Positions 1-64,000 of a stretch of DNA of 64,000 nucleotides are shown in pieces. The position numbers were made by a program, and so were the translations under genes. The stretch covers positions 101,573 to 165,572 of the IMG/VR virus record IMGVR_UViG_3300017707_001811; one strand, written 5' to 3'. The stretch is from a virus. Its lineage: Duplodnaviria; Heunggongvirae; Uroviricota; Caudoviricetes. How positions within the stretch are numbered: the first letter of the stretch is position 1; each line of letters begins with the position of its first letter. The notes beneath the pieces were generated by a model that did no database searches, was not told the origin of the DNA, and was given only the letters and a program-made list of their open reading frames with translations.

Positions 1-38
1 ATAAAGGTGAATCTAGATGGTGTACATCTTCACCTGGT

Positions 39-701
39 ATGTCCTATTGGAAAAATTATTTGAGTAGAGGCCCATTATATGTAATATTACCTAATGAATC
101 TTCTGATGTGGGTAAAGTATCTGGATTACCAGTTGAAAGATACCAATTCCAATTCCCTGATGCTCAATTTATGGACAGACATGACCGACAAATTGATTTA
201 GTTGGAATGTTAAATGGTAAACTATCTGAAGTTAAGGAGTATTTTAAACCTGAATTCGCAAAGGGACTTATGAAGTCTAATGAGAATAAGGCGGTAATCA
301 CCTATCCTGATAGTGCATCAGGTAAATTTGTTGCATTATACGGATTCGAGGAATTATTCAACTCATTCCCTGAAAGTTTAGAAAGTTTAGTAATTGAAAA
401 TAAATCCAGAGATAACGTTGCTTTAGATGTACCATCTAGTATTGGTAAATTTAAAAATTTAACAACATTAATGTTACAAAATATTGTAAGAACATTACCT
501 GAAGAAATTGGACAACTTACAAAATTAGACTTTTTATCACTACCTGATAATAAAGAATTAAAAGAATTACCTAATAGTATCGTTAATTTAGATAATATGA
601 CTTTTATAAATCTTAGAGGTAGTAACCCTGATATCAAAATACCTGAAGGAATCACTGAAAAATATGAAGATTTAGGTGGCGGATTTTGGTATACTGCGTA
701 A
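39..701 (+). CDS. leucine-rich-repeat (LRR) protein; reading frame is open to the window start so it may be 5'-partial
   Basis: Repeating LxxLxLxxNxL-type units (LTTLMLQNIVRTLPEEIGQLTKLDFLSLPDNKELKELPNSIVNLDNMTFINL). Confidence 0.5.
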   Translation: MSYWKNYLSRGPLYVILPNESSDVGKVSGLPVERYQFQFPDAQFMDRHDRQIDLVGMLNGKLSEVKEYFKPEFAKGLMKSNENKAVITYPDSASGKFVALYGFEELFNSFPESLESLVIENKSRDNVALDVPSSIGKFKNLTTLMLQNIVRTLPEEIGQLTKLDFLSLPDNKELKELPNSIVNLDNMTFINLRGSNPDIKIPEGITEKYEDLGGGFWYTA

Positions 702-735
702 TTTTTCATAAATTAGCAACTTAAATTAAGGTGCT

Positions 736-1035
736 ATGAAAACAAATGTTGACTGTGAAATTTATCTATCAAACTTCATAGGATTCTTTGATAAGAATCC
801 AAATGACTTGATTGCACTTATTGGGCAACATATGGACAAAAGTAAATTTTATGAGAAAGTTAGAACACAGGTATATTCAAATCATGAAAATGGTGATGAA
901 ATCACTTTAACACAAAAACAAATAATTGATATTTTGGTTAGTTTACATAATCAAAATAAAATTAAAAATTATGATTTGAATAAAGTCAAAATTCCTTTTC
1001 TTGAAACAAAGTACGGTAAGTTATTTTTAAATTAG
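736..1035 (+). CDS. hypothetical protein
   Basis: ORF in the co-directional gene array; no recognisable motif. Confidence 0.35.
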   Translation: MKTNVDCEIYLSNFIGFFDKNPNDLIALIGQHMDKSKFYEKVRTQVYSNHENGDEITLTQKQIIDILVSLHNQNKIKNYDLNKVKIPFLETKYGKLFLN

Positions 1036-1058
1036 TTTAATTTTATTATATTTTTTTT

Positions 1059-2675
1059 ATGATTAATTTGTTAAAAATTAAAAATGAAAGAGTATTCATT
1101 ACTGAATATCATGATTATTGTGACGTAAAACCTGAGGATAATTCACTGTTTGGATACAATATGGTAACTGGTGTAAAAAATGAATGGAAATTCAAAGGAA
1201 ATTATACTTGTACCGAAGAAAAAATAAAAGACTATGGTAATTTATTATGTTCAGTGAATATAATCAGACATACATTATGTTTAGATGAGAATGATGATAT
1301 CGTCTCTATAAGAGCTTATTTTTTCACTAAAAATAGAAGGGTCGGAAGTAGGTTTTTTAAAACTAATACAAATATGAAGTTTTTAACCTACAATAAAAAA
1401 ACAAAAAATTTTTATAATGGTAGTATGTTTAACTATCATTTAAAAAGAAAAAGGACATCATCTATTAAATGTAATTTCTTTTTTGATAATTTTTTTAATC
1501 ATGTCTACTATAGTTTTGCTAGAGTAAACCAAAATACGCCCCAACCAATATTAGAGTTTGATAAGTCCAAAGTTGATGAGATATTTCAAACTTTCCTGAG
1601 TAAAGTCGGTATTGAAAATGAGTTTAATAATAAAACATTTATTAATGATTTATTTGGTAAATTATTAGATGATAAAGGAATTAAAAAACCAAATAATTTC
1701 TATGCATTTAAATACTGTATACCTAGACCGACTAAAAAAATATATAAGAACAACAAAAATAAAATGGTTGAATCTTATATGGATATGTACGGGATTCATG
1801 GGGATAAAATGAAAAAAATTCTACATAATCTAAAAGAAATTAATTTAAAATTAATTAAACAAATAATTGATATTTTTGGGCATACTTATTTATCACAGAA
1901 ATCAGAGATTGATTTAATTTTATTTTATGAAAATATTATTAAGAATAATATATTTTTAGATAAAAATTTTATAGACCTCCTTTCAAAGAAAGAAAAAGAA
2001 AACTTTTTTAAATGTGTTTTAATAATTGACAATAACGTAGGTATTAATCAATGGTCATTTAATGACCACATGGTTTTTTATAAAAAAATACTAAAATACG
2101 AAAAAATAAAATGGAAATCTTTTGACCTAAATTCATTTAAGTCGGAACATATTGAGTATAGCGAAAAGAGTGAGTTTTATTCTAAAGGATATTATGTGAG
2201 AAATTATGATAATAAATTCAAAGATTATATCCAAGAAGAAATTGTTATAAATAACCAAACATATTGGCCAATTCTTCTTGAAGAGTATGAACAATATACA
2301 GAGGAAAGTTCACATCAATCAAACTGTGTTAAAACTTATAATTCAAGAGTTGATTCTGTAATAGTTTCTCTAAGAAACGAAAGTAATGATAGGTTAACAA
2401 TACAAATGATACCTAAAAAAAATAATAACGGTAAAATTTTTTGGAAAAACGCTCAAACTAGAGCAAAATTCAATGAAATGTATACGGAAGATTGGATATT
2501 ACCAATCACAATATTAGAAGAAAGATTTTCGACATCAAAATTTGAATTACCTGAATTTTTTTATGTTAATTATTTAGGTAAAAATAAAGTAAATGTTACA
2601 TTTAATGAAGTAATAGAAGAAACCTATGACAGTGGTCACATTAAACCAAATCAGTTTGATTTATTAAATTTTTAA
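1059..2675 (+). CDS. hypothetical protein (538 aa, Lys/Asn-rich)
   Basis: Long uninterrupted ORF; no recognisable motif. Confidence 0.5.
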   Translation: MINLLKIKNERVFITEYHDYCDVKPEDNSLFGYNMVTGVKNEWKFKGNYTCTEEKIKDYGNLLCSVNIIRHTLCLDENDDIVSIRAYFFTKNRRVGSRFFKTNTNMKFLTYNKKTKNFYNGSMFNYHLKRKRTSSIKCNFFFDNFFNHVYYSFARVNQNTPQPILEFDKSKVDEIFQTFLSKVGIENEFNNKTFINDLFGKLLDDKGIKKPNNFYAFKYCIPRPTKKIYKNNKNKMVESYMDMYGIHGDKMKKILHNLKEINLKLIKQIIDIFGHTYLSQKSEIDLILFYENIIKNNIFLDKNFIDLLSKKEKENFFKCVLIIDNNVGINQWSFNDHMVFYKKILKYEKIKWKSFDLNSFKSEHIEYSEKSEFYSKGYYVRNYDNKFKDYIQEEIVINNQTYWPILLEEYEQYTEESSHQSNCVKTYNSRVDSVIVSLRNESNDRLTIQMIPKKNNNGKIFWKNAQTRAKFNEMYTEDWILPITILEERFSTSKFELPEFFYVNYLGKNKVNVTFNEVIEETYDSGHIKPNQFDLLNF

Positions 2676-2676
2676 A

Positions 2677-3000
2677 ATGGATATAAAAGAAAAATATTTT
2701 ACTAAAGAAAAAGATTTTTTTGATAAATTTGGATTATTATCTGTAATCAATTACGAAGACTCACATAAACTAACCCCAAAGGAACTATCAAGTAAAAAAA
2801 ATACAGAATCTGTTTTAATAATATCTACGTATCAAAACGATAAAGAGTTTATTACTGACTATATTTGTTCAGTACAAAAAAAATTTTATATTTATTTGTC
2901 ATCTACTATTATGGAAAGTAGTTATAAATTAAGAATATATTATTCACCAAATGATATTGCTGAAATAAAAATGTTAATACAAAATTTAAAAAATGATTGA
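2677..3000 (+). CDS. hypothetical protein
   Basis: ORF abuts neighbours with 1-8 nt overlaps, as in a phage operon. Confidence 0.4.
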   Translation: MDIKEKYFTKEKDFFDKFGLLSVINYEDSHKLTPKELSSKKNTESVLIISTYQNDKEFITDYICSVQKKFYIYLSSTIMESSYKLRIYYSPNDIAEIKMLIQNLKND

Positions 3001-3295
3001 AGTATCACCTGAAGAATTAAAAGAAAAAATTCAAAATAAAGAGACCATGATGGTTGATTTTTACGCAACTTGGTGTATTCCATGTGGCAGACTTATTGAA
3101 GAACTTAATGACATTGACACAGAGGTTCCAGTATATAAGATAAACGTTGAGGATGACGTTGAGTTTTCAAAATCCTTAGGGATTAGGTCTGTACCCACCG
3201 TAAAAATATTCAAAGAGGGTCAACCAATATCAACAATGGTTGGATTTAAACCAAAAAGTGAGATAAAAAATATTTTATCTGAAAGTTTATCATGA
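2993..3295 (+). CDS. thioredoxin
   Basis: WCIPCG (CxxC) active site, cis-Pro SVPTV, about 100 aa thioredoxin fold pattern. Confidence 0.8.
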   Translation: MIEVSPEELKEKIQNKETMMVDFYATWCIPCGRLIEELNDIDTEVPVYKINVEDDVEFSKSLGIRSVPTVKIFKEGQPISTMVGFKPKSEIKNILSESLS

Positions 3296-3561
3296 ATAAG
3301 TTAGTGGTATATACAATGAAAGGTTGTCCTCATTGTGATGACTTTAAAAAAATGTTAAAAAATGAAAAAATAAAATTTACGAATAGAGATGTTGAAAAAC
3401 ATTCTGATGAGTATGAGTTATTTGTTAGTGTAACTAATGATTTTGTTCCAGCATTTATGATTATTAATATGGAGGAACCAAATAAATCTGAATTATTTGC
3501 ACCTGATTTACATTTTAATGATTTAGAAGAAGGTTTGAAAATTATTAAAGAAAAATTATAA
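3292..3561 (+). CDS. glutaredoxin/NrdH-like redoxin
   Basis: N-terminal VVYTMKGCPHCDDFKKML (CPxC) in an 89-aa protein, start overlapping the thioredoxin stop. Confidence 0.6.
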   Translation: MNKLVVYTMKGCPHCDDFKKMLKNEKIKFTNRDVEKHSDEYELFVSVTNDFVPAFMIINMEEPNKSELFAPDLHFNDLEEGLKIIKEKL

Positions 3562-4089
3562 ATGAGAGAATTAACATTTAGAAAAAAAGGGGTGGTCCAC
3601 ACCCCTTTGGTTTATTGGGAAATTGATAAAAATAATAAAATAGCGATATATCAGGGAGGTAGAGGTGCTCGTCCTGATTTGGACTTCATTGTTAAACATA
3701 AACAAGAAGGTAAAAAATTAAGAACACCGTCACATACTCATTGGATTGTAGATTTAATTGCTAAAGCTCAATACGATAAAGGTAGAGTTAAATCCTATGT
3801 TGAGGATATGATACAAATGTATGACGAGTGTGAACCATTTAAGGACGAAGAAGAGAGAAACAATTACAAGTTACAATGCCCTACCAAGTATTGGATGAAA
3901 CACATTATGCTTGAAGATAAAGGATATTATCCGATACAAGTATTGACAGCCTTTATTGAATTATTTTCTAAATGTGAAAAACAAACACCTGGAGCATTTA
4001 TGTTTAGAAACCTACTAACATTAGTTAAGGATTATTGTGAAGGTAAGAAAGATTTTTATCAGGTCGTAGGGTACTCTAAAAGAGTTTAA
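3562..4089 (+). CDS. hypothetical protein
   Basis: ORF only. Confidence 0.4.
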   Translation: MRELTFRKKGVVHTPLVYWEIDKNNKIAIYQGGRGARPDLDFIVKHKQEGKKLRTPSHTHWIVDLIAKAQYDKGRVKSYVEDMIQMYDECEPFKDEEERNNYKLQCPTKYWMKHIMLEDKGYYPIQVLTAFIELFSKCEKQTPGAFMFRNLLTLVKDYCEGKKDFYQVVGYSKRV

Positions 4090-4811
4090 ATTACCTGAAA
4101 AAAACTGTTTTCTTTAATTTTTAACCATGGTCTATAATTTTGGTCTATTAAATAATATTTCATGAAATCATGAGATTTAATAATCTCGTTAATTTCTAAT
4201 ACATCCATTTCAAAATTATCCATAATGATTGATTTAAGTTTTGATGATGGATATATTGAATCGGAAATAATGTTAATAATATTAATCGTACCGTTATTGT
4301 GCTCCTCGATTTCGAATTCAATAAAATTATAATTAAAATGGTTTTGTATATTGTATGCAATCATTTCCAAGTATAGGTATAAATTTTTTAAATAATATTT
4401 TGAATACCCAAACGGAAATTTAGAATTGACGGATGATTCGTAAGATATATAATTAGATTTATTTACATACTGAAAATCTTTATTAAATCTAATTTTAATT
4501 TTTTTTTCTTTAAGTTTACTTTTATCAAAATAAGAAATTAAGTCTAAAGTGTTAATATTCTCAATATTCATAAAATTAAATTCAGACTTATACTTAGAAA
4601 TAAACTGATTAACTAATTCTTGAGATGTTAATACGTTTGGAGATTCGGTAATACCCTTTAAAATAATTAAAGATTCAAAATCAGATACTCCTATAACTGT
4701 ATTGAATTTCCCATTTTCACTTATTTTCTCACATAAAAATTCAGAAAAAAGATTACAAAATCCCTGTCTACTATCAATTAAAAAACTATTCATATACAAA
4801 TTTAAAAACAA
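4086..4811 (-). CDS. hypothetical protein
   Basis: Minus-strand ORF forming a 2-gene minus block with 4835..6238. Confidence 0.45.
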   Translation of the reverse strand: MFLNLYMNSFLIDSRQGFCNLFSEFLCEKISENGKFNTVIGVSDFESLIILKGITESPNVLTSQELVNQFISKYKSEFNFMNIENINTLDLISYFDKSKLKEKKIKIRFNKDFQYVNKSNYISYESSVNSKFPFGYSKYYLKNLYLYLEMIAYNIQNHFNYNFIEFEIEEHNNGTINIINIISDSIYPSSKLKSIIMDNFEMDVLEINEIIKSHDFMKYYLIDQNYRPWLKIKENSFFQVI

Positions 4812-4834
4812 AAAAAAACAGTATAAATAGTAAT

Positions 4835-6238
4835 TTAAAAATAATCTCCTATTGAATAATTAATACAATTATCGACCTGACTTGAGTTAGGGTAATCGTC
4901 TAATCTTGGTACTCTTAATGATTCACGAGCTCCATCATCTATTAAATCTTTTAGTAATCTACCGTAACTACCAAAATACTCAATTGTATCACAATGAATT
5001 CCATCACAATCCTTGTTTTCAGTTAACCATTCCGAAACAACTTCATATACACATTTTGTGGCTTTGTATCTTGTTCCGTAAAATGTTTTAGATACTTGTT
5101 TACCTTCTTTATCCCAAACTTGTTTTTTGTATGAATACTCATCTCGTTTGTTGTCATCAATTACAAAACCAACTAGTTCAGACATTAAACTATCATACCA
5201 TTCATCAGTTAATGTTCCTTCATAACAACCGTGATAGATATCATATAAATCACTTCGTATATCATCTAATTCCTTATTAATTAGGTACTCAATAGTATCA
5301 TCATCACCAAGTATACGAGAGATGACCTCATCAGTTAATTCAACATCATCACGACCTTGTTCCTGAGCAATTTCTTCAAGTAATTCAGTATCGGTACCGA
5401 TTGTTTTCATATCTTTAAGTTCAGATGTAATTCTTTCATTAACCAATTTTTTATTTTCATTAGTTAACTCATCATATACGTCTCTATAAACATCATCAGT
5501 CACATCCCAAAAACTCACATCATACTCACCATTTAAAATACTCTCAATTGAATCACTACTAATTTCATTACGATATGACGTATTGAAAAACCCTGAAAGT
5601 TCACCTGAAGATGTGTCAAAATAATAATCACTTCCTATTTTTATAATATCTGAAAGATATTCATCAACTATTCTCCAAACAAAAGAACTATCATTTTCAT
5701 AAAACGCATAAAATAATCGATTTTGGTAATCTTCATATATTGGATTAAATGGGTCTATCCTATTTAATAAACCTTTTTTACTTAAAATTTCGAAATAATT
5801 TTCGATACCACCAAAAAACTTATCAAAAAATTCAATACCTTCATCATCCTCTAATTTCTTTATAATTTTTAAAAATTTTTCATCTTTTTCTGACAAGTTT
5901 TCTTCATTTTGTTCTTTTATATTTTTCTTTTTTAAAAATTTGAGTAATGGTTTTTCATCTGTAACGTCTGCTCGACTAGATAATTTTGAAAATTCATCAC
6001 TCTTTTTCTTATAGTCCCAGTGGTCAGGTAAATCTTCAGAATCAATGACTTTATCATAAACAACATCATCACTTAATGGAACCAAGTCCAATTCTGGATG
6101 AGCAATATATATACCTTTATTACCCCAATCCCAAACTCTTGTTGGTTTATTTAATAACTTTCTAAAATGTTTATTAGAAAAAAAGTTATCTTGGTTATAA
6201 CCTCTAATAATTATGTAATCACCTGTCTGTAAAGTCAT
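4835..6238 (-). CDS. hypothetical acidic protein (467 aa)
   Basis: Long ORF rich in D/E; a divergent AT-rich promoter region follows at 6239-6613. Confidence 0.5.
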   Translation of the reverse strand: MTLQTGDYIIIRGYNQDNFFSNKHFRKLLNKPTRVWDWGNKGIYIAHPELDLVPLSDDVVYDKVIDSEDLPDHWDYKKKSDEFSKLSSRADVTDEKPLLKFLKKKNIKEQNEENLSEKDEKFLKIIKKLEDDEGIEFFDKFFGGIENYFEILSKKGLLNRIDPFNPIYEDYQNRLFYAFYENDSSFVWRIVDEYLSDIIKIGSDYYFDTSSGELSGFFNTSYRNEISSDSIESILNGEYDVSFWDVTDDVYRDVYDELTNENKKLVNERITSELKDMKTIGTDTELLEEIAQEQGRDDVELTDEVISRILGDDDTIEYLINKELDDIRSDLYDIYHGCYEGTLTDEWYDSLMSELVGFVIDDNKRDEYSYKKQVWDKEGKQVSKTFYGTRYKATKCVYEVVSEWLTENKDCDGIHCDTIEYFGSYGRLLKDLIDDGARESLRVPRLDDYPNSSQVDNCINYSIGDYF

Positions 6239-6613
6239 ATTAATAAATATAAAAAAAGGGGAAAATAACTTCCCCTTGTAATCTAGATTAATTTTTTGGT
6301 TTTATTGGATTATTTTCCACATCCGCAACCACCACCACCGTTTTTCATAGCGCTATTTTTTTTTTAATGGTTTATTACTTATAAATATTTTTATTTTTTG
6401 TTTTTGTTGTAGTATTTCTCAATAACCTTTTTAACAGAGTCTTGTGAAGATGTATTCTTTTGAGGTAAAGGTTGTTGATTTGACTGATTTTGCTTATTTT
6501 TACATGAACACCCCATAATATTAGAATATTAATTTTTATTATATATAAATATTTCACTAAGATATTAAAAGGAAATAGTAAGTGGATTTATATATTTATA
6601 AATAAAAACAATA

Positions 6614-7954
6614 ATGAATTATCATTTAAAGAAAATTTTAAAATCTATTATAAGTGAACAGGATGAAAATGAATACATTTTTATCCAACCACAAGAACTT
6701 ATTGATATGTTAAAATTCGTATCCTATGACGTTAATGCTTTAAGTAAGTTAAAAAAATACAGAAACAAAAATATAGTAGTTCAAGGAAACTTGAATCTAA
6801 GCGGATTACCAATTAAGTCATTGAGTCCAATTAAAAAAATAGAGGGAAGACTTGATATTTCAAATACAAAAGTATCTAGTATAGATGGTATTGAAGTTAC
6901 AGGGTATGTGACAGATTATGGGACACCAATTGAGTCTAAACGAAAGGCTAAAATTAGAGCGGAGAAAATTTCAGGAGCTAACGCAAGAAGAGAAGACAAT
7001 GAATGGGATTTAGAAGTTTACAATGACGAAGAAAGTTTATATGCAAATGTTTTGTTTGATTATCTAGAATCGGATATTGATGAAATTGTTAGACCTAAAA
7101 ATTATTCTGAATTATTGAGTAATTTACAGACTAAAAGAAGTAATTTAGAATATGACCAAGAACAATTAGAAGATGTTAATAGTAGTGAATACAACGAGAT
7201 ACAAGAAAAAATTGATGAAATAGACACTGAAATTGAAGAATTGGAAGATAGTGTAGATGTGTATTTTTTAATACCCAGTAAATACACGCATTACGGGTTA
7301 ACAGTATTTGAAGTATTAATACCATCAAAAGAAGGAGAAGAATATACTGTTGGTACTGAAAGAGATATGGACAATGCTATTAGGGATTATCAAGAAGAAT
7401 ATTTTAATGAACATGGTGTTAATGGTTACCGAAGAGACTTTTGGTTAAATTATATCGATTTAGATAGGATTTATGATGATGCATTAGAAGTTTATGAGAG
7501 TGATGTTAGAGACAATCCTGATTCATATTTGAGTGATAGTGATAAAGAATTGAGTCAAGAACAATTAGATGAGATTAAAAAATTGGAAGAGGAAAAAGAT
7601 GAACTTGAATCACAACTTCATGACTTGGAACCTGGGGATGATGAGTATGATAATATTGGAGATAGAATTAATGAAATAGATATTGAAATAGGTGAAATTG
7701 AAGATTCTCCAGATGGCGAATATAATGATAGTGCGATAGAAGAGAAGGCCGAAGAACTTGCAAGTTATTACAGAGATAATCCCGAAGAATTTGCTGGAAA
7801 CATGGGATATGATTTGTCAGAATACATTGACAAAGAAGAATTAATAGAGGCTTCAATTTCTGAGGATGGGTATGGTAACATGAATCATTATGATAATGAT
7901 TATGATAGTTTTGAATTTAATGGTGAAACTTATTATATAATGAGAATAACATGA
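6614..7954 (+). CDS. hypothetical acidic coiled-coil protein
   Basis: Long ORF with E/D-rich heptad-like segments. Confidence 0.5.
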   Translation: MNYHLKKILKSIISEQDENEYIFIQPQELIDMLKFVSYDVNALSKLKKYRNKNIVVQGNLNLSGLPIKSLSPIKKIEGRLDISNTKVSSIDGIEVTGYVTDYGTPIESKRKAKIRAEKISGANARREDNEWDLEVYNDEESLYANVLFDYLESDIDEIVRPKNYSELLSNLQTKRSNLEYDQEQLEDVNSSEYNEIQEKIDEIDTEIEELEDSVDVYFLIPSKYTHYGLTVFEVLIPSKEGEEYTVGTERDMDNAIRDYQEEYFNEHGVNGYRRDFWLNYIDLDRIYDDALEVYESDVRDNPDSYLSDSDKELSQEQLDEIKKLEEEKDELESQLHDLEPGDDEYDNIGDRINEIDIEIGEIEDSPDGEYNDSAIEEKAEELASYYRDNPEEFAGNMGYDLSEYIDKEELIEASISEDGYGNMNHYDNDYDSFEFNGETYYIMRIT

Positions 7955-8709
7955 TTAAAGATATTGTTAAAAATAAAAAAACAAATTTTAAAATGGATAC
8001 AGATTGGATATTCACAGAGCCAATCGATTTAGAACATAAACAATATATGTTACTAGATTTCTTAAAATATTGTGATAAAAAAATTGATAAATTTGAACTT
8101 TACCCAATGTATACTGAATTATCAGTTCACCTTGCAAATTTACAATCAATTTCTAGTGATTTTAAAATGATTTATTTTGAAAGAAAATTGGAAAACGTTG
8201 ACGACGAAGTTTTATTATCTGATTTAAAATTTAGACCTATACAAATAACAAATGAGGAAGATTTAATTGAATATGATAAGATTTTAAAATATTCAGGGCA
8301 AAAAATATTAGACTATTTTAATATAGTTAAAGCTTTGTGGACTTTGATATACGATACAGTATCAATTAAAATAATTAAAAACGATAGAAACATTTCAGAA
8401 CTTACTGGATATTTTTTTTATGAAAAAGAAGGTACTAAAAAAATTTGGAAATATATTATAGATAAGAAGGATAATCTTACAATTGATAATAAAGTTTACA
8501 CTAGAGAATTGATTAATTTTAATAACAATGATTGTGTAGAATCGATAATATATAATTCTGAAAACGTTAAGAAATTACCAATTTTTGAATTAAAGGCAAC
8601 TAATGAATTTCCGATGGAAAGTACATTGTTACCTATTTTCAAAAGGAAAGTTTTGAATTATACTATACAAAAGGGCATCATAAAAAATCTGAGGAATGGG
8701 ATTCAATAA
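7951..8709 (+). CDS. hypothetical protein
   Basis: ORF overlapping the previous stop (ATGA). Confidence 0.45.
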   Translation: MIKDIVKNKKTNFKMDTDWIFTEPIDLEHKQYMLLDFLKYCDKKIDKFELYPMYTELSVHLANLQSISSDFKMIYFERKLENVDDEVLLSDLKFRPIQITNEEDLIEYDKILKYSGQKILDYFNIVKALWTLIYDTVSIKIIKNDRNISELTGYFFYEKEGTKKIWKYIIDKKDNLTIDNKVYTRELINFNNNDCVESIIYNSENVKKLPIFELKATNEFPMESTLLPIFKRKVLNYTIQKGIIKNLRNGIQ

Positions 8710-8837
8710 AAAAATAGTTGGAGAACAAGAAATTATTTTTTTAACAGATAATCCTAGTGTTATTGAATTTTATTTAAAATGTGATGTTATTTTTTTTTCT
8801 AATGAAAAAGTACAAATAAAATTTAATAAAATAAAAG

Positions 8838-9041
8838 ATGATTACATTAAGAGAACAAGTTTTAAATAAGTTAAGAACTGAAATTCACGTATCATTTATA
8901 AGTGAAGTTATTTTAAAATTACCTATGGATAAAACAATTGAACTTATGGAAGATTTAGTTTCCGATGGTTTTATTGATAATTTGGGAAATGGTTACTACA
9001 TTTTAAAAAAAAATAAAAATGGAAAAATTCAAAACATTTGA
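8838..9041 (+). CDS. hypothetical small protein
   Basis: ORF only. Confidence 0.3.
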   Translation: MITLREQVLNKLRTEIHVSFISEVILKLPMDKTIELMEDLVSDGFIDNLGNGYYILKKNKNGKIQNI

Positions 9042-9426
9042 ACCCTTAAAGTCTAATAGATGGATAATCTCATTTAACGATGAGGTAAAAGTACCTCCAT
9101 ACCAGTTCAGTAAGTATAAACTTAAAAACGAAGGAGAAAATCTTATATTAACAACATCAATGTATAACACTGTTGTTTATTCTTTTAATCCTGCTGACCT
9201 ATATAAAATAACCGATGTTAAGATTGAATATTTAGACCCAATCGGTGAAGTGGTTAATGGGTTGTTGTTACCTGTTAAAGGTTCAAATCTTGAGATTAAA
9301 TGTTCATATAAAGATGATAATCTTATGTTTACAAAATTAAGATTTGTTATCGATACTAGCAAGATGACACCAATCTATAAAAATACAATTGAAACAAATT
9401 ATGATGGAACAGAAGGAAATGGTTAA
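9019..9426 (+). CDS. hypothetical protein
   Basis: ORF only. Confidence 0.4.
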   Translation: MEKFKTFEPLKSNRWIISFNDEVKVPPYQFSKYKLKNEGENLILTTSMYNTVVYSFNPADLYKITDVKIEYLDPIGEVVNGLLLPVKGSNLEIKCSYKDDNLMFTKLRFVIDTSKMTPIYKNTIETNYDGTEGNG

Positions 9427-9640
9427 TAACCCAGAACATTATGGGGGTGCGGAAAATGTTTATGAAGTTGTTAAAGTTTGTGAGGCGTGGGGGTTAGATA
9501 AGGATGCGTACCTTTTTAATGTTGTTAAGTATATTGGAAGGGCGGGTAAAAAAGAATCAGACAAAGAATTACAGGATTTGAAGAAAGCCGCTTGGTACCT
9601 TAATAGAAGAATCGAAAACATAGAAAAATTATTAAAATGA
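9389..9640 (+). CDS. DUF3310-family phage protein (true start probably an internal Met near 9419)
   Basis: NPEHYGG...WGLD...FNVVKYIGRAGKKE...DLKKAAWYLNRRIE matches the DUF3310 pattern common in phages. Confidence 0.6.
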   Translation: MKQIMMEQKEMVNNPEHYGGAENVYEVVKVCEAWGLDKDAYLFNVVKYIGRAGKKESDKELQDLKKAAWYLNRRIENIEKLLK

Positions 9641-9796
9641 TAACATTTATTGTTAGTTATGTTTTATCATCATTAATTTTATTCTCTTTAATTTTATTAG
9701 GTGAATACTATTCAAACAAAAAACCAAATAGTAAATTTAATATTTGGTGGAACAAACACATAATTACGAAAATATCTAAAGAAGAGGAAGATTATT

Positions 9797-10666
9797 ATGA
9801 TTGAAAATTACGTAAATAGAGTAATCAACGGGGATTGTATTGAGGTTATGGGTAACATGCCAGAATCATCAGTTGATTTGATTGTTACATCACCTCCATA
9901 CGGAGTAAACATTAATTATGATGTTCATGATGATGATATGGAAATAAATGAGTATTTGGATTTTACTCGTAAATGGATGACTAATGCTTATAAAATCTTG
10001 AAAGACGATGGACGAATTGCTTTAAACATACCATATGAAATAAACAGACAAGAAAAAGGTGGTAGAATTTTTTTGGTATCTGAAGTATATCAGGTTATGA
10101 AGGAAATTGGGTTTAAGTTCTTTGGTGTTGTTGATTTAGAAGAAGATAGTCCTCACAGAAGTAAAACAACTGCTTGGGGTAGTTGGATGAGCCCGTCTAG
10201 CCCTTACATATATAATCCTAAAGAATGTGTAATACTTGCATACAAGAAAAACCACATTAAAAAAGTTAAAGGAGTGCCACAATGGAATGGAGTTCCAACT
10301 AAAATTGAACAAGAAGATGGAACATTCAAGACAAAGGTAGTTTATCAGGAAAAAGACAAAAAAGAATTTATGGAACTTGTGTTCGGACAGTGGAAATACT
10401 TAAACGACTCAAGACCAATGACAAAAGCAACATTTTCAATGGATATCCCAACTAAGGCTATTAAGATATTGTCATACAAGAATGATATTATATTAGACCC
10501 ATTTAATGGGAGTGGGACCAGCTGCGTAGCTGCTGAAACACTTGACCGAAGATGGATTGGAATTGAGTTATCACCAAACTACACTGAAATTTCAAGGCAA
10601 AGAATACAAGCATTTGTTGACCAAAAAAAACAACAAAAAATTGAATTTGAAACTGGAGGTAATTAA
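9797..10666 (+). CDS. DNA methyltransferase (N4-cytosine/N6-adenine, beta class), orphan
   Basis: Motif IV DLIVTSPPY precedes motif I ILDPFNGSGTS; no restriction enzyme nearby. Confidence 0.85.
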   Translation: MIENYVNRVINGDCIEVMGNMPESSVDLIVTSPPYGVNINYDVHDDDMEINEYLDFTRKWMTNAYKILKDDGRIALNIPYEINRQEKGGRIFLVSEVYQVMKEIGFKFFGVVDLEEDSPHRSKTTAWGSWMSPSSPYIYNPKECVILAYKKNHIKKVKGVPQWNGVPTKIEQEDGTFKTKVVYQEKDKKEFMELVFGQWKYLNDSRPMTKATFSMDIPTKAIKILSYKNDIILDPFNGSGTSCVAAETLDRRWIGIELSPNYTEISRQRIQAFVDQKKQQKIEFETGGN

Positions 10667-10711
10667 CCTCCATTTTTTTTTAATATGATGGTATTTATTA
10701 AATAAAAGTTT

Positions 10712-11086
10712 ATGATGGATAATTCAGAAATAATTAAAAAATTAGTAGAATCACAAATACAACTAAAATTCTTACACTGGCAAACAAAATCTTATGCTAA
10801 ACACAAAGCTTATGGTGAGTTATATGAAAGTTTAGGAGAATTAATTGATGATTTTGTTGAGGCTTGTATGGGTAAACACGGAAGACCATCATACGAAGGT
10901 GGATATACCATACAGGGACAAGACATTTCTGAAATATCTGTTCAAAATTTTATCGACGGAGTTTGTATTTTCTTAATACAATTAACTGAAGTATTTGACC
11001 CACAAGAGGATTCAGACCTTTTAAATTTGAGAGATGAAATGTTACATGGGTTCAATAAATTAAAGTATCTCCTAACATTAGAATGA
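10712..11086 (+). CDS. hypothetical protein
   Basis: ORF only. Confidence 0.4.
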   Translation: MMDNSEIIKKLVESQIQLKFLHWQTKSYAKHKAYGELYESLGELIDDFVEACMGKHGRPSYEGGYTIQGQDISEISVQNFIDGVCIFLIQLTEVFDPQEDSDLLNLRDEMLHGFNKLKYLLTLE

Positions 11087-12486
11087 GAAAAATTATATCT
11101 GAATCAGGTATTAGAAATATAAGAGAGCTTTCTAACAGATATAAGAAGGCTAAAATTTATTTTCACCAAGACCTAGATGGTGTCACTACCGCAATAGCCA
11201 TGAGGGACTATTTAAAGTCAAACGGAATTGACGTGGTTGACGTGGAAGTTATTCAATATGGAGATAAGGAGTTCGCGGTTAAAAAAACTGATGCTAGAGG
11301 TGAAGTTATGCCAGTTTTAGTTGATTTTGCACATGGTAAACCAATGTTTATTATTCACACTGACCATCATGATAGACAAGCTGGTGCGGAAGAAACTGGC
11401 TCAAAATCATTTAGACAAGCAAGGTCAAACGTTGAAACCTTGTCTCAAATAATACCCAAAAGTGACTTATTTCCACCTGAAGATGTTGCCACAATATCTA
11501 TGGTTGATAGTGCTGATTATGCTAAAAGAAATATTACACCTGAGATTGTAATGAATTATATCTTTAAATTTGATAAAGATAAATCTGCGGCTGATAATAG
11601 AATGATGTTAGGATTGGTTACTAATAAATTACTTTTGGCATTTAAAAACAAAAAAGGATTTTTAGAAGAATTAGTTATGGAGTGTGAACCTTCATTAATT
11701 TCATTATTTAGAAAAATTAAAGAAATAATGAATTTAAAAGGATTTCCTTCAGAAGATGTTTTAGAAAAAAACAAAGAAATTTATGTTTCTTCCATGAAAA
11801 CACATCCTCAGGTTTCTGGTAATATCATTGTTCAGTATGGAGGTGGTAATATGATGAAACCTGGTTCGTATGATAGATATACACCATTTAGAAATAATCC
11901 TGAAGCTGATTTCTTGGTAATCGCTTGGCCTCTTGGTTTGTTACAAGCCTCTTGTAATCCATTTAAAAAAGAAAGAGAACTTAAAGGTGTTAACCTTGGT
12001 GAAATAGCTCAAGAAGTTTTATCTAAATGGGAATCACAATTAAAAGAAAAACAAATACCTTTGTCAACTATAAAGTGGGTTTCTGAGACTGCAACTAATG
12101 AAGAATCTGTTGGGTTCACATTCAAGGATTTTGCGGCAATTTATGGTGAAAAATATGTGAAAGATAAAGACGGTATTAAAAGTTTGATGGATATTAAATC
12201 TTTAATGGAAAAAAAATCATCAGATTTAACTGAAGATGAATGGACTGTTCTTGACCAATACACGGTTCCTGTTTGGGATGTTATTCAGGCTAATTCTGGA
12301 GGACACAAATGTATTACCAATATTTCAGGACTTAATTACATTGGTAGGAGTAAAAGACCACCAAAGGGTGGATATAGGTATGATGCGGAAAAAGAGGATT
12401 CTCCGTATATTAAATTTTTAAAAATGTTACAAAGAGACTTTGTTAAAAACCTTCAAGAAAAGATTGAATTATCAAAGAATCAGTAA
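11083..12486 (+). CDS. DHH-family phosphoesterase (RecJ/NrnA-like)
   Basis: Motif I YFHQDLDGVTTA and motif III IIHTDHHD. Confidence 0.6.
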   Translation: MRKIISESGIRNIRELSNRYKKAKIYFHQDLDGVTTAIAMRDYLKSNGIDVVDVEVIQYGDKEFAVKKTDARGEVMPVLVDFAHGKPMFIIHTDHHDRQAGAEETGSKSFRQARSNVETLSQIIPKSDLFPPEDVATISMVDSADYAKRNITPEIVMNYIFKFDKDKSAADNRMMLGLVTNKLLLAFKNKKGFLEELVMECEPSLISLFRKIKEIMNLKGFPSEDVLEKNKEIYVSSMKTHPQVSGNIIVQYGGGNMMKPGSYDRYTPFRNNPEADFLVIAWPLGLLQASCNPFKKERELKGVNLGEIAQEVLSKWESQLKEKQIPLSTIKWVSETATNEESVGFTFKDFAAIYGEKYVKDKDGIKSLMDIKSLMEKKSSDLTEDEWTVLDQYTVPVWDVIQANSGGHKCITNISGLNYIGRSKRPPKGGYRYDAEKEDSPYIKFLKMLQRDFVKNLQEKIELSKNQ

Positions 12487-13009
12487 CAACCCAATTTTTA
12501 GTATACTCTATATTATTAACACAAAATTTGGCATAATTATTAATTTTAGGTGAACCTGTATTATAAGCTCCACACGCTTTAGCCCAACTTTTGTATTTAT
12601 CGTAATTTTTTGATAATATTTTCATTGACACCATTACATTAAGTTCTAAATCATACATTAAGTCTTTTCTAGTAACTTTACTACCAGCATAATAAGATGC
12701 GTATTTAGGGATAATCTGCATGGCTCCAACAGCCCCTGCTTTAGAAGATAAATAAGGATTATATAATGTGTCTGATGGACCTTTATATCTGGTTTCTTTG
12801 AATGCAACATTATAAGCGATGTATTTTGGAACACAGAATGAATCAGAGTAAGTCTCAATTAGATAATATAATCTATATGATGGTTTAGAATTTGGATTTG
12901 CTCCAATTTCATAAAGTACATCTTTATCTATTTTTATAGGATATGGTATAATAAATGAAGATGAAATAATAAATGATAGTAAAAGTAATAAAATTTTAAT
13001 TTTGTTCAT
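12443..13009 (-). CDS. secreted lytic transglycosylase (SLT domain)
   Basis: Signal peptide MNKIKILLLLLSFIISS; SLT motifs ...SSKAGAVGAMQIIPKYA. Confidence 0.7.
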   Translation of the reverse strand: MNKIKILLLLLSFIISSSFIIPYPIKIDKDVLYEIGANPNSKPSYRLYYLIETYSDSFCVPKYIAYNVAFKETRYKGPSDTLYNPYLSSKAGAVGAMQIIPKYASYYAGSKVTRKDLMYDLELNVMVSMKILSKNYDKYKSWAKACGAYNTGSPKINNYAKFCVNNIEYTKNWVVTDSLIIQSFLEGF

Positions 13010-13027
13010 AATACTAAAATTAAAAAA

Positions 13028-13387
13028 TTATTTTGAAAGGTCAAATATAAAACTACATTTGTCTCCCATTTTAATACCTTCATTCTGACAACGACCACCC
13101 TCAATCTCTAATACATATTTACCGTATCCATTATAATTCTTACAAATTGGTGATTCACACGGCTCGCAGTTATAATGTATTTCAGTTACTGTTAAATCAC
13201 TATCAATAAAGATAATATCTAAAGGTATGATACAGTTCTTCATCCAAAAACTATGATACCCATTACCCATAAAGAATAACATACCATCAAATCCAATAAA
13301 TTCTTTACCCATCATTCCTTCAGAAATTTCTTTGGGTGAATTACATACCTTAACTTTTATATTTTCATTTTTTATTCTTACAAACAT
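13028..13387 (-). CDS. hypothetical Cys-rich protein
   Basis: ORF only. Confidence 0.4.
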   Translation of the reverse strand: MFVRIKNENIKVKVCNSPKEISEGMMGKEFIGFDGMLFFMGNGYHSFWMKNCIIPLDIIFIDSDLTVTEIHYNCEPCESPICKNYNGYGKYVLEIEGGRCQNEGIKMGDKCSFIFDLSK

Positions 13388-13439
13388 AGTTAATGATAAA
13401 TATTTTTTTTTTAAAAAAAATCAAATATTTATTTGATAC

Positions 13440-13465
13440 TACCAATTTCTTGCCGTAAGTTTGTA
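13440..13465 (+). promoter_or_regulatory. promoter copy 1 (TAAGTTTG -7 box at 13456-13463)
   Basis: ccgTAAGTTTGtaaaagatttga, a module also present at 13660 and 13768. Confidence 0.5.
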
Positions 13466-13550
13466 AAAGATTTGACACTTATAGGTGATGAAAGATACTC
13501 GGTAGTTAAATCAAAAAGTTCTTGTTTTATTTAGAAGATTGAAAATACTT

Positions 13551-13620
13551 CACGGGTGGCTCCCTTAATAGTTAAGGCTGACCTTAAACATCCACTCTAA
13601 AGTATACAGGGGGCGAAAGT
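13551..13620 (+). repeat. conserved about 63-nt RNA-like module, copy A
   Basis: GGCTCCCTTAATAGTTAAGGCTGACC, then 25 nt, then AGGGGGCGAAAG; copy B at 27079-27142 is 23/26 identical with the same 25-nt spacing. Confidence 0.6.
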
Positions 13621-13639
13621 GAAAAAAAATATTAATTTA

Positions 13640-13671
13640 TTTGACAGATTGAAAAAAATGTCGTAAGTTTG
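13640..13671 (+). promoter_or_regulatory. promoter copy 2: TTTG/TTGACA (13640-13646), 17-20 nt spacer, TAAGTTTG (13664-13671)
   Basis: Matches both the Bacteroidetes TTTG-N19-21-TAnnTTTG and a sigma70-like TTGACA-N17-TAAGTT geometry. Confidence 0.6.
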
Positions 13672-13748
13672 TAAAAGATTTGAGATTAAGGTTCACAAAG
13701 TGGTAAAACGATGAAAGTTTCCAAATCTCAAAAAAGTTCACAAATAAC

Positions 13749-13779
13749 TTGACAAATAGAAATAAATGTCGTAAATTTG
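13749..13779 (+). promoter_or_regulatory. promoter copy 3: TTGACA (13749-13754), 17 nt spacer, TAAATTTG (13772-13779)
   Basis: Third tandem copy of the same module, about 50 nt upstream of the ORF-free RNA region. Confidence 0.6.
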
Positions 13780-13830
13780 TAAAACAATTCGGAAATGTCC
13801 GAAACGTTCTTTGAAAAAATAGATTATCCA

Positions 13831-14740
13831 TTCTCTGAGTAAGTCGTATTCCCGCCTTCGTGTGACGAATATGAGCACTGAAAAGAGATAAACGATAATG
13901 GGCCGTGTATGGTCCTTAAATAAACTACGAAAGTAGGATAAAGTGGTCTCCCCCGTGTTGAGGAGGCTGCGGTTTGAAACCCCGTAAGGGGAATTGAACT
14001 CAAGTACACAAGTGGGATATCACCACACCTTTAGTACCGAGGGTAACACTGTAGGGAAAGTGGTAGGGTGACATGGCAATGTGGATTGTCAAGTTGAGTT
14101 CGGAAGAACAATAAGAATAACCCATAGGAATCAAGTAAGAAGTATAGTCATCCAACTATATAATTGCGGATTCCAATATGATAGAATACTTAAAACCGAA
14201 AGGTAAGGTAGAGAACGAGTGGTGTCGCTACTACCCCTAAGGATGACCTACCAAGGTCGCTTTCTGAAGTAATCTAAAAATATGGAGGTGGGGACACTTC
14301 ACGGAGTAGTTTAGTATTCTGTCACTCAAAAGGAGACGGAGCTTACGGTGGACCACTACTCTGACACATCCACGACACAAAACCTATTAATTTCACTGTT
14401 AATGAAAATTTAATACTAAAAATTACAAGGAAAAGTGTCCATCAGGTTTGAGTGAAAGGTGACTACATAGTAATGAGCCGTTCATTGCACACAAAGACCC
14501 CAAGTCAATGTGTATTGTTAAGAAAGACCTTTAATCCCGCAAGGACGAACTGGGGTGGCAACCTCGGAAAGAGTTAAGTACTGATAGAGTAATTCAGACC
14601 TCAAGGAGTGGTATACCTAAAAGACCGTCACTGAGAAATACTTCTCAAAAGGAAGTGGATACGAAGGGAACTAATAATCCTTCAAAAGATTCTCAATCAA
14701 AGCTGTAATCTCAGGCTTCGTTTAACTTAAAATATTATAT
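13831..14740 (+). ncRNA. large (about 0.9 kb) structured RNA of unknown class
   Basis: No ORF of 60 aa or more on either strand; GC well above flanks; several GNRA-capped hairpins (CCCC-GTAA-GGGG at 13980, GG-GCAA-CC at 14556, CC-GAAA-GG at 14196). Three tandem promoters lie upstream and a tRNA plus an intrinsic terminator lie downstream. Confidence 0.5.
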
Positions 14741-14812
14741 TGTGGGATAGAGCAGAGGTAGCTCGAAAGGCTCATAACCTTTAGGTCGGGGGTTCGAATC
14801 CCTCTCCCGCTA
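14741..14812 (+). tRNA. tRNA-Met(CAT)-like with U1-U72 mismatch
   Basis: Acceptor TGTGGGA/TCCCGCT (6/7 bp), D stem GAGC/GCTC, anticodon arm AAAGG-CTCATAA-CCTTT, T arm GGGGG-TTCGAAT-CCCTC. Confidence 0.55.
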
Positions 14813-14844
14813 CTAAATAGAAGTAGGTTTCACCTGTCGCAGGC

Positions 14845-14863
14845 GACGTAAAGTAAGAATCAC
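14845..14863 (+). repeat. copy of the gacgtaRagtaagaat motif found in the 36.4-kb tRNA cluster repeats
   Basis: gacgtaaagtaagaatcac versus gacgtagtaagaatagag at 36424. Confidence 0.4.
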
Positions 14864-14925
14864 AACTTGACTGGTCGTAACCTTCTGTAGTGGTTAATGT
14901 GAACACTATAGACTATTAAAAACAA

Positions 14926-14947
14926 GGTGGGGTAACCCACCTTTTTT
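14926..14947 (+). terminator. intrinsic terminator
   Basis: GGTGGG-GTAA-CCCACC followed by TTTTTT. Confidence 0.75.
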
Positions 14948-15013
14948 AATTATTAAAAATAACTTAAAATAATTTTTGATTTAAAAAATATTTATTAATA
15001 TAATTTAACTACT

Positions 15014-15277
15014 ATGGAAGTTAAAATTGGAGTTATTGAAACACATTACTATAAGGGAGAAAGAGAGTTACAAATTGTTGATTTGGAAAAGTTTCCAATT
15101 ATTAAACAATTTATAGAAGTAAACCCAAAAGCAACCGAAGAAGATTTATTAAAATATTTGAAGAAAATAAAAGATAAAGATTTTCAGAGGTTTATAAACG
15201 AATTATCATGGAATGAGATTAAAAAAGAGGACTTTACTAAAAGTAAAACTGAATTAATTGTAAAATTAGAAAAATAA
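15014..15277 (+). CDS. hypothetical protein
   Basis: ORF only. Confidence 0.35.
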   Translation: MEVKIGVIETHYYKGERELQIVDLEKFPIIKQFIEVNPKATEEDLLKYLKKIKDKDFQRFINELSWNEIKKEDFTKSKTELIVKLEK

Positions 15278-15313
15278 TTTTGTAAATTAAAAATTTTGTA
15301 GTAAATTTGTCCT

Positions 15314-15571
15314 ATGAAAATTATAACACTTAATATCATCCATCCCGAATACGGTAAAATAGTTGAAGAAACATTCCAAGATGCAACACAGATTAAATTG
15401 TTTCTTAGAATGGTACAAGATAGTATTGACACAAACACTTCTTTTAATCATTACAATATCACAGATACTTTAATTCAAATACCATCCAAAGTATTGAAAG
15501 AATGTTTAATTTTTACTAATAAAAAACAAGTCAGCTACACTGAACAAGTATTATCCAAAGTAGCGGTTTAA
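15314..15571 (+). CDS. hypothetical protein
   Basis: ORF only. Confidence 0.35.
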   Translation: MKIITLNIIHPEYGKIVEETFQDATQIKLFLRMVQDSIDTNTSFNHYNITDTLIQIPSKVLKECLIFTNKKQVSYTEQVLSKVAV

Positions 15572-15627
15572 AAATCTTTATGTGAACCATAAAGTGGTGG
15601 ACCACAATCCAAGTCGATTGGCCTAAA

Positions 15628-15652
15628 AAGAGAACACATGTTCTCTTTTTTT
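15628..15652 (+). terminator. intrinsic terminator
   Basis: AGAGAACA-CATG-TTCTCT followed by TTTTTTT. Confidence 0.7.
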
Positions 15653-15687
15653 ATTTTATTATCTATTTATTATAAAAAATATTAATC

Positions 15688-15999
15688 ATGACTAGATACG
15701 TTTTTACTGAAAAACAACTTGAAAAAATAAAAGAAGATTTAAACAGACCTGAAATAACAGAAGGTAAAGATGGTAATTATATGTCAAAACAACAATTATT
15801 TATAATTGCAACTTTAGCATATAAAATGTGGGAGATAATGGAAGATGATGAAGAACTAGATGATTGGATGGAATCCAAAATTGCTCAAGCTGAGCAATCT
15901 ATAACATCAGTCGTCAAGGCTTACATGTATGATGAAATAACTGATGATATGAAAGGTATGGAAACATTAAATTACAATGAACTTGTAATCGGAAAATGA
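15688..15999 (+). CDS. hypothetical acidic protein
   Basis: ORF only. Confidence 0.4.
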   Translation: MTRYVFTEKQLEKIKEDLNRPEITEGKDGNYMSKQQLFIIATLAYKMWEIMEDDEELDDWMESKIAQAEQSITSVVKAYMYDEITDDMKGMETLNYNELVIGK

Positions 16000-16859
16000 A
16001 AAAAATAATTAAAGAAAACGAAAAGAAATTTTATTTATATAACCCAATCCCTATTGTAAAACAAGAGGCATCTGAGGTTATAAAAAGAATACTTAACGCT
16101 CATAACATATCATTTCAGTTTGGTGAAACTGTGAATTTAAATGAATTGGACACAGTTAATAAAATGAGAATGAGAGACTATATTAATCGTGTTATAAAGT
16201 ACAAAGAAGTTAGAGGACACGCAATTGAAGGATTAATGGTTGGACTTTTTGACGGACAATTTAATAAAGAACAAATGGGTTCATGGGATTATATGGTCAG
16301 ACAAGGTACCGTCGAACAAAAATATATTGAAGATATTAATGAAAGCCCATCAATAGGAGCTTTTAAAAATATTATTGATGGTTTACCACAAAAAGATTCA
16401 GATGAAATTAGGAATATACTTTCAAAATACGAAAGTCAAAATATTTTTTTAATCAATGACCCAGAACTTGAAAAATATAAAAGGAATATATTAGAGACAA
16501 TGTTAACTGATATAATTTGTGTCACCACAAAAAGTTTAACAAAATTAGTTAATTATTATTTTACAAAAGAAGATTTTATAAGCTATGCAATTGATGCAAA
16601 AAATATTGCTGCACCTAAAAATAAAAATTCATTACAACTTAGAATAAAATCTGGATTATTAACGTCTAAAGCAAATAAGTTTGAAATTATTATACCATCC
16701 ATAAGTCAGAAAGAATATGATGACTATATGAAGGAAGATTCTGAGGAAATAAGAATCTCAAAAATATTTGGGCCATATTATAATAAAATTAGACCAGATA
16801 TTCTTAAATGGATTAAGAATAATAAAGATTTATTTAAAGATTCGGTAAATCAATTATGA
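15996..16859 (+). CDS. hypothetical protein
   Basis: ORF with overlapping start/stop. Confidence 0.45.
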   Translation: MKKIIKENEKKFYLYNPIPIVKQEASEVIKRILNAHNISFQFGETVNLNELDTVNKMRMRDYINRVIKYKEVRGHAIEGLMVGLFDGQFNKEQMGSWDYMVRQGTVEQKYIEDINESPSIGAFKNIIDGLPQKDSDEIRNILSKYESQNIFLINDPELEKYKRNILETMLTDIICVTTKSLTKLVNYYFTKEDFISYAIDAKNIAAPKNKNSLQLRIKSGLLTSKANKFEIIIPSISQKEYDDYMKEDSEEIRISKIFGPYYNKIRPDILKWIKNNKDLFKDSVNQL

Positions 16860-17884
16860 AAATAGTATTAAATGAAACACAATATAGTAAACTAATTACT
16901 GAAGATTTAGGAGTATCTAGGGCTTCTATTATTTATTCTAATTTAATTTTACAAACGTTGGACCCTATTTTAAAAGATAAGATAGATAAGGGTAAAAATT
17001 TTGCAGATATAATTATTATTGGATTGAAAGATATTAAGGAAATTTATCAAAACAATTTTGATGATTTTATAGAGTTACCGATAGAAGAAATTATTATTGA
17101 ATTTACATTTAAAAAAGTTAAAAATATTAATAAGACTGATGTTAAATATCTTACAGGTGGTGCGGCGTATCAAATAGAGAAGGGTAGAGATGCTAGAACT
17201 AAGATACAAAAACCTTCTCTATCCCTACCAAAAAAAGTACTTGAGGAAATTCCTGAAACTATGACTGCCTATTATGAGTTTGGTGTGATTATAAGTCAAC
17301 ATTATACAAATGATGATTATTCTAGTTTACTATTAGATTTACGTGATACTATTGTACATGAATCTAACCATATTTTAGAGTTTTATAAAAAAAGAAAAGT
17401 GTATAACACAGCATTATCCTTTGCAGGTTCAAAAAACAAAAATATACCAAAACCAATATATGACATTTGGAATGAATTTTTATGGTTTTTATATTTCTCT
17501 GAACCATATGAGATGAACGCTATGGCACAAGAATCTTATAGTAAAATACTAAGGATGACATTTGATGAGTTTAAAAAAACAAAATATTGGATTTATTCTG
17601 AGAAAATGAAAAATTTTGATGCTAATAAACTTTACGAAGAATTATTAAGAAAAATTAATGAATACAATCCTGATACTGAAAAAGTCTTTTTAAATAGTAT
17701 TTTGAAATGGTTTAAACAAGATTATATTTCAGGTTCTAAAGATTATGGTATTGAACCAAACAAAGATGTTGTAAATTCTAAAGACATTATAACACTTATG
17801 AAAAAATTTGAGCCAAGAATTAAGAAATCTGGAGACAGACTTCAAAAAAGATTTATGAGATTATATTCTTTGGAATCTGTTTAA
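16856..17884 (+). CDS. hypothetical protein
   Basis: ORF with overlapping start/stop. Confidence 0.45.
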   Translation: MKIVLNETQYSKLITEDLGVSRASIIYSNLILQTLDPILKDKIDKGKNFADIIIIGLKDIKEIYQNNFDDFIELPIEEIIIEFTFKKVKNINKTDVKYLTGGAAYQIEKGRDARTKIQKPSLSLPKKVLEEIPETMTAYYEFGVIISQHYTNDDYSSLLLDLRDTIVHESNHILEFYKKRKVYNTALSFAGSKNKNIPKPIYDIWNEFLWFLYFSEPYEMNAMAQESYSKILRMTFDEFKKTKYWIYSEKMKNFDANKLYEELLRKINEYNPDTEKVFLNSILKWFKQDYISGSKDYGIEPNKDVVNSKDIITLMKKFEPRIKKSGDRLQKRFMRLYSLESV

Positions 17885-17921
17885 ATTTTGTTTTTTAATG
17901 TTATTTTTATATCTTTGTATT

Positions 17922-18617
17922 ATGAAAATAACATTTATTTCCGATACACACAACAAACATAAGCAAGTCACTAGTTTATTACCTGGTGGGGATTTAATCA
18001 TACATGCTGGAGATATATCATCCATGGGGTATATCCACGAAGTTCAACAATTCTGTAAATGGTTTGAAGGATTAGATAACTATACAACTAAAGTTTTCAT
18101 TGCTGGAAACCATGATTTTGGTTTTCAGGATATTCCTAAAGAGATTAAAGAAATTGTTGATTTTTATGATGGAGTTAATTATTTACAAGACGATTTAATA
18201 CTACTTGGTGATAACTATAGTGAAATGGTTAAAATTTATGGTACTCCATGGCAACCTGAATTCCATAATTGGGCATTTAATTTACCAAGAAATGGATGGG
18301 AACTTGAACAAAAATGGAATGATATCCCGATAAATACGGATATATTAATTACTCACGGACCAGCCCAAGGATATTTGGACACCTCAGGACCACCTTGGAA
18401 TGAGCCCTTGTTAGGTTGCGAATTACTAGTTAAGAGAATTAAAGAAATAAAACCAAAAATTCACGTTTGTGGTCATATTCACGGAGGTTATGGTTATGTC
18501 TTTGATGGTGATACTCACTTCATTAATGCATCTGTACTAAATGAAAAATATGAATTTGTTAACAAACCACTTACAGTTGAGTGGGACCCTGTGACAAATG
18601 AACTTGATTTTCTATAA
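17922..18617 (+). CDS. calcineurin-like metallophosphoesterase
   Basis: Motifs ISDTHNKH, HAGDISSMG, AGNHDF and CGHIHGG. Start moved to the ATG 4 nt after the TATCTTTG -7 box at 17910-17917. Confidence 0.75.
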   Translation: MKITFISDTHNKHKQVTSLLPGGDLIIHAGDISSMGYIHEVQQFCKWFEGLDNYTTKVFIAGNHDFGFQDIPKEIKEIVDFYDGVNYLQDDLILLGDNYSEMVKIYGTPWQPEFHNWAFNLPRNGWELEQKWNDIPINTDILITHGPAQGYLDTSGPPWNEPLLGCELLVKRIKEIKPKIHVCGHIHGGYGYVFDGDTHFINASVLNEKYEFVNKPLTVEWDPVTNELDFL

Positions 18618-18620
18618 AAA

Positions 18621-18646
18621 ACTGACATAATGTCAGTTTTTTTATT
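18621..18646 (+). terminator. intrinsic terminator
   Basis: CTGACAT-AA-TGTCAG followed by TTTTTTT. Confidence 0.7.
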
Positions 18647-18730
18647 TTGGTACGAATTTTAACAATTTGGCACACGGAACTTGATTCCATTAAAATAAAC
18701 TTTTATATTTAAAAAAAATTATCAAAATTT

Positions 18731-20593
18731 ATGGGAAAAATAATAGGTATTGACTTGGGAACTACAAATTCTTGCGTAGCGGTTATGGAAGGTAGTGACC
18801 CTGTAGTAATTACAAACAGTGAAGGAAAAAGAACCACCCCTTCAATTGTCGCATTTGCTAATGGTGGTGAAAGGAAAGTTGGTGACCCTGCTAAACGACA
18901 GTCGGTTACTAACCCTGATAAAACAGTGTATTCAATTAAAAGATTTATGGGAACTAGCTTTGAAGAAAGTAAAAAAGAAGCTGGCAGAGTCCCATACAAA
19001 ATTATAAATGGTAACAATACACCTAAAGTTGAAATTGATAAAAGAAATTACTCACCACAAGAAATTTCGGCAATAGTACTCCAAAAGATGAAACAAACTG
19101 CTGAGGACTATCTTGGACAAGAAGTAACTGAGGCTGTAATTACGGTACCTGCATATTTTAATGACGCTCAAAGACAAGCGACAAAAGAAGCTGGTGAGAT
19201 TGCAGGACTTACAGTAAGAAGAATCATAAACGAACCAACTGCCGCGGCTCTTGCGTATGGTTTAGATAAGAAATCTAAAGATATGAAAGTTGTAGTATTT
19301 GACTGTGGTGGTGGTACTCATGATGTATCCGTACTTGAACTTGGAGACGGTGTATTTGAAGTACTCTCAACTGATGGAGACACTCATCTTGGTGGTGACG
19401 ACTTTGACCAAGCAATTATTGATTGGTTAGTTATGGAATTTAAAGATGAAAATGGATTGGATTTAAAACAAGACCCAATGGCACTTCAAAGACTTAGAGA
19501 AGGAGCTGAAAAGGCAAAAATTGAACTTTCATCATCACCGTCAACTGAAATTAATTTACCATATATCATGCCAGTTGATGGAATACCAAAACATTTAGTA
19601 CGTACTCTATCTCGAGCTAAATTTGAACAATTAGTTGACGAATTAGTTAAAAGAACAATTAAACCATGTGAGTCGGCTTTAAAAAATGCAGGACTTAAAG
19701 TTTCTGAAATTGATGAAATTATTTTAGTTGGAGGTACAACAAGAATTCCTGTTATTCAGGATGCGGTTAAGAAGTTCTTTGGAAAAGAACCGTCAAAAGG
19801 GGTTAACCCTGATGAAGTAGTCGCTTTAGGGGCGGCTATCCAAGGAGGAGTTTTAGCTGGTGATGTTAAAGATGTGCTACTTTTAGATGTCACACCACTA
19901 TCACTTGGTATTGAAACAATGGGTGGGGTTTTTACAAAGTTGATTGAGGCAAACACAACTATCCCAACCAAAAAGTCACAAGTATTCTCAACCGCTGTAG
20001 ATAATCAACCATCAGTTGAAATCCATGTATTACAGGGTGAAAGAGCTATGGCTAAAGACAACAGAACCATTGGTCGTTTCCATCTTGACGGATTACCACC
20101 AGCAATGAGAGGTATTCCACAGATTGAGGTAACATTTGATATTGATGCTAACGGTATTATTAATGTGTCGGCATTGGATAAAGGAACCAATAAACAACAA
20201 AATATTCGAATCGAATCTTCTTCAGGACTTTCAAAAGAAGAAATTGAAAAAATGAAAAAAGAGGCTGAAATGAATGCGGAATCTGATAAGAAAATTAAAG
20301 AAGAGACTGAAACAATTAACAAGGCAGATTCAGTAATTTTCCAAACCGAGAAGGCTTTAAAAGATTTAGAGGATAAAATTGGTGACGAAGATAAAAATAG
20401 AGTGATGGTTGCTTTGGAAGAATTAAAAACCGCACATCAGAATAGAGACGTAGAAAAGATTAATTCTTCTATTGATAATGTTAATAACATCTTTCAAGGA
20501 ATAAGTCAGAATATATATCAACAGATGTCAGACATTGTGAACGAAGATAAAGATGTTGAGGTAACCGATGTTGATTTTGAAGAAGTTAAGTAA
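18731..20593 (+). CDS. dnaK: chaperone DnaK (Hsp70)
   Basis: [14 protein letters not shown] and [12 protein letters not shown] ATPase motifs; full-length 620 aa Hsp70 architecture. Confidence 0.95.
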
Positions 20594-20603
20594 TTAATTA
20601 AAA

Positions 20604-20630
20604 ACCCATCTTCGGATGGGTTTTTTATTT
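20604..20630 (+). terminator. intrinsic terminator
   Basis: AAACCCATC-TTCG-GATGGGTTT followed by TTTT. Confidence 0.75.
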
Positions 20631-20650
20631 ATATTTGTAAAAAAAATAAA

Positions 20651-21220
20651 ATGAAGGTAATATTTTTAGACCACGATGGGGTTATTTGCTTATCAAATAA
20701 CTGGGGGTCACGATTTAAGAAACAAAAGAAATATAGAAAAAAATTGAGTCAATCAGTAATGACAATGCCTCTTGATGCTCGTTTTGATAACTTTGATAAG
20801 AAAGCGATTAAGGTGTTAAATCAAATCTTGGAACAGACTGGTGCTGAAATCGTTGTTTCTTCCGATTGGAGGATTTGGTGTTCAGTTGAGGAAATGGGTG
20901 ATTATTACGAAAGTCATGGAATTATCAAACGTCCAATTGATTTTACAGGTAATGTTATTGATGAATCAAAAGTTACATGGCACCGAAATTGGGATTTGGA
21001 AGGAACAAGGAGTTTGGAAATCCAAGGTTGGTTAAAAGAACACCCTGAGGTAACACAATGGGTAGCTATTGATGATTTGAATATGGGTAAAAAAGGTCTA
21101 CACTACTCAACGGAATTTGAACACGAATGGGGGTTAGATAATTTTGTACATACTCCTCTTAGAAATGAAGGTATAAAACAAGTTGGTATTAAAGAAAAAA
21201 TTTTATCATTTTTAAAATAA
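20651..21220 (+). CDS. HAD-superfamily hydrolase-like protein
   Basis: N-terminal FLDHDGVI (DxDG motif I). Confidence 0.4.
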   Translation: MKVIFLDHDGVICLSNNWGSRFKKQKKYRKKLSQSVMTMPLDARFDNFDKKAIKVLNQILEQTGAEIVVSSDWRIWCSVEEMGDYYESHGIIKRPIDFTGNVIDESKVTWHRNWDLEGTRSLEIQGWLKEHPEVTQWVAIDDLNMGKKGLHYSTEFEHEWGLDNFVHTPLRNEGIKQVGIKEKILSFLK

Positions 21221-21431
21221 AAACTTAAAAATATTGACAAATAAATAAAATTTTAATACTTTTGTTAAACAGTTATATATTTAATTAAAAACAATGAAAC
21301 AGAACTCGATACATAACATAAGTAATCTCCCGATGAATGTGGGCCAAGCTTGGTTTGCGATTAAAGGGCAAGATTGCCGTTGTTTAAGGGTTCTTAATGA
21401 GATGTAAGCGTATCATCAAATATATAAAAAA

Positions 21432-21470
21432 AGAACCCTGAACAATTAAAAAGTTCGGGGTTTTTTTTTG
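21432..21470 (+). terminator. intrinsic terminator
   Basis: AACCCTGAAC...GTTCGGGGTT stem followed by T9. Confidence 0.7.
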
Positions 21471-21507
21471 ATGTTACAAAACAGTTCTTTGACATATTGG
21501 TGAATTT

Positions 21508-21547
21508 CGGGATGTAGCTCAGTTGGCTTAGAGTACGTGCTTTGGGA
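21508..21547 (+). pseudogene. 5' fragment of a disrupted tRNA (acceptor, D arm and anticodon-arm 5' part)
   Basis: CGGGATG-TA-GCTC-AGTTGGCTTA-GAGT-A-CGTGC-TTTGGGA, with nothing pairing downstream. Confidence 0.45.
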
Positions 21548-21590
21548 GCTCAAAACATGTTTTTTCGACTTTCATGATATTTATTATTAA

Positions 21591-22148
21591 ATGAATATTA
21601 TGGAAATAACTAAATATGTTTTGATAGAAGTTGTAAACACTTCTAAAAGTAAATCAGAAATACTTAAAAAGCTTGAATTGAGTGATAATGGTAGAAATAG
21701 AAATCATTTAAATAAATTAATTTCTGAATTTGGTGTTAGTTTAGATATTTTGAAAAAAAATAAAAGAATTAATACTAAATTTATTGAAAAAGAATGCCCT
21801 GTTTGTGGTAAAATCTTTGAAACTAAAAAAACAGATAGAGAAAAAACAACTTGTTCTTATAGTTGTTCGAACAGTTATTTTAGAAGCGGAGAAAATAATC
21901 CAAATTGGAAAGATGATAGTTACAGAACAACATGTTTTTTATATCATGAGAAGAAATGCGTAGTGTGTGGTGAAGATAAAATAATTGACGTTCATCATTA
22001 TGATGAAAACAAAAAAAATAATAACAAAGAAAATTTAATTCCTCTTTGCCCAACTCATCACATGTATTGGCACTCAAGATATAAAAATTTAATTGAAAAA
22101 ACTGTTAACAACTATAGAGATGATTTCATTAAACGAGTAATGGGCTAA
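21591..22148 (+). CDS. HNH endonuclease
   Basis: CVVCGEDKIIDVHHYDENKK...NLIPLCPTHHMYWH. Confidence 0.7.
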   Translation: MNIMEITKYVLIEVVNTSKSKSEILKKLELSDNGRNRNHLNKLISEFGVSLDILKKNKRINTKFIEKECPVCGKIFETKKTDREKTTCSYSCSNSYFRSGENNPNWKDDSYRTTCFLYHEKKCVVCGEDKIIDVHHYDENKKNNNKENLIPLCPTHHMYWHSRYKNLIEKTVNNYRDDFIKRVMG

Positions 22149-22208
22149 TTGGTAAGCCGCCATATTTGGGATATGGACATCATGTGGGTTCGAGTCCCAC
22201 TTATTCGA
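22134..22208 (+). tRNA. tRNA-Pro(TGG), overlapping the HNH gene stop
   Basis: Acceptor CGAGTAA/TTATTCG, D stem GGCT/AGCC, anticodon arm CCATA-TTTGGGA-TATGG, T arm GTGGG-TTCGAGT-CCCAC. Confidence 0.75.
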
Positions 22209-22211
22209 CAC

Positions 22212-22236
22212 GCAGGTTCGAGTCCTGTCATCCCGA
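22212..22236 (+). pseudogene. 3' fragment of a disrupted tRNA (T arm, acceptor 3' strand and discriminator)
   Basis: GCAGG-TTCGAGT-CCTGT-CATCCCG-A; CATCCCG is perfectly complementary to the CGGGATG of the 5' fragment at 21508. Confidence 0.45.
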
Positions 22237-22284
22237 CGATTAAAATTATTTTACATTTTAATCAAAATTGAATATATTTGTACT

Positions 22285-22701
22285 ATGAAACATAGTATGG
22301 AAAATGGCGATAAGTCTAGAAATGGGAATCAATTAGAGTCCTATTTCATGGAAAAAACTGGATTAAAAAAAATTCAGAAGAAAGAAAAGCCTTTTTTTAC
22401 TAATAGCCATGGTAAAAAACAAATTATTGATTTTGATTTTTATGTTAAAATTAATGATGACGATGTTTACATTGATTTAACAACAACTTATAGAAGTGAT
22501 AGGTTAAAACAAAAAGCATATAATGCTTTAATGTATAAATCAAAGATTAACAAACCTTGTAAATTTTATATGGGTGTTGGTAAATTAGTTGAACATGGAA
22601 AGAAAAAAAATCCTGTGTTAATTGAAGGTATTGATGGAGTATTAACAGTTGAGGATTTAGTACAAATGATTTCTAAAAGGTCAGATACTCAAGTGGTTTA
22701 A
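22285..22701 (+). CDS. hypothetical protein
   Basis: ORF starting 4 nt after the TATATTTG -7 box at 22273-22280. Confidence 0.4.
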   Translation: MKHSMENGDKSRNGNQLESYFMEKTGLKKIQKKEKPFFTNSHGKKQIIDFDFYVKINDDDVYIDLTTTYRSDRLKQKAYNALMYKSKINKPCKFYMGVGKLVEHGKKKNPVLIEGIDGVLTVEDLVQMISKRSDTQVV

Positions 22702-22752
22702 GGGGCCTGTCTGCAAAATAGGTATTCGTCGGTTCGAATCCGACTCTGACCT
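22679..22752 (+). tRNA. tRNA-Cys(GCA)
   Basis: Acceptor GGTCAGA/TCTGACC, anticodon arm CCTGT-CTGCAAA-ATAGG, T arm GTCGG-TTCGAAT-CCGAC, discriminator T. Confidence 0.75.
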
Positions 22753-22827
22753 CAAAAAAAAATAAAAAATTTCTTTGAAATTAAAAAAATAGACGTATCT
22801 TTGTACTCACAAATAAACAATAAAAAT

Positions 22828-23577
22828 ATGATTACACTCCAAGAACTCCAATCAGTAGTACCTTCAGTATTCAACACTCAAAAAGCTCAGAAGCTTTCTG
22901 ACAAGTACACAGTTGTTCCAACCATTGACGTAGTAAATCAATTTATGCAAGCAGGGTGGGAAGTGTCAAGTGCAAAACAAGTAGGGTCAGGTGTATACGG
23001 CAAACACTCAGTTCGTCTCCGTAACTCTGAACTCCCAAAGGTAGGTGATTCTCTACTTGAGGCTATCATCACTAACTCTCACGATGGTCGTACCAAACTC
23101 CAAGTAGGAGCAGGGTTGTACCGATTGGTGTGTTCTAATGGTCTTGTAGTACCAATGCAAGAAATGGTTAACATTAACCAGCGTCACATGAACATTCAGA
23201 TGGATGAAGTGAATCAAATCACAGAGAAGTTCATTCAGATATCACCAATCATTGAACGTTCAGTTAATAAAATGATTGACGTTAAAATGGATACTGAAAA
23301 GAAAATTGATTTTGTAACCAAGGCGGTTGGAATTCGTTGGAAAAATACCGAAGACATCTCAAGTATGACTCTTGAGACGATTATCGAACCTCTTCGTGGT
23401 GATGATAACAACGATACACTTTGGCATACTTTCAATGTAGTACAGGAGAAGTTGATTAGAGGTGGATTTGTAAAATCACAAGGTAAAAATGTGAGAACAG
23501 TCAAAGGGATTACTTCCCTAAATATGGACACAATGATTAATACAAAATTGTGGGAATTGGCTGAAACATACATTTAA
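22828..23577 (+). CDS. hypothetical protein
   Basis: ORF; -7 box TATCTTTG at 22797-22804. Confidence 0.45.
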   Translation: MITLQELQSVVPSVFNTQKAQKLSDKYTVVPTIDVVNQFMQAGWEVSSAKQVGSGVYGKHSVRLRNSELPKVGDSLLEAIITNSHDGRTKLQVGAGLYRLVCSNGLVVPMQEMVNINQRHMNIQMDEVNQITEKFIQISPIIERSVNKMIDVKMDTEKKIDFVTKAVGIRWKNTEDISSMTLETIIEPLRGDDNNDTLWHTFNVVQEKLIRGGFVKSQGKNVRTVKGITSLNMDTMINTKLWELAETYI

Positions 23578-23600
23578 TCTTTATGATTGATGTTTACAAA

Positions 23601-23629
23601 TGGTACCTCAAAAAGGTACCATTTTTATT
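23601..23629 (+). terminator. intrinsic terminator
   Basis: GGTACC-TCAAAAA-GGTACC followed by ATTTTTATTT. Confidence 0.7.
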
Positions 23630-23630
23630 T

Positions 23631-23702
23631 GGTGATGTAGCTCAGAGGTGGAGCATCTGACTGTTAATCAGAGGGTCGGGATTTCGAAATTCCCCATCAC
23701 CG
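23631..23702 (+). tRNA. tRNA-Asn(GTT)
   Basis: Acceptor GGTGATG/CATCACC, D stem GCTC/GAGC, anticodon arm TCTGA-CTGTTAA-TCAGA. Confidence 0.8.
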
Positions 23703-23713
23703 CAAAATTTAAT

Positions 23714-23789
23714 GACTTCGTAGCTCAGCTGGTTTTAGAGCATCGCACTTTTAATGCGAGGGTCATGGGTTCGAGTCCCATCGGGGTCA
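23714..23789 (+). tRNA. tRNA-Lys(TTT)
   Basis: D stem GCTC/GAGC, anticodon arm TCGCA-CTTTTAA-TGCGA, T arm ATGGG-TTCGAGT-CCCAT. Confidence 0.8.
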
Positions 23790-23799
23790 CTTTTTATAC

Positions 23800-23883
23800 A
23801 CGTCAGTGGCTGAACGGCTTAGGCAACGGTCTCCAAAACCGTGAACATTATGTTCTACGTAGGTTCGAATCCTACCTGGCGTG
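23800..23883 (+). tRNA. class-II (long variable arm) tRNA with apparent anticodon CCA
   Basis: Acceptor ACGTCAG/CTGGCGT, Ser-like D region, anticodon arm ACGGT-CTCCAAA-ACCGT, variable hairpin GAACA-TTA-TGTTC, T arm GTAGG-TTCGAAT-CCTAC, discriminator G. Confidence 0.5.
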
Positions 23884-23890
23884 CTAATAT

Positions 23891-23965
23891 TCTCAGATAG
23901 CTCAGTTGGTTTAGAGCACTTGTCTGATACACAAGAGGTCGTGGGTTCGAGTCCCACTCTGAGAA
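23891..23965 (+). tRNA. tRNA-Ile(GAT)
   Basis: Acceptor TCTCAGA/TCTGAGA, anticodon arm CTTGT-CTGATAC-ACAAG, T arm GTGGG-TTCGAGT-CCCAC. Confidence 0.8.
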
Positions 23966-23974
23966 CTTAAAAAT

Positions 23975-24049
23975 GGGGGCGCATGTACCAAGGCTTGGCG
24001 AGAAACACTTGCAATGTTTCTGTGGAGGTTTCGATTATCTCCGTCTCCA
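23975..24049 (+). tRNA. tRNA-Ala(TGC)-like with aberrant D arm (possible pseudogene)
   Basis: Strong anticodon arm GAAACA-CTTGCAA-TGTTTC and T arm GAGGT-TTCGATT-ATCTC; acceptor GGGGGCG/CGTCTCC has 2 GU pairs; no regular D stem. Confidence 0.4.
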
Positions 24050-24057
24050 CTAAATTC

Positions 24058-24130
24058 GCTCCAGTAACTCAGTGGTGAGAGTGTCACTCTTATAAGGTGA
24101 AAGTCGTCAGTTCAATTCTGACCTGGAGTA
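24058..24130 (+). tRNA. tRNA-Ile(TAT)
   Basis: Acceptor GCTCCAG/CTGGAGT, D stem ACTC/GAGT, anticodon arm TCACT-CTTATAA-GGTGA, T arm GTCAG-TTCAATT-CTGAC. Confidence 0.65.
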
Positions 24131-24136
24131 CTATAT

Positions 24137-24210
24137 GGCCCCTTAGCTCAGTGGTAGAGAGCGATTGTATTACAAACAATAGGTCGTGTGTTCGATTCAC
24201 ACAGGGGCTA
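24137..24210 (+). tRNA. tRNA-Val(TAC)
   Basis: Anticodon arm ATTGT-ATTACAA-ACAAT, T arm GTGTG-TTCGATT-CACAC. Confidence 0.8.
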
Positions 24211-24216
24211 CTCTAA

Positions 24217-24288
24217 CCCGATGTAATTCAGTGGTAGAATACTTGATTCATATCCAAGCAGTCGGTGGTTCAATTCCACCCATCGGGA
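24217..24288 (+). tRNA. tRNA-Met(CAT) (elongator or Ile2-type)
   Basis: Acceptor CCCGATG/CATCGGG, D stem ATTC/GAAT, anticodon loop TTCATAT with A31-C39 mismatch, T arm GGTGG-TTCAATT-CCACC. Confidence 0.7.
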
Positions 24289-24343
24289 CAAAAAATATTT
24301 GGTGATACAATAATCTAATTGTATATTTGTACTTAAATTATAT

Positions 24344-24419
24344 GGGGTGATAGCGCAGGTGGTCAGTTCGCGTCGGTCTGAAAAACCGAAGATGTGTGGT
24401 TCAACTCCCACTCACCCCA
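24344..24419 (+). tRNA. tRNA-Phe(GAA)
   Basis: Acceptor GGGGTGA/TCACCCC, anticodon arm TCGGT-CTGAAAA-ACCGA; T stem only 4 bp with an 8-nt loop. Confidence 0.65.
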
Positions 24420-24576
24420 CGAGGTCCTGAATTAACAGGACAACCCCCACCTCCGATATGGCAGTCGGTCCGTTAATCCGATGAAGATGGGGTTTTTGAA
24501 AAGTGTCTCGGTAAGCTCTGACGAAAGTCAACTACGAGGTCTCGGTGGACAGAAGGCCTCTGATTCCACCCAAAAT

Positions 24577-24648
24577 GCGGGTATAGTATAATGGTTATTA
24601 TGATAGCCTTCCAAGCCTTAGATGTCAGTTCGATTCTGACTACCCGCT
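24577..24648 (+). pseudogene. tRNA-Gly(TCC)-like with unpaired anticodon stem
   Basis: Acceptor GCGGGTA/TACCCGC perfect, T arm GTCAG-TTCGATT-CTGAC, loop CTTCCAA as in T4-type tRNA-Gly, but flanking ATAGC/GCCTT do not pair (tandem AGCCTT-CCA-AGCCTT). Confidence 0.4.
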
Positions 24649-24655
24649 CTTTTTT

Positions 24656-24729
24656 GGGACATTAGTAGAGTTGGTCACAATGCCACCCTGTCACGGTGGA
24701 GGTCACGGGTTCGAATCCCGTATGTCCCG
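24656..24729 (+). tRNA. tRNA-Asp(GTC), CCA encoded
   Basis: Acceptor GGGACAT/ATGTCCC, anticodon arm CCACC-CTGTCAC-GGTGG, T arm ACGGG-TTCGAAT-CCCGT, then G-CCA. Confidence 0.75.
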
Positions 24730-24791
24730 CCAAAAGAGGAACGACTCAGTGTAGGAGCCTCAGGGGACTGCAGCCCCACTACACTCTATAT

Positions 24792-24862
24792 TGTCCTGTA
24801 GTGAAATGGCATCACTCGACTTTTTGGCAGTCGCATTTCTGGTTCGAGTCCAGACGGGATAA
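24792..24862 (+). tRNA. tRNA-Gln(TTG)
   Basis: Acceptor TGTCCTG/CGGGATA (2 GU), D stem GTGA/TCAC, anticodon arm CGACT-TTTTGGC-AGTCG, T arm TCTGG-TTCGAGT-CCAGA. Confidence 0.7.
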
Positions 24863-24878
24863 CTAAAAAATTAAAACT

Positions 24879-25274
24879 ATGTTAAAAGAAAGAATCAATG
24901 CCGACTTTATGTCCGCATTTAAAAACAAGGAAACTGAAAAGAAAAACTTTTTGGGTGTGGTTAAGGGTGAGATTCAGAATGAGGAAGGTCGCTCTGGTGT
25001 TGCTAACGATGATGTGGTTGTTGCGATTTTGAGAAAGATGGAAAAATCTTTAACTCAAACTGGAACACCTGAAGCATTAAAGGAATTGGAATATATCAAA
25101 CCATATCTTCCATCTCAAATGGGTTCAGATAAAATCCGTGAAATTATCTCAAACTATAAAACCAATGGTCTAACCAATGTCGGTCAGATTATGGGTGAGT
25201 TCAACAAGAACTTCAAAGGTCAAGCAGATAACAAAATCGTATCAGAAATCGCAAAAGAAGTTTTGGCAGGTTAA
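24879..25274 (+). CDS. GatB/YqeY-domain protein
   Basis: Co-linear with E. coli YqeY (MLKERINADFMSAFKNKE...AILRKMEKS...KPYLPSQM...NFKGQADNKIVSEIAKEVL). Confidence 0.75.
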   Translation: MLKERINADFMSAFKNKETEKKNFLGVVKGEIQNEEGRSGVANDDVVVAILRKMEKSLTQTGTPEALKELEYIKPYLPSQMGSDKIREIISNYKTNGLTNVGQIMGEFNKNFKGQADNKIVSEIAKEVLAG

Positions 25275-25297
25275 AAAATCTGCCATACTTTTGTATT

Positions 25298-25720
25298 ATG
25301 GAAAAAGAATTTGTCACATATGAGATTGGTTTAGAACTCAAGAATCTTGGGTTTAACGAACGTTGTTATGGATGTTTCAGTCATTTGGACAACAAGGAGT
25401 TATGGACAAGTAGGGTATACACCAACGGAGTATCTGAAAATATTGCGGCACCAATCTTCTCACAGGTATTCGGATGGTTTGAAGATAATTATTCATATTT
25501 TGTGGATATTAGAACTGACACCACACCAAATGAGATTTTGGGATTTGACTATACGATTAAGAGTTGGAAGTTTCCACCAATGTATTTTGATTTCTTCAAT
25601 GATAAGAGAGAAGGAAACATTGAGGTCATCAAGAAGATGATTAAAATGGCGAATAAAGAAAAACAAAAGGAGGCTCTTATTGATTTAATTAATTTGGATA
25701 ATGACGATAAAGATAAATAA
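25298..25720 (+). CDS. hypothetical protein
   Basis: ORF starting 4 nt after the TACTTTTG -7 box at 25286-25293. Confidence 0.4.
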   Translation: MEKEFVTYEIGLELKNLGFNERCYGCFSHLDNKELWTSRVYTNGVSENIAAPIFSQVFGWFEDNYSYFVDIRTDTTPNEILGFDYTIKSWKFPPMYFDFFNDKREGNIEVIKKMIKMANKEKQKEALIDLINLDNDDKDK

Positions 25721-26024
25721 TATGACACAGAAACAACAAGACGCAATTGATAATATAATGGACAACTTCAAGTTTGAACAAGTCCGAAAAGTAATGGAAC
25801 TATTGGATTGGGAATGGGCGGGAACTGAAGAAGGTGTTCCAACCATTCCTGAATTGAGACGAGAAGCAAGACGACTATTAAAAATGTCGTTTGAAGAAAA
25901 AACAAACGTATCAACAGGTGGATTCCACGTAATGTACGAATCAAATGATGACGGAGAGTTTATTCAATTGATGTTTGCGGTTGAAGAATGGTATGAAGAA
26001 ATAGAAGAATATTTGGAAGAATAA
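25701..26024 (+). CDS. hypothetical acidic protein
   Basis: ORF only. Confidence 0.4.
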   Translation: MTIKINNMTQKQQDAIDNIMDNFKFEQVRKVMELLDWEWAGTEEGVPTIPELRREARRLLKMSFEEKTNVSTGGFHVMYESNDDGEFIQLMFAVEEWYEEIEEYLEE

Positions 26025-26035
26025 GAAAGTTGTTA

Positions 26036-26043
26036 TATCTTTG
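26036..26043 (+). promoter_or_regulatory. TATCTTTG -7 box with no ORF downstream; likely promoter of an ncRNA starting near 26050
   Basis: Same motif as upstream of more than 15 genes; followed by 500 nt without an ORF. Confidence 0.5.
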
Positions 26044-26047
26044 TTGA

Positions 26048-26439
26048 AGTTCTTTGAAATTAGGAAATTAAAGTGTTTAACGGCAGATTTTGATATAAGT
26101 GTTAGAGAGGATAAAAATCTATGAAACTTATAAGACAATTAGGAAGAGTTATCTTTACGTTGGGAGCTAAAAGTGGAGATAATAAAGTATCTATAACCGT
26201 TAAACCTTTTAAAATATTGATAGTGGTTTTCCCCACTCAACGGATGTCGACAATCTAGATTGGAATCGGAATTCATCACCATCAGCCGAGGCCTCGTAAA
26301 ACTACGATTAAGCTGTTAAGATTGGGACGAGACGGGTATCCCAACACTGTCAACAATATTGTGTTGTTCCCTTGAGAAAGGAAGATTGCGGAGATGAACA
26401 GTAAGCTCACAACACAGAGGACTTCTCATCCTCAAACAT
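26048..26439 (+). ncRNA. structured ORF-free RNA region upstream of the tRNA-mimic element
   Basis: Numerous short perfect hairpins (CGAGGCCTCG, GGGA..TCCC, CAACA-ATATTG-TGTTG, GAGGA-CTTCTCA-TCCTC); no ORF. Confidence 0.4.
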
Positions 26440-26537
26440 AGTCAGGTGGCGGAATTGGCGCCAAAGTTAAGGTGTGTTAAGGCGTGACCCGTTGAGGACC
26501 ATCCAATGACTTACAGGTTCGAATCCTGTCCTGACTT
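26440..26537 (+). ncRNA. tRNA-mimic/Y-RNA-like element copy 1 (98 nt)
   Basis: 5' AGTCAGG-TGGCGGAA...ACAGG-TTCGAAT-CCTGT-CCTGACT 3': perfect 7-bp terminal helix plus canonical T arm, but no resolvable anticodon arm. Confidence 0.5.
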
Positions 26538-26552
26538 CTAAATTTAAAAGAT

Positions 26553-26777
26553 ATGAATAGAACACTTGAAGAAATTGTGAAAACACCAGAATTAACTGAC
26601 GGTACTGAAGTCACATTCAGAGTTGTAAATGAAACTTTCAATGGTAAAATTGTAGGTAAATCATCCGATGGATTGATGCCGTATTACATCGTTGAATGTA
26701 CTGATGGGTCATTTCCAAATGAAATGTATAAGTATAAATTCTTATCTTTACCACTTAGTGAAATATTTGTTAAGTGA
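26553..26777 (+). CDS. hypothetical small protein
   Basis: 74-aa ORF between the two tRNA-mimic copies. Confidence 0.3.
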   Translation: MNRTLEEIVKTPELTDGTEVTFRVVNETFNGKIVGKSSDGLMPYYIVECTDGSFPNEMYKYKFLSLPLSEIFVK

Positions 26778-26785
26778 TAAAAAAT

Positions 26786-26866
26786 AGTCAGGTGGCGGAA
26801 ATAGTATCTCTATAATATACTTGATGAGGTATGAGGTTGACTCAGTATTAGTTCCTATCCTGACTA
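26786..26866 (+). ncRNA. tRNA-mimic/Y-RNA-like element copy 2 (81 nt, no T arm)
   Basis: Same 17-nt 5' end ATAGTCAGGTGGCGGAA and 3' end CCTATCCTGACT as copy 1, with an unrelated interior. Confidence 0.4.
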
Positions 26867-27078
26867 CAATGAGTAAGAGGTACTCAGAGTCTTCGAATCA
26901 AGACTTAAAGAATGATTCCGCAGAATGTCTACGGCGTGAGTGGGACATCGTGGGATAAAGGGATAGACACATTCCCTCCCAGTAGTGTTGGATGTTTTTA
27001 ACGGGGATGCCCAGCAGGTTTTTAAGAAATAGAAAACCGATATGACTACTCATTTGTAATCTCAGGATGGGGAAAGCA

Positions 27079-27142
27079 AGGGCTCCCTTAATAGCTGTGG
27101 CTGACCACGGGCGTTGCTTGTTCCGTTATATAGGGGGCGAAG
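27079..27142 (+). repeat. conserved RNA-like module, copy B
   Basis: GGCTCCCTTAATAGCTGTGGCTGACC, then 25 nt, then AGGGGGCGAAGA; paralogous to 13551-13620. Confidence 0.6.
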
Positions 27143-27191
27143 ACGGAACTTTTTAGTAATTATTTATAGGTATTTATAAATAAAATAGAAT

Positions 27192-27650
27192 ATGAAAATT
27201 ACTAAAATTGGAAAAAAAGGTTTGGAATTAATTAAATCTTTTGAAGGTTTAAAATTAAAACCTTATTTGTGTGATGCGGGAGTGCCAACAATTGGTTTTG
27301 GAAATACTTTTTATGAAAATGGTAAAAAGGTCACATTAAATGACCAAGTGATTACTGAACAAAGAGCAGTTGAATTACTTGAATATTCATTATTAAAGTT
27401 TGAACAATATGTTGATTCATATTGTCGTGATGATATAAACCAAAATCAATTCGATGCATTAGTTAGTTTTTGTTATAATTTAGGACCTGTTAATTTAAAA
27501 AATAGTACTTTATTGAAAAAAGTTAATAAAAACCCTAATGATATAACAATTAGAAATGAGTTTATGAAGTGGAATAAAGCAGGCGGAAGAGCTTTGAAAG
27601 GATTAACTAAAAGAAGAACCGCTGAAGCTGATTTATACTTCAGTAAATAG
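27192..27650 (+). CDS. endolysin, GH24 lysozyme (T4 e / lambda R family)
   Basis: GLELIKSFEGLKLKPYLCDAGVPTIGFGNT catalytic region. Confidence 0.85.
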   Translation: MKITKIGKKGLELIKSFEGLKLKPYLCDAGVPTIGFGNTFYENGKKVTLNDQVITEQRAVELLEYSLLKFEQYVDSYCRDDINQNQFDALVSFCYNLGPVNLKNSTLLKKVNKNPNDITIRNEFMKWNKAGGRALKGLTKRRTAEADLYFSK

Positions 27651-27734
27651 AGGTGGTCCGAATGGACGAGGAGCTTGTCTTGAAAACAAGTAGGTCGGTA
27701 ACACGATTTGGGGGTTCGATTCCCTTCGCCTCTG
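27649..27734 (+). tRNA. tRNA-Ser(TGA)
   Basis: Acceptor AGAGGTG/CGCCTCT, anticodon arm CTTGT-CTTGAAA-ACAAG, long variable arm, discriminator G. Confidence 0.7.
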
Positions 27735-27746
27735 CTAAAATTAAAT

Positions 27747-27823
27747 ACCCCTTTGGCGGAACGGTAGACGCGCATCACTTAGGATGATGTCTTAGGGTGA
27801 GAGTTCGAGTCTCTCAGGGGGTA
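27747..27823 (+). tRNA. tRNA-Leu(TAG) with a short (9-nt) variable region
   Basis: Acceptor ACCCCTT/AGGGGGT, D stem GCG/CGC, anticodon arm CATCA-CTTAGGA-TGATG, T arm GAGAG-TTCGAGT-CTCTC. Confidence 0.6.
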
Positions 27824-27832
27824 CAAACTTCA

Positions 27833-27877
27833 ATAGGAGTACCTGTTCTAGGGATGTCGCAATCCCCCTATTGATTA
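27833..27877 (+). ncRNA. 45-nt hairpin with 7-bp closing helix (minihelix)
   Basis: TCAATAG...AGGGAT-GTCGCA-ATCCCC-CTATTGA. Confidence 0.3.
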
Positions 27878-27880
27878 AAA

Positions 27881-27966
27881 ACCACTGTTGTAAGTTACGT
27901 TGGAACGGACGAACAGGAGGGTGACCGATACGTAAGGTCTTTGGGGTTCAAATCCCACCAGTGGTC
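27881..27966 (+). tRNA. tRNA-like, class-II length (86 nt), anticodon unresolved
   Basis: Acceptor ACCACTG/CAGTGGT perfect and T loop TTCAAAT present; T stem only 3 bp and no clear anticodon arm. Confidence 0.35.
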
Positions 27967-28068
27967 AAAACACATAAACTCAAGTACCCATACCGATGAC
28001 TGTGGGATAAGTAAGATACAATTTCGTACTGCGGGAAGTAGAATGCTTGAGAGTGTGTTTATTATATG

Positions 28069-28142
28069 GTGTCTATAGTGTTAGCGGTCTAGCACGAAGG
28101 GTTGTGGTTCCTTTAGCACCAGTTCGAATCTGGTTAGACACA
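28069..28142 (+). tRNA. tRNA-His(GTG), G-1 and CCA encoded
   Basis: Acceptor GTGTCTA/TAGACAC preceded by G, anticodon arm AAGGG-TTGTGGT-TCCTT, T arm ACCAG-TTCGAAT-CTGGT, then A-CCA. Confidence 0.75.
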
Positions 28143-28149
28143 CCATTAT

Positions 28150-28237
28150 GGAGAGTGAGAGAGGGAAATGGTTTCCCCGACTGTCTGCTAAACAGTAACC
28201 CATTAAGTTGGGTGTGGTTCGATTCCACCATTCTCCG
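28150..28237 (+). tRNA. tRNA-Ser(GCT)
   Basis: Acceptor GGAGAGT/ATTCTCC, anticodon arm ACTGT-CTGCTAA-ACAGT, variable hairpin CCCA-TTAAGT-TGGG, discriminator G; D region oversized. Confidence 0.65.
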
Positions 28238-28242
28238 CTTTT

Positions 28243-28315
28243 ACCCTTATAGTTTAATGGATTAGAATATATCACTACGGATGATATGGTGGGAGTTCGA
28301 ATCTCTCTGAGGGTA
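28243..28315 (+). tRNA. tRNA-Arg(ACG)
   Basis: Acceptor ACCCTTA/TGAGGGT, anticodon arm TATCA-CTACGGA-TGATA, T arm GGGAG-TTCGAAT-CTCTC. Confidence 0.75.
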
Positions 28316-28380
28316 CTTAATTTAACATTTGTTTAACTTTTAAACTGTTTACATTAATCTATTTATATGTAAACAAACTC

Positions 28381-28935
28381 ATGAAAAAGTTAATATTTTT
28401 ATTTCTAACATTAATTCCGTTTTTATCTTTCTCACAATTGACAACATCAAATCCTGATACGGTATGTATAGGAGATAATTCATCAATATATCAAGTTACA
28501 GATATACCAGGATATACTTATACATGGAATGTATCGTCTCCTGGAGTTCTAACTTCAGGACAAGGTAGTAATCAAATAACTGTTGATTGGTCATCAGCAC
28601 CTGGAGGTATTATATCGAACGGAGTTAGTGTGTACGCAACAACTCCTGAAGGATGTGAAGGTCCCCCAATCCTAATCGATGTTTTTATTCTTGAAATAAT
28701 TCCAGTAATTACACCATTAATTTTTTGTGAAGGTGACCCATGTGAAGATTTAGTTGCAACACCAGTTGGAGGTATTTTTACAGGACCAAATATTGTAAAC
28801 GGACAGTATTGTCCAATAACTGATGGAGTAGAAACGGTAACATATACCATAACAGAAGCGGGATGTATATTTACAGCAACTGCTGATATGACGGTATACC
28901 CTATTCCTGTTTTAGATAATATTTCACATGATTAA
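28381..28935 (+). CDS. secreted protein (signal peptide); C-terminus ...PVLDNISHD
   Basis: N-terminal MKKLIFLFLTLIPFLSFSQ; Thr/Gly-rich beta-rich body. Confidence 0.45.
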   Translation: MKKLIFLFLTLIPFLSFSQLTTSNPDTVCIGDNSSIYQVTDIPGYTYTWNVSSPGVLTSGQGSNQITVDWSSAPGGIISNGVSVYATTPEGCEGPPILIDVFILEIIPVITPLIFCEGDPCEDLVATPVGGIFTGPNIVNGQYCPITDGVETVTYTITEAGCIFTATADMTVYPIPVLDNISHD

Positions 28936-29510
28936 TGAAATTTGTAAAAACAATATTTTTATTTTTATTAATCATGACTGTATTTTCACAGTCTAATCAA
29001 AAATTAGATATTTGTGTTGAAGACTCAAGACATGAATATACGTATAGTGTTAATTCTGATACTCCGAATACTATATTTTATTGGTATGTTGATGGGGTAT
29101 ATCATTTCGGTCAAACACTAACAATAGATTGGTCAACGTACCAACCTGGAGAACACACTATAACCGTTTACGGAATCTCAAATGATTGTTCTTCACTACC
29201 TGTTACATATAAAGTTTTTATAGACGAATGTTCAAGTATATACATACCTAATGCTTTTACACCTAATGATGATGGTATTAACGATGGTTGGTATCCTATT
29301 GGTGTTGGTTGGGAATGGATTGAAGTTCTAATTTTTGATAGATGGGGTATTTTAGTTTTTTCATCCACAAAAATAAAAGATTCTTGGATTGGTAATTTTA
29401 GAAATGGAGGGTATTATGTTCAAAATGACGTTTATGAGTATAAAGTTACTTGGAAAGGTGTTAACAAAGAACCTGAAATAATATTTGGCCATGTTACATT
29501 AATACGATAA
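28935..29510 (+). CDS. secreted protein with type-B T9SS C-terminal sorting domain (CHU_C-like)
   Basis: Own signal peptide; C-terminus IYIPNAFTPNDDGINDGW...YEYKVTWKGVNKEPEIIFGHVTLIR. Confidence 0.6.
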   Translation: MKFVKTIFLFLLIMTVFSQSNQKLDICVEDSRHEYTYSVNSDTPNTIFYWYVDGVYHFGQTLTIDWSTYQPGEHTITVYGISNDCSSLPVTYKVFIDECSSIYIPNAFTPNDDGINDGWYPIGVGWEWIEVLIFDRWGILVFSSTKIKDSWIGNFRNGGYYVQNDVYEYKVTWKGVNKEPEIIFGHVTLIR

Positions 29511-29553
29511 AGAATGTTATTATTAGTTATTTGGTAATTATATAAATTTTACA

Positions 29554-29561
29554 TATCTTTG
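29554..29561 (+). promoter_or_regulatory. TATCTTTG -7 box
   Basis: 16 nt upstream of the ATG at 29578. Confidence 0.45.
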
Positions 29562-29577
29562 TTAAAATTTATTTATT

Positions 29578-29787
29578 ATGTCTGCAAACGGAAATAATTG
29601 GTATGATGTTATGTTGTGGGTTGAAAATGTCATTAAATCTTGCGAAACTCCACTACAAGAAATTAGTGCCAAAAAACTAGTTAAACTATACCTTAAAAAA
29701 TATAAATACGAATTCAAAGAGTTGGATTTAAGCATTTATTATCGGCTTATGTCAAGATTGGACCAAATTCATTATTCAAAAAAATAA
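29578..29787 (+). CDS. hypothetical small protein
   Basis: ORF only. Confidence 0.3.
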   Translation: MSANGNNWYDVMLWVENVIKSCETPLQEISAKKLVKLYLKKYKYEFKELDLSIYYRLMSRLDQIHYSKK

Positions 29788-30106
29788 TATGTCCTGTTGT
29801 AAAGAATGTCCTTGGAAGGTGGAGAATAACCACAACCAAAAATTAAGAGAGTTCGTTAATAGAACTGGTAGGAAACATACCTGTCATATGGTTAATCCAA
29901 AACTTTGGGACACTTCCAATGATAAACAAATCTGCAAAGGAATTTATGAAGAAAATTAATATTTACCCCGACAAAGTTATTAAGGTTAAACCCAAAATGA
30001 TTAAAGAAGGAATTAACTTAAATCCTTTTACAAAAATTTATTGGTTCTTTTGGTGGGTGCGGAATTACCCTGAAATAGTTTGGTTGAAATTCAAATCATA
30101 CTTTAA

Positions 30107-30493
30107 ATGAAGAAAGAATTAAGGGAGAGGGTATTCCACAAATGTAATGGACATTGTGCTTATTGTGGAAAGGAGATAACCTACAAGGAAACGCAGGTTG
30201 ACCACATTGAACCCAAATGGCATACCTTCACCGAACAGGAAGCGGATAAACATAAGATTATTAAAGGTTCAGATGACTTTAAAAATCTAAATCCATCTTG
30301 CCCAAGGTGTAATAAATGGAAATCAACTTATTCACTGGAACATTTCCGTAAGGTGGTTCGAACATCACTTGTCAGATTGGAAAGGGATACTCCAAATTAT
30401 AGGTTGGCAAAAGATTATGGATTGATTGTTGAAAATGATTCACCGATTGTTTTTTACTTTGAGAAAAATAATATATCTTTGTCTTATGAATGA
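30107..30493 (+). CDS. HNH endonuclease
   Basis: CNGHCAYCGKEI...QVDHIEPKWH...NLNPSCPRCNKWK. Confidence 0.65.
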   Translation: MKKELRERVFHKCNGHCAYCGKEITYKETQVDHIEPKWHTFTEQEADKHKIIKGSDDFKNLNPSCPRCNKWKSTYSLEHFRKVVRTSLVRLERDTPNYRLAKDYGLIVENDSPIVFYFEKNNISLSYE

Positions 30494-31031
30494 TAATGAT
30501 AAAATTAACTGGGTATTAGACCAACACAAAAATACAAACCATTTTTACGACACATACTTACCGTATGAGTTCCATTTGAGAATGGTTGTTAATGTTGCTG
30601 ACAAATTTATGAATCTGTTGGTACCTAAGAACAAATTACATCCTGGTTATCCTGATGTAATTAATATTAGACGAGCGGCTTGGGGACACGACTTGATTGA
30701 GGACACTCGTGTATCTTACAACGATGTTAAAGAACGATTAGGTATAACCGCAGCTGACATCATCTATGCTCTTACCAATGAGAAAGGTAAGAACCGTAAG
30801 GAAAGAGCTAATGCTAATTACTATATGGGTATCAGAAATACTCACGGAGCAGTGTTTGTTAAGTTGTGTGACCGTATTGCTAATGTTCAATACTCAAAAA
30901 TGACAGGTAGTCGTATGTTTGAGATGTATAAAAAAGAAAACGAAAATTTTGAACAAATGCTTGGCCGTCACACTGATTACAAACATTTAGAAGAAATGTT
31001 TAGTTATTTAGAAAACCTTTTTAATGATTAA
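30486..31031 (+). CDS. HD-domain phosphohydrolase
   Basis: H...AAWGHDLIEDT...KLCDRIAN; start 4 nt after the TATCTTTG box at 30474-30481. Confidence 0.6.
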   Translation: MNDNDKINWVLDQHKNTNHFYDTYLPYEFHLRMVVNVADKFMNLLVPKNKLHPGYPDVINIRRAAWGHDLIEDTRVSYNDVKERLGITAADIIYALTNEKGKNRKERANANYYMGIRNTHGAVFVKLCDRIANVQYSKMTGSRMFEMYKKENENFEQMLGRHTDYKHLEEMFSYLENLFND

Positions 31032-31298
31032 TAATATGATGAATAGTTTATTTGGCGGGGAAGCATTTTACCTTATGGGTATGAGTGAACTTTACAATTT
31101 TGAAAAACAACAAGAGGATTGGAAAGAACGAATTAAAAAAGAATTCCGAGAGTCTTGTAATCTACCAAGAAAAAAGAAAAAACGAGTTAGAAAAAATCTA
31201 CAACTTGAGTGGAGTATTGCTAACTGGAATCCGTTTAAATTTTAACTTGTATATTCAAAAAATTAATACTACATTTGTCAAACATTTAAAAAAAAATA

Positions 31299-31553
31299 AT
31301 GGAAACTAAACAACTAATAAAACTCTCCGCCATTGCATTTATGATGGTTGGAGTATTGATACTAACCGTGCCCCTAACCACGCAAATATTCACACTGATG
31401 AATACATCCAATACAGTTTTAAATTTTATTGGAGTTTTTATTTACCTAATTACGTGGTTTGTAGTGGTAATTACAGAGTACAGTTTATATAAGGAACTCA
31501 AAAAAAATCTTGGTACCGATGAATCAACCAAGGACGAAGAAACAAAACAATAA
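31299..31553 (+). CDS. small membrane protein
   Basis: Two hydrophobic helices; -7 box TACATTTG at 31270-31277. Confidence 0.35.
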   Translation: METKQLIKLSAIAFMMVGVLILTVPLTTQIFTLMNTSNTVLNFIGVFIYLITWFVVVITEYSLYKELKKNLGTDESTKDEETKQ

Positions 31554-31592
31554 AATAAATAATCAAATCAATAATTAATAAAAACAAAAAAA

Positions 31593-32429
31593 ATGAACAT
31601 TTTTAAACTTGTGGTGGGAGTAATCCTTGGGATTGTGGTAATGTCAGTAATGTTTGCATCTTGTGAACGAATTGATGCGGGACACGTAGGTGTTAAAGTG
31701 AATATGTATGGTGATGGTAAGGGTGTTGATGACATCACTGAAGTAACAGGTTGGGTATTTTATAACCCTATCGGAGCTAAGATTGTAGAGTTTCCTACCT
31801 TTATGCAACACAAAGAATACACAGGTGAGGAATCATTTGTTGTAAACTCTAAAGATGGTTCTGAATTCCATGTATCACCTTTGATTAACTATTCGGTCCA
31901 ACGGGAAAAGGTACCTTACATCTATTCAAAGTATCGTGTCTCACTTGAGCAGATTCAATCAGGGTTTCTTAAAACTGCAGTATATGACGCATTTCGTTTG
32001 ACCGCAAATGCTTATACCGCCGAAGAACTCATATCTAATCGTGAAAAGTTTGAGGTTAAAGTAAGAGCTCAACTTGATTCAACACTTATTAGTGAAGGTT
32101 TCATGATTTCTCAAATGACATCAAATTTAGTTTATCCTGAGACGTTCAAAAACGCAATTGAGGCCAAGAATAATGCTGTTCAATCAGCACTTATGGCAGA
32201 AAATAAGGTTAAACAAGCCGAGGCTGAAGCTAAAATTAAAATCGCAACCGCTGAAGGTAACGCTCAAGCAATGTTGACATCGGCAAAAGCTGAAGCCGAA
32301 TCTAACCGATTGAGACAACAAACTTTAACTCCTCTTCTTCTACAACAAATGTGGATTGAGAAATGGGATGGAGCAGTTCCACAAACACAACTTGGTCAAG
32401 GTGCCAACGTTATGTACGGACTGAAATAA
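31593..32429 (+). CDS. SPFH/band-7 (stomatin/prohibitin-like) membrane protein
   Basis: N-terminal TM helix, SPFH-like core, C-terminal AEAEAKIKIATAEGNAQAML coiled coil. Confidence 0.55.
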   Translation: MNIFKLVVGVILGIVVMSVMFASCERIDAGHVGVKVNMYGDGKGVDDITEVTGWVFYNPIGAKIVEFPTFMQHKEYTGEESFVVNSKDGSEFHVSPLINYSVQREKVPYIYSKYRVSLEQIQSGFLKTAVYDAFRLTANAYTAEELISNREKFEVKVRAQLDSTLISEGFMISQMTSNLVYPETFKNAIEAKNNAVQSALMAENKVKQAEAEAKIKIATAEGNAQAMLTSAKAEAESNRLRQQTLTPLLLQQMWIEKWDGAVPQTQLGQGANVMYGLK

Positions 32430-32445
32430 TCAAAAAAATAAATTT

Positions 32446-32474
32446 GGTGGAGTGAAAACTCCACCTTATTTTTG
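32446..32474 (+). terminator. intrinsic terminator
   Basis: GGTGGAG-TGAAAA-CTCCACC followed by TTATTTTT. Confidence 0.7.
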
Positions 32475-32796
32475 CTTATATGAAACAGATATTCCATTCG
32501 TTATTTCCAATGTTCAGAGTTTTCAATAAGAAAACTTTGTCTTTGTTAACACCACTGATTGATAGATTAGGTTTGTCATTAAAACTATATTCACTAACAC
32601 TGGTAATTCCTATTTCGGTTAGTATTATTAATATCTTGTTTTGCGGTATTTTAGGGGTTGAATCCATCCACGGATTTTGGGGTAATTTTTACCATATTTG
32701 GATTGGATTTTATTTTACAGGTACATTCCTTGGCATAATTGCGTGGAAATGGCAACTTTTTTTGTTTTTATTTAGTTTTTTATTTACTTTTACAGA

Positions 32797-32979
32797 ATGA
32801 AAGAACAAATCATATACTGTGAAAGATGTGGTGAAAAACTTAACCCATCAAAAGCAGTATGGCTTGAGTTATCAATGACCGATGGAAAATACTATAACCA
32901 AATTCCTGATGGTCACGATAGTCAAGGAGCGTTCAGTTTCGGTAAAGCATGTGCTAAATCACAATTAAAATATAAATAA
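32797..32979 (+). CDS. small Cys-rich (zinc-ribbon-like) protein
   Basis: CERCGEKL...GKACAK. Confidence 0.3.
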   Translation: MKEQIIYCERCGEKLNPSKAVWLELSMTDGKYYNQIPDGHDSQGAFSFGKACAKSQLKYK

Positions 32980-33052
32980 TATTTGACAATCTATAGTTTA
33001 ATGTATATGATTGTCTTCCAATAAACAATAAATAATAAAAGACGTAGTAACT

Positions 33053-34678
33053 ATGGCTAAATTCAGAAACACAGGATTAAAAGAGAAGTTGGACTCTACA
33101 AAACCAAAGAAAAATCTCGTCGCAAAAATGTCGGTTCCTAAACCAAACACAACTAACCTACAAGGTTATGAAGCTTATGATATCGATAATTGGCTACGAC
33201 TAATCTCACTGTTAAACACATCAAAACTTCAACCACAATTTTATCGTTCAGAGAATGATACAATGCGTGAACTGAAGAAATTAATTGATGTATGTGGTAA
33301 AGAAGACCCATACTTCGCGGCACAGTGTATTGTATACTCTCGTTGTGTCGGAGAAGGTATGCGTTCAATCAACCACTTGGCGGCCGTTTACTTGGCACCA
33401 TATATGAGTGGTAAAGAATGGTCAAAACGTTTCTTCTCCGTATGGGATAAGAAAAACCAAAAAGGTGGAACGATTTTCCGTCCTGATGATATGGCAGAAA
33501 TCGTTGCGGCATATACTGCGATGAATGATAAGAGTATCACAAACGCAATGAAAAAAGGTTTCCGTGAAGCACTTGAAAAAATGGATGCTTATAGTCTGTT
33601 AAAGTACAAATCGGCAGTACTTGACATGATTAATTTGGTACATCCAGACCCAAATGAATCAAAAGCTCTTGTTGATTACATGGATAAAAAAGTACCAGCG
33701 TTCGAAGCAATCATTAAAGGGTATAATGTATCTGCGGATACTTGGGAAGTTGCACAATCTGACGCAGGTCAAATTGTTGCACAAGCGGTTCGTGAAGGTA
33801 AACTCTCAGAATCAGAAGCTAAAGAAGTATTAACTGAACAAAAGTCAGAAAACTGGAAAGGGTTATTGACTGAAGGTAAGTTGGGTATTTTGGCCGCTAT
33901 TCGAAATATGAGAAACATTCTTACCAACAAACCTGAGGCGAAAACAATTGACACTCTGTGTGATTTGGTTTCAAATCCTGAATTGATTAAAAAAGGTAAG
34001 ATTATGCCATACCAACTTGACTTGGCAAATGAAGTAATGAACTCTGAGTTTAGTGATACTAACTCAAGAAAGTTGTCAAAAGCTTTATTGACAGGTTATG
34101 AGTTGGCGGTTCCGAACCTTAAAGAACTACTTACAGGTAACAACCTTGTAATCATTGATATGTCAGGTTCTATGGACACTGAAGTACTTGACCCTAACAG
34201 AAAAACAAATTACAAGAGTACTTGTATGGATAAAGCAAGTCTAATCGGAATGACAATTGCTAAGGCGACAAATGCAGATGTTATCCGTTTCGGTTCAAGT
34301 GCTGAGTATATTACTTATAACCCTAACCAAGATGTGTTCAGTTTGGCAAAATCTATCCGTAAAGGAATGGGTGGTACAAACTTGTCACAAGCTTGGGCGA
34401 AGGCTCAAAGTTCAGGTAGAAAATACGACCGTGTTTTTATCTTGTCTGACAATGAGTGTAACATGGGTTCAACATACCGTAATTATACAAGTTATGTTGA
34501 AAAGGTTGGTGACCCATACGTATATTCAATTGACCTAGCATCTTACGGAACTACCGCAATTGCAGGACCTAAAGTAAGATACTACTACGGTTATGGATAC
34601 TCAATGTTTGATGATATCGCTAAGAGTGAGTTCAACCCAAACTATCATATTGAAAAAATCCGTAAGATTGAAATTTAA
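33053..34678 (+). CDS. rsr: Ro60/Rsr orthologue (TROVE domain plus C-terminal vWA/MIDAS)
   Basis: 541 aa. Co-linear matches to vertebrate/bacterial Ro60: N-terminal N..G..AY....L.RL..LL...FYRSE, KIMPYQLD (Ro60 RIHPFHIL), vWA DMSGSMDT, GGTNLSQAWAKAQ (Ro60 GSTDCALPMLWAQ), YDRVFILSDNECN (Ro60 ADIFIVFTDCETN), C-terminal GYGYSMFDDI (Ro60 GFDSGALDVI). Confidence 0.8.
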   Translation: MAKFRNTGLKEKLDSTKPKKNLVAKMSVPKPNTTNLQGYEAYDIDNWLRLISLLNTSKLQPQFYRSENDTMRELKKLIDVCGKEDPYFAAQCIVYSRCVGEGMRSINHLAAVYLAPYMSGKEWSKRFFSVWDKKNQKGGTIFRPDDMAEIVAAYTAMNDKSITNAMKKGFREALEKMDAYSLLKYKSAVLDMINLVHPDPNESKALVDYMDKKVPAFEAIIKGYNVSADTWEVAQSDAGQIVAQAVREGKLSESEAKEVLTEQKSENWKGLLTEGKLGILAAIRNMRNILTNKPEAKTIDTLCDLVSNPELIKKGKIMPYQLDLANEVMNSEFSDTNSRKLSKALLTGYELAVPNLKELLTGNNLVIIDMSGSMDTEVLDPNRKTNYKSTCMDKASLIGMTIAKATNADVIRFGSSAEYITYNPNQDVFSLAKSIRKGMGGTNLSQAWAKAQSSGRKYDRVFILSDNECNMGSTYRNYTSYVEKVGDPYVYSIDLASYGTTAIAGPKVRYYYGYGYSMFDDIAKSEFNPNYHIEKIRKIEI

Positions 34679-34681
34679 TAA

Positions 34682-34710
34682 ATTGGGAGGATAGCTCCTC
34701 CCAATTATTT
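34682..34710 (+). terminator. intrinsic terminator after the Ro60 gene
   Basis: TTGGGAGG-ATAG-CTCCTCCCAA followed by TTATTT. Confidence 0.7.
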
Positions 34711-34713
34711 AAC

Positions 34714-34859
34714 ACTCAGGTGGCGAAAGTGAGAACATTCTAGATAATGACTCCTGGTAGACGTAACATATGGTTATAGCAATGTGGGTTAAAAATCATC
34801 TGAACAAGATGTGGTCACTATAATGGCAGCCCGTGGAGGTTCGAATCCTTCCCTGAGTA
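34714..34859 (+). ncRNA. tRNA-mimic/Y-RNA-like element copy 3 (146 nt), immediately downstream of the Ro60 gene
   Basis: 5' ACTCAGG-TGGCGAAAG...GGAGG-TTCGAAT-CCTTC-CCTGAGT-A 3'; same GGTGGCG D-like motif and same architecture as copies 1-2. Confidence 0.55.
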
Positions 34860-35014
34860 CCAATCGTTACTATTAAGTAACAACCCAACCAAGGGCAATG
34901 CGGGTTCATACCTGCGGAGCAAGGTGACGACCAGGAAAGACTGGTATATTTATGATTATGTATAATTTTATAAAAATAGATATTTTAATAATATTTATTA
35001 TTATAACAATTATT

Positions 35015-35806
35015 ATGGGTAAAAGATTTGTCATTACTGAAGAAGAAAGAAAAGAAATAAAAAAACAACACGGTATTGCAGAAGATTGGTGGGACGATAC
35101 TGTTGAATTTCTTAAAGACACAGGTGAAAAAATAGGAGATTTTGTCTCTGATATTTTTACTGATAGTGATGAAGAGGAGAGTAAAGATGCAGAAGACCTT
35201 AAATCATCAGATTTTTCTTCAGAAGAGAAAAAAGAAATTGAGAAAAAATTAGAAGATACTAAGAAAGAATTATCTTCAAAAATAACAGACTCAAGTTTAA
35301 AAGGATTTAACTTTGATAAGATACCTGATGGTAAAAATAACTACAGGTCGGCTCAAATAACTGCTGATTTGATTCCATTGGTTATTAAAAAGTATGGTAT
35401 TAAGAGAATTATAAGATTTAATGGTGATGACGGAGACGCTAAACATGCGGGTAAACAAGGTCCGAGCATTAGTGAAGAAAAACGTATTTGTGAGAGTAAT
35501 GGATGTGAATTTTATAAATTATCATCAACTAGAAACCAAGATAAAGTTAATTCTTTATTAAAACAAGGTAATACTCTAATACATTGTGCTCACGGTGCGG
35601 ATAGAACAGGTGGTAATGTTGGTGGTTATCTATATGATATAGGATGGGGAGACACAAAAAAAATATGGGATTATACCACAAAATACAATTCATGGGAAAA
35701 TATGGTAATTAATAACCCATCTAAGTTTACAAATGGAGGTTATTTAAATCAAGCCAAAAAGTTTGGGGTCAAAGATATAGAACAAGCTAAAAAATTAAGT
35801 AAATAA
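35015..35806 (+). CDS. protein-tyrosine/dual-specificity phosphatase-like protein with a conserved N-terminal module
   Basis: CX5R motif IHCAHGADRTG; N-terminus MGKRFVITEEERKEIKKQHGIAEDWWDDTVEFLKD is paralogous to the N-termini of 52966..53841(-) and 41335..42642(-). Start set to the internal Met. Confidence 0.55.
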   Translation: MGKRFVITEEERKEIKKQHGIAEDWWDDTVEFLKDTGEKIGDFVSDIFTDSDEEESKDAEDLKSSDFSSEEKKEIEKKLEDTKKELSSKITDSSLKGFNFDKIPDGKNNYRSAQITADLIPLVIKKYGIKRIIRFNGDDGDAKHAGKQGPSISEEKRICESNGCEFYKLSSTRNQDKVNSLLKQGNTLIHCAHGADRTGGNVGGYLYDIGWGDTKKIWDYTTKYNSWENMVINNPSKFTNGGYLNQAKKFGVKDIEQAKKLSK

Positions 35807-35831
35807 ATTTTGTATCATAGTTATTTTACCA

Positions 35832-35839
35832 TATCTTTG
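35832..35839 (+). promoter_or_regulatory. TATCTTTG -7 box 4 nt before the ATG at 35844
   Basis: One of eight genes with this exact geometry. Confidence 0.5.
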
Positions 35840-35843
35840 TGGT

Positions 35844-36326
35844 ATGAATAACGAAATCAAATACAAACCAACAAAAGAGGCGATTATTGGATATAGTGAT
35901 TCTAAAATTGCCCAAAGCGAAACAAACGATTGTGTTGTTAGAGCAATTGCGTCGGCTTTTGAAATGCATTATGATGAGGCACACGACTTTGTTGCAAGTA
36001 ATTGGTTTCGTAGAAATCGTGAGGGAACAAGAAACTTCATTGGAGGTATGCGTAGTATGGTCGACAAAGGAGTTTTAATTAACGGTAAATCATTTTCCAA
36101 TTTGGGTGACCAACATGGTCATATGAAATATGACGTTAAAGTTAAAGGTCAAATTGTTAAACGTAATATGACCACAGGAACTTTTATCAAAAAATTCCCA
36201 AAAGGTCGATACGTTGTGGTTGTTCGTGGACATGCTTTCTCAATCATTGACGGAGTTGTTGTTGGTAATACAGGTGATGCTAAAATGAAGAAGCGTGTTA
36301 TTTTGTATTCTTGGAGAGTTTTATAA
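35844..36326 (+). CDS. hypothetical protein
   Basis: ORF only. Confidence 0.4.
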   Translation: MNNEIKYKPTKEAIIGYSDSKIAQSETNDCVVRAIASAFEMHYDEAHDFVASNWFRRNREGTRNFIGGMRSMVDKGVLINGKSFSNLGDQHGHMKYDVKVKGQIVKRNMTTGTFIKKFPKGRYVVVVRGHAFSIIDGVVVGNTGDAKMKKRVILYSWRVL

Positions 36327-36366
36327 TAAAAATAAGATTTTACTTGACAAGAGTATATTTATAACT

Positions 36367-36415
36367 TACCTTTGTCAAACAATTCAGTAAAGACTGAAAC
36401 GTTCTTTGAAAAATT
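36367..36415 (+). promoter_or_regulatory. tRNA-cluster promoter (TACCTTTG -7 box) plus shared motif gaaacgttctttgaaaaa
   Basis: TACCTTTG at 36367-36374; the 18-mer GAAACGTTCTTTGAAAAA (36397-36414) recurs at 13801-13818 just upstream of the large RNA. Confidence 0.5.
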
Positions 36416-36427
36416 AAAAAAATTGAC

Positions 36428-36452
36428 GTAGTAAGAATAGAGTTACTTCGCA
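36428..36452 (+). repeat. hairpin repeat R1 (AGTAA-N8-TTACT-TCG)
   Basis: gtagtaagaatagagttacttcgca, followed by a T-arm-like minihelix ATTGG-TTCGAAT-CCAAT. Confidence 0.55.
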
Positions 36453-36575
36453 TATTGGTTCGAATCCAATATTTGCCGCAATTTTGGCAGATTAGACAAA
36501 TGGATAAGTCGACGGTCTCATAAACTGTTATAGAAAAACAACCTCTACTCGTTTTCTCGTCATAAAATATTGATT

Positions 36576-36602
36576 GATAGTAATAGATAAGGTTACTTCG
36601 TA
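36576..36602 (+). repeat. hairpin repeat R2
   Basis: gatagtaatagataaggttacttcgta; ends at the 5' end of the following tRNA. Confidence 0.55.
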
Positions 36603-36671
36603 AAATAGCTCAATTGGATGAGCATTTGTATCAGGAACAAAAGGATACGGGTTCAACTCCCGTTTTTACAA
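36599..36671 (+). tRNA. class-I tRNA with anticodon CAG (Leu by anticodon) and C1-A72 mismatch, CCA encoded
   Basis: Acceptor CGTAAAA/TTTTACA, D stem GCTC/GAGC, anticodon arm TTTGT-ATCAGGA-ACAAA, 5-nt variable loop, T arm ACGGG-TTCAACT-CCCGT, then A-CCA. Confidence 0.45.
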
Positions 36672-36714
36672 CCAAAAAAACCTTCCTAACTTTCTTCAAT
36701 CAAACTTATTATCA

Positions 36715-36740
36715 GATAGTGAAGAGACAGTTACTTCAAA
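36715..36740 (+). repeat. hairpin repeat R3
   Basis: gatagtgaagagacagttacttcaaa (AGTGA/TTACT with a compensatory G-U); followed by a degenerate tRNA-like segment with T arm TCGGG-TTCGAAT-CCCGA (36721-36788). Confidence 0.5.
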
Positions 36741-36847
36741 TTTTTCTGGAACAAAAAAGGCTCGGGTTCGAATCCCGACTCCTCTTCGGGGGATGTGGTG
36801 TAGCGGTAGCACTAGATAACACTGTTTCTATTTTCTTCTGATTAAAC

Positions 36848-36931
36848 GCCGAGGTGATGAAAAGGTAGACATGACAGACTTAAAATCTGTTGGGCAGTTC
36901 GCCCGTGCGGGTTCGAATCCCGCCCTCGGTA
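36848..36931 (+). tRNA. tRNA-Leu(TAA)
   Basis: Acceptor GCCGAGG/CCTCGGT, D stem ATG/CAT, anticodon arm ACAGA-CTTAAAA-TCTGT, variable hairpin GGGC-AGTTC-GCCC, T arm GCGGG-TTCGAAT-CCCGC. Confidence 0.75.
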
Positions 36932-36940
36932 CTAAAACAA

Positions 36941-37015
36941 GCCTCCATAGCTCAGCAGGTTTAGAGCGACTGATTTGTAATCAGTAGGTCGTTGGTTCGA
37001 TTCCGACTGGAGGCT
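36941..37015 (+). tRNA. tRNA-Thr(TGT)
   Basis: Acceptor GCCTCCA/TGGAGGC, anticodon arm ACTGA-TTTGTAA-TCAGT, T arm GTTGG-TTCGATT-CCGAC. Confidence 0.8.
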
Positions 37016-37026
37016 CTAATATATAT

Positions 37027-37101
37027 GCTCGGTTCGTCTAGACTGGTCTAGGACACTACCCTTTCACGGTATAAACACGGGTTCGAATCCCGTACCGAGT
37101 A
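37027..37101 (+). tRNA. tRNA-Glu(TTC)
   Basis: GTCT-AGACTGGTCTA-GGAC D arm, anticodon loop CTTTCAC, T arm ACGGG-TTCGAAT-CCCGT; resembles E. coli tRNA-Glu. Confidence 0.75.
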
Positions 37102-37107
37102 CTAAAT

Positions 37108-37137
37108 GAAGTAGTAAGGATAAGAGTTACTTCGCAA
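37108..37137 (+). repeat. hairpin repeat R4
   Basis: gaagtagtaaggataagagttacttcgca. Confidence 0.55.
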
Positions 37138-37195
37138 ATTACTTTTAATGATTCAAGCAAAAACAAACTCTTTCCAACGTTCTCTTCATTAATTT

Positions 37196-37280
37196 GGGAG
37201 TGTCACCATAGCGGCGATTGGCCCGCACTGTAAATGCGGTACCTAAGGTTCCATCGTAGGTTCGAGTCCTACCGCTCCCA
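37196..37280 (+). tRNA. tRNA-Tyr(GTA), class II
   Basis: Acceptor GGGAGTG/CGCTCCC, anticodon arm CCGCA-CTGTAAA-TGCGG, variable arm, T arm GTAGG-TTCGAGT-CCTAC. Confidence 0.75.
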
Positions 37281-37598
37281 CAAAACACGACGAAAATAGG
37301 ATTAAAGCTCCTGTTATCACGACACCAAGATACGGTACGAGTGCGCGCTTAATGACTGTTGCGGTGAGGAGGGAATAAGTAGGGTTTAGCTAACCCAATT
37401 ACGAAAACCTCATAACAAAAATAAAGGACCACCAATCTCAGGTGGTGTAATAAAATGTTTGGGTCGGATGTGGATAATGCTTCCACGCAGTGTTTTAAAT
37501 TTAAAAAAAAAACAAACTTTAAAAAGGGCCCTTCCTGAAATATTGGCTTGTTGGGCCCGAGTTTGTTAAATCCCCCACCTTTTGAGTGGGGTTTTTTA
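37281..37598 (+). ncRNA. ORF-free structured region at the end of the tRNA cluster, ending in an intrinsic terminator
   Basis: Perfect hairpins GGGTTTAGCTAACCC, CACCA-ATCTCAG-GTGGTG, GGGCCC-N21-GGGCCC; terminal CCCCACC-TTTTGA-GTGGGG followed by TTTTTT (37571-37598). Confidence 0.4.
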
Positions 37599-37633
37599 TT
37601 GACATTATAATTTTAATATTATATAATTGAATT

Positions 37634-37987
37634 ATGAAAAAATATCTAACACTTAAAAATTTAGGATGGTTATTAACAACCATTGTAGTCTTCATGCTCG
37701 GAATGAGAGGAGTATCAAAAATCATGGGTACGGATGAAATGGTAGCAAATTTTACTGCTATGAATATGTTACCGTATATGGCTTTAGTTGGTGTAATGGA
37801 AATTGCAGGAGTACTTGCATTGTCAATTCCAAGAACATCAATTTATGGTGCATTACTAATTTCTTCTGTAATGTCTGGAGCGGTTGCAGTACACGTATCA
37901 TTAATGGGTGGTGCAGGTATGTTAGTACCATTGTTTTTAGGAGCTTTGTCGTGGACTGCTCATTGTCTTAGAACTTATACTAAATAA
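37634..37987 (+). CDS. small integral membrane protein
   Basis: Three or four hydrophobic helices. Confidence 0.4.
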   Translation: MKKYLTLKNLGWLLTTIVVFMLGMRGVSKIMGTDEMVANFTAMNMLPYMALVGVMEIAGVLALSIPRTSIYGALLISSVMSGAVAVHVSLMGGAGMLVPLFLGALSWTAHCLRTYTK

Positions 37988-38004
37988 TCTAAGATAATTA
38001 ATCT

Positions 38005-38036
38005 ATTTTAACCCCCATCTTGATAGTTGGGGGTTT
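38005..38036 (+). terminator. intrinsic terminator
   Basis: AACCCCCA-TCTTGATAG-TTGGGGGTT followed by TTTT. Confidence 0.7.
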
Positions 38037-38069
38037 TTTATTATATTTATTTAAACAAATATTTTACAT

Positions 38070-39029
38070 ATGAAAAGATTTTTTTTACTTTTTTTAGTCC
38101 TTATTTCAACAGATTTATTCTCACAATGTGATAGTGATACAATAAATCCTTGGTTTACTTATTTTGAACATGAACCAACAATTAGTTGTGATGGGGATAT
38201 AAGTTTATTGTTCCCTGTTGCTGAAGATAATTGTGATGACAGTGTTGAAATTGCTTTTTATGAAGAAGTAATACCTGGAATCTGCCCAAACAACAGGGAT
38301 ATTTTTAGAGTTTACCGAGCATTTGATGAATTTGGTAATAGTTTCGTACAGACACAAATTATTCATGTTGTAGATGAAACACCTCCAACGTTCCTATACT
38401 TACAACCTGATACTGTATTGGGATGTTTGAGTCAAATAGAATTTGAAGAACCTTTAGTTGAAGATAATTGTGGGAATCATACTTTGACTTCAAGTACAAT
38501 CTTGGACCCAACCTCAACAAACTGCGAATATAATATTACTAAAATATGGACTGCGGTTGACGAGTGTGGTAATAGCGATAGTAGAATACAATTGATAACT
38601 TTATTAGATACAGTACCTCCTAATATTATTGGAGATACTTTAATTAATATTGAACAAGGACAACCAATTAATACGTTATTTGTTACAGTTTTAGATAATT
38701 GTAATAGTTTTGAAATTTATTTCATTGACGAAACTTTATCAGGTGATAACATATTAAGAACTTATACTGCCACAGATGAATGTGGTAATGAATCAACTTT
38801 TATACAAATAATCCACGTAAATACTTCAAATAATGTTGCAATTTGTCATAGATTAGGTAATGGTAACTGGATGACTATGTATGTCCCACAATCATCTGTT
38901 TCCGCTCATTTAGCTCATGGAGATTATTTGGGTCCATGTAATGAAATGAGTAATAACTTTTTTCCATATAACTTTGAGTTAGTGAAAGATGAAGACGGGA
39001 AAGTGAGAAAATACGTCAGAGTTAAATAA
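38070..39029 (+). CDS. secreted protein with HYR/Ig-like repeats
   Basis: Signal peptide; repeated ..TA(V/T)DECGN(S/E)....I..V motifs (four times). Confidence 0.5.
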   Translation: MKRFFLLFLVLISTDLFSQCDSDTINPWFTYFEHEPTISCDGDISLLFPVAEDNCDDSVEIAFYEEVIPGICPNNRDIFRVYRAFDEFGNSFVQTQIIHVVDETPPTFLYLQPDTVLGCLSQIEFEEPLVEDNCGNHTLTSSTILDPTSTNCEYNITKIWTAVDECGNSDSRIQLITLLDTVPPNIIGDTLINIEQGQPINTLFVTVLDNCNSFEIYFIDETLSGDNILRTYTATDECGNESTFIQIIHVNTSNNVAICHRLGNGNWMTMYVPQSSVSAHLAHGDYLGPCNEMSNNFFPYNFELVKDEDGKVRKYVRVK

Positions 39030-39120
39030 GTTTAATGTATATTTATTAGTACGTTCAAGATGAAAGATATTTTTAAAAATTTAACTGAAAAAGAAATTAG
39101 CGAACTTCTGAATAAAACAG

Positions 39121-40269
39121 ATGTTTCTAGAAATGAACGTATTAAAGAAATGCTATTCAAATATATACGTGAAAAAGATACAAAGGATAATAAATGAAGC
39201 ATTAGGAGTACCTAATGAAATTGATATGATTGTTGATATCTATACTGATTTAGTTATAGATAGATTAAAACAAGATATTGTTAATAAGTCATATAAAACA
39301 CGTAAAGTAGATGCCACTAATTACGGAGAGTGGGATATGGTTTATGGTAAATTAAAAATATCCGCAAATGATTCATGGAGATATGTTGAATCATCTCCTA
39401 AGTTTAATATAGATGAATGGAGAAAATTTCCACTATATCGAAATAAATTTGAAATAACCTACCAAGTCATACCTGAAAAAACATTTGAATTACAAGGTAA
39501 GAGTTCCCCACAAATAGGTGGTACCCATGCATTTAAACCAGGTGAAATGAAGATTAAAAATTTAAAGTCTAGAGGGGATGTTTACGATGTTGGATATTTT
39601 GAGTTTGATTTTCATATGAACGAAGAAAATTTTGAAAATCCTGATTCAATGAGAGACGTATTTAAATCAGTTATGGCTCATGAAATTTTTCATTCGTTTC
39701 AGTTGTATACTAAATTTAAAAAAACAGGTAAAGTAGGGTATGGTAAAGAAAGTGTTTATAATTTTTTACAAAACATTTTAAAGAGTAATTTTAGCCAAGA
39801 GTGGAATGATTTTACATATCTATTATATCTTTCATTAAGATTTGAACATCAGGCGAGAATACCACAAGTTTATAATGTTCTTAAAAATAAGAAAATTACA
39901 AACTATGATGAATTTATGGATGAAATTAGAAAAACTGATGTTTGGGATGAAATTAAAAAGTTAAGGTCTTTCTCGGCTAAAAAAATAATTAACGATTTGT
40001 CTAAAATAAGTGGACTTGAAGATATAATCTTTGCACCTATGAAAAGACAAGAGTTACAGCAAAATATTGCAAATTGGAACGACTTTATTGAAATTGTAAT
40101 GCAAAAGTTATCTGAAAATGGTACAGATGTCGGTAAAATAAGAAAGTTAGGTAGTAATATACTAAGTAACCCAGAATCTTTTTTTACTTATTGGGAAAAA
40201 AGATTTCATAACAGAGCCGAGGAATTGGTAAAGAAAATATCTAAATTATATCATTTAGTTAAAAAATAA
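39121..40269 (+). CDS. hypothetical protein
   Basis: ORF; a 45-aa ORF (39060..39197) overlaps its start in another frame. Confidence 0.4.
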   Translation: MFLEMNVLKKCYSNIYVKKIQRIINEALGVPNEIDMIVDIYTDLVIDRLKQDIVNKSYKTRKVDATNYGEWDMVYGKLKISANDSWRYVESSPKFNIDEWRKFPLYRNKFEITYQVIPEKTFELQGKSSPQIGGTHAFKPGEMKIKNLKSRGDVYDVGYFEFDFHMNEENFENPDSMRDVFKSVMAHEIFHSFQLYTKFKKTGKVGYGKESVYNFLQNILKSNFSQEWNDFTYLLYLSLRFEHQARIPQVYNVLKNKKITNYDEFMDEIRKTDVWDEIKKLRSFSAKKIINDLSKISGLEDIIFAPMKRQELQQNIANWNDFIEIVMQKLSENGTDVGKIRKLGSNILSNPESFFTYWEKRFHNRAEELVKKISKLYHLVKK

Positions 40270-40293
40270 TTTGGATATCCAAGAAATAAAACG

Positions 40294-40301
40294 TAGATTT
40301 G
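40294..40301 (+). promoter_or_regulatory. TAGATTTG -7 box
   Basis: 16 nt upstream of the ATG at 40318. Confidence 0.45.
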
Positions 40302-40317
40302 TCTAAAATTAAAACAA

Positions 40318-40704
40318 ATGAAAAAAATAATTCTCTCACTTATCATTTCTTTATTTTCAATCGTGGCTTTTGCTCAGTCATTTGCAAAATCTAAAACGGT
40401 ACAAATCGGAGTTAAGAATGAAACAACAGGTAAATTCGATTTCCAAGAACCCCAAGAAATACCAGCTGTATTGGTAAAAATGGGTGATATTGAGATTATT
40501 ATTTATTCTAAAGTTGAACAAAAATATTTTATATATAGTGAAACATATGATTTTGATGATGGTAATGGTTCTTATTGGTACGCATATGATGCTGAAGGTA
40601 ACAAAGTAAGAATCTATCTATATAAAAATCCAGTGTCAGAAATATTTTTGGGTATTGAATATGGAGATGTTTGTTGGGTATATACTTTGAATTCGATGAA
40701 ATAA
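40318..40704 (+). CDS. secreted hypothetical protein
   Basis: Signal peptide MKKIILSLIISLFSIVAFAQ. Confidence 0.4.
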   Translation: MKKIILSLIISLFSIVAFAQSFAKSKTVQIGVKNETTGKFDFQEPQEIPAVLVKMGDIEIIIYSKVEQKYFIYSETYDFDDGNGSYWYAYDAEGNKVRIYLYKNPVSEIFLGIEYGDVCWVYTLNSMK

Positions 40705-40751
40705 CCATCGAATTTTTTTGCCAATTAAAAAAAAGATTGTATATTTGTCAT

Positions 40752-41345
40752 ATGAAAAATATCCTAATACTTTTAATTTCTTTATTTACATTTTCAGTAA
40801 ATGCTCAAGTTATTGATTACAATAACTTTGACAACAAATTACTTGAACGTTTAGTTTTTGAAGAACTTAACAAATATCGAGATTCTTTAGGTGTTGTAGA
40901 TTTGTTATGGTCAAAAGTAATGTATGAGCAAGTTAGCTGTAAACAAACTGAAATACTTGCTAAAGGTAGTACTTTATATCACCCTGACTTAGATACTTTG
41001 TTTACTGATGAATTCAGAGTAGGGTTATCTAAAGAATCTCAAAAACTAACTGGTATCAAGAGTCAATTTAATTGTGGACCATCTTCTGTAACTACTTTAA
41101 GTGAAAACGGGTTTTCATGGGAATTAAATAAGGTTACTTACCAAGAAATGGCAAAGATTGCAATAATTGCTTGGGACAAATCATATATGCACAAGTGTAA
41201 TCAAAAGTACCCATATGTTGTTGATGGAGGAGGAAAAGGATTTGTGTCAATATCCGCAAGAGTAAATAAGTCAAAAACTAAAATATTTATAACTTGTAAT
41301 TTTTCACAAGTTCACAAAGAAAAAAAAACCACTACTAGTCAGTAG
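40752..41345 (+). CDS. secreted hypothetical protein
   Basis: Start moved to the ATG 4 nt after the TATATTTG box (40740-40747); signal peptide MKNILILLISLFTFSVNAQ. Confidence 0.4.
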   Translation: MKNILILLISLFTFSVNAQVIDYNNFDNKLLERLVFEELNKYRDSLGVVDLLWSKVMYEQVSCKQTEILAKGSTLYHPDLDTLFTDEFRVGLSKESQKLTGIKSQFNCGPSSVTTLSENGFSWELNKVTYQEMAKIAIIAWDKSYMHKCNQKYPYVVDGGGKGFVSISARVNKSKTKIFITCNFSQVHKEKKTTTSQ

Positions 41346-42642
41346 TGGTTTTTACTATATCTTTTTTCTCAAACTTAGGTAATTTAATATCTAAACGTCT
41401 ATTGTTAATTGTCTGATTAAAATCTTTAACTTCAGGCCATTTTTTACCCTTGTCAAATCTATCAGTTTCACCTAAAGGGTTTGCAACAAATGTTCCTGAA
41501 AGTTCTGGTAATGATTTATCTAATTCTTGAATTATTGCTTTAGCTCTTTCTTCAGATAAACATTTATTGTATTCATTTCTGGGTCTACCACCAGGTTTTC
41601 TACAAGCTGGTAAAGTAGTTGTTGTTTTACTATTTGAATCCGACATAATTCCCTTTGGGTCCTCATCAATAGAAGATGATGTGGTCACATAAGCTTTTTG
41701 AGACTTTAAAAAGTTAATATATTCACCATATATTTTATCGTCGTATTTAGTTTTAACATTTTTAATTTCTTTAATAAAGTTTTCTAATTCAAGTTTACCG
41801 TTATCTGTTAAATCTGTTTTATCAAATTTAAATGGGTCAGTCATTTCAGCCTTAATTTCAATAGAAACAACCATAGGAGGTTTTATCTCAGGAGCATTAA
41901 TTACACCAGTTCCTTCAGGACCTTTCATGGCGTTAATACCAATTCCGTAATTATTTACGAATTCTTTATATTTCATATCTGAATAATTAGTACCTGTAGA
42001 TACCGTACGACTTCCAGTATTTCTAAAACTTATACTACTTCTAACCCAAGATGTGGAATTATAATCTTCTTTACTAGGTATAAATAATTCATTTAAACTA
42101 ACATTAGGGTTATTAATTTTTTCATATGGTTTGTCTAAAGTTTGAATTATTGGATATATTTGAAATATTGTAGGAATTCCATTTTCTAACGCTAAAGCAA
42201 AACCAAGATAATTTGGACGTAAGTCTTGCCCAAATTTTACATTTTGTAAAATCAATCCCAAAATTGCAGGATTACCCTCGGCCGCTCCACTTCTATACTG
42301 GTCTCTTGTAATAGTAATTACTTTATTATCAGTAAATTGTCCTGTAGTTAAATTAAAATCAACGTCTAAAATATTACCACTTAAAGTCTCCTCTTGGTGC
42401 ATTTTTTCATATTTTTGTTTTCCAGTTCTTCTACCATCTATTACTTCATCTACTACATCTAAAACTTCTAAATTTCCATTTGTAACATTAATGTAATATC
42501 CTCCTAACTTAAATAAAGTAGGTGTAGATTCTTCAGGTTTATCACCTGTAGTAAAATCCTGCTCAACCAAAATACCCTTGGTTAAATACATTGATAATAT
42601 TTGTGATTTTTCTTGTTCCGTAACTAAAAATCTTTTACTCAT
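41335..42642 (-). CDS. protein with C-terminal OmpA-like peptidoglycan-binding domain and a conserved N-terminal module
   Basis: C-terminus LSEERAKAIIQEL...NPLGETDRFD...NNRRLDIKL; N-terminus MSKRFLVTEQEKSQI shared with 35015 and 53841(-). Confidence 0.5.
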   Translation of the reverse strand: MSKRFLVTEQEKSQILSMYLTKGILVEQDFTTGDKPEESTPTLFKLGGYYINVTNGNLEVLDVVDEVIDGRRTGKQKYEKMHQEETLSGNILDVDFNLTTGQFTDNKVITITRDQYRSGAAEGNPAILGLILQNVKFGQDLRPNYLGFALALENGIPTIFQIYPIIQTLDKPYEKINNPNVSLNELFIPSKEDYNSTSWVRSSISFRNTGSRTVSTGTNYSDMKYKEFVNNYGIGINAMKGPEGTGVINAPEIKPPMVVSIEIKAEMTDPFKFDKTDLTDNGKLELENFIKEIKNVKTKYDDKIYGEYINFLKSQKAYVTTSSSIDEDPKGIMSDSNSKTTTTLPACRKPGGRPRNEYNKCLSEERAKAIIQELDKSLPELSGTFVANPLGETDRFDKGKKWPEVKDFNQTINNRRLDIKLPKFEKKDIVKTTTD

Positions 42643-42768
42643 AATTGTATTTTAAATATAAATATAAAAAAATAAAGAAATATCATTCATTATATTGTTA
42701 TTTGATTTTTTTTAAATTATGATTGTAAAAGAATTTCAAAAAAATTTTAAAAGTTGAAAAAAAAGTAT

Positions 42769-42776
42769 TACATTTG
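42769..42776 (+). promoter_or_regulatory. TACATTTG -7 box
   Basis: 22 nt upstream of the ATG at 42799. Confidence 0.45.
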
Positions 42777-42798
42777 TATTCTAAATAAAATAATAAAC

Positions 42799-43188
42799 AT
42801 GGGAAAAAGTAAGTGTAAAAGTAAAGAAATGAAATCTCAAGTGGAACAACTTGAGGCTATGGTACAAAAGTTGAAAGGTGAGATGAAGAAAAATAGTAGT
42901 ACTATTTATAAATTCACTGAAGAACAGTTAGTTGAATTTGCAACTGAATTACACAATAAGTTTATGGATAATATGTCAAATCAACTTATTGATTGTGATT
43001 TTGATAGTGATGGTATAGTGTCAATTGAAGTTGATGATTTGATGATTACCCCAATTGTTGATACTGATTACTTAGTTGATGAAATTACATCTAACGTAAT
43101 TTGTCCTGAAGAGGATGAAATGATGGATATTGTTTATGAAGTACTAAGTGATTTGGGACTTGAGCAAACTGAAGAAGTTGAGGAATAA
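42799..43188 (+). CDS. hypothetical acidic protein
   Basis: ORF, start set to the first ATG after the promoter box. Confidence 0.4.
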   Translation: MGKSKCKSKEMKSQVEQLEAMVQKLKGEMKKNSSTIYKFTEEQLVEFATELHNKFMDNMSNQLIDCDFDSDGIVSIEVDDLMITPIVDTDYLVDEITSNVICPEEDEMMDIVYEVLSDLGLEQTEEVEE

Positions 43189-43189
43189 C

Positions 43190-43667
43190 AACTAAAACTA
43201 AAAAGAAGACCCCACGAGTAACGGAGATATCCGACCGTTATGGAGTGTGAACATGGCTTAGAAGGCTCCAAGGCTATGGGGGAGGCTACACAAACTAATA
43301 CGGATTCCCCATTATGGATTAAGGGGGTTAGGGGCCTTAAATGGTTGTAATACAATCCACAAGTTGTAGAAATACTGGACAATTCTACAATATACACTCT
43401 TCTTCCGAGTGAGACTCACCACGTAACTTTGGGGGTAGGGCGAAGATGTCCTGAGGGTAGCACTGAACGCTATATCTGAAAGGTTATGACACATTTGATT
43501 AACTGAGTAAATATGGACGGAGTGTAAGAGTAGAGGTCTTCGGTGGATGGTTACTACGGTCCCACTCTCTTGGGGCATATCCGAAGAAATACTAATAATG
43601 GGAAACTACCAAACAAAGGTTAGCGCGTGAAATCCCACACGGACAGAGAAGCTGACCTTTATTTTAT
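43190..43667 (+). ncRNA. ORF-free, GC-richer structured region upstream of a tRNA
   Basis: No ORF of 60 aa or more that is not spurious; many G/C-rich helices; contains GCTGACC (43655), also found in modules A and B. Confidence 0.4.
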
Positions 43668-43742
43668 GAAGAAGTAGCTCAGACGGTAGAGCATAGGGTT
43701 AGAAATCCCTTGTGCCGCGAGGTTCGATTCCCGCCTTCTTCA
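43668..43742 (+). tRNA. tRNA with irregular anticodon arm (4-bp stem with 8-nt loop TTAGAAAT, or 3-bp stem with anticodon AGA) and a bulged T stem
   Basis: Acceptor GAAGAAG/CTTCTTC perfect, D stem GCTC/GAGC, T loop TTCGATT, discriminator A. Confidence 0.45.
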
Positions 43743-43744
43743 CT

Positions 43745-43768
43745 TAACCCACTTATGTGGGTTTTTTC
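43745..43768 (+). terminator. intrinsic terminator
   Basis: AACCCAC-TTAT-GTGGGTT followed by TTTTT. Confidence 0.7.
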
Positions 43769-43790
43769 ATTATAAAAGTATTTATTAATA

Positions 43791-44180
43791 ATGGAATATA
43801 AAATACCTGAAAAAAGACTGTATAATATAATTTATCAGTATATTGATAGTATATACGATGTTAATGAAATACATTGGACTCATCCATATGAGTATGATGA
43901 ATTAAAAGGTGAAGAAGGTGAAGACCCATGTAGAATAACCTTTTACCGTGGTGATTATGACCAATATGACGAACCTTTATTCCGTTGGTATGATAAATGT
44001 TATTGGAATACAGATTCGTGGCAAGGAACTATACAATATGATAGGTCTCCTATTTTGTCTATTGAAGACGAAGAATTATCTAGAATGTATTCTCATTTTG
44101 GGGATTTTTGGAAAACCCCATTTTTAGATTGGTTTACCAATAACTTTAAAGACATTTCAGTTAAAAGCGTTTTAATCTAA
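43791..44180 (+). CDS. hypothetical protein
   Basis: ORF only. Confidence 0.4.
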   Translation: MEYKIPEKRLYNIIYQYIDSIYDVNEIHWTHPYEYDELKGEEGEDPCRITFYRGDYDQYDEPLFRWYDKCYWNTDSWQGTIQYDRSPILSIEDEELSRMYSHFGDFWKTPFLDWFTNNFKDISVKSVLI

Positions 44181-44259
44181 TATTTTATTTGACTTAATTT
44201 AAAATTATCCGTACCTTTTAAAGGTCACAAGGGTTCTTTGAAATAAAGGAGAAAATATT

Positions 44260-44646
44260 ATGGAAACAACTTATTTTGTTTTAGGTGTGCTCTCGGTTGT
44301 TGCTCTAATTTTCATTGGGGTAATTGCTTGGGGTGTGTTTAAGATTAGTAAACAACAAATTCAAATTAAAAATTTACAGGAAGATATTCAGGGGTTATTA
44401 AGAACCATTTCAAATGAAAGTGAATATACCTCAAGAAGAATTGATAATGAAAGACAAAATATCCATTCTGATTTAAGAGAATACAATAATAGAATGGAAA
44501 GTCAGGTAAGTGATATATGGAGACAGATAGAAAGTACTAAAAAAGATACTATTTCTGAATCTAATTCATACGTGGACAAACGAATTGATAAACTAATTGA
44601 TGCCTATTTTGACATCAAAAAAAATAAAGACCTTTTAAAAGGATAA
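44260..44646 (+). CDS. membrane-anchored coiled-coil protein
   Basis: N-terminal TM helix. Confidence 0.4.
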   Translation: METTYFVLGVLSVVALIFIGVIAWGVFKISKQQIQIKNLQEDIQGLLRTISNESEYTSRRIDNERQNIHSDLREYNNRMESQVSDIWRQIESTKKDTISESNSYVDKRIDKLIDAYFDIKKNKDLLKG

Positions 44647-44680
44647 AATAATAATGAACCCTTGTGATTTTTTTTAGAAT

Positions 44681-45061
44681 ATGAATAATAAATTTAATAT
44701 TGCGGTTATTGCTCACGATAACAAGAAAGCGGATATGGTTGCATTTATTATGAAAAGATTAGAGTTTTTTAAAAATGTTAATATATTTGCAACAGGAACC
44801 ACAGGTAAACACATTGAATTTGCAGGATGTTACGTTAGTAAGATGAAGTCTGGACCAATGGGAGGAGATGCTCAAATTGCATCAATGATTGTTGACGGTA
44901 AAATTGATTATGTTATATTTTTTATTGACCCATTATCTTCTCATCCACACGAAGTTGATGTGCAAATGTTATTAAGAATATGTAATGTTACAGATACTCC
45001 AATTGCAACTAATTACTCAACTGCAAAAATGGTTGTTGAGTATTGTGAAAATAAAAAATAA
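44681..45061 (+). CDS. mgsA: methylglyoxal synthase (MGS-like domain)
   Basis: IAVIAHDNKK...ATGTTG...GPMGGDAQIASMIVDGKIDYVIFFIDPLSSHPHEVDVQMLLRICNV...IATN is co-linear with E. coli MgsA. Confidence 0.8.
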   Translation: MNNKFNIAVIAHDNKKADMVAFIMKRLEFFKNVNIFATGTTGKHIEFAGCYVSKMKSGPMGGDAQIASMIVDGKIDYVIFFIDPLSSHPHEVDVQMLLRICNVTDTPIATNYSTAKMVVEYCENKK

Positions 45062-45077
45062 TTTATATATTTGTAAA

Positions 45078-45533
45078 ATGAAATACAATATATACTTAGA
45101 TGATGTTCGTACCCCAAAAGATAAAAATTGGGTAGTTGTACGAAATTATGATGAATTTGTTAATAGAGTTACTGAAATAGGTTTAAATAATATTGATACT
45201 ATTTCTTTGGACCATGACCTTGGAGATACTGCAATGAATGAATATTTCAACAATGTAAGCCCAAACTACACTTTAAACTATGAGAATATTAAAGAAAAAA
45301 CTGGTTTGGATTGTGCTAAATGGTTGGTTAATTATTTCTATGATACTAATCCTGAGTGGATTGAAATGAATAGAATAGTTAAGAGAGCCGATAAAATAAA
45401 CTTTCCTCAGGTTTATACTCATTCTGCAAATCCGATTGGTTCTGCAAATATTATGGGTTACATAAATAATTTTTTAATGAATGAAGCTCAAACTCAGACA
45501 TGTGTTAGGGTTCAAATTCCACATAACGTATGA
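45078..45533 (+). CDS. hypothetical protein
   Basis: Start 4 nt after the TATATTTG box (45066-45073). Confidence 0.4.
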   Translation: MKYNIYLDDVRTPKDKNWVVVRNYDEFVNRVTEIGLNNIDTISLDHDLGDTAMNEYFNNVSPNYTLNYENIKEKTGLDCAKWLVNYFYDTNPEWIEMNRIVKRADKINFPQVYTHSANPIGSANIMGYINNFLMNEAQTQTCVRVQIPHNV

Positions 45534-45742
45534 AAATGGAAAGTAGAGTTCAAGTTACAGTTAATCTAACTGTTGACCAAAGAATTGAAATTATTAAACA
45601 AATCGATAAACATTTTGATATACTAGATTTTGGTATTAACAGTTTTCATGATGAAAAAAATCAGGAAGAAGATTTACATAAAGAAATAGATATTATGTAC
45701 CCTGGATGTCCCAAAACAGTAAATTGTTTTTACGTTATTTAA
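45530..45742 (+). CDS. hypothetical small protein
   Basis: ORF only. Confidence 0.3.
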   Translation: MKMESRVQVTVNLTVDQRIEIIKQIDKHFDILDFGINSFHDEKNQEEDLHKEIDIMYPGCPKTVNCFYVI

Positions 45743-45882
45743 AAATAAATTTTAAAATGAAAACAAAATTTGCAGATACATTTTTTGATAGTTTCAAAAA
45801 AATGGTAAACCGATAAAGATGGTATTGGAAAACATGGGACTTATTCAGATATGACCTGCCAAACTTTTTCCGTAATCTTTGG

Positions 45883-46365
45883 TTGTTCCGTAAGAACTTA
45901 TGGAATCACACTTGGTATAATGGTGATGGTTCTATTTTACCTTGGGTGAAAACCGCAGTTGATGATATGACTTGGAGAATTGAAAAACATGGAAACGAAG
46001 TTGATGAAAGTCGTATGAAAAAAGTTGCGAAAATGAAACGACTATCATATCTCATTGATATTTGTGTTCACGATAAATTCATTGAGGAAGCCGAAAAGGA
46101 GTTGGGAATTGAAATGATTTTACACGATTGGGAGTTTATTCCAGTTGAGGGACGAGAAGATTCATATGAGTTATTGGATAAAGATACACCTGAAGAAAAA
46201 GAGCATAATAAAAAAATCATAAAAAGGTCTCACGAGATTCAAAAGGAATATTGGGAAGAACTTTGTTATATCATCAAAGGACCTGATTATGATTCAATCA
46301 GAGAATCTGGTGAAGATTTCTATGAAAAACTTGACGGTACTGATATTAGAAGTTGGTGGGATTAA
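45883..46365 (+). CDS. hypothetical protein
   Basis: ORF only. Confidence 0.4.
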   Translation: MFRKNLWNHTWYNGDGSILPWVKTAVDDMTWRIEKHGNEVDESRMKKVAKMKRLSYLIDICVHDKFIEEAEKELGIEMILHDWEFIPVEGREDSYELLDKDTPEEKEHNKKIIKRSHEIQKEYWEELCYIIKGPDYDSIRESGEDFYEKLDGTDIRSWWD

Positions 46366-46389
46366 AATAATTAAATAAATTTATATAAA

Positions 46390-46653
46390 ATGAATATTGA
46401 CATTGAAGTGGATGACGTTCTATGGGCAATGAGTAGACGTGAAAAAAAAGAAATGTATGAAGCTTTGAAAGACGAAATTGATGACAGACCAGTCTTGACT
46501 GTACAAAATTTTATACCATTATCTAGTGATGAAAGAAAAAAACTTTCATATTGCGAAACTGAACTTTTTGAGACTCTATTGAGAATTTGGCAAAATAGAA
46601 ATTTTATCGAATTAAGTGATGTAGATGCATTAAAATACTATGTAAATAAATAA
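46390..46653 (+). CDS. hypothetical protein
   Basis: ORF only. Confidence 0.35.
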   Translation: MNIDIEVDDVLWAMSRREKKEMYEALKDEIDDRPVLTVQNFIPLSSDERKKLSYCETELFETLLRIWQNRNFIELSDVDALKYYVNK

Positions 46654-46654
46654 T

Positions 46655-47176
46655 ATGAATTGGTACATTGTTAGAAGTCAGGCTAATAGAGAAAGAAAAG
46701 TTAGCGAGAGACTAATCAAAGAAGGAGAGAACGGAGACCTAAAAGGTGTCTTAGGGAGAGTTATAGTCCCGACAGAAAAAGTATTTTCAATCAAAGAAGG
46801 TAAAAAAGTACAAAGAGAAAAAGTAATATTTCCTGGGTATATTTTTGTTGAATGTTCGGCTATCGGAGAATTGAAACAAGTTGTTAAATCAATAAATGGT
46901 GCCACTGGTTTACTCACTGATAGAACAGGTGAAATCCAAATTGTTAAAGAACAAGAAGTAAATAGAATGATTGGGTTACATGAAGAAAATAAAAATAAAA
47001 ATTTTGCAGATATTTTCTCAGTTGGAGATGAAGTGACAATAACTGAAGGACCCTTTGCGTCATTTAAAGGAGCAATTGATTTTATTGATAAAGATAAAGG
47101 TAAGTTGAAAGTTAACGTATCAATCTTTGGAAGGATAACTGTGGTAGAATTAAACGAATTTCAAGTAAAAAAATGA
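46655..47176 (+). CDS. nusG: NusG-like transcription antitermination factor (NGN plus KOW)
   Basis: WYIVRSQANRERKV...VIVPTEKV...FPGYIFVE...GDEVTITEGPFASFKG...VSIFGRITVVEL. Confidence 0.8.
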   Translation: MNWYIVRSQANRERKVSERLIKEGENGDLKGVLGRVIVPTEKVFSIKEGKKVQREKVIFPGYIFVECSAIGELKQVVKSINGATGLLTDRTGEIQIVKEQEVNRMIGLHEENKNKNFADIFSVGDEVTITEGPFASFKGAIDFIDKDKGKLKVNVSIFGRITVVELNEFQVKK

Positions 47177-47243
47177 TTAGTTTATCAGATTTAGTAGATA
47201 TGGTTCAAAATTCTGCACGTATGGATAGAGAATTAACGCCTAG

Positions 47244-47651
47244 ATGGGTTTATTACATATCTTTGGTTGGAATGGCATTCTTATTAACAATCTCATTAAT
47301 TTATTAATAATGATTAAAATTAACGGTAAAATATTATCTGATAATCCATTTTTAAATCACGAAAAAATTCAAGATTTAGTATTTTATGACGCTCCATTAG
47401 CGGTATTATATAAATACGAAAATGAATACTATGTATGGTGGTGGTTGGATATGGATGGTGTGTGCAATCGACATGGTGTATTTAAAACAACGATAAAAAA
47501 ATTAGAAAGTTGGAGAGAGTTTGATTATAGTTGGGATAAATTAAAAGATGCTATTGATAGTGATTTATCATACATTATTAATTTAGATACTAGTGGGGAT
47601 TTTGTTGTTGGTTGGGAAGTAACATCTGACGTTATATTAGATTATGAATGA
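47244..47651 (+). CDS. hypothetical protein
   Basis: ORF only. Confidence 0.35.
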   Translation: MGLLHIFGWNGILINNLINLLIMIKINGKILSDNPFLNHEKIQDLVFYDAPLAVLYKYENEYYVWWWLDMDGVCNRHGVFKTTIKKLESWREFDYSWDKLKDAIDSDLSYIINLDTSGDFVVGWEVTSDVILDYE

Positions 47652-47974
47652 ATACACAAAAAGAAATAATCCTATGTGCCGCTATTTGGTATAAAGACAT
47701 ACCAATAAAAAAAGAAATTCCAAAAGACGCTGTATTACCAATCAATTGTGATAGAGGGTTAGTATTCTGCGGATATAGACATAATCATTGTATGTATACA
47801 ATGGTTGCGGTTACGGGACTAAGAAGTGTTGAAACTGAAATAGGTGAGTATGTCCAAGGGTTCCTCACTAACAAAAATAGATTTGTAAATAGAGAAGAGG
47901 CGGCTAAAATCCATATATCTAACGGACATAAAATTGATTTCGAAAATAGATTATTCAGTGAAGACCTCTATTAA
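47648..47974 (+). CDS. hypothetical protein
   Basis: ORF only. Confidence 0.35.
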   Translation: MNTQKEIILCAAIWYKDIPIKKEIPKDAVLPINCDRGLVFCGYRHNHCMYTMVAVTGLRSVETEIGEYVQGFLTNKNRFVNREEAAKIHISNGHKIDFENRLFSEDLY

Positions 47975-48185
47975 TAGTGAATTATGTAAAAAAATAGTTA
48001 AATCAGTTTATCCTGATTTAGTTATAAACAACATTGAAATAATACCAAGAAATATATTAGTGGAAGGTAAATGGGTTGAGGACTTACCTGCAATTTTTGT
48101 TGGTATCGGAAGCACTGAACACACAGATATTAGTGAAACTTTAACTAAACTAAGTGGACTTGAGTTTAATGTTTTTATTTCGTAA
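47934..48185 (+). CDS. hypothetical protein
   Basis: ORF only. Confidence 0.3.
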   Translation: MISKIDYSVKTSINSELCKKIVKSVYPDLVINNIEIIPRNILVEGKWVEDLPAIFVGIGSTEHTDISETLTKLSGLEFNVFIS

Positions 48186-48212
48186 AAAATTAGATAATTA
48201 AAAATTTTAGAG

Positions 48213-48220
48213 TATATTTG
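48213..48220 (+). promoter_or_regulatory. TATATTTG -7 box
   Basis: 15 nt upstream of the ATG at 48236. Confidence 0.45.
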
Positions 48221-48235
48221 TAAAAAATATAAGAA

Positions 48236-48967
48236 ATGTTCAAGTTCTATGAGGTCGGAGGTAAAATAAGAGACGAAATCCTTGGTTTAAAATCAAAGGA
48301 TGTTGATTACGTTGCGGTACCAAGTGACGAGTTAATTAATGATATTAGCTCACCTCATTCTATGTTTGGAATACTCGAAGGATTTTTAAAAGAAGAAGGT
48401 TTTGAAATATTTTTAATTACACCTGATTGTTTTACGATTAGAGCCAAGTTTCCCCAAGGGCATACATACGAAGGTGTTGCTGATTTTGTAATGGCGAGAA
48501 AGGAATTGGGATATATTCCTGGCACAAGAACTCCATTGGTTAAACCAGGAACTCTATACGATGATTTGGAAAGACGTGACTTTACATTAAACGCATTGGC
48601 TAAAGATTCAGATGGAAACATTATTGATTTCTTTGGTGGTGAGGATGATTTGAAACATGGTATGTTAAGAACACCACTAGATTGTAAAGTAACTTTTGAT
48701 GATGACCCTTTACGTATTTTGAGAGCAATTAGGTTTTCAATTACTAAGGGATTTACTATGTCTAGAAAGATAGTTGAAGAAATATACATCTACGACTACG
48801 ACAATAAAATGTCTGTAGTATCTACAGAAAGAATCAGAGAAGAGCTCCTCAAGTGTTTTAAACATGACACGATTAAAACATTAAACACTTTGGAGGAGTT
48901 TTACAGATTAAGAGATTATATCTTTAAAAACAATATTTTGTGGTTAAAACCAACTTTAGAAAAATGA
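48236..48967 (+). CDS. tRNA nucleotidyltransferase (CCA-adding, polymerase-beta-type) head domain
   Basis: GGKIRDEILGLKSKDVDYV and ERRDFTLNALA motifs. Confidence 0.75.
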   Translation: MFKFYEVGGKIRDEILGLKSKDVDYVAVPSDELINDISSPHSMFGILEGFLKEEGFEIFLITPDCFTIRAKFPQGHTYEGVADFVMARKELGYIPGTRTPLVKPGTLYDDLERRDFTLNALAKDSDGNIIDFFGGEDDLKHGMLRTPLDCKVTFDDDPLRILRAIRFSITKGFTMSRKIVEEIYIYDYDNKMSVVSTERIREELLKCFKHDTIKTLNTLEEFYRLRDYIFKNNILWLKPTLEK

Positions 48968-49257
48968 ATATGAAGAAAGCAAGTAATATAAAATTAATAA
49001 TGTTTTTAATTTTATTAATATTTTTATCGTTAGGTGTCTTTTATTTTTTTAAAACCGTAACAATTGGTGAAAAAATAACAATTGAATATCAAAAAACAAC
49101 AGTGGTTTCTATTAAAAGAAAACCACCAAAAAACGTACATGAAGAAATTAATTTGTGGTATGAAATAGAACTATCTAATGGTAATAAGTTCGTATCATCA
49201 CATAGATATTTAGTTGGTGATACAGTATATTATGAAATCTATAAAATAAATAAGTGA
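48940..49257 (+). CDS. small membrane protein
   Basis: N-terminal TM helix. Confidence 0.35.
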   Translation: MVKTNFRKMNMKKASNIKLIMFLILLIFLSLGVFYFFKTVTIGEKITIEYQKTTVVSIKRKPPKNVHEEINLWYEIELSNGNKFVSSHRYLVGDTVYYEIYKINK

Positions 49258-49499
49258 TGGAAGTAAGTATGGACGGACTAAGAAACCATTTGTTAAGAAG
49301 TTATAACTCTTTGGTTTCTAAATTAAATAAACGAATTGACGGTGACGACATTGTTGATTTGGAAATTTACGATATTGAAAGAGAACTTGAGGGTATTAGA
49401 AGTTGTATTGTTACACTAGCTTTTACATCACTTGAAGGTGAAGGAGGGTGGAAATCAATGGATGACAGTACTCACTTTGAGCAATTTAATCCTGAATAA
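49254..49499 (+). CDS. hypothetical protein
   Basis: ORF only. Confidence 0.3.
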   Translation: MMEVSMDGLRNHLLRSYNSLVSKLNKRIDGDDIVDLEIYDIERELEGIRSCIVTLAFTSLEGEGGWKSMDDSTHFEQFNPE

Positions 49500-49517
49500 G
49501 AGTTGGAAGATTAAAAA

Positions 49518-49841
49518 TTGTATCAGAAATTGCAAAAGAAGTTTTGGCGGGAGAGTAATCCCGCCGTATCTTTGTTAAATATAAAAAACACTCAAATGAC
49601 TAGCAACGAATTTAATAAGAAATATAAAGAATATCTTGGTGAAAGACACTATGGATTGGATATTGAGGTCCCCCAACTAACACTTTGGTTAGACGAAAAA
49701 TTCCAAGAATTCATCAAAATTCCTGAATTTAAATACTATCAAATCAAAACAAAATTTGGTTATGGTAGATTCTATTGTGATGGGGTACCTCAAGAACAAA
49801 TAACTGAGGTTGAGGTAAAAATTAGAGAACTTTGTAAATAA
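49518..49841 (+). CDS. hypothetical protein
   Basis: ORF only. Confidence 0.35.
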   Translation: MYQKLQKKFWRESNPAVSLLNIKNTQMTSNEFNKKYKEYLGERHYGLDIEVPQLTLWLDEKFQEFIKIPEFKYYQIKTKFGYGRFYCDGVPQEQITEVEVKIRELCK

Positions 49842-49855
49842 AAAAGAGGTATATT

Positions 49856-50149
49856 ATGTCAGGAGGACATTTTGATTATAATCAATACAAAATCGGATAT
49901 ATTGCCGATGAAGTAGAGCAACTTATTGAAAGAAACGGTAAGGAAATACCAAAACAATATCGTGATGATTGGTCGGGTACCAATTACTACGAATATCCAC
50001 CTGAAGTAATTGAGAAATTCAAAGAAGGTGTTGAGATTCTTCGTAAAGCTCAAATTTACGCTCAAAGGATTGATTGGTTGGTTTCAGGTGATGATGGTAA
50101 TGAATCTTTTTTGAGAAGACTGAAAGAAGATTTGGAAAAATTGAAATAG
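49856..50149 (+). CDS. hypothetical protein
   Basis: ORF only. Confidence 0.35.
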   Translation: MSGGHFDYNQYKIGYIADEVEQLIERNGKEIPKQYRDDWSGTNYYEYPPEVIEKFKEGVEILRKAQIYAQRIDWLVSGDDGNESFLRRLKEDLEKLK

Positions 50150-50167
50150 TTTTTGTATATTTGCAAT

Positions 50168-50866
50168 ATGATTCTAAAGATAGAAAAAGATATAAAAGGA
50201 ATTTTCCCAAAAATTTGGATATGTTCTGACCCCCACTACAACCACAAAAATATTTGTAGAGGTGTTACGAATTGGAGAACCTTGGATGGAGAAGTTCCCG
50301 AAGAACAAACTCGCGATTTCCCAACCATTGAGAAAATGAACGAGGCAATTCTGAATGGGATTAACTGGAATGTTGGACAAGATGACATTTTAATTTGTCT
50401 TGGAGACTGGTCTTTTGGTGGGTTTGAGTCTATTAAACAATTCAGAGATAGAATTGTTTGTAAAAATGTACACTTAGTACTTGGTAATCACGACCACCAC
50501 ATTGAACGTAACAGAGAGAACATTAAGGCTTTATTTAGTTCAGTTTCAGAATACCTGAGAGTTGTTGTGATGGAACCGATTAAAAAAGATGTTACTAAAC
50601 GACATGAGTTTGTATGTATGCACTACCCAATACAAAGTTGGGACGGTTTAAATAAAGGAGTTTATCATCTACACGGACATGTACACTTACCAAATGAACG
50701 AAAGTTTGGTCGTGGTAAGAAAATGGACGTTGGTTTTGACGGACATCCTGAATTCAGACCGTACAATCTACTAAAAGAAGTTGTGCCGATGTTAAGTAAG
50801 AGAGAAATGTTGTCGGATATGTCAAATGACCATCACCTTGAAAGATTATTAAACAGTGATAAATAA
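50168..50866 (+). CDS. calcineurin-like metallophosphoesterase
   Basis: ICSDPHYNH, LGDWSFGG, LGNHDHH, HGHVH motifs; start 4 nt after the TATATTTG box (50156-50163). Confidence 0.75.
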   Translation: MILKIEKDIKGIFPKIWICSDPHYNHKNICRGVTNWRTLDGEVPEEQTRDFPTIEKMNEAILNGINWNVGQDDILICLGDWSFGGFESIKQFRDRIVCKNVHLVLGNHDHHIERNRENIKALFSSVSEYLRVVVMEPIKKDVTKRHEFVCMHYPIQSWDGLNKGVYHLHGHVHLPNERKFGRGKKMDVGFDGHPEFRPYNLLKEVVPMLSKREMLSDMSNDHHLERLLNSDK

Positions 50867-51455
50867 TTTTGAACACATAAAAAAATTTTTAATATTTGAA
50901 TCTGAAGACGATTACTATCTTCTTCAGATTCTTAGACGTAAAAAAGAAAATTCAGATGTTGGTAATAAACCTAACGTTGTTAAGACTTATTATATCGACT
51001 CTATTGATTTTTTTGATAGGGTTATTCCTGAAATAATTGCCATCTCTAATGAAAGAAATAGCCGAGCTTATATAAATCTAAATCGAAGGTCCTTCAGAAA
51101 AACTGCAATTAGGACTTTACAAGAGATTGCGAATAATATTGAGTCAGGAAATTATAAATCCGCAAGAAAGGCTTACGAAAAAATATCAGGAAAATCTCCT
51201 AATGAGAAAGATAAAAAATGGGTAATTGATATAGATTGGAAGGATTTTCCTGATAAAAAAACTGAGATTGCTAATCTGGTTTTATATGCTATTGAGTTAC
51301 AATCAGAGACTGATAATGTACCGATGAGCGAACCAATCCCAACTAAAAACGGTATTCACTATATAACTAGACCATTTAATCTAAAGAAATTTAATGAAAG
51401 GTACCCAAAAATTGAGGTACATAAAGATAGATACACTTTATTATATATCCCTTAA
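50856..51455 (+). CDS. hypothetical protein
   Basis: ORF only. Confidence 0.4.
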   Translation: MINNFEHIKKFLIFESEDDYYLLQILRRKKENSDVGNKPNVVKTYYIDSIDFFDRVIPEIIAISNERNSRAYINLNRRSFRKTAIRTLQEIANNIESGNYKSARKAYEKISGKSPNEKDKKWVIDIDWKDFPDKKTEIANLVLYAIELQSETDNVPMSEPIPTKNGIHYITRPFNLKKFNERYPKIEVHKDRYTLLYIP

Positions 51456-51456
51456 T

Positions 51457-52458
51457 ATGAAATTTGATTTTAAAGACATTGTTTTAGTACCTGAAGTTTT
51501 ATCGTCAATCTCGTCTAGGTCAGAAATAGATATTACTGATGAATTTGGTAAACTACCATTGATTGTTTCCCCTATGGATACTGTGATAAATGAAGGTAAT
51601 TCTGAATTATTTGAAAAATTAGGATTTACAGTTTGTTTACCTAGAGGAGAGAATGTTACCGAAAATCAATTTAGGTCTATTTCTTTGGACGACTTTGAAA
51701 TTTTGACTGATTATTTAGTAGTAACTAATGATTATTTATTAGTTGATATTGCAAATGGTCATATGGAAAAATTATATTCACTATGTGAAAAGTTTTTAGA
51801 AAAAAATAATGGTGATAAATTAATGATTGGTAATATTGCCAATCCAAAAACCTACAAAAAATTTGCAGAGATTGGGGTTGGTTTTATTAGGGTCGGTATC
51901 GGAGGTGGTAGTGGTTGTCTAACCTCAGCAAATACTGGTGTTCATTATCCCATGGCTTCACTAATTAATGAGTGTTACCAATTTAAAAAGGATAATGGTT
52001 ATACAACTAAAATAGTTGCTGATGGAGGTTTTAGAAACTATGATGATATTATTAAAGCCATTGCATTAGGTGCGGATTATGTTATGTTAGGAGGAATGTT
52101 AAATAAAAGTTTAGAATCGTGTTCTCCTGTTAAATTATTTGGTAAATTAAAAATTTCTACTAAATTTGCAAATAAATTGTGGGCAAATTATCCAAAACTC
52201 AGAAAGTTTTTTTACAAAGACTTCAGAGGTATGAGTACTAAAGAAGTTCAAAAAAAATGGGGTAGAAAGAATATTAAAACATCTGAAGGGGTACACAGGG
52301 TTAACAAAGTTGAGTACAAGTTAGATACGTGGGTTGATAACTTTAAAGACTATTTAAAATCTGCAATGTCATATACTAACTCAAAAAATTTAAATAGTTT
52401 TAGATACAGTGAGTTTGTAAAAATTACAGAAAACGCATATAAAAGATTTAATAAATAA
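51457..52458 (+). CDS. GMP reductase-like (IMPDH/GMPR family, no CBS insert)
   Basis: KDIVLVPEV...SPMDTV...GIGGGSGCLTS (active-site Cys loop)...VADGGFRNYDDIIKAIALGADYVMLGG; length matches GuaC rather than IMPDH. Confidence 0.7.
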   Translation: MKFDFKDIVLVPEVLSSISSRSEIDITDEFGKLPLIVSPMDTVINEGNSELFEKLGFTVCLPRGENVTENQFRSISLDDFEILTDYLVVTNDYLLVDIANGHMEKLYSLCEKFLEKNNGDKLMIGNIANPKTYKKFAEIGVGFIRVGIGGGSGCLTSANTGVHYPMASLINECYQFKKDNGYTTKIVADGGFRNYDDIIKAIALGADYVMLGGMLNKSLESCSPVKLFGKLKISTKFANKLWANYPKLRKFFYKDFRGMSTKEVQKKWGRKNIKTSEGVHRVNKVEYKLDTWVDNFKDYLKSAMSYTNSKNLNSFRYSEFVKITENAYKRFNK

Positions 52459-52463
52459 TTTTT

Positions 52464-52880
52464 ATGATGAAAACACTTTTTATTGTTAGAGGAGTACCAG
52501 GTTCAGGTAAATCAACGTTTGCTCATGCTATTTGGAATAATTATGCTATTTGTGAAGCCGACCAGTACTTCATAGATAAAGAAACAGGTGAATATAAGTT
52601 TAATCCTGATGAACTAAAAAACGCTCACCAATGGTGTAGAGATGAGGTTGAAACAAAAATGAAAGATAATCAAGCAAATCCTCAATACTACCCTGAAATT
52701 GTAGTTTCAAATACATTCACACAGGAGTGGGAAATGGAACCTTACTTTAAACTAGCTGAAAAGTATGGTTATAAAGTATTTTCTTTTATTGTTGAGAATC
52801 GACACGGGGGCGTGAATACTCATGGTGTTCCAGAAGATAAAATTCAAGTAATGAAAGATAGATTTCAAATCAAACTATGA
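52464..52880 (+). CDS. small P-loop kinase (polynucleotide/nucleoside kinase-like)
   Basis: Walker A VRGVPGSGKST. Confidence 0.5.
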   Translation: MMKTLFIVRGVPGSGKSTFAHAIWNNYAICEADQYFIDKETGEYKFNPDELKNAHQWCRDEVETKMKDNQANPQYYPEIVVSNTFTQEWEMEPYFKLAEKYGYKVFSFIVENRHGGVNTHGVPEDKIQVMKDRFQIKL

Positions 52881-52965
52881 AATACTTAAAAAAAATTTGG
52901 AAATATCTTATTTTTGTACAAGAAGAAGTTGATAAGATTAGAGAAAAGTCTTCGTTTGGTAAATT

Positions 52966-53841
52966 TTAAACCCTAAGACTTTTTTTAATTTCATCTCCAG
53001 CATCAAACATGTCAATGTTTGAAATCGCCCAAGAGTTTCTACTTCTTTTAGCTTCTTCACGGTTTTTAGGTCTTTCAACATTATCGACAATCCAATCAAT
53101 CCATCCTTTAATTCCTTTATCACCTGAAGGTTTTTTACTTTGGACATGTTTTGCCATGAATTTGATTTGTTTATCGCAATCAGATAATACTTTCATCTTT
53201 TCTTCAGGAGACTCATCCTCAACCCCGTATTCCTTTAACAACGCAATGCCTAATCCACCACATATATTGTATTGCCATAACCCAAAAGAACAATAACCAC
53301 CTATACTTGATTCAGGGTGTTTTTTAGCATAGTCACCACCATCACCTCTCGATTTACATTTAAACCCAGATTCTTTAGCTGCATTAGCAACTAATGCGAT
53401 TGATAATTTTTTGTTGTTTAAAATTGAATCTAATTTTCTGTACAAATCAACTGGTGATATTTTACCATCGCCTGACTCAAATTTAAATTTTTCTGACTTA
53501 ACAATATTAATCTCTTTATCTATTTTTTCTTTTTCGTCTTTACTAAAGTCCATGTCCTCAACCGACTCATCACTATCATCATCTAAATCTAACTTATCTT
53601 TAATAAAGTCGACCGCATCCTCCCCAACATCCTTTAAAAATTCTAATGTATCATCTAACCAATCCTCGTTTAAATTATACATTCCTCTTATTTGTTTTTT
53701 TTCGTCTTCTGAAATTATGAAACGTTTGGACATAGTAATATTTTTTTTATAAATACATCCAAAAATAAATTTGTTACTGATTATATTTTTACTATCTTTG
53801 TTTAAAATTAGTTTATGACAAAAAAAGAAAAATTCTTTCAT
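52966..53841 (-). CDS. hypothetical protein with the conserved N-terminal module
   Basis: N-terminus MSKRFIISEDEKKQIRGMYNLNEDWLDDTLEFLKD is paralogous to 35015(+) and 42642(-); C-terminal half Gly/Cys-rich. Confidence 0.5.
   Translation of the reverse strand: MKEFFFFCHKLILNKDSKNIISNKFIFGCIYKKNITMSKRFIISEDEKKQIRGMYNLNEDWLDDTLEFLKDVGEDAVDFIKDKLDLDDDSDESVEDMDFSKDEKEKIDKEINIVKSEKFKFESGDGKISPVDLYRKLDSILNNKKLSIALVANAAKESGFKCKSRGDGGDYAKKHPESSIGGYCSFGLWQYNICGGLGIALLKEYGVEDESPEEKMKVLSDCDKQIKFMAKHVQSKKPSGDKGIKGWIDWIVDNVERPKNREEAKRSRNSWAISNIDMFDAGDEIKKSLRV
53793..53800 (+). promoter_or_regulatory. TATCTTTG -7 box
   Basis: 14 nt upstream of the ATG at 53815. Confidence 0.45.
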
Positions 53842-54102
53842 AATTTACTTATTGATTTACATACCGCTCGTTGGACACTTAATGGTGACATGGTAAATGC
53901 AATTCTTGACAATATTGGAGGTTATTCATATGCACATACAAATGGTAATGTTTGGGATGAAGATGACAAGTACGATAAAGCTTATGAAAGATTTGTTGAG
54001 AAACATAATGATATTATGAGTGGTAACTATAGTAAAACAACTAAGGTATATGAAACACCTAAAGATTCTAAATGGTTAAAAAATGAAAATGATGGAAAAT
54101 AA
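53815..54102 (+). CDS. hypothetical protein
   Basis: ORF only. Confidence 0.35.
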   Translation: MTKKEKFFHNLLIDLHTARWTLNGDMVNAILDNIGGYSYAHTNGNVWDEDDKYDKAYERFVEKHNDIMSGNYSKTTKVYETPKDSKWLKNENDGK

Positions 54103-55237
54103 TAATTCAGTGTGCTATGTAGCACGTATTGACGAAATTAAAGAAATACCTGGCGCTGATAACATTGTACAAGGTGTTATTGGAGGATGGAATTGTATTA
54201 TTCAAAAAGAACAATACCAAGCTGGCGACTTAGTAGTTGTTGCAACTACAGATGCGGTTATTCCTTTAGATTTATCTGATGCGATGAACGTGACTAATTA
54301 TTTACGTAAAGGTCAACGTGTACGTACTGTTAAGTTGAGAGGTGTTTATTCTGAATGTTTAATCATTCCTTTAAAATACGCTCGTGAAGTAGCTAAACAT
54401 GCTAACACAAAATGGGATGAAGGTGAAGACATGATGGATGTATTAAAGATATTTAAATACGAACCACCTGCAGTACAAATACAATTATCTTCAGGTAAAA
54501 AGGTAAGATATCACCAAAACCCGAACTTCCATGTTTACTATAAGTTCCCAAACTTGAAGAATGTTGCAGGAATGTTTACCGAAGAAGATACTGTTGAAAT
54601 TACTCGTAAAATTCACGGTACAAATGCTCGTTATGGGATTGTTAAGAAAACTAAATTAACATTATGGGATAAGTTTAAGAAGTTTATTGGATTGGCGGAT
54701 AAATGGATTGAGTATGAGTATGTGTATGGTTCTCATAATGTTGAAAAGGGGTCCGACTCACAAGGGTTTTATTCAACTGATGTGTGGAGAGAGGTTGCTG
54801 ACAAATACCAAATCAAAAAGAAGTTATGGGATTATGTTAAAAACAACGCTATGGAACCAGAAATTGGAGATGGGATTACAATATACGGTGAAATCTATGG
54901 TGCGGGTATCCAAAAGAACTATGAATACGGTTTAAATGATATTAAATTTGTGGGGTTCGATGTTAAAGAAAACGGAGAGTATTTAAGTCCTATTAATGCT
55001 AAACTACAGATTAAATATCTTTTAGAATTGCCATATGTCGAAATCTTACATTTCGGAAAATGGTCTCAAGAGGTACAAGACAAATATACATTTAATAACT
55101 TTATTGAAGGTACAAAAGTACCACATGAAGGTATTGTGATTAAATATGAGTCGGGTGGACGTAATAAAGTGGCAAAAGTAATCAACCCAGATTATTTAAT
55201 TTATGCTGAAAAAAAGGATGTTGGGGACTCTCACTAA
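54083..55237 (+). CDS. RNA ligase, Rnl2 family, with N-terminal extension
   Basis: Motif I RKIHGTNARYG (T4 Rnl2 EKIHGTN) and motif V NKVAKVINPDY. Confidence 0.7.
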   Translation: MKMMENNNSVCYVARIDEIKEIPGADNIVQGVIGGWNCIIQKEQYQAGDLVVVATTDAVIPLDLSDAMNVTNYLRKGQRVRTVKLRGVYSECLIIPLKYAREVAKHANTKWDEGEDMMDVLKIFKYEPPAVQIQLSSGKKVRYHQNPNFHVYYKFPNLKNVAGMFTEEDTVEITRKIHGTNARYGIVKKTKLTLWDKFKKFIGLADKWIEYEYVYGSHNVEKGSDSQGFYSTDVWREVADKYQIKKKLWDYVKNNAMEPEIGDGITIYGEIYGAGIQKNYEYGLNDIKFVGFDVKENGEYLSPINAKLQIKYLLELPYVEILHFGKWSQEVQDKYTFNNFIEGTKVPHEGIVIKYESGGRNKVAKVINPDYLIYAEKKDVGDSH

Positions 55238-55269
55238 CATCCTTTTTAAAAACTTAGAAAAAAAATAAA

Positions 55270-55707
55270 ATGATAGAAAAAGAAAGGAAATTTATTTTAA
55301 AGTACCTCCCATCAGGACTTAAAAAACAAAAAATTAAACAAGGATACATCTCAAATAACAGTAAAACTCAAGTTAGAGTTAGAATTATTGATGATTCATC
55401 TGCCTTTATAACTGTTAAGTTTAAAATTGATAATGAGACTAGACAAGAGTTTGAATATAAAATACCAATCGATGAAGGTTTTGAAATATATCATTCATGT
55501 AGTTTAAAATTAGAAAAAATTAGATACAAAACAAAATATGAAAATAACCAAATTGATATTGATGTTTATCAAAATGGAAAGTCTGTTGTTGAAATTGAAT
55601 ATGAAGATGTTTTAACAAAATTACCTGATTATTGTGGTGAAGAGGTTACTGGAGTTAAAGAATGGTCTAACTCATCAATAGCAAAATCAATAATGGAAAA
55701 TTATTAA
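55270..55707 (+). CDS. CYTH-like domain protein
   Basis: N-terminal MIEKERKFIL (ExExK signature). Confidence 0.45.
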   Translation: MIEKERKFILKYLPSGLKKQKIKQGYISNNSKTQVRVRIIDDSSAFITVKFKIDNETRQEFEYKIPIDEGFEIYHSCSLKLEKIRYKTKYENNQIDIDVYQNGKSVVEIEYEDVLTKLPDYCGEEVTGVKEWSNSSIAKSIMENY

Positions 55708-55742
55708 ACATAAAATTAACTAAGAATAAAAAATAATTAAAT

Positions 55743-55994
55743 ATGAAAAAAATTTTTTTAAGTGTTATTACAATCTCTATAGTGATGGTGTCATGTACTG
55801 ACGCAACAATGAGTAAAATGGGTGGATACGGGGATACCTTTACAGTTAAAGTACTTGGACCTGATACCATAATCACCTATCACTCAACAGGAAAGGTAAT
55901 TAGTGAAGAACATTCTGACGGATATTATTTTACAAATCGTGAGACTGGGAAGTTGATTGAAGTTAGTGGAAATGTTATAATTGAACAAGAGTAA
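55743..55994 (+). CDS. small lipoprotein
   Basis: Signal peptide ending VMVSC. Confidence 0.35.
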   Translation: MKKIFLSVITISIVMVSCTDATMSKMGGYGDTFTVKVLGPDTIITYHSTGKVISEEHSDGYYFTNRETGKLIEVSGNVIIEQE

Positions 55995-56030
55995 TGATGT
56001 TACTTATATGTACCCTATGCGGGATATGGG

Positions 56031-56813
56031 TTGGAATGTTTATTGGATATCTTGCAACTAAACACATGTTTGAAAAAGAAAATGATTGAAAAATTAATTA
56101 AAAATAGAACTCCATATCTAGGTAAGATGATATTGAAGTTTGAGAAATACCCTCACTATACAAGTAGTCAGGATGGTAAATTAAATAAAGTTCACCTTAA
56201 TTTATGGTTTACCAAATTGGTTTCTAGATTCATACCAAGACAGGTAATGGAAGGTCAGACCAATGTTGACCCTGAAAAAGTTAAGTTAATTGAAAAATAT
56301 ACTGATGGAGTTATTGGAACTCACAAGTGGGGAAATAATGATGAGTATGTTTTGGAGGATTCATTCCTAACTAAAGACGGAAAATATATAGGTAATATTG
56401 ATACTGCTTGGTGGTATTTTAAAAACGGAATGACCGTTTGTGAAGAGTATCCACACGGAGTTGCTATTGTTTGGAATACCGCGAACTCTGATAAAACATT
56501 GATGAGTGGACAAGATGGGATTAAAGGTTATTATGGTTATTCACATCGTGGAGGAGCTTTATTAACAATCGGGGATAGAATTTTTGATAAGGAGTATAAT
56601 CCTGTTGTTGAAGATTACGATAATAAGGAGTTTAAAAAGTGGTGGAAAAAATACGCCAAGTCATATAAAAAGGGTGACGATTTTGATAGAAAACACATTT
56701 ATAATGATGGAATTAAATCAGTAATACCATTTAATAAACGAGGAAAACATATTATTAAAAATTGGTCAGACGCAATGAATTCGGCAATAAACGTGTCAAA
56801 ATATTTAGGATAA
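56031..56813 (+). CDS. hypothetical protein
   Basis: ORF only. Confidence 0.4.
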   Translation: MECLLDILQLNTCLKKKMIEKLIKNRTPYLGKMILKFEKYPHYTSSQDGKLNKVHLNLWFTKLVSRFIPRQVMEGQTNVDPEKVKLIEKYTDGVIGTHKWGNNDEYVLEDSFLTKDGKYIGNIDTAWWYFKNGMTVCEEYPHGVAIVWNTANSDKTLMSGQDGIKGYYGYSHRGGALLTIGDRIFDKEYNPVVEDYDNKEFKKWWKKYAKSYKKGDDFDRKHIYNDGIKSVIPFNKRGKHIIKNWSDAMNSAINVSKYLG

Positions 56814-56954
56814 CATGAAAATAATACCATTCTTTAACTTAACTTGGACTGAGGACTTTAAACAAATTGCCATAGTCCCAACAATATTCCTAACTAAGAG
56901 TTATGGAAATAGATACAATTTTGGAATTAATTTTTTATGTTTTGATTTTGGACT

Positions 56955-57353
56955 ATGGATACTAATAAGAAAATAAACATTATTGAAGATTTAAGTAGGT
57001 ATGAAGATTATCTTACTGTTGGAAAATTAAAGAAGTTTTTGGAAGAACATCCTGAACTACCTGACGACGCAAATGTTTTAATCCAAAGGGTCGAAGATAG
57101 GTATTATGAAGAACATGGATGGGGTGTTGTTTTGAAGGAAGGTGACCATTATCACATGTATAAAGAACAGAACTATCGGATGAATGAGGAGATTAAAAGA
57201 AGAAAGAACGGAGAACACCCAAAGTATGAAATGGAAGACCCATCAAAATTCATAGTTGAATTGGATGACTCAATGAAAGACCAATACCATCCAGGATGGT
57301 GTTGTTTAAAATATAAAGATGATAACAATTTATATATTGATTTACATTATTAG
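56955..57353 (+). CDS. hypothetical protein
   Basis: ORF only. Confidence 0.35.
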   Translation: MDTNKKINIIEDLSRYEDYLTVGKLKKFLEEHPELPDDANVLIQRVEDRYYEEHGWGVVLKEGDHYHMYKEQNYRMNEEIKRRKNGEHPKYEMEDPSKFIVELDDSMKDQYHPGWCCLKYKDDNNLYIDLHY

Positions 57354-57356
57354 ACA

Positions 57357-57689
57357 ATGGCAACACTAGAAACACAATACTGGAACTTTCTAGAAAAGAA
57401 TCCTAAATCTACGTTCACATTTGAGGAGTGGAAACAAAAATGGGCGGATGATATGAAACCATCATTTGATAAATTAAACAATCCATCAGTTGAATGGAAA
57501 TTATATCAGAACTACGTAAATACTTTCATAGGACACGAAGATATCCCAAGTTTTGAATGGTTCAAACACGAATTGGAAAATAACAAAGAGTTCAGTGAGA
57601 GGTATGGTGAAACAGATTCCATATATTGTCCTGTATGTTCGGGATGTGTGATAATTGAAACTGAATCGGAGATTAAGATTATAAGATGA
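57357..57689 (+). CDS. hypothetical protein, paralogue of 58020..58391
   Basis: MATLETQYWNFLEKNPKSTFTFEEWKQKW versus MATLESQYWKFLEDNPGSTLTFEEWNVEL. Confidence 0.4.
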   Translation: MATLETQYWNFLEKNPKSTFTFEEWKQKWADDMKPSFDKLNNPSVEWKLYQNYVNTFIGHEDIPSFEWFKHELENNKEFSERYGETDSIYCPVCSGCVIIETESEIKIIR

Positions 57690-58048
57690 ATAGAGTTTTT
57701 TTAATTGATATTGACGGGACAATATGTGATGATATAAAAAATGAGGAGTCACATTTATACCCAACGGCAAAGTGTTATCCTGACGCATTACGGATAATCA
57801 ATAAGTGGTATGATGAAGGAAACGTCATAACATTTTTCACCGCACGTGAGAGTAAAGATAGGGATGTTACTGAAACTTGGTTGGGTGATAATGGATTTAA
57901 ATATCACGGATTGGTTATGGATAAACCAAGAATTAAAGATGGTCAGGAATATATTTGGATTGACAATCGTAAGGTGAGAGCGGTTACTTATTTGGGTAAC
58001 TGGACGGAACTAAAAGAAATTGAAACTAAAATACAAGTTTTTGAATAA
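57686..58048 (+). CDS. small HAD-like hydrolase
   Basis: FLIDIDGTICDD motif I. Confidence 0.5.
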   Translation: MNRVFLIDIDGTICDDIKNEESHLYPTAKCYPDALRIINKWYDEGNVITFFTARESKDRDVTETWLGDNGFKYHGLVMDKPRIKDGQEYIWIDNRKVRAVTYLGNWTELKEIETKIQVFE

Positions 58049-58391
58049 TATGGCAACACTTGAATCACAGTATTGGAAGTTTTTGGAAGACAACCCTGGC
58101 TCAACTCTTACCTTTGAAGAGTGGAATGTTGAATTGGCTAAACGAATTAAAATGGGTTTTGAAAACAGGAAAAATAATTTAGATGAACAACTTGAAGAGT
58201 TTGAAATGGTTCGTTATAGAATGGAGAATGAAGGTTTCCACTATTGTTTTAAACATTACTCATCATTCAAAGAAGTTGAGGATGAAAAGTTCCACGAACT
58301 GAGGAGAAAGTATTTGGAGATATCTCACGAGCTTGAGGAGTATGTCCATTCAAAGATTAATACATTGAGAGATGAAATAGAAGAATTATGA
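58020..58391 (+). CDS. hypothetical protein, paralogue of 57357..57689
   Basis: Shared N-terminal 28 aa. Confidence 0.4.
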   Translation: MKLKYKFLNNMATLESQYWKFLEDNPGSTLTFEEWNVELAKRIKMGFENRKNNLDEQLEEFEMVRYRMENEGFHYCFKHYSSFKEVEDEKFHELRRKYLEISHELEEYVHSKINTLRDEIEEL

Positions 58392-58583
58392 TAAAACAAG
58401 ATTATGAATAAGGAAATCAAAAAAGGCAATCTTAACTACGACCAATCAGGTAGAGCATATCCTGATAACCCAAGAATAAAAGAAAATTGGGATTGTATTT
58501 GGGAAAATGATGGTAAATACTACAAGTTAGTTGGTGATAATGAGCATAAAGAATGGGAAGAAATAGAAAACCAATAAAAAGTT

Positions 58584-58877
58584 ATGAATAAAGAAAAAAT
58601 TATTTTAATTCATTATATCAATGTAAGTAATATTGATAGTAATGATGTGTCAAAAATGATAGAAGAAGTTATTAACAAATTCTCTCCAAAGGAAGAAGAT
58701 AATATAATTTCATATTGGATACCAGTTAGAGAAGGTGAAACAAGAGTAGAATGTATAAATCCTAAACTTGTATCAGAAGAAGATTTCACGGAAGCGAAAC
58801 GAGTATTAGATAGAAATCAGGAAATTGTAAATGATATTATTAATTGGAAAAACAAAACAATAGAAAGTTATGAGTAA
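58584..58877 (+). CDS. hypothetical protein
   Basis: ORF only. Confidence 0.35.
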   Translation: MNKEKIILIHYINVSNIDSNDVSKMIEEVINKFSPKEEDNIISYWIPVREGETRVECINPKLVSEEDFTEAKRVLDRNQEIVNDIINWKNKTIESYE

Positions 58878-58974
58878 AAGAAATATAATCCAAATAGATT
58901 TAAGTGGTTGTAAAAACTGGAAAGAGTGTGAAAGAACAATTGCACTAATTACAACGATAAAACAATAGAAAGTT

Positions 58975-60111
58975 ATGAGTAACACATTAGATAAAACATA
59001 CACAGACCTACTTCAAGACATTCTTGATAACGGAGTAGAAAAGAAAGACAGAACAGGTACTGGTACCTTATCAGTATTCGGAAGACAAATCAGACATAAG
59101 ATGTCAGAAGGGTTTCCACTTCTAACAACCAAAAAGATGCCATTCAAAACAATCACTACAGAATTGTTATGGTTCCTAAGAGGTGATACCAACATCAAAT
59201 ATCTTGTTGACAATAATTGCCATATTTGGGATGGTGATGCTTATAAGAATTATTGTAAAAATGTGATAGTAGATGAAGATGTTTTAAGTGTTTATTCAAC
59301 TAAAGATGGAAATGTTTCACATTTATTTACTGATAAAGTTTTAACGCAAGAAGAATTCATCAACAAAATCAAAACAGATGATGAGTTTGCTAAGAAGTGG
59401 GGTGAATTAGGTCCCGTGTATGGTAAGCAATGGAGAAGTTGGGGAGGTGAATTTTCATTACATATTGGATTAGAACGGGATGGAAGTCAAGATAAAATAA
59501 ATTTTAAACCAGGTATAGACCAAATCGCAAACTCAATCAATCTACTTAAAACAGACCCAGACTCAAGACGTAATAAAGTTAATGCTTGGAATGTAGGTGA
59601 GTTGGATTCTATGGTCTTGCCACCTTGTCATACAGATTTTCAATTTTATACAAGAGAGTTGAGTTTAGAAGAGAGGTTATCTTTATGGGATAAAAGATTT
59701 GGGTTTGCAAATGAAGAACAACAAAATCAATTCAATCCCGATGTACATTTAGATACACATGGAATACCTAAACGAGCAATCTCTTTAATGTGGAATCAAC
59801 GTTCAGTAGATACATTCTTAGGTTTACCATTCAACATTGCTAGTTATGGGTTGTTATTAGAAATCATTGCCAAAGAAGTTAATATGGTTCCTGATGAGTT
59901 GATTGGTAATTTGGGTGATACTCACTTATATCTTAATCATATTGAACAGGCAAAAGAACAAATTGGAAGAGAACCTTATGATTTGCCTAAATTAGGTGTG
60001 GATTATAGAGAGGGTGAATATAATAAAAATTTAAAAGACTTTGTACCTGATGATTTTTATTTAATAGATTACCAATCACACCCAACTATTAAGGCCCCAC
60101 TATCCAATTAA
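58975..60111 (+). CDS. thyA: thymidylate-synthase-family enzyme (ThyA or pyrimidine hydroxymethylase) with insertions
   Basis: GTGTLSVFGRQIRH, FPLLTTKKMPFKTITTELLWFLRGDTN, LGPVYGKQWRSW, MVLPPCHTDFQFY, LGDTHLYLNH; 378 aa versus about 264 for canonical ThyA. Confidence 0.8.
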   Translation: MSNTLDKTYTDLLQDILDNGVEKKDRTGTGTLSVFGRQIRHKMSEGFPLLTTKKMPFKTITTELLWFLRGDTNIKYLVDNNCHIWDGDAYKNYCKNVIVDEDVLSVYSTKDGNVSHLFTDKVLTQEEFINKIKTDDEFAKKWGELGPVYGKQWRSWGGEFSLHIGLERDGSQDKINFKPGIDQIANSINLLKTDPDSRRNKVNAWNVGELDSMVLPPCHTDFQFYTRELSLEERLSLWDKRFGFANEEQQNQFNPDVHLDTHGIPKRAISLMWNQRSVDTFLGLPFNIASYGLLLEIIAKEVNMVPDELIGNLGDTHLYLNHIEQAKEQIGREPYDLPKLGVDYREGEYNKNLKDFVPDDFYLIDYQSHPTIKAPLSN

Positions 60112-60117
60112 TCCACT

Positions 60118-60576
60118 ATGATGGAAGATGACCTGTGGTGTAATTATTCTGACCTACCAAGTGTAATGAGTTACGAACAACCAAAAAAGAAATATCCCGA
60201 CAATGTTGTATGGAGTGAAGAGCGTGGTTATTATGCTCATCTTCTTCCATATGCAACAAACATTGGGGCACCAGTTATAATACCTGACAATGTATCAACT
60301 TGGAAGAATGAAAAGATTTTAAAAACCAATCATTACTTCAATAAAAAATACGAGGAGATAAAAGAACAATATGAAAAACTACTTCAGGAATTTGAGTGGA
60401 ATAGTATTGTATATAATGCGACATATAATTTTCAACCAGTTATTGGACAAGAATATTATTTGTATCGTAGAAAAAGTGGAGAGTATTTCTTATCATTAAT
60501 CAAACCAACCGAGTGGAAAGAAAACCACATTGGAACATTTGAATTGGATTCAGATAATAAGTGGAAAAAAATATAG
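60118..60576 (+). CDS. hypothetical protein
   Basis: ORF only. Confidence 0.4.
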   Translation: MMEDDLWCNYSDLPSVMSYEQPKKKYPDNVVWSEERGYYAHLLPYATNIGAPVIIPDNVSTWKNEKILKTNHYFNKKYEEIKEQYEKLLQEFEWNSIVYNATYNFQPVIGQEYYLYRRKSGEYFLSLIKPTEWKENHIGTFELDSDNKWKKI

Positions 60577-60771
60577 AATTATGGAGAAATTAATAGGTAG
60601 TTATGATTACTTGAAAGTTAGAGAGTCTATAAAAAATATTGAATTACTAACTAAACAATTCAAAAAAAATAGAATAAAGACTGACGAGTATATTATTAAA
60701 GTAAACGAAAATTTATATAATCTAACCAATCAGAGAGACTACATTGGTTATTTAAAAAATATAGGACAATT

Positions 60772-61107
60772 ATGAAAAGAATTATATTTTTATTATTTTT
60801 TATAGTACCATTTAAATTATTATCTCAGTCAGATTCGTTATATATACCTAACGCATTTTCGCCAAATAATGATGGGGATAACGACTATGTTAAAGTTTAT
60901 AGTGATGAGGTTTTTTCAAAATTTAATTTTGAGATATATTCAAATTATGGTGAATTAGTATTTAAAACTAATAATCAGTATGAAGTTTGGATGGGAGGTG
61001 ATTTTTATTATTCTGGTCCTACAGTATTCCAATATAAAATTGAATATACTATAGAAAATAAATTTGATAGTCAAGTTAAATTTGGTCATATAGTTTTAAT
61101 AAGATAA
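60772..61107 (+). CDS. small secreted protein consisting of signal peptide plus type-B T9SS C-terminal domain
   Basis: LYIPNAFSPNNDGDNDYVKV...KFGHIVLIR. Confidence 0.6.
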   Translation: MKRIIFLLFFIVPFKLLSQSDSLYIPNAFSPNNDGDNDYVKVYSDEVFSKFNFEIYSNYGELVFKTNNQYEVWMGGDFYYSGPTVFQYKIEYTIENKFDSQVKFGHIVLIR

Positions 61108-61110
61108 ATT

Positions 61111-61305
61111 ATGAATGAATTTGAAAAAATGATAGTTGAGATTGAATTTGCGGTCGGACAAATTGATTATGACAATGGGGACATATCCGATATAGGAAAT
61201 GAGATTGGGTATGCTATTGGTAGATTTATTAAAAATGATGAAGACATTAATGATTTTATTACGGGTTTAAAACATGGGGTTTCGTTAAGAAATGGCACAC
61301 ATTAA
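61111..61305 (+). CDS. hypothetical small protein
   Basis: ORF only. Confidence 0.3.
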   Translation: MNEFEKMIVEIEFAVGQIDYDNGDISDIGNEIGYAIGRFIKNDEDINDFITGLKHGVSLRNGTH

Positions 61306-62443
61306 AAAAATCATAATTTTACTCTTATTAATTTTTCCTAATTTAACGTTTTCACAATGTTTGAACTCTAATTTTGAACTTGGAAACTTTACAAATTGGT
61401 CAGGTAGACGAGGTACATGTTGTCCTATAAATTTACCAACAAATGGTATTTTGAACGGAAGACAAACCATTATGACACAAGGAATTGACCCACACAGTTG
61501 TGGTGGATTAAATATGGTGTACCAGGGTAATTTCTCCGCTAGACTTGGTAACGATGCGGTTGGAGCAAGAGCTGAAGGTCTTTATTATCAGTTTACAGTT
61601 AGCCCAAATTCTACGTTAATTCAATATGCTTATGCTGTTGTATTACAAGACCCAGGTCATAATGATGGAGACCAACCAAGGTTTCAATCTAGAGTTAGAT
61701 TACAAAATGGAAATGTAATTCCGTGTACCGAATACATGGTTACCGCAGGACCCAACTTAAGCGGGTATAATTATTGTACTGAGATTGATTCCCAAGGAAA
61801 CTTAGTACAAGTTGCTTGGAGTGATTGGAGAGTTATTACATTAGATTTATCAGGTTATATCGGACAAGTTGTAACACTAGAGTTTGAAACAGGTGATTGT
61901 GAATTAGGTGCTCACTATGGTTACGCATATATTGACGCAATTTCTTGCGGACCAATTGAAACACAAGTTAGTTATTGTTTAGATAGTGATTCTATTCTTG
62001 TTGAAGGTCCTGAAGGATTTGCAACATATGAATGGGTACCAACTGGTGACACAACAAGAGTAATTACTATAGGACCACAGGATTATGATACCCTTTGGTG
62101 TAATGTGACCACAGTAACAGGATGTGAATTACAATTAGAAGTTTTATTAAATCCTGTTGGAGTTTTAGCTGAAATAATATGTGATAATACCTGTATTGGT
62201 GATACTGTGTATTTTACTAATTTAACTCCATTAATTAATGGATATAATTTATTATTTTATTGGGATTTTGGTGATGGGCAAAATTCTATTGAATATTCAC
62301 CATCACATTTTTATGAATTACCTGGTGCATATATTGTTACATTAACTGTTGAGGTTGAAGGTACTAATTGTACTGATATAACATATTGTGAAGTTATTAT
62401 TTATGAGGAACCAATTCCTATTAATGAAATAGAACACGACTAA
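61292..62443 (+). CDS. secreted Cys/Gly-rich protein
   Basis: Signal peptide MAHIKKIIILLLLIFPNLTFSQC; C-terminus ...PINEIEHD resembles the ...LDNISHD end of 28381..28935. Confidence 0.45.
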   Translation: MAHIKKIIILLLLIFPNLTFSQCLNSNFELGNFTNWSGRRGTCCPINLPTNGILNGRQTIMTQGIDPHSCGGLNMVYQGNFSARLGNDAVGARAEGLYYQFTVSPNSTLIQYAYAVVLQDPGHNDGDQPRFQSRVRLQNGNVIPCTEYMVTAGPNLSGYNYCTEIDSQGNLVQVAWSDWRVITLDLSGYIGQVVTLEFETGDCELGAHYGYAYIDAISCGPIETQVSYCLDSDSILVEGPEGFATYEWVPTGDTTRVITIGPQDYDTLWCNVTTVTGCELQLEVLLNPVGVLAEIICDNTCIGDTVYFTNLTPLINGYNLLFYWDFGDGQNSIEYSPSHFYELPGAYIVTLTVEVEGTNCTDITYCEVIIYEEPIPINEIEHD

Positions 62444-62529
62444 CATGTAAATTACGTAGACATAAATAAAAATATTAATTTGAAATATTATAAAATTACT
62501 GGTATTTATGAATGTAAGTTGAGAATGTT

Positions 62530-63111
62530 ATGAGGTTAGTTTTAATATTTTATTTCATATTTTTACATTTAACATCCCTCGGACAACTGAGGGATTCTGT
62601 TTATATAAGGACTTCTATTTTTGATGTTGTTTATTCTGAAATATTACAACAACCAAAGTGGATAGAATATAATATAAGGTGTAGTGAAGGACAAATATCC
62701 AGAAAAGGTCTTGATTTTTATACTTGCGACAGTATAGTAACCTCAGATTCAAAAGACTATGAAAATAATGAATGGGATAAAGGACATTTAGCCCCTGCCG
62801 CAGACTTTAACTGCGATAAAGATTTATTAAAAATAACTTTTTCTTATTTAAATTGTGTTTTACAACATGAAAAATTAAACAGAGGTGTATGGAAAAACTT
62901 AGAATTTTACGAACGAGAAATATCTAAAAAATACTCAGTTTATGTTGAGATAAGAGTTATATATAGTAAAAAATCAAAAAAATTACCCTCAGGGGCTACA
63001 GTACCTGACGGATTTTATAAAATAATATATTATAATAATAGTAAAGAAAAATATTATTTTCCAAACAGTATACCAATACATTCAGATTATACAAAATACA
63101 GAGTGAACTGA
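62530..63111 (+). CDS. secreted DNA/RNA non-specific endonuclease (His-Me finger)
   Basis: Signal peptide; WDKGHLAPAADF (DRGH-type active site). Confidence 0.65.
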   Translation: MRLVLIFYFIFLHLTSLGQLRDSVYIRTSIFDVVYSEILQQPKWIEYNIRCSEGQISRKGLDFYTCDSIVTSDSKDYENNEWDKGHLAPAADFNCDKDLLKITFSYLNCVLQHEKLNRGVWKNLEFYEREISKKYSVYVEIRVIYSKKSKKLPSGATVPDGFYKIIYYNNSKEKYYFPNSIPIHSDYTKYRVN

Positions 63112-63159
63112 CCTATGCTCTCTGTTATTAATAAACATATTTATATTTTTTAAAAAAAA

Positions 63160-64000
63160 ATGAAAAAATTATTTTTTCTATTAACTTTTTGTTTCTCTTT
63201 CATTTTTGGATATGGCCAATATGATTTATCCAAAAATGTAGACAAACAAGTCATAGTGGTTCCAAAAAAAGGAATGGAGTCACTAACAGAATCATTTATT
63301 GAAGGTAACTTTGCTAAAATAGTTGCCGAATTTGACCAACTAGGTTGGTATGTAGTTTTATTACCTGATAATTTAACTCAGGATAGATTTTTAGAAATCT
63401 GTAAAGATTTCAGTTTTATTAAAAATGTGTGGAAAGATGAGGAAATGGAGATGAAATTGGATTACATCCCAAACGACACTGAATTTTCATCTTGCTGGCA
63501 TTTAAAACAATCAACTGATAAAGACATTGATGCTGACGAAGCTTGGGATTTAGTTCCTTCAGATAATCCATATGTAAGTGTTGCAATGTTTGATGGGGGA
63601 CTTGATTTAACTATACCTGATTTAGGTCAAAACGTTGTAAATCCATTTAATGCGGTTAACAGTACCACATCAATCCCATATGTGAATGCTGAAGATAAAC
63701 ACGGTACAACATGTAGTGGAACAATCGCCGCAATCACTAACAACGGATTAGGTGTTAGTAGTGTTGGTAACAACAAAGTTAAAGTAATGCCTGTAAATAT
63801 TATGTCTAATGTTTACGCTGGAGGTAGTTTTGCGACAACTGCGGTAATCCAAATAAACGCAGTAAACGCGGCTATGGCTAACCCAAATTGTGTGGCAATT
63901 GCGATGTCATATGGAGGTTCATCATATTCAGCAGCTCTTGAAGCGGCGTTTGAATCTGCAAGAACGACAGCAAGAGAAGGTAAAGGTATGGTTGTTGTCG
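63160..64000 (+). CDS. secreted subtilisin-like (S8) serine protease, 3'-partial at window end
   Basis: Signal peptide; Asp motif VAMFDGGLD; His motif HGTTCSGTIAA. Confidence 0.65.
   Translation, partial: MKKLFFLLTFCFSFIFGYGQYDLSKNVDKQVIVVPKKGMESLTESFIEGNFAKIVAEFDQLGWYVVLLPDNLTQDRFLEICKDFSFIKNVWKDEEMEMKLDYIPNDTEFSSCWHLKQSTDKDIDADEAWDLVPSDNPYVSVAMFDGGLDLTIPDLGQNVVNPFNAVNSTTSIPYVNAEDKHGTTCSGTIAAITNNGLGVSSVGNNKVKVMPVNIMSNVYAGGSFATTAVIQINAVNAAMANPNCVAIAMSYGGSSYSAALEAAFESARTTAREGKGMVVV

Follow-up and report, generated by a model that had tools for sequence, protein, structure and literature searches.

The locus described here lies within a 64,000-nucleotide stretch of a Caudoviricetes contig, referred to as the window, and contains two tRNA-like elements (copies 1 and 2) on either side of a small conserved gene. 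Conserved structured RNA modules, at 26207-26436 and 26867-27075, flank the two copies. The features of the locus are listed below, and related loci and contigs are referred to by L numbers throughout.

26012-26043, plus strand: candidate Bacteroidota-type promoter (TTTG at 26012-26015, 20 nt, then TATCTTTG at 26036-26043)
26207-26354, plus strand: module U1, a conserved RNA-like block running from GATAGTGGTTTTCCCC to GGGACGAGACGGGTATCCCAACA
26355-26436, plus strand: module U2, with invariant ends GTGTTGTTCCCTTGAGAAAGGAA and ACAACACAGAGGACTTCTCATCCTC and a hypervariable middle
26440-26537, plus strand: copy 1, a tRNA-like element of 98 nt (read from the sequence, the family model R1 and Rfam)
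26553-26777, plus strand: conserved 74-aa gene (29 homologues; AF2 model)
26786-26866, plus strand: copy 2, a derived family member (family 5' end and acceptor helix; R1)
26867-27075, plus strand: module D, a structured RNA of ~210 nt running from CAAUGAGUAAGAGG to AAUCUCAGGAUGGGGAAA
27120-27154, plus strand: terminator-like hairpin, GTTCCGT(16-nt loop)ACGGAAC followed by TTTTT

Bacteroidota promoters conform to a -33/-7 consensus of TTTG/TAnnTTTG. The TATCTTTG box that the initial annotation had placed at 26036 is present and, together with the TTTG upstream, fits this consensus as a candidate promoter; the box itself begins 12 nt downstream of the stop codon of the ORF at 25701-26024. This box occurs ten times in the window, compared with 4.6 expected, and nine of the ten are on the plus strand. 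A scan with sigma-70 promoter and terminator consensus models was uninformative for this type of organism and missed the hairpin at 27120-27154 because its loop exceeds 8 nt. This hairpin, a putative terminator, is located 37 nt upstream of the lysozyme gene (27192-27650). The non-coding stretches have a G+C content of 0.42-0.47, compared with about 0.30-0.36 in the adjacent genes.

The region had been described as ORF-poor, with no ORF behind the promoter box. The latter statement does not hold, since the 74-aa ORF lies between the two copies, and the remainder of the locus contains two conserved structured RNA modules that had been overlooked. The ATG of the 74-aa gene is 15 nt past the end of copy 1 (16 nt past the acceptor strand) and its stop codon is 8 nt before copy 2. 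Its homologues share 58-97% identity, are mostly 72-76 aa in length, and the AF2 model is a confident beta barrel (pLDDT 91), which predicts that the product is a small, generic SH3/Tudor-like barrel; searches gave no Pfam match and no PDB match at E<=0.001. Family elements bracket the 74-aa gene in four other contexts (L243, L244/L246, L245 and L247), and the bracketed genes have leaders of 12-16 nt and trailers of 4-8 nt.

The flanking modules are similarly juxtaposed with tRNA-type ends. Blocks of U1 are 77-91% identical in L064, L011 and L097, and in the first two of these loci U1 directly follows a tRNA-like 3' end. Module U2, which ends 3 nt upstream of copy 1, has homologues in 13 other loci, and a tRNA or tRNA-like 5' end is found 2-4 nt downstream in approximately two-thirds of the 13 copies checked (that of the window included). 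Module D begins at C74 of copy 2 and has seven homologues in other loci, with compensatory changes in 19 of 33 predicted pairs; a tRNA-type 3' end lies 0-3 nt upstream in all eight copies and a tRNA or tRNA-like 5' end 2-12 nt downstream in seven of the eight. Neither U1 nor D has an Rfam match.

Sequence, fold and distribution of the tRNA-like family

Copy 1 has the coordinates, closing helix, perfect T arm and missing anticodon arm originally ascribed to it. Its acceptor is the 7-bp helix AGTCAGG/CCTGACT and its T arm (ACAGG-TTCGAAT-CCTGT) is preceded by U48, while the D arm is short (GGCG-GAATTGG-CGCC) and lacks A20a, and a 49-nt irregular hairpin stands where the anticodon and variable arms would be. 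The element is flanked by U(-1) and by C74 at 26538, with a discriminator, U73, that deviates from the family. Rfam, a comparison proposed in the initial annotation, confirmed a resemblance to tRNA for copy 1 at a sub-threshold score (RF00005, 27.0 bits against a gathering score of 29), with an alignment limited to the acceptor, the beginning of the D arm and the T arm and the middle treated as an insertion, but returned no Y RNA family. Copy 1 is the top match in the window to R1 (65.8 bits, E 7e-16) and folds at -33.1 kcal/mol (z -2.1). ARAGORN called no tRNA in either copy 1 or copy 2.

As initially noted, copy 2 shares its two ends with copy 1 (ATAGTCAGGTGGCGGAA and CCTGACT) and differs in its interior; the family's 17-nt 5' end and 3' acceptor strand are exact in both. 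One long hairpin domain replaces the D and T arms of copy 2, which keeps U(-1), A73 and C74, does not match RF00005, and owes its R1 score of 34.4 bits to the two ends only (fold -22.9 kcal/mol, z -1.9). Variants without a T arm are also found in L013, L112 and L245. Both copies carry GGCGGAA, and GGTGGCG[GA]AA, described as common to three copies, does indeed occur exactly three times in the window (26445, 26791 and 34719) compared with 0.06 expected, a number reached in none of 100 shuffled sequences. The interior of copy 2 is kept in L245 (2253-2333) and L256, with a compensatory change in its inner stem, and the D-arm variant of copy 1 recurs with a different middle, or cargo, in the metagenome contig L261, the one element recovered from a single metagenome scan for relatives of copy 1. 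The recurrence of these parts elsewhere indicates that the copies are not randomly decayed. For the cargo of copy 1, no relative was found in IMG/VR.

Copies 1 and 2 belong to a large, phage-specific and apparently undescribed RNA family, of which copy 1 is a nearly canonical member and copy 2 a conserved derivative without the T arm; a canonical member is found, for example, at 5194-5293 of L015. The family consensus begins with AGTCAGG-UG-GCGG-AAU(U)GGUAG-ACGC, continues with 17-200 nt of hypervariable sequence and ends with U48, ACAGGUUCGAAUCCUGU, CCUGACU and A73-C74, the T arm reading ACAGG-UUCGAAU-CCUGU after U48. The 15-mer AGTCAGGTGGCGGAA matches at least 120 IMG/VR phage contigs, often several times per genome, and the T arm and 3' acceptor strand are intact in 129 of 142 occurrences, giving lengths of 66-278 nt. 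The covariance model R1, defined here for the family and searched over the retrieved loci, gave 173 matches at E<1e-6 in 99 sources, the lower-scoring of which include genuine type II tRNAs. Of the cells that make up the acceptor, D and T helices, 98.7% are paired (97-99% in individual arms) and 14 of the 15 helix pairs show changes on both sides, values for pairing and covariation that none of 500 shuffles equalled. The helices are therefore maintained through compensatory changes, which bears out the earlier proposal of a family of tRNA mimics with a conserved terminal helix and a divergent core. U(-1) is present in 84% of members, U48 in 92%, A73 in 88% and C74 in 97%; positions -1 and 73 show no covariation across the family. 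The exact AGTCAGG/CCTGACT acceptor is retained in 117 of 151 members and, since this exceeds what RNase P and RNase Z require, the conservation of acceptor and T-arm sequence suggests either a further partner that recognises the sequence or homogenisation through recombination.

What the family retains is thus the acceptor, D and T arms together with the elbow nucleotides, and free-form sequence stands where a tRNA has its anticodon and variable arms. Members are multi-copy per genome and are located within tRNA arrays and between small ORFs and conserved structured RNAs. The genuine tRNA-Leu genes of these phages are distinct, as their acceptor and T arms differ from those of the family and their anticodon arm is normal. 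When introns were allowed, ARAGORN assigned anticodons to the family that were spread over 22 categories, many of them implausible. An intron-containing tRNA was rejected on these scattered anticodons and because the exon-like parts end after the D arm and resume at U48, with no conserved anticodon stem. A single closed cargo hairpin in place of the anticodon arm was likewise rejected as a general feature, as a closing helix was found in only nine of 115 middles, compared with 12% of shuffles, and the middles share none in common.

Outside phage contigs the family is rare. Matches to the 15-mer in 596 Gb of genomes were almost all due to chance, with only five true members among 120 matches on bacterial genome contigs, all on short MAG contigs, and, in a search for close relatives among cultured phages, blastn against GenBank phages gave no match with either the locus or a 70-nt family consensus. 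Rfam searches at E<=10 over 25700-27700 and 34500-35100 revealed no family besides tRNA, those of the whole window at E<=0.5 no Y RNA or YrlA family, and no RNase P, ROOL, group I intron, ribozyme or Y RNA was detected at the locus. With gathering and permissive thresholds combined, the locus, the whole window and 24 related loci yielded only tRNA, GOLLD and one tmRNA; the GOLLD match in the window lies outside the locus and the tmRNA is in L097.

Ro60, copy 0 and the Y-RNA question

The initial annotation had interpreted the copies as Y-RNA paralogues. On such a reading, they would bind the phage Ro60 through the terminal helix and differ in their effector loops. Two features downstream of the locus bear on this proposal:

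33053-34678, same strand as the copies: Ro60 homologue (TROVE + vWA) encoded in the window
34714-34859, plus strand: copy 0, a family-related element 35 nt past the Ro60 gene

Copy 0 scores 40.4 bits with R1 and its acceptor, ACTCAGG/CCTGAGT, is a compensatory variant of the family acceptor. Its D loop contains an extra hairpin, U48, A73 and an encoded CCA are present and, near its 5' end, it carries GGCGAAAG, which matches GNCGAAN0-1G, the putative Ro60 contact motif located close to the 5' end in bacterial Y RNAs (PMC4201824). Bacterial Y RNAs are known tRNA mimics; YrlA RNAs are present in phages, and that of M. smegmatis is cleaved by RNase P and has CCA added (PMC4201824). The presence of a Ro60 gene with such an element adjacent to it, and the likeness of the family to YrlA as non-coding RNAs with tRNA-like D and T arms (PMC4201824), are what favour a Y-RNA relationship.

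For copies 1 and 2, we nevertheless consider this relationship quite improbable. Published YrlA RNAs are found within 4 kb of a Ro60 gene (PMC4201824), a distance within which only copy 0 falls, as the ends of copies 1 and 2 are 6.5 and 6.2 kb upstream, and the GNCGAAN0-1G motif is confined to copy 0. Using the window's Ro60 as query, tblastn detected no Ro60 in 1.06 Mb around 120 family loci (0/120). The topology is also different, since YrlA has its acceptor-like stem in the interior and uses the two ends of the RNA for the Ro60-binding stem, whereas the phage elements end in a plain 7-bp acceptor and, as in a normal tRNA, the D arm precedes and the T arm follows the middle, here the cargo. 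Rfam matches at the locus, in the copy 0 region and in the whole window included neither Y RNA nor YrlA. The Ro60 genes most closely related to that of the window (L121 and L122) are followed by a different tRNA-like RNA. Copy 0 itself is plausibly the one Y-RNA-like case and the sole candidate partner of Ro60, which narrows the Y-RNA question to this element; L034, a contig without Ro60, carries a cargo that shares 76% identity with that of copy 0.

Proposed processing and recombination, and alternative readings

At their termini the elements resemble the real tRNAs of the same phages, with U(-1) in 68% of the latter compared with the 84% given above, and C74 without a following CA in 88% compared with 97%. 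Family members adjoin, at fixed short spacings, tRNAs, structured RNAs that are conserved but unannotated, and small ORFs. In 36 of 126 members, compared with 33 of 238 real tRNAs, the 30 nt that follow contain the start of an ORF of at least 50 aa, an enrichment of only about twofold, and the spacing between element and ORF has a mode at 15 nt.

The elements also coincide with mosaic boundaries. When the window is compared with L251, or L244 with L245, the 74-aa gene shows 96-97% identity but the flanks differ, and the breakpoints fall in the conserved ends of the elements. More generally, homology blocks end in or near elements in 33 of 164 cases (2.7% expected), which are not independent because many derive from one gene family used to fetch loci; in 13 of the 33, only the element interior is swapped. 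Such exchanges of interiors are seen between genomes that are otherwise 91-94% identical.

We give roughly even odds (about 0.5) to the interpretation that copies 1 and 2 are non-decoding elements derived from a type II tRNA-Leu, which provide tRNA-type processing sites and recombination junctions and in some cases carry cargos that are functional themselves. According to this scheme, the region from ~26040 to ~27155 would be expressed as one transcript from the Bacteroidota-type promoter and cut at both tRNA-like elements by the host tRNA maturation machinery, with RNase P acting at U(-1)/A1 and N73/C74 as the site of the tRNA 3' endonuclease. Cleavage would yield the module U RNA, tRNA-like RNA 1, a short-leader mRNA for the 74-aa protein, tRNA-like RNA 2 and the module D RNA, and the released tRNA-like RNAs may function on their own via their cargo. 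We infer processing by RNase P and RNase Z from resemblance to tRNA and from genomic context. The absence of a T arm from copy 2, and U73 together with a shortened D loop in copy 1, may make both of them poor substrates. Because all copies, from whichever phage, have near-identical 25-nt ends, these ends could in addition serve as junctions for homologous recombination, which would shuffle cargos, RNA modules and gene cassettes.

A different emphasis, which we regard as possible but tentative, is that the elements are tRNA-scaffolded small RNAs in which the variable middle is the active part, as a protein-binding, decoy or regulatory domain. The Leu-tRNA-like frame would then serve folding, processing and stability, and punctuation and recombination would be side effects. 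Cargo subfamilies are kept across phages with compensatory changes: cargo A, for instance, has two covarying pairs in an 8-bp stem although the T stems differ. The recurrence of the copy 2 interior in L245 and L256 and of the copy 0 cargo in L034, described above, also favours this reading. Such conserved cargos suggest that in some subfamilies the cargo, rather than the processing site, is the selected function. Most cargos, however, have no detectable relatives or common architecture, that of copy 1 has none in IMG/VR, and interiors are swapped between otherwise closely similar genomes. An antisense or guide role for the middles was rejected, as a search against the window sequence gave chance-level matches only and no targets. 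LeuRS does not read the anticodon, and a further proposal, which we judge unlikely, is that canonical members are charged by LeuRS after CCA addition. These non-decoding, Leu-tRNA-like molecules could sequester LeuRS or EF-Tu, protect their own 3' end or donate Leu to a transferase. The family does keep the E. coli leucine identity set, which comprises A73, U48 (paired with A15) and, in the D loop AAU(U)GGUAG, G18G19 and A20a, and tRNA-Leu variants without anticodon and variable arms are still leucylated, provided that A73 and the D/T-loop contacts are present (PMC9976931). These identity rules are, however, those of E. coli rather than Bacteroidota, and the nucleotides concerned may be no more than a legacy of tRNA-Leu ancestry and of what the elbow requires. 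Neither copy at this locus fits leucylation, because copy 1 has U73 and no A20a and both the D and the T arm are missing from copy 2.

That the elements are functionless tRNA pseudogenes, left to decay after duplications in tRNA arrays, we consider highly improbable, even though they are interspersed with tRNA genes, have no anticodon arms and obtain Rfam tRNA scores close to or under the threshold. Neutral decay would strike all arms equally, whereas here only the middle varies and the other arms are 97-99% paired with compensatory changes, nucleotides U(-1), U48, A73 and C74 are kept in 84-97% of members, and one design extends across more than 120 contigs. The initial annotation had coupled decay to the loss of a conserved terminal helix, yet this helix is kept in related phages; the interior of copy 2 and the D arm of copy 1 are each conserved elsewhere.

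Relation to known systems

The family resembles type II tRNA-Leu in the D arm and loop, which are identical to those of E. coli tRNA-Leu (GCGG-AAUUGGUAG-ACGC), and in U8, A14, A15:U48, G18G19, A73 and the T loop UUCGAAU; on its flanks, U(-1) and C74 are shared with the phages' real tRNAs. The family differs from tRNA-Leu in having 17-200 nt of unrelated sequence instead of an anticodon arm and a regular variable arm, and in possessing its own near-invariant acceptor, starting with A1-U72, and its own T stem, and it cannot decode. It resembles tmRNA in its tRNA-like acceptor/T-arm module, whose halves are split by a large insert, and tmRNA too is found in phage tRNA arrays, as in L097. Unlike tmRNA, it has a full D arm and U-A rather than the alanine identity pair G3.U70 at position 3:70, and it has no tag reading frame, no pseudoknots and no Rfam tmRNA match.

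In mitochondrial tRNA punctuation, in the release of mascRNA from the MALAT1 3' end and in the tRNA-miRNA transcripts of gammaherpesvirus 68, RNase P and RNase Z release neighbouring RNAs, and the tRNA-like by-product is stable. The phage elements are comparable in that they tightly abut ORFs, tRNAs and RNA modules. Those systems are, however, eukaryotic, organellar or animal-viral, and the phage family, whose processing is predicted, combines multiple copies with a hypervariable insert and strongly conserved sequence. The engineered tRNA scaffold of Ponchon and Dardel, in which a cargo RNA replaces the anticodon arm, is reportedly processed and stabilised like a tRNA; that design is man-made, whereas the phage family is natural and known here from its sequence. 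At the DNA level, the elements recall the PeSLs of T4-type phages (PMC2839356, PMC4122927) and integron attC sites, as short conserved motifs between small accessory ORFs at which homology blocks begin and end, suggestive of cassette-like shuffling. PeSLs consist of a promoter and terminator stem-loops and attC sites are recombinase substrates, and neither is tRNA-like; no dedicated recombinase is implicated for the phage family.

Taken a step further, and as a tentative suggestion, phages probably of Bacteroidota may carry a 'tRNA-connector' system, in which a single Leu-tRNA-derived frame, repeated many times in each genome, acts both as a universal handle for RNA processing, stabilisation and possibly leucylation and as a portable DNA homology junction. 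The phage population would then shuffle and express interchangeable cargo RNAs, large structured RNA modules and cassettes of small genes, much as integrons and PeSLs do with their cassettes but on the basis of tRNA, and the Ro60-adjacent Y-like RNA would be just one cargo. If the elements are expressed and processed as proposed, they would exemplify tRNA-type punctuation of polycistronic transcripts in bacteriophages, provide a clue to how structured RNAs that lack annotation and occur alongside GOLLD-type RNAs in phage tRNA islands are released, and offer a concrete mechanism by which cassettes in the accessory regions are shuffled. They would likewise constitute a widespread class of phage RNA that is absent from Rfam. 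Since tRNA finders miss members of the family or mis-call them as odd tRNAs, counts of 'phage tRNAs' would be inflated or confused.

Layout of the locus and the gene within it

The initial annotation described this stretch as an ORF-poor locus in which a promoter drives two copies of a tRNA-mimic element, and all of the features it described are present at their coordinates, the claimed lack of an ORF apart. These and the other features considered here are as follows (L-numbers denote other sequence loci compared with the window, mostly IMG/VR phage contigs).

14302-14717: GOLLD RNA (316.8 bits, full Rfam model)
18731-20593: full-length Hsp70
20651-21220: HAD domain of 'Swiss Army Knife' RNA-repair proteins
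24879-25274: YqeY/GatB-like protein
26036-26043: octamer TATCTTTG, candidate promoter
26207-26354: first part of module U, upstream of copy 1; recurs in L064, L011 and L097
26355-26436: second part of module U (U2); recurs in 13 other loci
26440-26537: copy 1, tRNA-like element
26553-26777: gene for a 74-aa protein
26786-26866: copy 2, tRNA-like element
26867-27075: module D, downstream of copy 2; 7 homologues elsewhere
27120-27154: terminator-like hairpin and T run, 3′ of module D, in place of a tRNA or tRNA-like gene
33053-34678: Ro60 homologue with TROVE and vWA domains
34714-34859: copy 0, Ro60-adjacent tRNA-like element

The octamer lies 12 nt past the stop of the preceding ORF, has TTTG 20 nt upstream and occurs 10 times against 4.6 expected, so that a promoter here is plausible, not proven. 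In copy 1, AGTCAGG/CCTGACT forms the helix and ACAGG-TTCGAAT-CCTGT the T arm. Copy 2 has no T arm; its first 17 nt and its 3′ strand are those of copy 1. GGTGGCG[GA]AA occurs three times in the window against 0.06 expected. The proposed Rfam search left modules U and D unmatched and placed copy 1 just under the threshold of the tRNA model (27.0 bits against 29), the alignment being confined to the acceptor, the T arm and the first part of the D arm; ARAGORN did not call copy 1 as a tRNA.

The ORF between the two copies is a real gene: 29 homologues were found, sharing 58-97% identity and mostly 72-76 aa long, and its product is confidently predicted to form a small beta-barrel. The remaining DNA of the supposedly empty stretch is G+C-rich and carries the conserved RNA-like modules. 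The gene begins 15 nt after copy 1 and stops 8 nt before copy 2. Of its homologues, those in L244/L246 and L245 have an element on each side, that in L247 has one upstream, that in L243 one downstream, and those in L248-L250 have none beside them. The leaders, which are A-rich, measure 12-16 nt and the trailers 4-8 nt. In L245, as in the window, element, ORF, element and ORF follow one another up to a lysozyme gene. Of 126 elements, 36 have an ORF of at least 50 aa starting no more than 30 nt downstream, compared with 33 of 238 real tRNAs.

A phage family of tRNA-Leu-like elements

The view of these elements as tRNA mimics with conserved stems and a divergent core holds, and the family is far larger than the initial annotation could see. 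It is phage-specific, multi-copy, structurally constrained and tRNA-Leu-derived, and has no decoding capacity. The 15-mer AGTCAGGTGGCGGAA matches at least 120 IMG/VR contigs, and 129 of its 142 occurrences share an architecture that runs, 5′ to 3′, AGTCAGG, UG, GCGG-AAU(U)GGUAG-ACGC, a variable middle (the cargo), U48, ACAGGUUCGAAUCCUGU, CCUGACU and A73. The middle varies wholly in both sequence and length, giving elements of 66 to 278 nt (median 107). R1, a covariance model from 62 members, yielded 173 matches at E<1e-6 from 99 sources, the low end of which takes in genuine type II tRNAs, with 4-9 copies on many contigs. Among the 150 best matches, a set that includes some real type II tRNAs in an alignment fitted to R1, 98.7% of cells are paired across three helices and 14 of 15 helix pairs have changed on both sides; none of the shuffled and slid controls came near these values. 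The family-specific T arm is paired with AGTCAGG/CCTGACT in 117 of 151 cases, and the other acceptors differ by wobble pairs or compensated changes (GGTCAGG/CCTGACC, AGTTAGG/CCTAACT and GGTGCAA/TTGCACC, for example). In L023 (1912-2070) and L031 (5114-5360), an insertion of 50-110 nt with GGTA(T)AGAAAT splits the 3′ acceptor strand of members.

Copy 1 is the best R1 match in the window (65.8 bits), followed by copy 0 (40.4) and copy 2 (34.4). Since the window's real tRNA-Leu genes likewise score 40.4 and 32.8, copies 0 and 2 are assigned to the family by their sequence, namely the family-specific acceptor, and not by score alone. A weak match (21.2 bits, G+C 0.28) lies at 36386-36474, directly upstream of the third tRNA cluster. 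Among 120 matches to AGTCAGGTGGCGGAA in bacterial and archaeal genomes (596 Gb), only five are real members, on four short MAG contigs binned as Sediminibacterium, Flavobacterium, Neisseriaceae and Peregrinibacteria, and GenBank phages contain none. A full-text literature search of incomplete coverage turned up no account of a family like this, which is no proof of novelty.

The D arm and D loop are identical to those of E. coli tRNA-Leu, and U48 (92%), A73 (88%) and C74 (97%) are conserved among 123 distinct members. The elements lack an anticodon arm; with introns allowed, ARAGORN spreads their anticodons over 22 categories, many seldom used by bacteria, and no closing helix shared among the middles was found. 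The true tRNA-Leu genes on these contigs differ from the family in their acceptor and T stems and possess a normal anticodon arm. U at -1 (84% of elements versus 68% of real phage tRNAs) and C at 74 without a following CA (97% versus 88%) are common to both, as expected if the same maturation enzymes act on them. Taking the last ARAGORN base as position 74, real tRNA genes of L001-L120 and the window have C there in 88%, followed by A or T and not CA, which, with the U at -1, suggests that their 3′-end rule is shared and unusual. LeuRS charges tRNA-Leu variants without anticodon and variable arms (PMC9976931), and the family keeps the E. coli leucine identity set, from which copies 1 and 2 depart; leucylation of family elements is possible. 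Another type of tRNA-like sequence, GGCTATG...TGGTGGGAGGCCACCCATA...GCGGGTTCAACTCCTGC-CATGGCC, is found directly 3′ of family elements in L013, L039, L075 and L093.

Some cargos appear to be functional. One type, seen on five contigs with differing T stems, has retained an 8-bp stem that includes two compensatory pairs. The interior of copy 2 is present again in L245 and L256, its inner stem showing a compensatory change. No relative of the copy 1 cargo was found, and the shortened D arm of copy 1 is found again in L261 with another cargo. No antisense targets of the cargos were found in the window.

Conserved modules, mosaic boundaries and a proposed mechanism

Family members lie directly beside tRNAs, conserved RNA modules and small ORFs, and their conserved ends coincide with mosaic boundaries. 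U2 has invariant ends and a hypervariable middle, and ends 2-4 nt before a tRNA or tRNA-like 5′ end in about two thirds of the 13 copies checked, the window's included. Module D shows compensatory changes at 19 of its 33 predicted pairs. In all eight copies a tRNA-type 3′ end precedes it by 0-3 nt, and seven of them stop 2-12 nt short of the following tRNA or tRNA-like gene. Both modules are structured and recur in phage tRNA arrays (L011, L019, L027, L064, L080, L097, L121 and others), with tRNA or tRNA-like genes as their immediate neighbours in nearly every case. A third conserved non-coding module with TAGTATGCC(C)AATA(C)GATGAGAA, which has no Rfam match, lies between family elements in L245 (3250-3490) and downstream of elements in L086, L106 and L247. 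L097 (5724-6218) encodes a phage tmRNA (68.5 bits) in the same array as several family elements.

In two pairings, the window with L251 and L244 with L245, the DNA of the 74-aa gene is 96-97% identical and its surroundings are unrelated; identity starts in or just past the 3′ strand of the upstream element and stops in the conserved 5′ part of the downstream element. When all sequences were compared with each other, blocks of at least 90% identity had 164 internal ends, of which 33 fall within 12 nt of an element (2.7% expected from coverage). Homology does not resume in 20 of the 33, many of which come from the gene family used to fetch the loci, so that the independent count is small; in the other 13 it returns on the far side, so that the interior alone has been exchanged, as in L020 versus L030.

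We propose, at about even odds, that the whole locus would be transcribed as one RNA and cut at both elements by RNase P and the tRNA 3′ endonuclease, releasing module U, module D, a short-leader mRNA and two tRNA-like RNAs, and that the repeated element ends would double as recombination junctions. At the RNA level, the cutting that we infer most resembles tRNA punctuation and mascRNA-type processing; at the DNA level, the nearest parallel is with the PeSL motifs of T4-type phages (PMC2839356, PMC4122927).

Ro60, Y RNAs and the phage setting

The initial annotation likened the elements to Y-RNA paralogues. The YrlA-type Y RNAs of bacteria mimic tRNAs and are encoded on the same strand as Ro60 and within 4 kb of it, with GNCGAAN0-1G near the 5′ end; the RNA ends form the Ro60-binding stem and the acceptor-like stem is an internal stem-loop (PMC4201824). 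Copy 0 resembles YrlA in part, as it begins 35 nt past the Ro60 stop, has GGCGAAAG near its 5′ end and encodes CCA (ACCA). It also carries a hairpin inserted in the D loop. Copies 1 and 2 differ from YrlA, lying 6.2-6.5 kb from Ro60 with GGCGGAA and a normal tRNA topology, and the Y-RNA reading is unsupported for them; they belong among tRNA-like non-coding RNAs. No Ro60 homologue was found in 1.06 Mb around 120 family loci, including L034, whose cargo is 76% identical to that of copy 0, and the Ro60 genes closest in sequence to the window's (L121 and L122, 72-79% identity) are followed by a different tRNA-like RNA. The family as such is therefore not one of Y RNAs, and no more than one cargo type is related to Ro60. 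In L121, the closest Ro60-bearing relative, an ordinary family member lies 1.8 kb beyond that RNA. With no counterpart detected in the window, an archaeal RNase P RNA match (35.6 bits, E 3e-7, below the gathering score of 84) lies inside the L121 tRNA array at 5845-6027. In the Ro60 region of the window (33053-34960), copy 0 is separated from the next ORF by a further 90 nt of hairpin-rich sequence.

The window derives from a large phage, and no cultured phage resembling the locus was found in GenBank. ARAGORN identified 23 tRNA genes, and Rfam two more absent from that list, at 28069-28142 (53.3 bits) and 43668-43742 (52.0 bits). Together with Ro60, the HAD, YqeY/GatB-like and Hsp70 genes around the tRNA arrays form an RNA-centred accessory island. 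Also encoded in the window is a protein carrying a CHU_C domain (type IX secretion), which, with the TAnnTTTG motifs, points to a probable Bacteroidota host. A tRNA-Met gene follows the GOLLD RNA by 24 nt (window 14302-14812), and the 900 nt upstream of GOLLD (13400-14300), devoid of long ORFs, may be its variable 5′ half.

Follow-up and report, generated by a model that had tools for sequence, protein, structure and literature searches.

Ro60 (Rsr) proteins with YrlA-type Y RNAs have been described in bacteria and phages, with 22 phages among the carriers in one study (Chen et al. 2014, PMC4201824). YrlA RNAs share the motif GNCGAAN0-1G and a domain order in which a T arm is followed by a capped acceptor stem-loop and a D arm (T-AS-D; PMC4201824). 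In Rfam they form family RF02553, with a family covariance-model score of 69 bits. The Ro60 of Thermus phage phiLo (PDB 9L5Y, 9KOP) is encoded adjacent to the RNAs Yrl1 and Yrl2 and was shown to bind them and the host PNPase; these Yrls have a CGAA motif in an internal bulge (PMC12135203). In crAss-like phages the TROVE gene has been recorded only as an early gene with no role assigned to it (PMC8375218). A phage Ro60 with Y RNAs is an already known kind of system, and the preliminary description of the present locus, which expected a Ro60 ribonucleoprotein in a Bacteroidetes-type phage with many tRNAs and tRNA-repair enzymes to be unusual, overstated the case in view of these published complexes (PMC4201824, PMC12135203) and of the Ro60 homologues found in 89 phage records.

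The DNA analysed here is a 64-kb stretch, referred to as the window. Its most probable reading, with a probability of about 0.6, is that it encodes a phage Ro60 ribonucleoprotein system in which four Y-like RNAs (36424-37190) are the partners of Ro60, and that a 146-nt element immediately behind the Ro60 gene is a separate, non-decoding tRNA mimic. The context claimed for it is partly borne out. The window contains 23-24 tRNA genes, in line with the very large tRNA complement. The claimed tRNA-repair enzymes are represented by RNA-repair-type domains (HAD_SAK_2, cREC_REC and metallophosphoesterase), and the claimed Bacteroidetes-type phage by a CHU_C/T9SS domain and crAss-like relatives, which point to a Bacteroidota host.

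Judged by its sequence, the 541-aa ORF is a genuine but divergent Ro60 ring protein. It had been proposed as a TROVE plus vWA protein from the segments KYDRVFILSDNECN, GGTNLSQAWAKAQ, KIMPYQLD and GYGYSMFDDI, all of which are present, and the Pfam TROVE profile (PF05731) supports this with 25.9 bits (E=7e-6; gathering score 23). Both vWA profiles stay just below threshold, vWA_Ro60 with 24.4 bits (gathering score 27.7) and VWA_2 with 24.4 bits (cut-off 27); DMSGSM, GGT and SDNE of the ORF align with the MIDAS residues of phiLo Ro60. The phiLo protein (9L5Y) is the closest solved relative, matching residues 23-508 in a phmmer search of the PDB (E=9e-11) by an alignment that covers nearly the full length but is weak. 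Human and Xenopus Ro60 match at E 3-6e-4. No close relatives of the window Ro60 were found in the bacterial genomes searched. A promoter-like sequence precedes the gene (Table 1); in total, such matches are no more numerous in the region than after shuffling of its sequence.

Table 1. Features of the Ro60 region and of the tRNA-like scaffold family, in coordinates of the window.
Feature	Position	Strand	Basis or remark
Scaffold-family paralogue A (AGTCAGG...CCTGACT, different centre)	26440-26537	+	R2 67.9 bits, in training set
Scaffold-family paralogue B (same acceptor, degenerate T arm)	26786-26866	+	R2 30.9 bits
Sigma-70-like promoter match TTGACA-17-TATGAT, upstream of Ro60 gene	32983-33011	+	11/12 positions, consensus match only
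Ro60 (TROVE + vWA/MIDAS) homologue, 541 aa	33053-34678	+	Pfam, phmmer, homologues
11-bp hairpin directly after Ro60 stop codon	34681-34706	+	weak or bidirectional terminator
Strain-specific 1.7-kb replacement (element, PTP-like ORF, 160-aa ORF)	34693-36396	.	relatives' homology jump
Derived class-II (Leu-like) tRNA-like RNA, 146 nt (34714-34859) + CCA ("element")	34714-34862	+	R2 model, homologues, RNAalifold
Element: acceptor strands ACTCAGG and CCTGAGT	34714-34720, 34852-34858		perfectly paired
Element: TGGCG	34721-34725		
Element: GGCGAAAG	34722-34729		fits GNCGAAN0-1G, yet is Leu-type D stem + loop
Element: D stem	34723-34725, 34762-34764		
Element: D-loop insertion	34729-34754		26 nt
Element: anticodon arm, lengthened	34766-34785		6 pairs + bulge, usually 5 pairs
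Element: anticodon loop, 7 nt	34773-34779		G-U-UAU-A-G, UAU at 34775-34777
Element: variable arm	34786-34832		branched, about 47 nt, two hairpins
Element: variable-arm hairpin 1	34797-34811		
Element: variable-arm hairpin 2	34814-34827		loop CUAUAA 34818-34823
Element: T arm GGAGG-TTCGAAT-CCTTC	34835-34851		
Element: discriminator A + encoded CCA	34859-34862		
PTP-like ORF	34952-35806		weak Y_phosphatase3 match, motif HCAHGADRTG
160-aa ORF	35844-36326		
GTTCTTTGAA box, candidate promoter element	36401-36410	+	conserved upstream of Y-like cluster
Y-like RNA a: stem + permuted domain (T arm, capped acceptor hairpin, D arm, anticodon-like arm)	36424-36562	+	
Y-like RNA b: stem + normal-order tRNA-like domain	36570-36703	+	R1 31.5 bits
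Y-like RNA c: stem (UACUUCA variant) + permuted domain (anticodon-like arm, T arm, capped acceptor hairpin, D arm)	36711-36842	+	R1 18.9 bits
Y-like RNA d: stem, short apical region, no tRNA-like domain	37105-37190	+	R1 72.7 bits, E about 7e-13

The genes of the four Y-like RNAs share the strand of Ro60 and follow it at a distance of 1.7-2.5 kb, outside the range covered by the preliminary description and behind a GTTCTTTGAA box that also precedes the RNA clusters of L001, L002, L004 and L015. Their 5' and 3' ends are predicted to pair into a long irregular stem, which we take as the putative Ro60-binding module because all known Y RNAs have an analogous terminal helix with a bulge. The signature of this stem consists of a bulged U followed by AG pairing with CU, UUYCU in the 3' strand and (U)UACUUCG in the 5' strand at the junction. 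All four RNAs combine a covarying stem with the bulged U, AG/CU, UUYCU and UACUUCR, the features that define the family described by our covariance model of Ro60-linked RNAs (R1). The sequence GTTACTTCG is found in the window only at 36442, 36592, 36730 (with one mismatch) and 37126, and an R1 scan of the window gave no other significant matches. Orthologues of RNA a are matched by R1 in L004 (4490-4626), L002 (3729-3873) and L001 (4907-5050), and the RNA c orthologue of L005 (3244-3378) scores 39.2 bits. For nine simple members RNAalifold predicts the stem unaided, with compensatory changes in 15 of the 17 pairs. Over 30 distinct members 16 of the 17 stem pairs show double changes, and the share of paired cells is 96%, falling to 63% after shuffling and to 43-54% when the partner strand is slid. 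An interpretation of the stems as MITE-like inverted repeats was rejected because they covary rather than being conserved and because their strands carry different, asymmetric motifs.

The family accompanies Ro60 across very distant phages. In each fetched relative with enough flank (Ro60 52-97% identical), members lie no more than about 2.5 kb from the Ro60 gene, and the family is present beside Ro60 in L001-L017 and L003, in the 635-kb megaphage LR745206, of which the Ro60 is 33% identical, and in crAss001, cr111_1 and csAssE-Sib. It was not found in the Ro60 loci of Gordonia, Xanthomonas, Thermus and Vibrio phages, and at the phiLo locus the R1 model likewise finds nothing. R1-type motifs were also seen in L253, where the fetched stretch has no Ro60 gene.

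Compared with YrlA systems, the arrangement is similar in that several small RNA genes share the strand of Ro60 at distances of up to 4 kb and each RNA consists of a terminal stem and a tRNA-like domain. Inspection of RNAs a and c gives the YrlA order of T arm, capped acceptor and D arm, and the csAssE-Sib RNA has it as well. The differences are in the stem, where the above signature stands in place of GNCGAAN0-1G/CGAA, and in the apical module, which may also have normal tRNA order or a second permutation point, or be absent. In crAss001 the topology is even inverted, with the Y stem inserted in a tRNA scaffold. Low scores are obtained with the Rfam YrlA model: the best matches on the window Y-like RNAs reach 16.3 and 15.9 bits (E about 3), below 69, the weaker one covering 36757-36813 of RNA c, and the csAssE-Sib orthologue reaches 28.5 bits (E=0.029). 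The Y-like family scores 16-28 bits, as opposed to 44-56 bits for the positive controls beside the Ro60 genes of Gordonia and Xanthomonas phages. A description of this family or of the scaffold family discussed below was found neither in Rfam nor in the literature that could be searched.

In view of the above, the locus very probably encodes a system of the Ro60-Y RNA type, and co-location together with architectural analogy makes the four Y-like RNAs the probable partners of Ro60. The apical part would be an exchangeable effector module, lacking in one RNA and tRNA-like in three, of which one has normal order and two are circularly permuted. Such a module could recruit host factors for tRNA binding or RNA decay at an early stage of infection; the Ro60-Y RNA-PNPase complexes of Deinococcus and of Thermus phage phiLo are precedents for recruitment.

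The stems could instead be leader-trailer structures for processing or stabilizing pre-tRNAs, located near Ro60 through a shared tRNA and early-gene region. The Y-like RNAs are indeed interspersed among ordinary tRNA genes, and embedded domains are labelled as tRNAs in GenBank (Tyr and Lys in csAssE-Sib, Gln in cr111_1). RNA b, in which ARAGORN calls a tRNA-Leu(cag) at 36599-36674, could be released by RNase P because it has a full 7-bp acceptor stem. However, members that are without a tRNA-like domain or are circularly permuted could not yield a tRNA, and the large tRNA arrays at 22-28 kb are without such stems. RNA b has a Leu anticodon although its body is of class I, and the "anticodons" of its orthologues are CAG, UAG, GUG and UUG on an unchanged body. 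Co-location with Ro60 is also kept across very distant phages. We consider pre-tRNA processing unlikely; several "tRNA genes" annotated beside Ro60 in publicly deposited phage genomes probably represent domains of Y-like RNAs.

The 146-nt element occupies a different position. The preliminary description placed it straight after a terminator. The hairpin exists, with its T-tract on the minus-strand side only, and since the plus-strand T-tract is weak it is at best a leaky terminator. In L004, L005 and L016, which share 94% nucleotide identity with the window, homology skips from 34692 to 36397, and the element belongs to the segment in between. The two-ORF cassette of this segment is found elsewhere without the element (L152; relative at 64% identity). 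Close relatives of the PTP-like ORF, beside which further copies of the element might lie, were not found in IMG/VR. Contigs in which the Ro60 or PTP protein is exactly identical are uninformative because the element is 100% identical in all of them. Replacement of the cassette would have put the element beside Ro60 in the window strain.

From sequence comparison, the element is an independent gene of a widespread family derived from class-II (Leu-type) tRNA, a family that is unlinked to Ro60 in the loci fetched. The sequence features reported earlier are all where they were placed, including the perfect 7-bp end helix, the canonical T arm and the D-like motif (TGGCG at 34721-34725). The covariance model of the scaffold family (R2) matches the element over the full model length with 37.7 bits (E about 1e-7), and the best match of R2 outside the family is the tRNA-Leu(UAA) of the window. 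The three copies of a tRNA-mimicking RNA noted before are real, the other two being paralogues A and B. R2 defines the wider scaffold family by acceptor, D stem and T arm, and a AUGGUUAUAGCA loop defines a subfamily; R2 score and a shared centre place the element in both. This centre is common to 22 distinct homologues (17 plus 5) in other phage contigs. An RNAalifold consensus of homologues has 13 covarying pairs. Covariation is seen in three stems (acceptor, anticodon and T) as well as in hairpin 1; compensatory changes are found in four helices, and the loops are invariant. Relative to the commonest family sequence, the element itself has pair-preserving double changes in the acceptor and T stems. 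Its D-loop insertion is without counterpart in the homologues; the D loop tolerates insertions of 20-30 nt.

The scaffold family is very widespread: a single scaffold variant accounts for at least 120 loci in IMG/VR, and one contig can carry as many as five copies. The scaffold hardly varies, and the centres are hypervariable but structured, with no consistent anticodon in the wider family. No gene recurs beside these RNAs; the commonest neighbour cluster occurs in 8 of the 120 loci. The element sequence is found identically on contigs from at least eight samples. The 24-mer that covers its T arm and acceptor strand has no second occurrence in the window (0 expected), and exact scans for the 3' 24-mer in viral and bacterial genome collections gave no match. 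A 16-mer shared with position 13607, CAGGNGGCGAAAGTGA, was discarded since its roughly 116 matches in IMG/VR are near chance expectation and mostly in coding sequence; a few of these matches (L044, L045, L050, L105) belong to a different conserved RNA.

Standard tools miss the element and its family. No Rfam family matches at gathering or permissive thresholds, even at E<=10, the tRNA model RF00005 at E<=10 and default ARAGORN make no call, and the ARAGORN tmRNA search is negative. The relaxed intron model of ARAGORN gave a sub-threshold "tRNA-Val with 61-nt intron", which was rejected. Fold energy is no better than that of shuffled sequence (z = 0.14 to 0.44). In common with class-II tRNA-Leu the family keeps a 7-bp acceptor, U8-G9, a 3-bp D stem with a GAAUUGGUAGA-type loop, the T arm UUCGAAU, discriminator A and a variable arm closed by GGG/CCC. 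Unlike tRNA-Leu, it has a lengthened and bulged anticodon stem, a variable arm of two hairpins, optional hairpin insertions in the D loop, and an anticodon loop that pairs with an internal loop. The ordinary class-II tRNA against which the preliminary description had warned is half borne out, in the ancestry and the anticodon arm, but the molecule is far from ordinary. As in the tRNA-like domain of tmRNA and in the 3' structures of plant viruses, the acceptor stem and T arm are kept as a handle for tRNA enzymes and the rest is replaced. It differs from tmRNA by having neither a reading frame nor G3-U70, and from the plant-virus structures by being a free-standing DNA-phage gene rather than the 3' end of an RNA genome and by forming a full cloverleaf instead of a pseudoknotted acceptor.

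The earlier proposal that the element is a YrlA-type Y RNA binding the adjacent Ro60 has arguments of proximity and shape. Because the element lies 35 nt downstream on the same strand, with only the weak hairpin between, co-transcription with Ro60 is plausible. Its ends form a terminal stem, a T arm is present, GGCGAAAG with its fit to GNCGAAN0-1G (PMC4201824) directly follows the 5' strand, and UAGCAAUG is shared with some Y stems. A scaffolded Ro60 ligand is possible in principle because crAss001 has Y stems inside tRNA scaffolds: RNAs of 142-144 nt adjoin its Ro60, with an acceptor stem at the ends and a Y stem as centre, and the element has the same overall topology and size. Against this, the element is absent from the relatives with 94% nucleotide identity and near Ro60 in the window strain only. 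No Ro60 homologue was found in the fetched stretches of 29 subfamily and 120 wider scaffold loci, the tblastn searches covering 120 + 32 + 7 loci. Rfam YrlA gives no match at E<=10 in 34600-35000, and R1 reaches 11.2 bits (E=8.8), below family membership. The near-invariant UACUUCR, UUYCU and AG/CU are missing from the element, and UACUUCR together with UUYCU occurs, by motif inspection, in 0 of 97 scaffold centres. GGCGAAAG is the Leu-type D arm, and most homologues carry GGCGGAAU in its place. The element is therefore probably not the partner of Ro60 as far as its sequence and distribution indicate, and its role as a Y RNA appears quite improbable.

What the element does may follow from its anticodon region. 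Given its acceptor stem, its T arm and the encoded ACCA, enzymes of tRNA end processing could plausibly act on it. The UAU of the anticodon loop would be sequestered by a predicted kissing interaction with the AUA-containing hairpin loop of the element's own variable arm. Between the loops, 13 sequences pair G with C and 3 pair A with U, mixed cases being absent; this single double change probably reflects one evolutionary event. In view of the lengthened anticodon stem and the predicted sequestration we therefore read the element as a non-decoding tRNA mimic, which would act as a decoy or regulator.

A working decoding tRNA with expansions, charged for example by LeuRS or IleRS and using UAU to read AUA, is very unlikely, in spite of a cloverleaf consensus with a canonical 7-nt loop (U33, UAU, purine 37), T arm, discriminator A and encoded CCA, and of the strong sequence conservation of the scaffold. 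Bacterial LeuRS does not read the anticodon, so charging would be conceivable. However, an anticodon stem of six pairs and a bulge instead of five pairs, the branched variable arm, the tolerated D-loop insertions, the compensated complementarity between anticodon loop and internal loop, the silence of ARAGORN and the Rfam tRNA model, and the inconsistent anticodons of the wider family all speak against decoding, and a normal tRNA-Ile(UAU) is already present in the window at 24058-24131. A functionless, decaying tRNA-Leu pseudogene or a recombination scar at the cassette junction would agree with the location exactly at the left edge of the replacement, the unremarkable fold energy and the unmatched D-loop insertion, but is highly improbable given that at least 22 unrelated contigs keep the same centre, invariant loops and four compensated helices and that the double changes of the window copy preserve pairing.

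A bolder combination of these ideas is conceivable, if rather unlikely. The element would then represent an undescribed class of "self-masked" phage tRNA, and Bacteroidota phages, including the crAss-like phages of the human gut, would use an unrecognized modular Y-RNA family as early Ro60 ligands. LeuRS could charge the Leu-type body while UAU is kissed by the AUA loop of its own variable arm. Such an RNA might be a switchable decoder that is released to misread AUA, or a bait in which anticodon nucleases and tRNA-modifying enzymes of the host are trapped.

The conservation of Ro60-Y RNA particles extends from bacteria to humans, and the rules by which they recognize RNA are still debated. 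The modules of the Y-like RNAs (none, tRNA-like, two permutations, and a stem within a tRNA scaffold) provide a natural series of variants for Ro60 recognition and recruitment. The family places such RNAs in crAss-like phages, which are among the most abundant viruses of the human gut. If the scaffold RNAs act on the tRNA machinery of the host as decoys or regulators, they would be relevant to the way in which phages with large tRNA sets counter tRNA-targeting defences.

The 541-aa protein encoded beside the tRNA-like element is a Ro60 homologue, as had been proposed, and its translation contains all the peptide segments quoted in the preliminary description. With Pfam, TROVE scores 25.9 bits (cut-off 23) and the Ro60-type vWA domain 24.4 bits, just under its cut-off; NCBIfam has no model for this protein. 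The best match among solved structures is Ro60 of Thermus phage phiLo (9L5Y/9KOP; E 9e-11, residues 23-508), followed by human and Xenopus Ro60, and the MIDAS residues DMSGSM, GGT and SDNE align with phiLo Ro60 in the structure-database comparison. Homologues were found by tblastn in 89 phage records, including crAss001 and other Bacteroides phages, and many of these are annotated as 'Ro-like RNA binding protein' or 'TROVE domain-containing protein'. In view of the TROVE score, the phiLo match and the 89 records, the protein assignment is right and a phage Ro60 is not the unusual find it was first taken for. In the window as in crAss001, an SPFH/Band-7 protein gene is located near Ro60, which may reflect a conserved neighbourhood.

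The Ro60 gene and the element had been put forward together as a candidate viral Ro60-Y RNA ribonucleoprotein. The observation itself is correct: the ORF is as described, and so are the perfect 7-bp terminal helix of the element, its canonical T arm and the D-like TGGCG after the 5' strand, to which an encoded ACCA (34859-34862) can be added. Read-through from the Ro60 gene is plausible since the hairpin 3' of its stop codon has its T-tract on the opposite strand. The role of the element as RNA partner of Ro60 could not be upheld. Loci with relatives of the Ro60 protein, two from IMG/VR and fifteen from metagenomes, were compared. In the three closest (L004, L005, L016; about 94% nucleotide identity to the window) homology extends across the Ro60 gene as far as 34692 and is picked up again at 36397, with about 325 nt in place of the window's 1.7 kb, so that the element is absent. 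It is also absent from more distant Ro60-bearing relatives, and scores 11.2 bits (E=8.8, filters off) against R1, the covariance model of the Ro60-linked stem family. Together with the lack of Ro60 in the retrieved loci of its homologues, this argues against the proposed partnership. The identical element occurs in the window's arrangement on contigs from at least eight samples. The two-gene cassette that follows it is also present at another phage locus (L152) and moves between phage contexts; its phosphatase family has 278 metagenome relatives at E<=1e-5.

A different set of RNAs is co-located with Ro60. The motif GTTACTTCG recurs in RNAs directly 3' of Ro60 in the more distant relatives, and in the window it is found only at 36442, 36592, 36730 (one mismatch) and 37126, preceded by a conserved GTTCTTTGAA box at 36401. 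In all occurrences parsed, the 5' and 3' ends pair as a basal stem of 4-12 bp, beyond which follow a bulged U, AG paired with CU, a short internal loop with UUYCU as its 3' strand, and a second helix; the 5'-strand (U)UACUUCG faces an A-rich 3'-strand ..ACA(C). What the stem encloses differs: some members have a short loop, others a tRNA-like domain whose order is either normal or circularly permuted. RNAalifold predicted this stem unguided from nine short members, with compensatory changes at 15 of 17 pairs. R1 retrieves 40 members across related loci, and when 30 distinct members were aligned 96.2% of cells were paired, with double changes at 16 of the 17 pairs; shuffling lowered the paired fraction to 63% and sliding the partners to 43-54%. 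Because this larger alignment was fitted to R1, it is the independent nine-member result that carries weight for the stem. Besides the RNAs a-d listed in the table, R1 gave no further significant match in the 64 kb window with filters off. The core of RNA b combines a class-I body with a Leu anticodon, and its orthologues keep the body with CAG, UAG, GUG or UUG as anticodon; judged from these sequences it is therefore unlikely to be a working tRNA.

Coordinates of the Ro60 locus, its RNAs and other features (window positions unless a locus is named)
Feature	Coordinates	Description
Ro60 ORF	33053-34678 (+)	
SPFH/Band-7 gene	31593-32429	
SPFH/Band-7 gene, crAss001	L137 7514-8731	
Hairpin	34681-34706	
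Element	34714-34859	146 nt; to 34862 with CCA
Segment replaced in closest relatives	34693-36396	Element, PTP-like ORF and 160-aa ORF
Two-gene cassette	34952-35806; 35844-36326	Cys-based phosphatase-like protein (HCAHGADRTG) and 160-aa protein
RNA a	36424-36562	T arm, capped acceptor hairpin, D arm, anticodon-like arm
RNA b	36570-36703	tRNA-like domain in normal order; core called 'tRNA-Leu(cag)' by ARAGORN
RNA c	36711-36842	Anticodon-like arm, T arm, capped acceptor hairpin, D arm
RNA d	37105-37190	Without tRNA-like domain; 72.7 bits (R1)
csAssE-Sib tRNA-Tyr and tRNA-Lys (GenBank)	L135 3607-3720; 3753-3880	Inside Y-like stems, beside Ro60
cr111_1 tRNA-Gln (GenBank)	L136 2856-2987	Inside Y-like stem, beside Ro60
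crAss001 gap RNAs	L137 5339-5422; about 5424-5510; 5516-5659; 5771-5912	Two simple Y-like stems; two tRNA-scaffold RNAs with Y stem replacing the anticodon arm
L253 motifs	L253 10486-11420	Three Y-like stem motifs
Scaffold genes in relatives	L004 406-508; L006 577-707	Similar to the scaffold copies of the window
GOLLD RNA	14302-14717	Complete Rfam model match, 316.8 bits, E=7e-90
tRNA-Met	14741-14813	Directly downstream of GOLLD RNA
Stretch without long ORF	13390-14740	
75-nt motif	about 13551-13622; about 27075-27146	
RNase P-like match	L001 5845-6027	35.6 bits, E=4.7e-7, full model length
RNA-repair-type and related genes	20651-21217; 17898-18614; 44985-45530; 24879-25271; 18731-20590	'Swiss Army Knife' RNA repair HAD domain, metallophosphoesterase, cyclic-phosphate processing receiver domain, YqeY-like protein, full-length Hsp70/DnaK
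tRNA oddities	23800-23884; 28069-28142; 43668-43742; 22212-22228; 27945-27955	85-nt 'tRNA-Trp(cca)' with long extra arm; two tRNAs seen by Rfam, not by ARAGORN; orphan T-arm sequences outside called tRNAs

Linkage of this Y-like family to Ro60 extends well beyond the window. An R1 member adjoins Ro60 in the 635-kb megaphage LR745206 (49.8 bits), whose Ro60 is 33% identical, and in cr111_1 (48 bits), csAssE-Sib (35 bits) and crAss001 (28 bits); inspection of these Ro60 loci revealed more members. The tRNAs annotated for Tyr, Lys and Gln in csAssE-Sib and cr111_1 are probably Y-like RNA domains rather than free-standing tRNAs. At least four unannotated RNAs lie in the 900-nt 'empty' gap 3' of crAss001 gp96, which figures in the literature only as an early gene with a TROVE domain. 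In this phage, which can be cultured with Bacteroides intestinalis, the RNA family is located at about 96,200-97,800 of MH675552. According to Chen et al. 2014 (PMC4201824), YrlA RNAs possess T, AS and D stem-loops and a 5' GNCGAAN0-1G motif, and their genes share the strand of Ro60 at a distance of at most 4 kb. The window's family is related to them in plan but differs in its terminal-stem signature. As a control, the Rfam YrlA model scored 44-56 bits (E<=6e-7), under the curated 69 bits yet clearly significant, beside Ro60 of Gordonia phage Neville and Xanthomonas phage 10KY502B, and 16 bits at most in the window. R1 found no match at the Ro60 loci of these two phages, phiLo and a Vibrio phage. 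Since the two models match different sets of Ro60 loci, the Y-like family looks, on sequence comparison, like the counterpart of Y RNAs for a clade of Bacteroidota-phage Ro60 proteins, and its members would bind Ro60. We found no paper linking crAss-like phages with Y RNAs. In L253, a phage locus with three of the stem motifs and no Ro60 homologue in the 14 kb retrieved, either the Ro60 gene lies beyond the retrieved flank or the locus is an exception to the linkage.

The element belongs to another family. MAFFT aligns it, with insertions, to the phage's own tRNA-Leu genes, and two further copies at 26440 and 26786 resemble it in the type of acceptor stem and in how the D arm starts; with the element they make up the three copies mentioned in the preliminary description. 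Scanning IMG/VR for AGTCAGGTGGCGGAA matched at least 120 loci. The 97 distinct elements from those listed are 69-195 nt long and hardly vary in acceptor stem, D arm and T arm, whereas their centres are completely different. A contig may carry up to five copies (L167, for example). The centres of this AGTCAGG-type family (L157-L276) are hypervariable, 20-140 nt long, some with compensatory changes between close relatives. ARAGORN recognises a tRNA in only 19 of the 97, and the anticodons are scattered. R2, the covariance model of this Leu-like scaffold, matches the element over its full length at 37.7 bits, close to the 40.8 bits of a genuine tRNA-Leu(UAA). Neither a recurring neighbour gene nor a Ro60 homologue was detected in the 120 loci listed (1.06 Mb).

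Subfamily homologues of the element were reached through L190, a locus found by short-word BLAST with the element's centre; patterns from this match gave 22 loci and then 7 more, in total 22 distinct homologues. Their RNAalifold consensus is a cloverleaf. The acceptor stem covaries at pairs 1, 2 and 6 and the T arm at two pairs, and the D loop carries optional hairpin insertions (26 nt in the window copy). The anticodon arm begins with four strongly covarying pairs, continues with a bulged A and two further pairs, and is capped by the 7-nt loop G-U-UAU-A-G. The variable arm has a GGG/CCC closure, an A-rich strand, a hairpin that varies in sequence but keeps its pairing, and an invariant hairpin GUCA-CUAUAA-UGGC, whose loop sequence complements UUAUAG in the anticodon loop. 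Three distinct sequences of one clade combine A instead of G in the anticodon loop with U instead of C in the hairpin loop, whereas their sister L277 has G and C; one sequence has an A-to-G change that preserves a U-G wobble. No mixed G/U or A/C combination occurs among 16 sequences. This supports a kissing interaction between the two loops of the modelled fold, the covariation probably resting on a single evolutionary event. The subfamily loci retrieved contain no Ro60 gene, and the eight searched with R1 no Y-like stem. Given the conserved, covarying cloverleaf and these Ro60-free loci, comparative analysis indicates that the element is an RNA gene, conserved and structured, whose family shows no link to Ro60.

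The element could still be a tRNA-scaffolded Ro60 ligand, as first suggested, because two RNAs of 142-144 nt 3' of the crAss001 TROVE gene end in a 7-bp acceptor stem beside a T arm and hold a Y stem in their centres, in one case closed at the basal end by a loop. The element shares their gross topology, and UAGCAAUG is common to it and some Y stems. However, UACUUCR, UUYCU and the AG/CU pairs are missing from the element as from all 97 scaffold centres, and we consider such a role improbable.

Other RNAs were noted in the region. GOLLD RNA probably extends upstream to about 13820. An RNA-like motif of some 75 nt, GGCUCCCUUAAUAG..GGCUGACC...UAUAYAGGGGGCGAA, is conserved between the window, which has two copies, and at least two further phage contigs (L044, L105). 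It is preceded by a promoter-like box and has no match in Rfam; at its 3' end it has the 16-mer CAGGNGGCGAAAGTGA in common with the start of the element. In the tRNA cluster of L001, a related 172-kb phage contig, a weak archaeal-type RNase P RNA match (gathering score 84) may represent a reduced RNase P-like RNA encoded by the phage. RNA-repair-type and related genes surround the tRNA region, and the tRNA complement itself shows several oddities (see table).

A division of roles can be suggested for the two families. The stem of the RNAs at 36424-37190 would be the Ro60 site, and the apical modules may tether host tRNA-binding or RNA-decay proteins or serve as decoys for them; the Ro60-Y RNA-PNPase complexes of Deinococcus and phiLo are precedents (PMC4201824, PMC12135203). 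The element would be processed like a tRNA but would not decode. Descriptions of the Y-like and scaffold families were not found in Rfam or the searchable literature, and it is in these two RNA families, rather than in a phage Ro60 as such, that the interest of the locus lies.

Follow-up and report, generated by a model that had tools for sequence, protein, structure and literature searches.

In phage T4, the capsid-targeting sequence (CTS) is a short N-terminal propeptide common to several proteins that are not otherwise related, namely IPI, IPII, IPIII, Alt and gp24; cleavage by gp21 follows a Glu, and a CTS with Asp at position 10 is not processed (PMC9026906 and PMC5694885, from which the CTS properties compared below are taken). 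The jumbo phages phiKZ, 201phi2-1 and SPN3US possess many head-packaged, protease-processed ejection proteins, and the SPN3US paralogues gp53 and gp54 have identical N-termini (PMC5694885). The phi29 protein gp13 is a wall-degrading enzyme of the tail knob that combines lysozyme and M23 domains. In T7 gp16, as in further ejection proteins packaged in heads, a peptidoglycan-cleaving domain is carried in the capsid, from which it is ejected into the periplasm. Here we analysed a 64-kb stretch of the IMG/VR record of an uncultured jumbo phage (the window), where the proteins encoded by three genes, A, B and C, unrelated in their cargo domains, begin with a common leader. The initial annotation had taken this leader for a possible packaging or injection signal; a signal of the T4 CTS type is the explanation that best fits the computed evidence, and with slightly better than even confidence we infer that the shared N-terminus is a cleavable, T4-like capsid-targeting propeptide that loads proteins into the head.

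Gene A (35015..35806, + strand) encodes 263 aa comprising the leader, a helical and acidic linker and a Cys-X5-Arg phosphatase of the dual-specificity (DSP) fold. Gene B (52966..53733, - strand; 255 aa) consists of leader, linker and a PF18013 phage-tail-lysozyme domain, and gene C (41335..42642, - strand; 435 aa) of leader, about 230 aa of no recognised fold and an OmpA-like C-terminal domain. B had been given a start at 53841, where the longest ORF has its first ATG; its true start is 53733 (MSKRF), as indicated by all the orthologues (P0002-P0012), the database gene call P0001 and a promoter-like TATTTAT motif 15 nt upstream (53749..53755, - strand). The same motif lies 16 nt upstream of the A start codon (34992..34998, + strand) and 15 nt upstream of that of C (42658..42664, - strand).

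The leader occupies aa 1-23 of A (MGKRFVITEEERKEIKKQHGIAE; 35015..35083, + strand), with the [ILVM]-x-E motifs ITE9 and IAE23; aa 1-23 of B (MSKRFIISEDEKKQIRGMYNLNE; 53665..53733, - strand), with ISE9 and LNE23; and aa 1-27 of C (MSKRFLVTEQEKSQILSMYLTKGILVE; 42562..42642, - strand), with VTE9 and LVE27 and homology to A and B over aa 1-19. Its consensus is M[SG]KRF.[IV][ST]E.E[KR]..I...[MQ][YH]. That three proteins share an N-terminal module was upheld by a six-frame search of the window, where A, B and C were the only matches, each at the methionine opening an ORF; by pairwise BLASTP (A vs B, 35/85 identical, 41%, E=2e-15; C vs B, 12/19, residues 1-19 only, E=3e-5; C vs A, 8/19, E=0.003); and by a leader HMM trained on A, B and their orthologues, without C, that recovered C among 129,006 six-frame residues at E=4.7e-7. 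The proposed module length of 40 aa did not hold, as the leader common to all three spans 19-23 residues and homology beyond it, to about residue 85, is confined to A and B. This second region (aa 24-95; 35084..35299, + strand) contains in A helices 25-36 and 40-45, an acidic stretch and a long helix; its only homologue is the same region of B (aa 24-95; 53449..53664, - strand), which matches A aa 24-85 and is kept in the B orthologues P0002-P0012. For both A and B, AF2 modelled the leader with low confidence as a helix of its own (residues 9-19 in A and 9-18 in B) lying outside the catalytic fold and not packed on the domain, and the second Glu motif sits in the loop joining helices 1 and 2 (residues 20-24 in A, which contain IAE23, and 19-22 in B).

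The CX5R phosphatase already recognised at the C-terminus of A was confirmed (aa 96-263; 35300..35803, + strand; AF2 pLDDT >90): it has the DSP fold and contains HCAHGADRTGG at 190-200, H190, C191 and R197 being invariant. Its best Foldseek match was P. aeruginosa TpbA (4r0t, E=1.6e-5), followed by Siw14, PTPMT1, PFA-DSP and laforin. The C-terminus of B (aa 96-255; 52969..53448, - strand) had been described as Gly/Cys-rich, and such a region is there, but the domain is more than that, being a PF18013 phage-tail lysozyme according to Pfam (E=1.7e-4 in B, 1.4e-34 in P0213) and to Foldseek, whose best matches were phi29 gp13 (3csr/3csq). A PF18013 match is precomputed in most of the listed B homologues, and M23 and lysozyme domains are combined, M23 first, in L001, L004, L011 and P0013. 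The OmpA-like assignment of C (about aa 256-430, ..YNKCLSEERAKAI..GETD..NRRLDI; 41353..41877, - strand) was also borne out, since a profile of C, L017 and L018 (A5) matched the OmpA C-domain structures 4rha, 4erh and 2mqe at E=4e-4; Pfam OmpA in C alone gave E=0.042.

A profile search of 1.84e9 representative proteins found the leader at E<=1e-3 in 116 protein clusters from metagenomes, of mutual identity <=50%. The match begins at residue 1-3 in about 110 of the 116 and well inside the protein in about 4-6, and E9, E11, I15 and Y19 are invariant. Within the window and the loci compared with it, leader HMM matches with E<0.05 lie nearly all at ORF starts, internal leader-like helices being few (L014 13944, 13128, 19255 and 9378). 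Measured with a query profile of 48 columns, i.e. longer than the conserved stretch, positions 1-23 carry 1.3-5.6 bits of relative entropy, and from position 25 on the value stays under 0.8 bits, with the sole exception of position 28 (1.10 bits); conservation ends right after the second Glu motif (residue 23). Arg4 is encoded by AGA in A and C and by CGT in B, and Thr/Ser8 by ACT, TCA and ACG in the three genes; therefore, the leader is conserved as protein and not as RNA. These data bear on the idea that the shared start is a by-product of recombination, a cassette of promoter and first codons spread by illegitimate or homologous exchange whose peptide has no targeting role. The similar distance of TATTTAT from all three genes, the longer A/B block, consistent with a swap, and a leader gene of L013 located in a variable locus flanked by conserved genes would all agree with it. 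However, the three leaders differ in DNA at synonymous sites and yet keep their peptide, this conservation, with its four invariant residues, extends over the 116 clusters, and it stops exactly past the second Glu motif, and we consider this explanation very improbable.

In other phages, the counterparts of A, B and C bear leaders of other flavours whose ending is unchanged. A-domain homologues begin with MNLQENIxRIKEVMG.., MKIIITESQL.. or M..F.EFLNE.., B-domain homologues with the alternative leader MKLKITESQLKRLVEQE, and the C orthologue of L018 (545-1654) with MGKKVIKLTEADIENIVKKVIKEQ, after which it aligns with C. At least three flavours coexist within one genome, and at least eight clustered leader genes, of all flavours, occupy one 20-kb stretch of L014. 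The window possibly holds two more leader genes: one of 103 aa (MTRYVFTEKQLEKIKEDL..; 15688..15999, + strand) that resembles flavour 1 with a weak HMM score, has TATTTAT 17 nt upstream and an orthologue in L013, and one of 342 aa (MKIVLNETQYSKLITEDLG..; 16856..17884, + strand; flavour-1 HMM E=1e-3 to 3e-3), whose product has an HESNH (HExxH) motif. The recognisable cargo of the leaders is almost all peptidoglycan-active (lysozyme, SLT, VanY, M23, SGNH, OmpA-like). The window also encodes a signal-peptide SLT enzyme, which could serve as endolysin.

I[ST]E occurs at positions 7-9 in 110/110 leaders and [ILVM]xE at 21-23 in 94/110, and leaders of all flavours finish in hydrophobic-x-Glu. In a non-redundant set of 83 leaders covering all flavours, [ILVM]xE was 4.9x commoner in residues 4-35 than in the remaining protein ([ILVM]NE 9x, [ILV][ST]E 11x), whereas [ILVM]xD (1.06x), [ILVM]xQ (0.72x) and [AGS]xE (1.35x) were not enriched; relative to shuffles of the same segments, z was 5.9 for [ILVM]xE and 11.2 for [ILVM][NST]E, and 0/2000 shuffles reached the observed count, these counts not being fully independent because the leaders within each set are related sequences. 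The [ILVM]-x-Glu ending is of the type cleaved by the T4 prohead protease gp21. The comparison with phiKZ inner-body proteins made in the initial annotation fails, because the leaders show no enrichment of A/S/G-x-E and would make a short propeptide.

The B homologue P0020 of L015, which belongs to the related jumbo phages of Bacteroidota, lies one gene from a T4-type head set formed by a Gp23 major capsid protein (MCP; PF07068), an acidic, scaffold-like protein of 505 aa, a gp21-type Peptidase_S77 (PF03420), Portal_T4 and TerL, a synteny repeated in L002/3, L007/8 and L016. By eye and unaligned, the L015 MCP propeptide (..QLINE/ASSD..) matches that of T4 gp23, which we take to be ..LTE65/A. 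TATTTAT precedes 19/27 leader genes vs 73/330 others (odds ratio 8.4, p=5e-7) and, in L015, also the portal, protease and scaffold genes. Since the 64-kb window has no head gene, the S77 protease is known for the relatives only; shared genes link the window to IMG/VR jumbo phages of about 290 kb, on whose contigs this protease was not seen, and no related phage was found in GenBank.

On the phosphatase domain found in A, or on an SGNH (Lipase_GDSL-family) esterase, an N-terminal membrane anchor or signal peptide replaces the leader in other phages (P0105, P0125-P0144, P0082 and the GDSL and phosphatase of L099, whose genes adjoin a Phage_lysozyme gene). Such Sec-type anchors point to an extracytoplasmic site of action, with relatives delivering from within; they also count against capsid targeting, since they could mean enzymes acting from inside the infected cell. 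A, B and C might accordingly be non-virion proteins, their leader being a propeptide or targeting helix that keeps muralytic or envelope enzymes inactive, or that routes them by a non-Sec, phage-specific way to the periplasm at lysis or envelope remodelling; the PG_binding_1-like domain of most A homologues also fits. We find this unlikely, as the leader is hydrophilic and lacks a hydrophobic core and a twin-arginine motif, soluble endolysins need no leader, the SLT enzyme of the window could already fill that role, and the Glu-specific motif, the head-gene adjacency and the promoter-like motif common to head genes would all be left unexplained.

The leader could instead be a peptide that docks proteins outside the capsid, somewhere else on the virion, attaching interchangeable wall-degrading or wall-binding enzymes to tail tip or baseplate, as conserved N-terminal adaptor regions anchor different tailspikes. 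This would suit the family of B, to which a phi29 tail enzyme belongs and which is named phage tail lysozyme, the nearly uniform peptidoglycan-active cargo, and the L015 leader genes, which adjoin head genes amid large genes without PHROGs annotation. It too seems doubtful: a helix of 23 residues would make a short structural adaptor, AF2 models it with low confidence and unpacked against its domain, over 100 cargo families, at least eight of them within a single stretch of 20 kb, are a large number for tail sites to accommodate, and invariant Glu-specific motifs, Asp not being enriched, are given no role.

The capsid-targeting reading draws on the strictly N-terminal position of the leader, its sharp boundary, its Glu-specific ending and its exchange among orthologues, together with a gp21-type protease in the lineage and a leader-lysozyme gene beside the head genes of relatives; the many leader genes per genome, the TATTTAT motif shared with head genes, the separate leader helix in the AF2 models and the predicted fold of B, that of a virion-borne wall-degrading enzyme, may also be counted for it. 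During prohead assembly the leader would bind the scaffolding core, enclosing the protein in the capsid, and a gp21-type protease would cut after Glu9 and Glu23 (Glu27 in C), yielding mature enzyme and small leader fragments. On infection the enzymes would be ejected along with the DNA and would work on the envelope, B cutting peptidoglycan, C binding it and A dephosphorylating some periplasmic or envelope substrate. Injected effectors, as first suggested, are plausible, but the target suggested is the cell envelope rather than cytoplasmic take-over, because the recognisable cargo comprises peptidoglycan hydrolases, peptidoglycan-binding domains and a phosphatase domain that in other phages bears a signal anchor. 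Against capsid targeting, A/B homology runs about 60 residues beyond the proposed cleavage site, and this second region is not explained by a pure CTS; it may reflect a domain swap in which a B-type N-terminal region replaced the peptidoglycan-binding domain of most A homologues. Likewise, the predicted mature A, B and C are acidic (pI 4.9-5.6), whereas the internal proteins of T4 are basic, leader-like helices lie within the protein in a few cases, and known myovirus wall hydrolases and phi29 gp13 are located in tails, not heads.

Compared with known systems, the leader resembles the T4 CTS in being a short N-terminal, putative propeptide on otherwise unrelated proteins, in ending in hydrophobic-x-Glu, in the gp21-family protease, T4-type MCP and portal of the relatives, and in cargo genes at variable loci. 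It differs in lacking similarity to the T4 sequence MKTYQEFIAE, in its length (23 aa), its two conserved Glu motifs and its three or more flavours per genome; T4 cargo consists of small basic proteins and an ADP-ribosyltransferase, whereas here it is acidic and envelope-directed. Propeptides of the phiKZ group mostly exceed 100 residues and are cut at A/S/G-x-E, and the head genes of the relatives here are of T4 type. B shares fold and Pfam family with phi29 gp13, although the latter belongs to the tail of a small podovirus and has a domain order opposite to that of the M23-first B homologues. Proteins of the T7 gp16 type show no homology, and are not known to have a common cleavable leader or to be protease-processed. 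A matches the atypical Cys-based DSPs listed above in fold and HCX5R loop, at 13-19% identity. TpbA of P. aeruginosa is periplasmic, in agreement with those homologues of A that are anchored or have a peptidoglycan-binding domain, and, judging from the sequences compared, only this phage family fuses a DSP to a phage leader or to a peptidoglycan-binding or SGNH domain.

A six-frame motif scan of the window found the N-terminal motif exactly three times, each at the methionine that opens an ORF: at 35015 on the plus strand (MGKRFVITEEERKEIKKQHGIAEDWWDD.., gene A, 35015-35806), at 53733 on the minus strand (MSKRFIISEDEKKQIRGMYNLNEDWLDD.., gene B, 52966-53733) and at 42642 on the minus strand (MSKRFLVTEQEKSQILSMY.., gene C, 41335-42642). 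The proposal of the initial annotation that three proteins have a common N-terminus was borne out, as all BLASTP comparisons were significant (A/B, 35/85 identical residues, E=2e-15; C/B, 12/19, E=3e-5; C/A, E=0.003), and C was also recovered, at E=4.7e-7, by a leader HMM made without it. The start given there for B, 53841, is only where the longest ORF has its first ATG; we place the real start at 53733 because all orthologues begin at this position and the heptamer TATTTAT lies 15 nt upstream of it. Synonymous codons differ across the three leaders (Arg4 is encoded by AGA in A and C and by CGT in B), therefore selection acts on the peptide, and conservation at the RNA level was ruled out by these differing synonymous sites. 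AF2 models the leaders of A and B as a low-confidence helix of their own (residues 9-19) that does not pack on the catalytic domain, and places a second motif, at residues 21-23, in a loop ahead of helix 2.

The leader precedes three unrelated cargoes: a dual-specificity (DSP) phosphatase in A, a PF18013 lysozyme in B and an OmpA-like protein in C. In A, residues H190, C191 and R197 (HCAHGADRTGG) are invariant in 81 sequences, and its model (mean pLDDT 87.7; >90 over residues 100-263) matched P. aeruginosa TpbA best in Foldseek, followed by Siw14, PTPMT1, PFA-DSP and laforin, with probability 1.00 for TpbA, Siw14 and PTPMT1. Phosphatase Pfam scores fell below the curated cut-offs. The invariant residues and the fold matches agree with the C-terminal CX5R phosphatase noted initially, and the HCX5R P-loop together with the DSP fold make the cargo of A a predicted Cys-based dual-specificity-fold phosphatase. 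Most A homologues consist of leader, PG_binding_1-like domain and phosphatase, to which some add an SGNH domain at the C-terminus, and in a subset found in phage contexts a membrane anchor or signal peptide replaces the leader. A and its homologue P0026 carry a B-type N-terminal region of ~85 residues at the place of the PG-binding domain of most homologues, which indicates a domain swap within the phage lineage. On a T4-like phage contig (L099, 5244-8666), a homologous phosphatase and a GDSL/SGNH esterase, both with N-terminal membrane anchors, adjoin a Phage_lysozyme gene, suggesting a cassette for lysis or envelope remodelling. The window encodes a Ro60/TROVE and vWA protein (33053-34678, +) immediately ahead of gene A, and none of its RNA matches to Y-RNA-like families passed the Rfam threshold.

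Protein B matched PF18013 at E=1.7e-4, with 22.2 bits against a curated cut-off of 28.2 bits; the match is precomputed for most of the listed homologues, and P0213 matches the family at 1.4e-34. As its best Foldseek match was the phi29 tail enzyme gp13 (3csr/3csq, probability 1.00, E=0.011), B is predicted to be a PF18013 phage-tail-lysozyme protein with the phi29 gp13 lysozyme fold. In a genome scan, PF18013-like lysozyme domains also turned up in archaeal MAG contigs (L181-L185; GTDB, labelled Nanoarchaeota / Methanosarcinales; 37-42% GC), in proteins of 770-980 aa that have signal peptides and lack the phage leader. As a single sequence, C matched no structure; a profile that combined C with two IMG/VR homologues matched 13 OmpA-type structures across YNKCLSEERAKAI (best E=4e-4). 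This upholds the OmpA-like C-terminus claimed for C, a domain predicted to include the peptidoglycan-binding core ..N..LS..RA... On the minority strand, the window also holds an SLT lytic transglycosylase gene and an adjoining DUF192 gene (12443-13009 and 13028-13387, both -); the transglycosylase bears a signal peptide or anchor at its N-terminus and is a candidate endolysin.

Searching 1.84 billion protein representatives with a 48-column profile of leader-module N-termini gave 116 clusters at E<=1e-3. The match begins at residue 1-3 in ~110/116 and well inside the protein in only ~4-6. Among the profile matches, relative entropy is 1.3-5.6 bits at leader positions 1-23 and <0.8 from position 25, with the sole exception of 1.10 bits at position 28; leader conservation stops at residue 23-24. 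The general leader reads M-[SG]-K-[RK]-[FLI]-[IV]-I-[TS]-E-x-E-[KR]-x-x-I-[KR]-x-[LM]-Y-N-[LI]-N-E, then Q, G or D, and the whole N-terminal module is kept in B orthologues P0002-P0012 and A orthologue P0026. When 20 longer profile matches were scanned against Pfam, Phage_lysozyme2 was recognised in four proteins, VanY and SLT were also recognised, and the other 14 had no Pfam family. DUF6576 was discarded as the leader domain, as it spans residues 25-54, past the leader. A helix-turn-helix domain, brought to mind by the likeness of ..SE.EK..I..MY.. to HTH helix 1, was likewise rejected: the leader does not continue as a G.S...IA..LG-type turn and recognition helix, and A, B and C had no HTH family match in Pfam. 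The sole true HTH look-alike was the N-terminus of an endonuclease VII-type homing endonuclease (10700-11380, -) lying between the major capsid protein (MCP) and leader-lysozyme genes of the 177-kb contig L015.

A three-sequence module alignment, run against 5.8 billion proteins by word-indexed search, returned nothing at E<=0.01; as the module is too short for a database of such size, we turned to full-length queries and to the exhaustive profile search. Among 50,697 GenBank phages no relative was found by tblastn with A and B, by megablast with 20 kb of the window, or by tblastn with three leader consensus peptides of 22-24 aa, a null that may be technical for such short peptides; the sole match was the thymidylate synthase of Flavobacterium phage immuto. 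Neither A, B and C nor the neighbour genes in L015 received a useful PHROGs match, and A as query found no relative in the IMG/VR scan. A metagenome scan for sequence beyond the window yielded no more than a 1.1-kb 76% match, and none of the contigs with the exact proteins exceeds 3.4 kb.

More remote homologues that share the catalytic domains carry other leaders, namely MK[IL]xI[TS]ESQLKxLI..E (flavour 1) and MNLQENIxRIKE[VI]MG..E (flavour 2), and a third type, M..IKNFSEFLNE, is found on A homologues; the C orthologue of contig L018 opens with MGKKVIKLTEADIENIVKKVIKEQ and aligns to C thereafter. Leaders are therefore exchangeable units before conserved mature proteins. Within one 20-kb stretch, contig L014 (322 kb) carries eight or more leader genes, which represent all flavours and include those of a phosphatase, an OmpA-like protein and a membrane protein, and contig L100 has at least five, one encoding a Peptidase_C39-like protein whose domain begins six residues past the leader. 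In contig L013 a leader gene for another cargo (MGKRIVISEQEKKDIKDMYNLNEDW..) stands between the DnaK gene and the L013 homologue of window gene 22828, where the window holds other genes and tRNAs, which places leader genes in variable loci. That the leader is a by-product of recombination seems to us very improbable. Leader-like helices are internal in some L014 proteins (13729-14481, 12301-13662, 8590-9795 and 18785-19531, all -), as in KKIKITESQLMRLVKKTVNEEED behind a transmembrane segment and NKLHEDVSKIREMMNLVTE at residue 187; they could represent fused genes or internal processing sites. Two further window genes, 16856-17884 (+) and 39121-40269 (+), encode the HExxH motifs HESNH and HEIFH and the leader-like N-termini MKIVLNETQYSKLITE.. 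and ..KKIQRIINE/ALG, respectively, and their products may be leader-tagged metallopeptidases.

Leaders of all flavours terminate in hydrophobic-x-Glu. In the window these glutamate motifs are ITE9 and IAE23 in A, ISE9 and LNE23 in B, and VTE9 and LVE27 in C, and among the profile matches the Glu9 motif occurs in 110/110 leaders and the Glu23 motif in 94/110. We compared motif frequency in residues 4-35 of 83 non-redundant leaders with the remainder of the same proteins: [ILVM]xE was enriched 4.9x, [ILVM]NE 9x and [ILV][ST]E 11x, against 1.06x, 0.72x and 1.35x for the controls [ILVM]xD, [ILVM]xQ and [AGS]xE, and 78/83 leaders had at least one site. Against shuffled N-terminal segments the z-scores were 5.9 for [ILVM]xE, 11.2 for [ILVM][NST]E and 2.0 for [ILVM]xD, with 0/2000 shuffles at the observed counts for the two Glu motifs. 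The T4 prohead protease gp21 is reported to cleave after a hydrophobic-x-Glu pattern, as at 'LIE-9' of its own sequence; among its substrates are the capsid-targeting sequences (CTSs), 10-20 residues long, of internal proteins, Alt and gp24, and processing is prevented by an Asp at CTS position 10 (PMC5694885, PMC9026906). On sequence evidence, the leaders show an ending that appears to be of this gp21 type, Leu/Ile-x-Glu with Asp not accepted.

The window is AT-rich (~31% GC), with nearly every gene on the plus strand and 23-25 tRNA genes; two extra tRNA-like genes found by Rfam and absent from the ARAGORN list (28069-28142 and 43668-43742, both +; 53 and 52 bits) therefore bring the number to ~25. 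A full-length GOLLD RNA (RF02032; 14302-14717, +; 316.8 bits, E=7e-90, model 1-416 of 416) lies immediately upstream of tRNA-Met 14741-14813. The window shares syntenic genes of 57-90% protein identity with IMG/VR contig L013 (704-11634 against window 15014-23577), among them those at 15014-18617 and 22828 and DnaK (81%), and genes are also common to the window and the 290-296-kb IMG/VR contigs L009, L010 and L012. The window Hsp70/DnaK is full-length (18731-20593, +; Pfam E=2e-256).

In L015, the B homologue P0020 stands one gene from the Gp23 MCP (PF07068), in a head cluster with Peptidase_S77 of the gp21 family, Portal_T4, TerL and an acidic, scaffold-like protein of 505 aa rich in [ILV]xE; a bS21 ribosomal protein gene (16481-16663, +) lies within the cluster on the opposite strand, and this synteny of B homologue and head genes recurs in L002/3, L007/8 and L016. 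The same arrangement has been published for Bacteroidota 'bS21 phages' of 293-331 kb with 31-34% GC and 5-25 tRNAs (PMC9723584), and the related 'moraphages' also encode a gp21-type protease and DnaK (PMC12619734). Peptidase_S77, the scaffold-like protein, Gp23 and Portal_T4 were not found within the 64-kb window, nor seen on its closest contigs L004, L012 and L013, the 290-kb L004 and L012 being judged from the best 80 of the 593 relatives found with the L015 protease. By eye, the L015 MCP N-terminus (..NKWDKLGFLEG..LYENQASQLINE/ASSD..FPIIRRV) lines up with that of T4 gp23 (..NKWKPLLEG..IFENQ..LTE65/AEIG..MGMVRRA, the slash marking the cleavage site); the MCP site is thus predicted to be of the same [LI]-x-N-E type as those of the leaders. 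T4-type head machinery adjoins a leader gene in these relatives. Wall hydrolases are usually tail-borne, which weakens any role of the leader in head packaging; that it is instead a docking peptide for the tail or baseplate we regard as unlikely.

The heptamer TATTTAT stands ahead of A, B, C (34992-34998, +; 53749-53755, -; 42658-42664, -) and the gene at 15688, at a distance of 4-24 nt. It precedes 19/27 leader genes and 73/330 others (odds ratio 8.4, p=5e-7), and in L015 it lies ahead of the portal, protease and scaffold genes. Over the window, L014 and L015 it is directional, being upstream of 92/357 genes, compared with 28 that have its reverse complement, and its spacing to the start is bimodal (4-8 and 12-20 nt). 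TATTTAT is probably a phage promoter element with very short 5' leaders, and its distribution is consistent with co-expression of leader genes with head genes. Window genes 28381, 38070, 62530, 63160 (+) and 40671-41345 (+) encode proteins with Bacteroidota-type signal peptides (..SFSQ, ..LFSQ, ..SLGQ, ..GYGQ and ..VNAQ), and four of these genes follow TATTTAT; the last gene is convergent with gene C, a pairing kept in contig L017.

Taken together, these observations led us to favour, at slightly better than even, the leader as a propeptide working like the T4 CTS. Behind this reading stand the unrelated carriers, the strictly N-terminal position, the sharp end, the Glu-specific motif and the swapping among orthologues. 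The packaging or injection signal proposed in the initial annotation keeps part of its footing, as all but the first of these features and the head genes of relatives speak for it and the lack of head genes in the window against it. A scaffolding core would bind the leader, and leader proteins would thereby be enclosed in the prohead, where the S77 protease would cleave after Glu9 and Glu23 (Glu27 in C); the two cuts would leave leader fragments of ~9 and ~14 residues, and the mature enzymes would be ejected at infection to act on the envelope. The authors of work on SPN3US suggested that extra sites within propeptides aid clearance of fragments from the head (PMC5694885). The envelope as the presumed target draws support from the PG_binding_1-like domain of most A homologues and from the subset with anchors or signal peptides. 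Weak points of the CTS-like model are the acidic cargo (pI 4.9-5.6), the A/B homology running past the putative cleavage site and the leader-like helices inside some proteins.

A further weak point is that the Sec-anchored versions of other phages could mean action from inside the cell. A Sec/Tat signal peptide or signal-arrest-release anchor was rejected for the leader itself, which is charged and hydrophilic and lacks the hydrophobic core (or RR motif); hydrophobic N-termini are found only in the separate, leaderless subset of A homologues. An intracellular propeptide or export signal is for us a doubtful alternative. A leader interchangeable with the Sec anchors of sister phages on the same phosphatase and SGNH domains might also be the signal of a phage-specific, non-Sec route exporting folded envelope enzymes from the infected Bacteroidota cytoplasm; we consider this quite improbable, and if true it would represent a previously unknown protein-export signal in abundant freshwater jumbo phages.

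If the leader does work like a CTS, one sequence rule (Met1, a helix of ~23 residues and an [ILVM]-x-Glu ending) would predict head-packaged, ejected proteins of uncultured freshwater Bacteroidota jumbo phages, with the unusual predicted cargo of many peptidoglycan hydrolases, peptidoglycan-binding proteins and one atypical phosphatase. This suggests that leader phages may attack the envelope with capsid-borne enzymes, and the leader would be a tag for packaging foreign proteins into these phages, a use already made of the T4 CTS. If it marks another route, it would be a new targeting signal.

A phiKZ-like inner-body or ejection propeptide, the other likeness drawn initially, was dismissed: phiKZ-like propeptides are cleaved at A/S/G-x-Glu and exceed 100 aa in length, whereas here [AGS]xE is enriched only 1.35x and the conserved leader has 23 aa. 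The concept is already known from the T4 CTS. New, from the sequences at hand, would be the leader family (116 clusters for one flavour, several flavours per genome), found neither in GenBank phages nor in the literature searched, where its strings are absent and no CTS is described for these lineages; also new would be its carriers, uncultured jumbo phages, and its apparently envelope-directed cargo. Like the T4 CTS, which is short (10-20 aa), extreme N-terminal and borne by unrelated proteins of one phage, the leader has 19-23 aa, stands on unrelated proteins and is found at the very N-terminus, all window copies being at Met1. By eye, however, the window leader has no sequence similarity to the T4 CTS (MKTYQEFIAE), which only the third leader type on A homologues resembles; our claim is therefore that the leader 'works like' the T4 CTS, not that it is 'homologous to' it.
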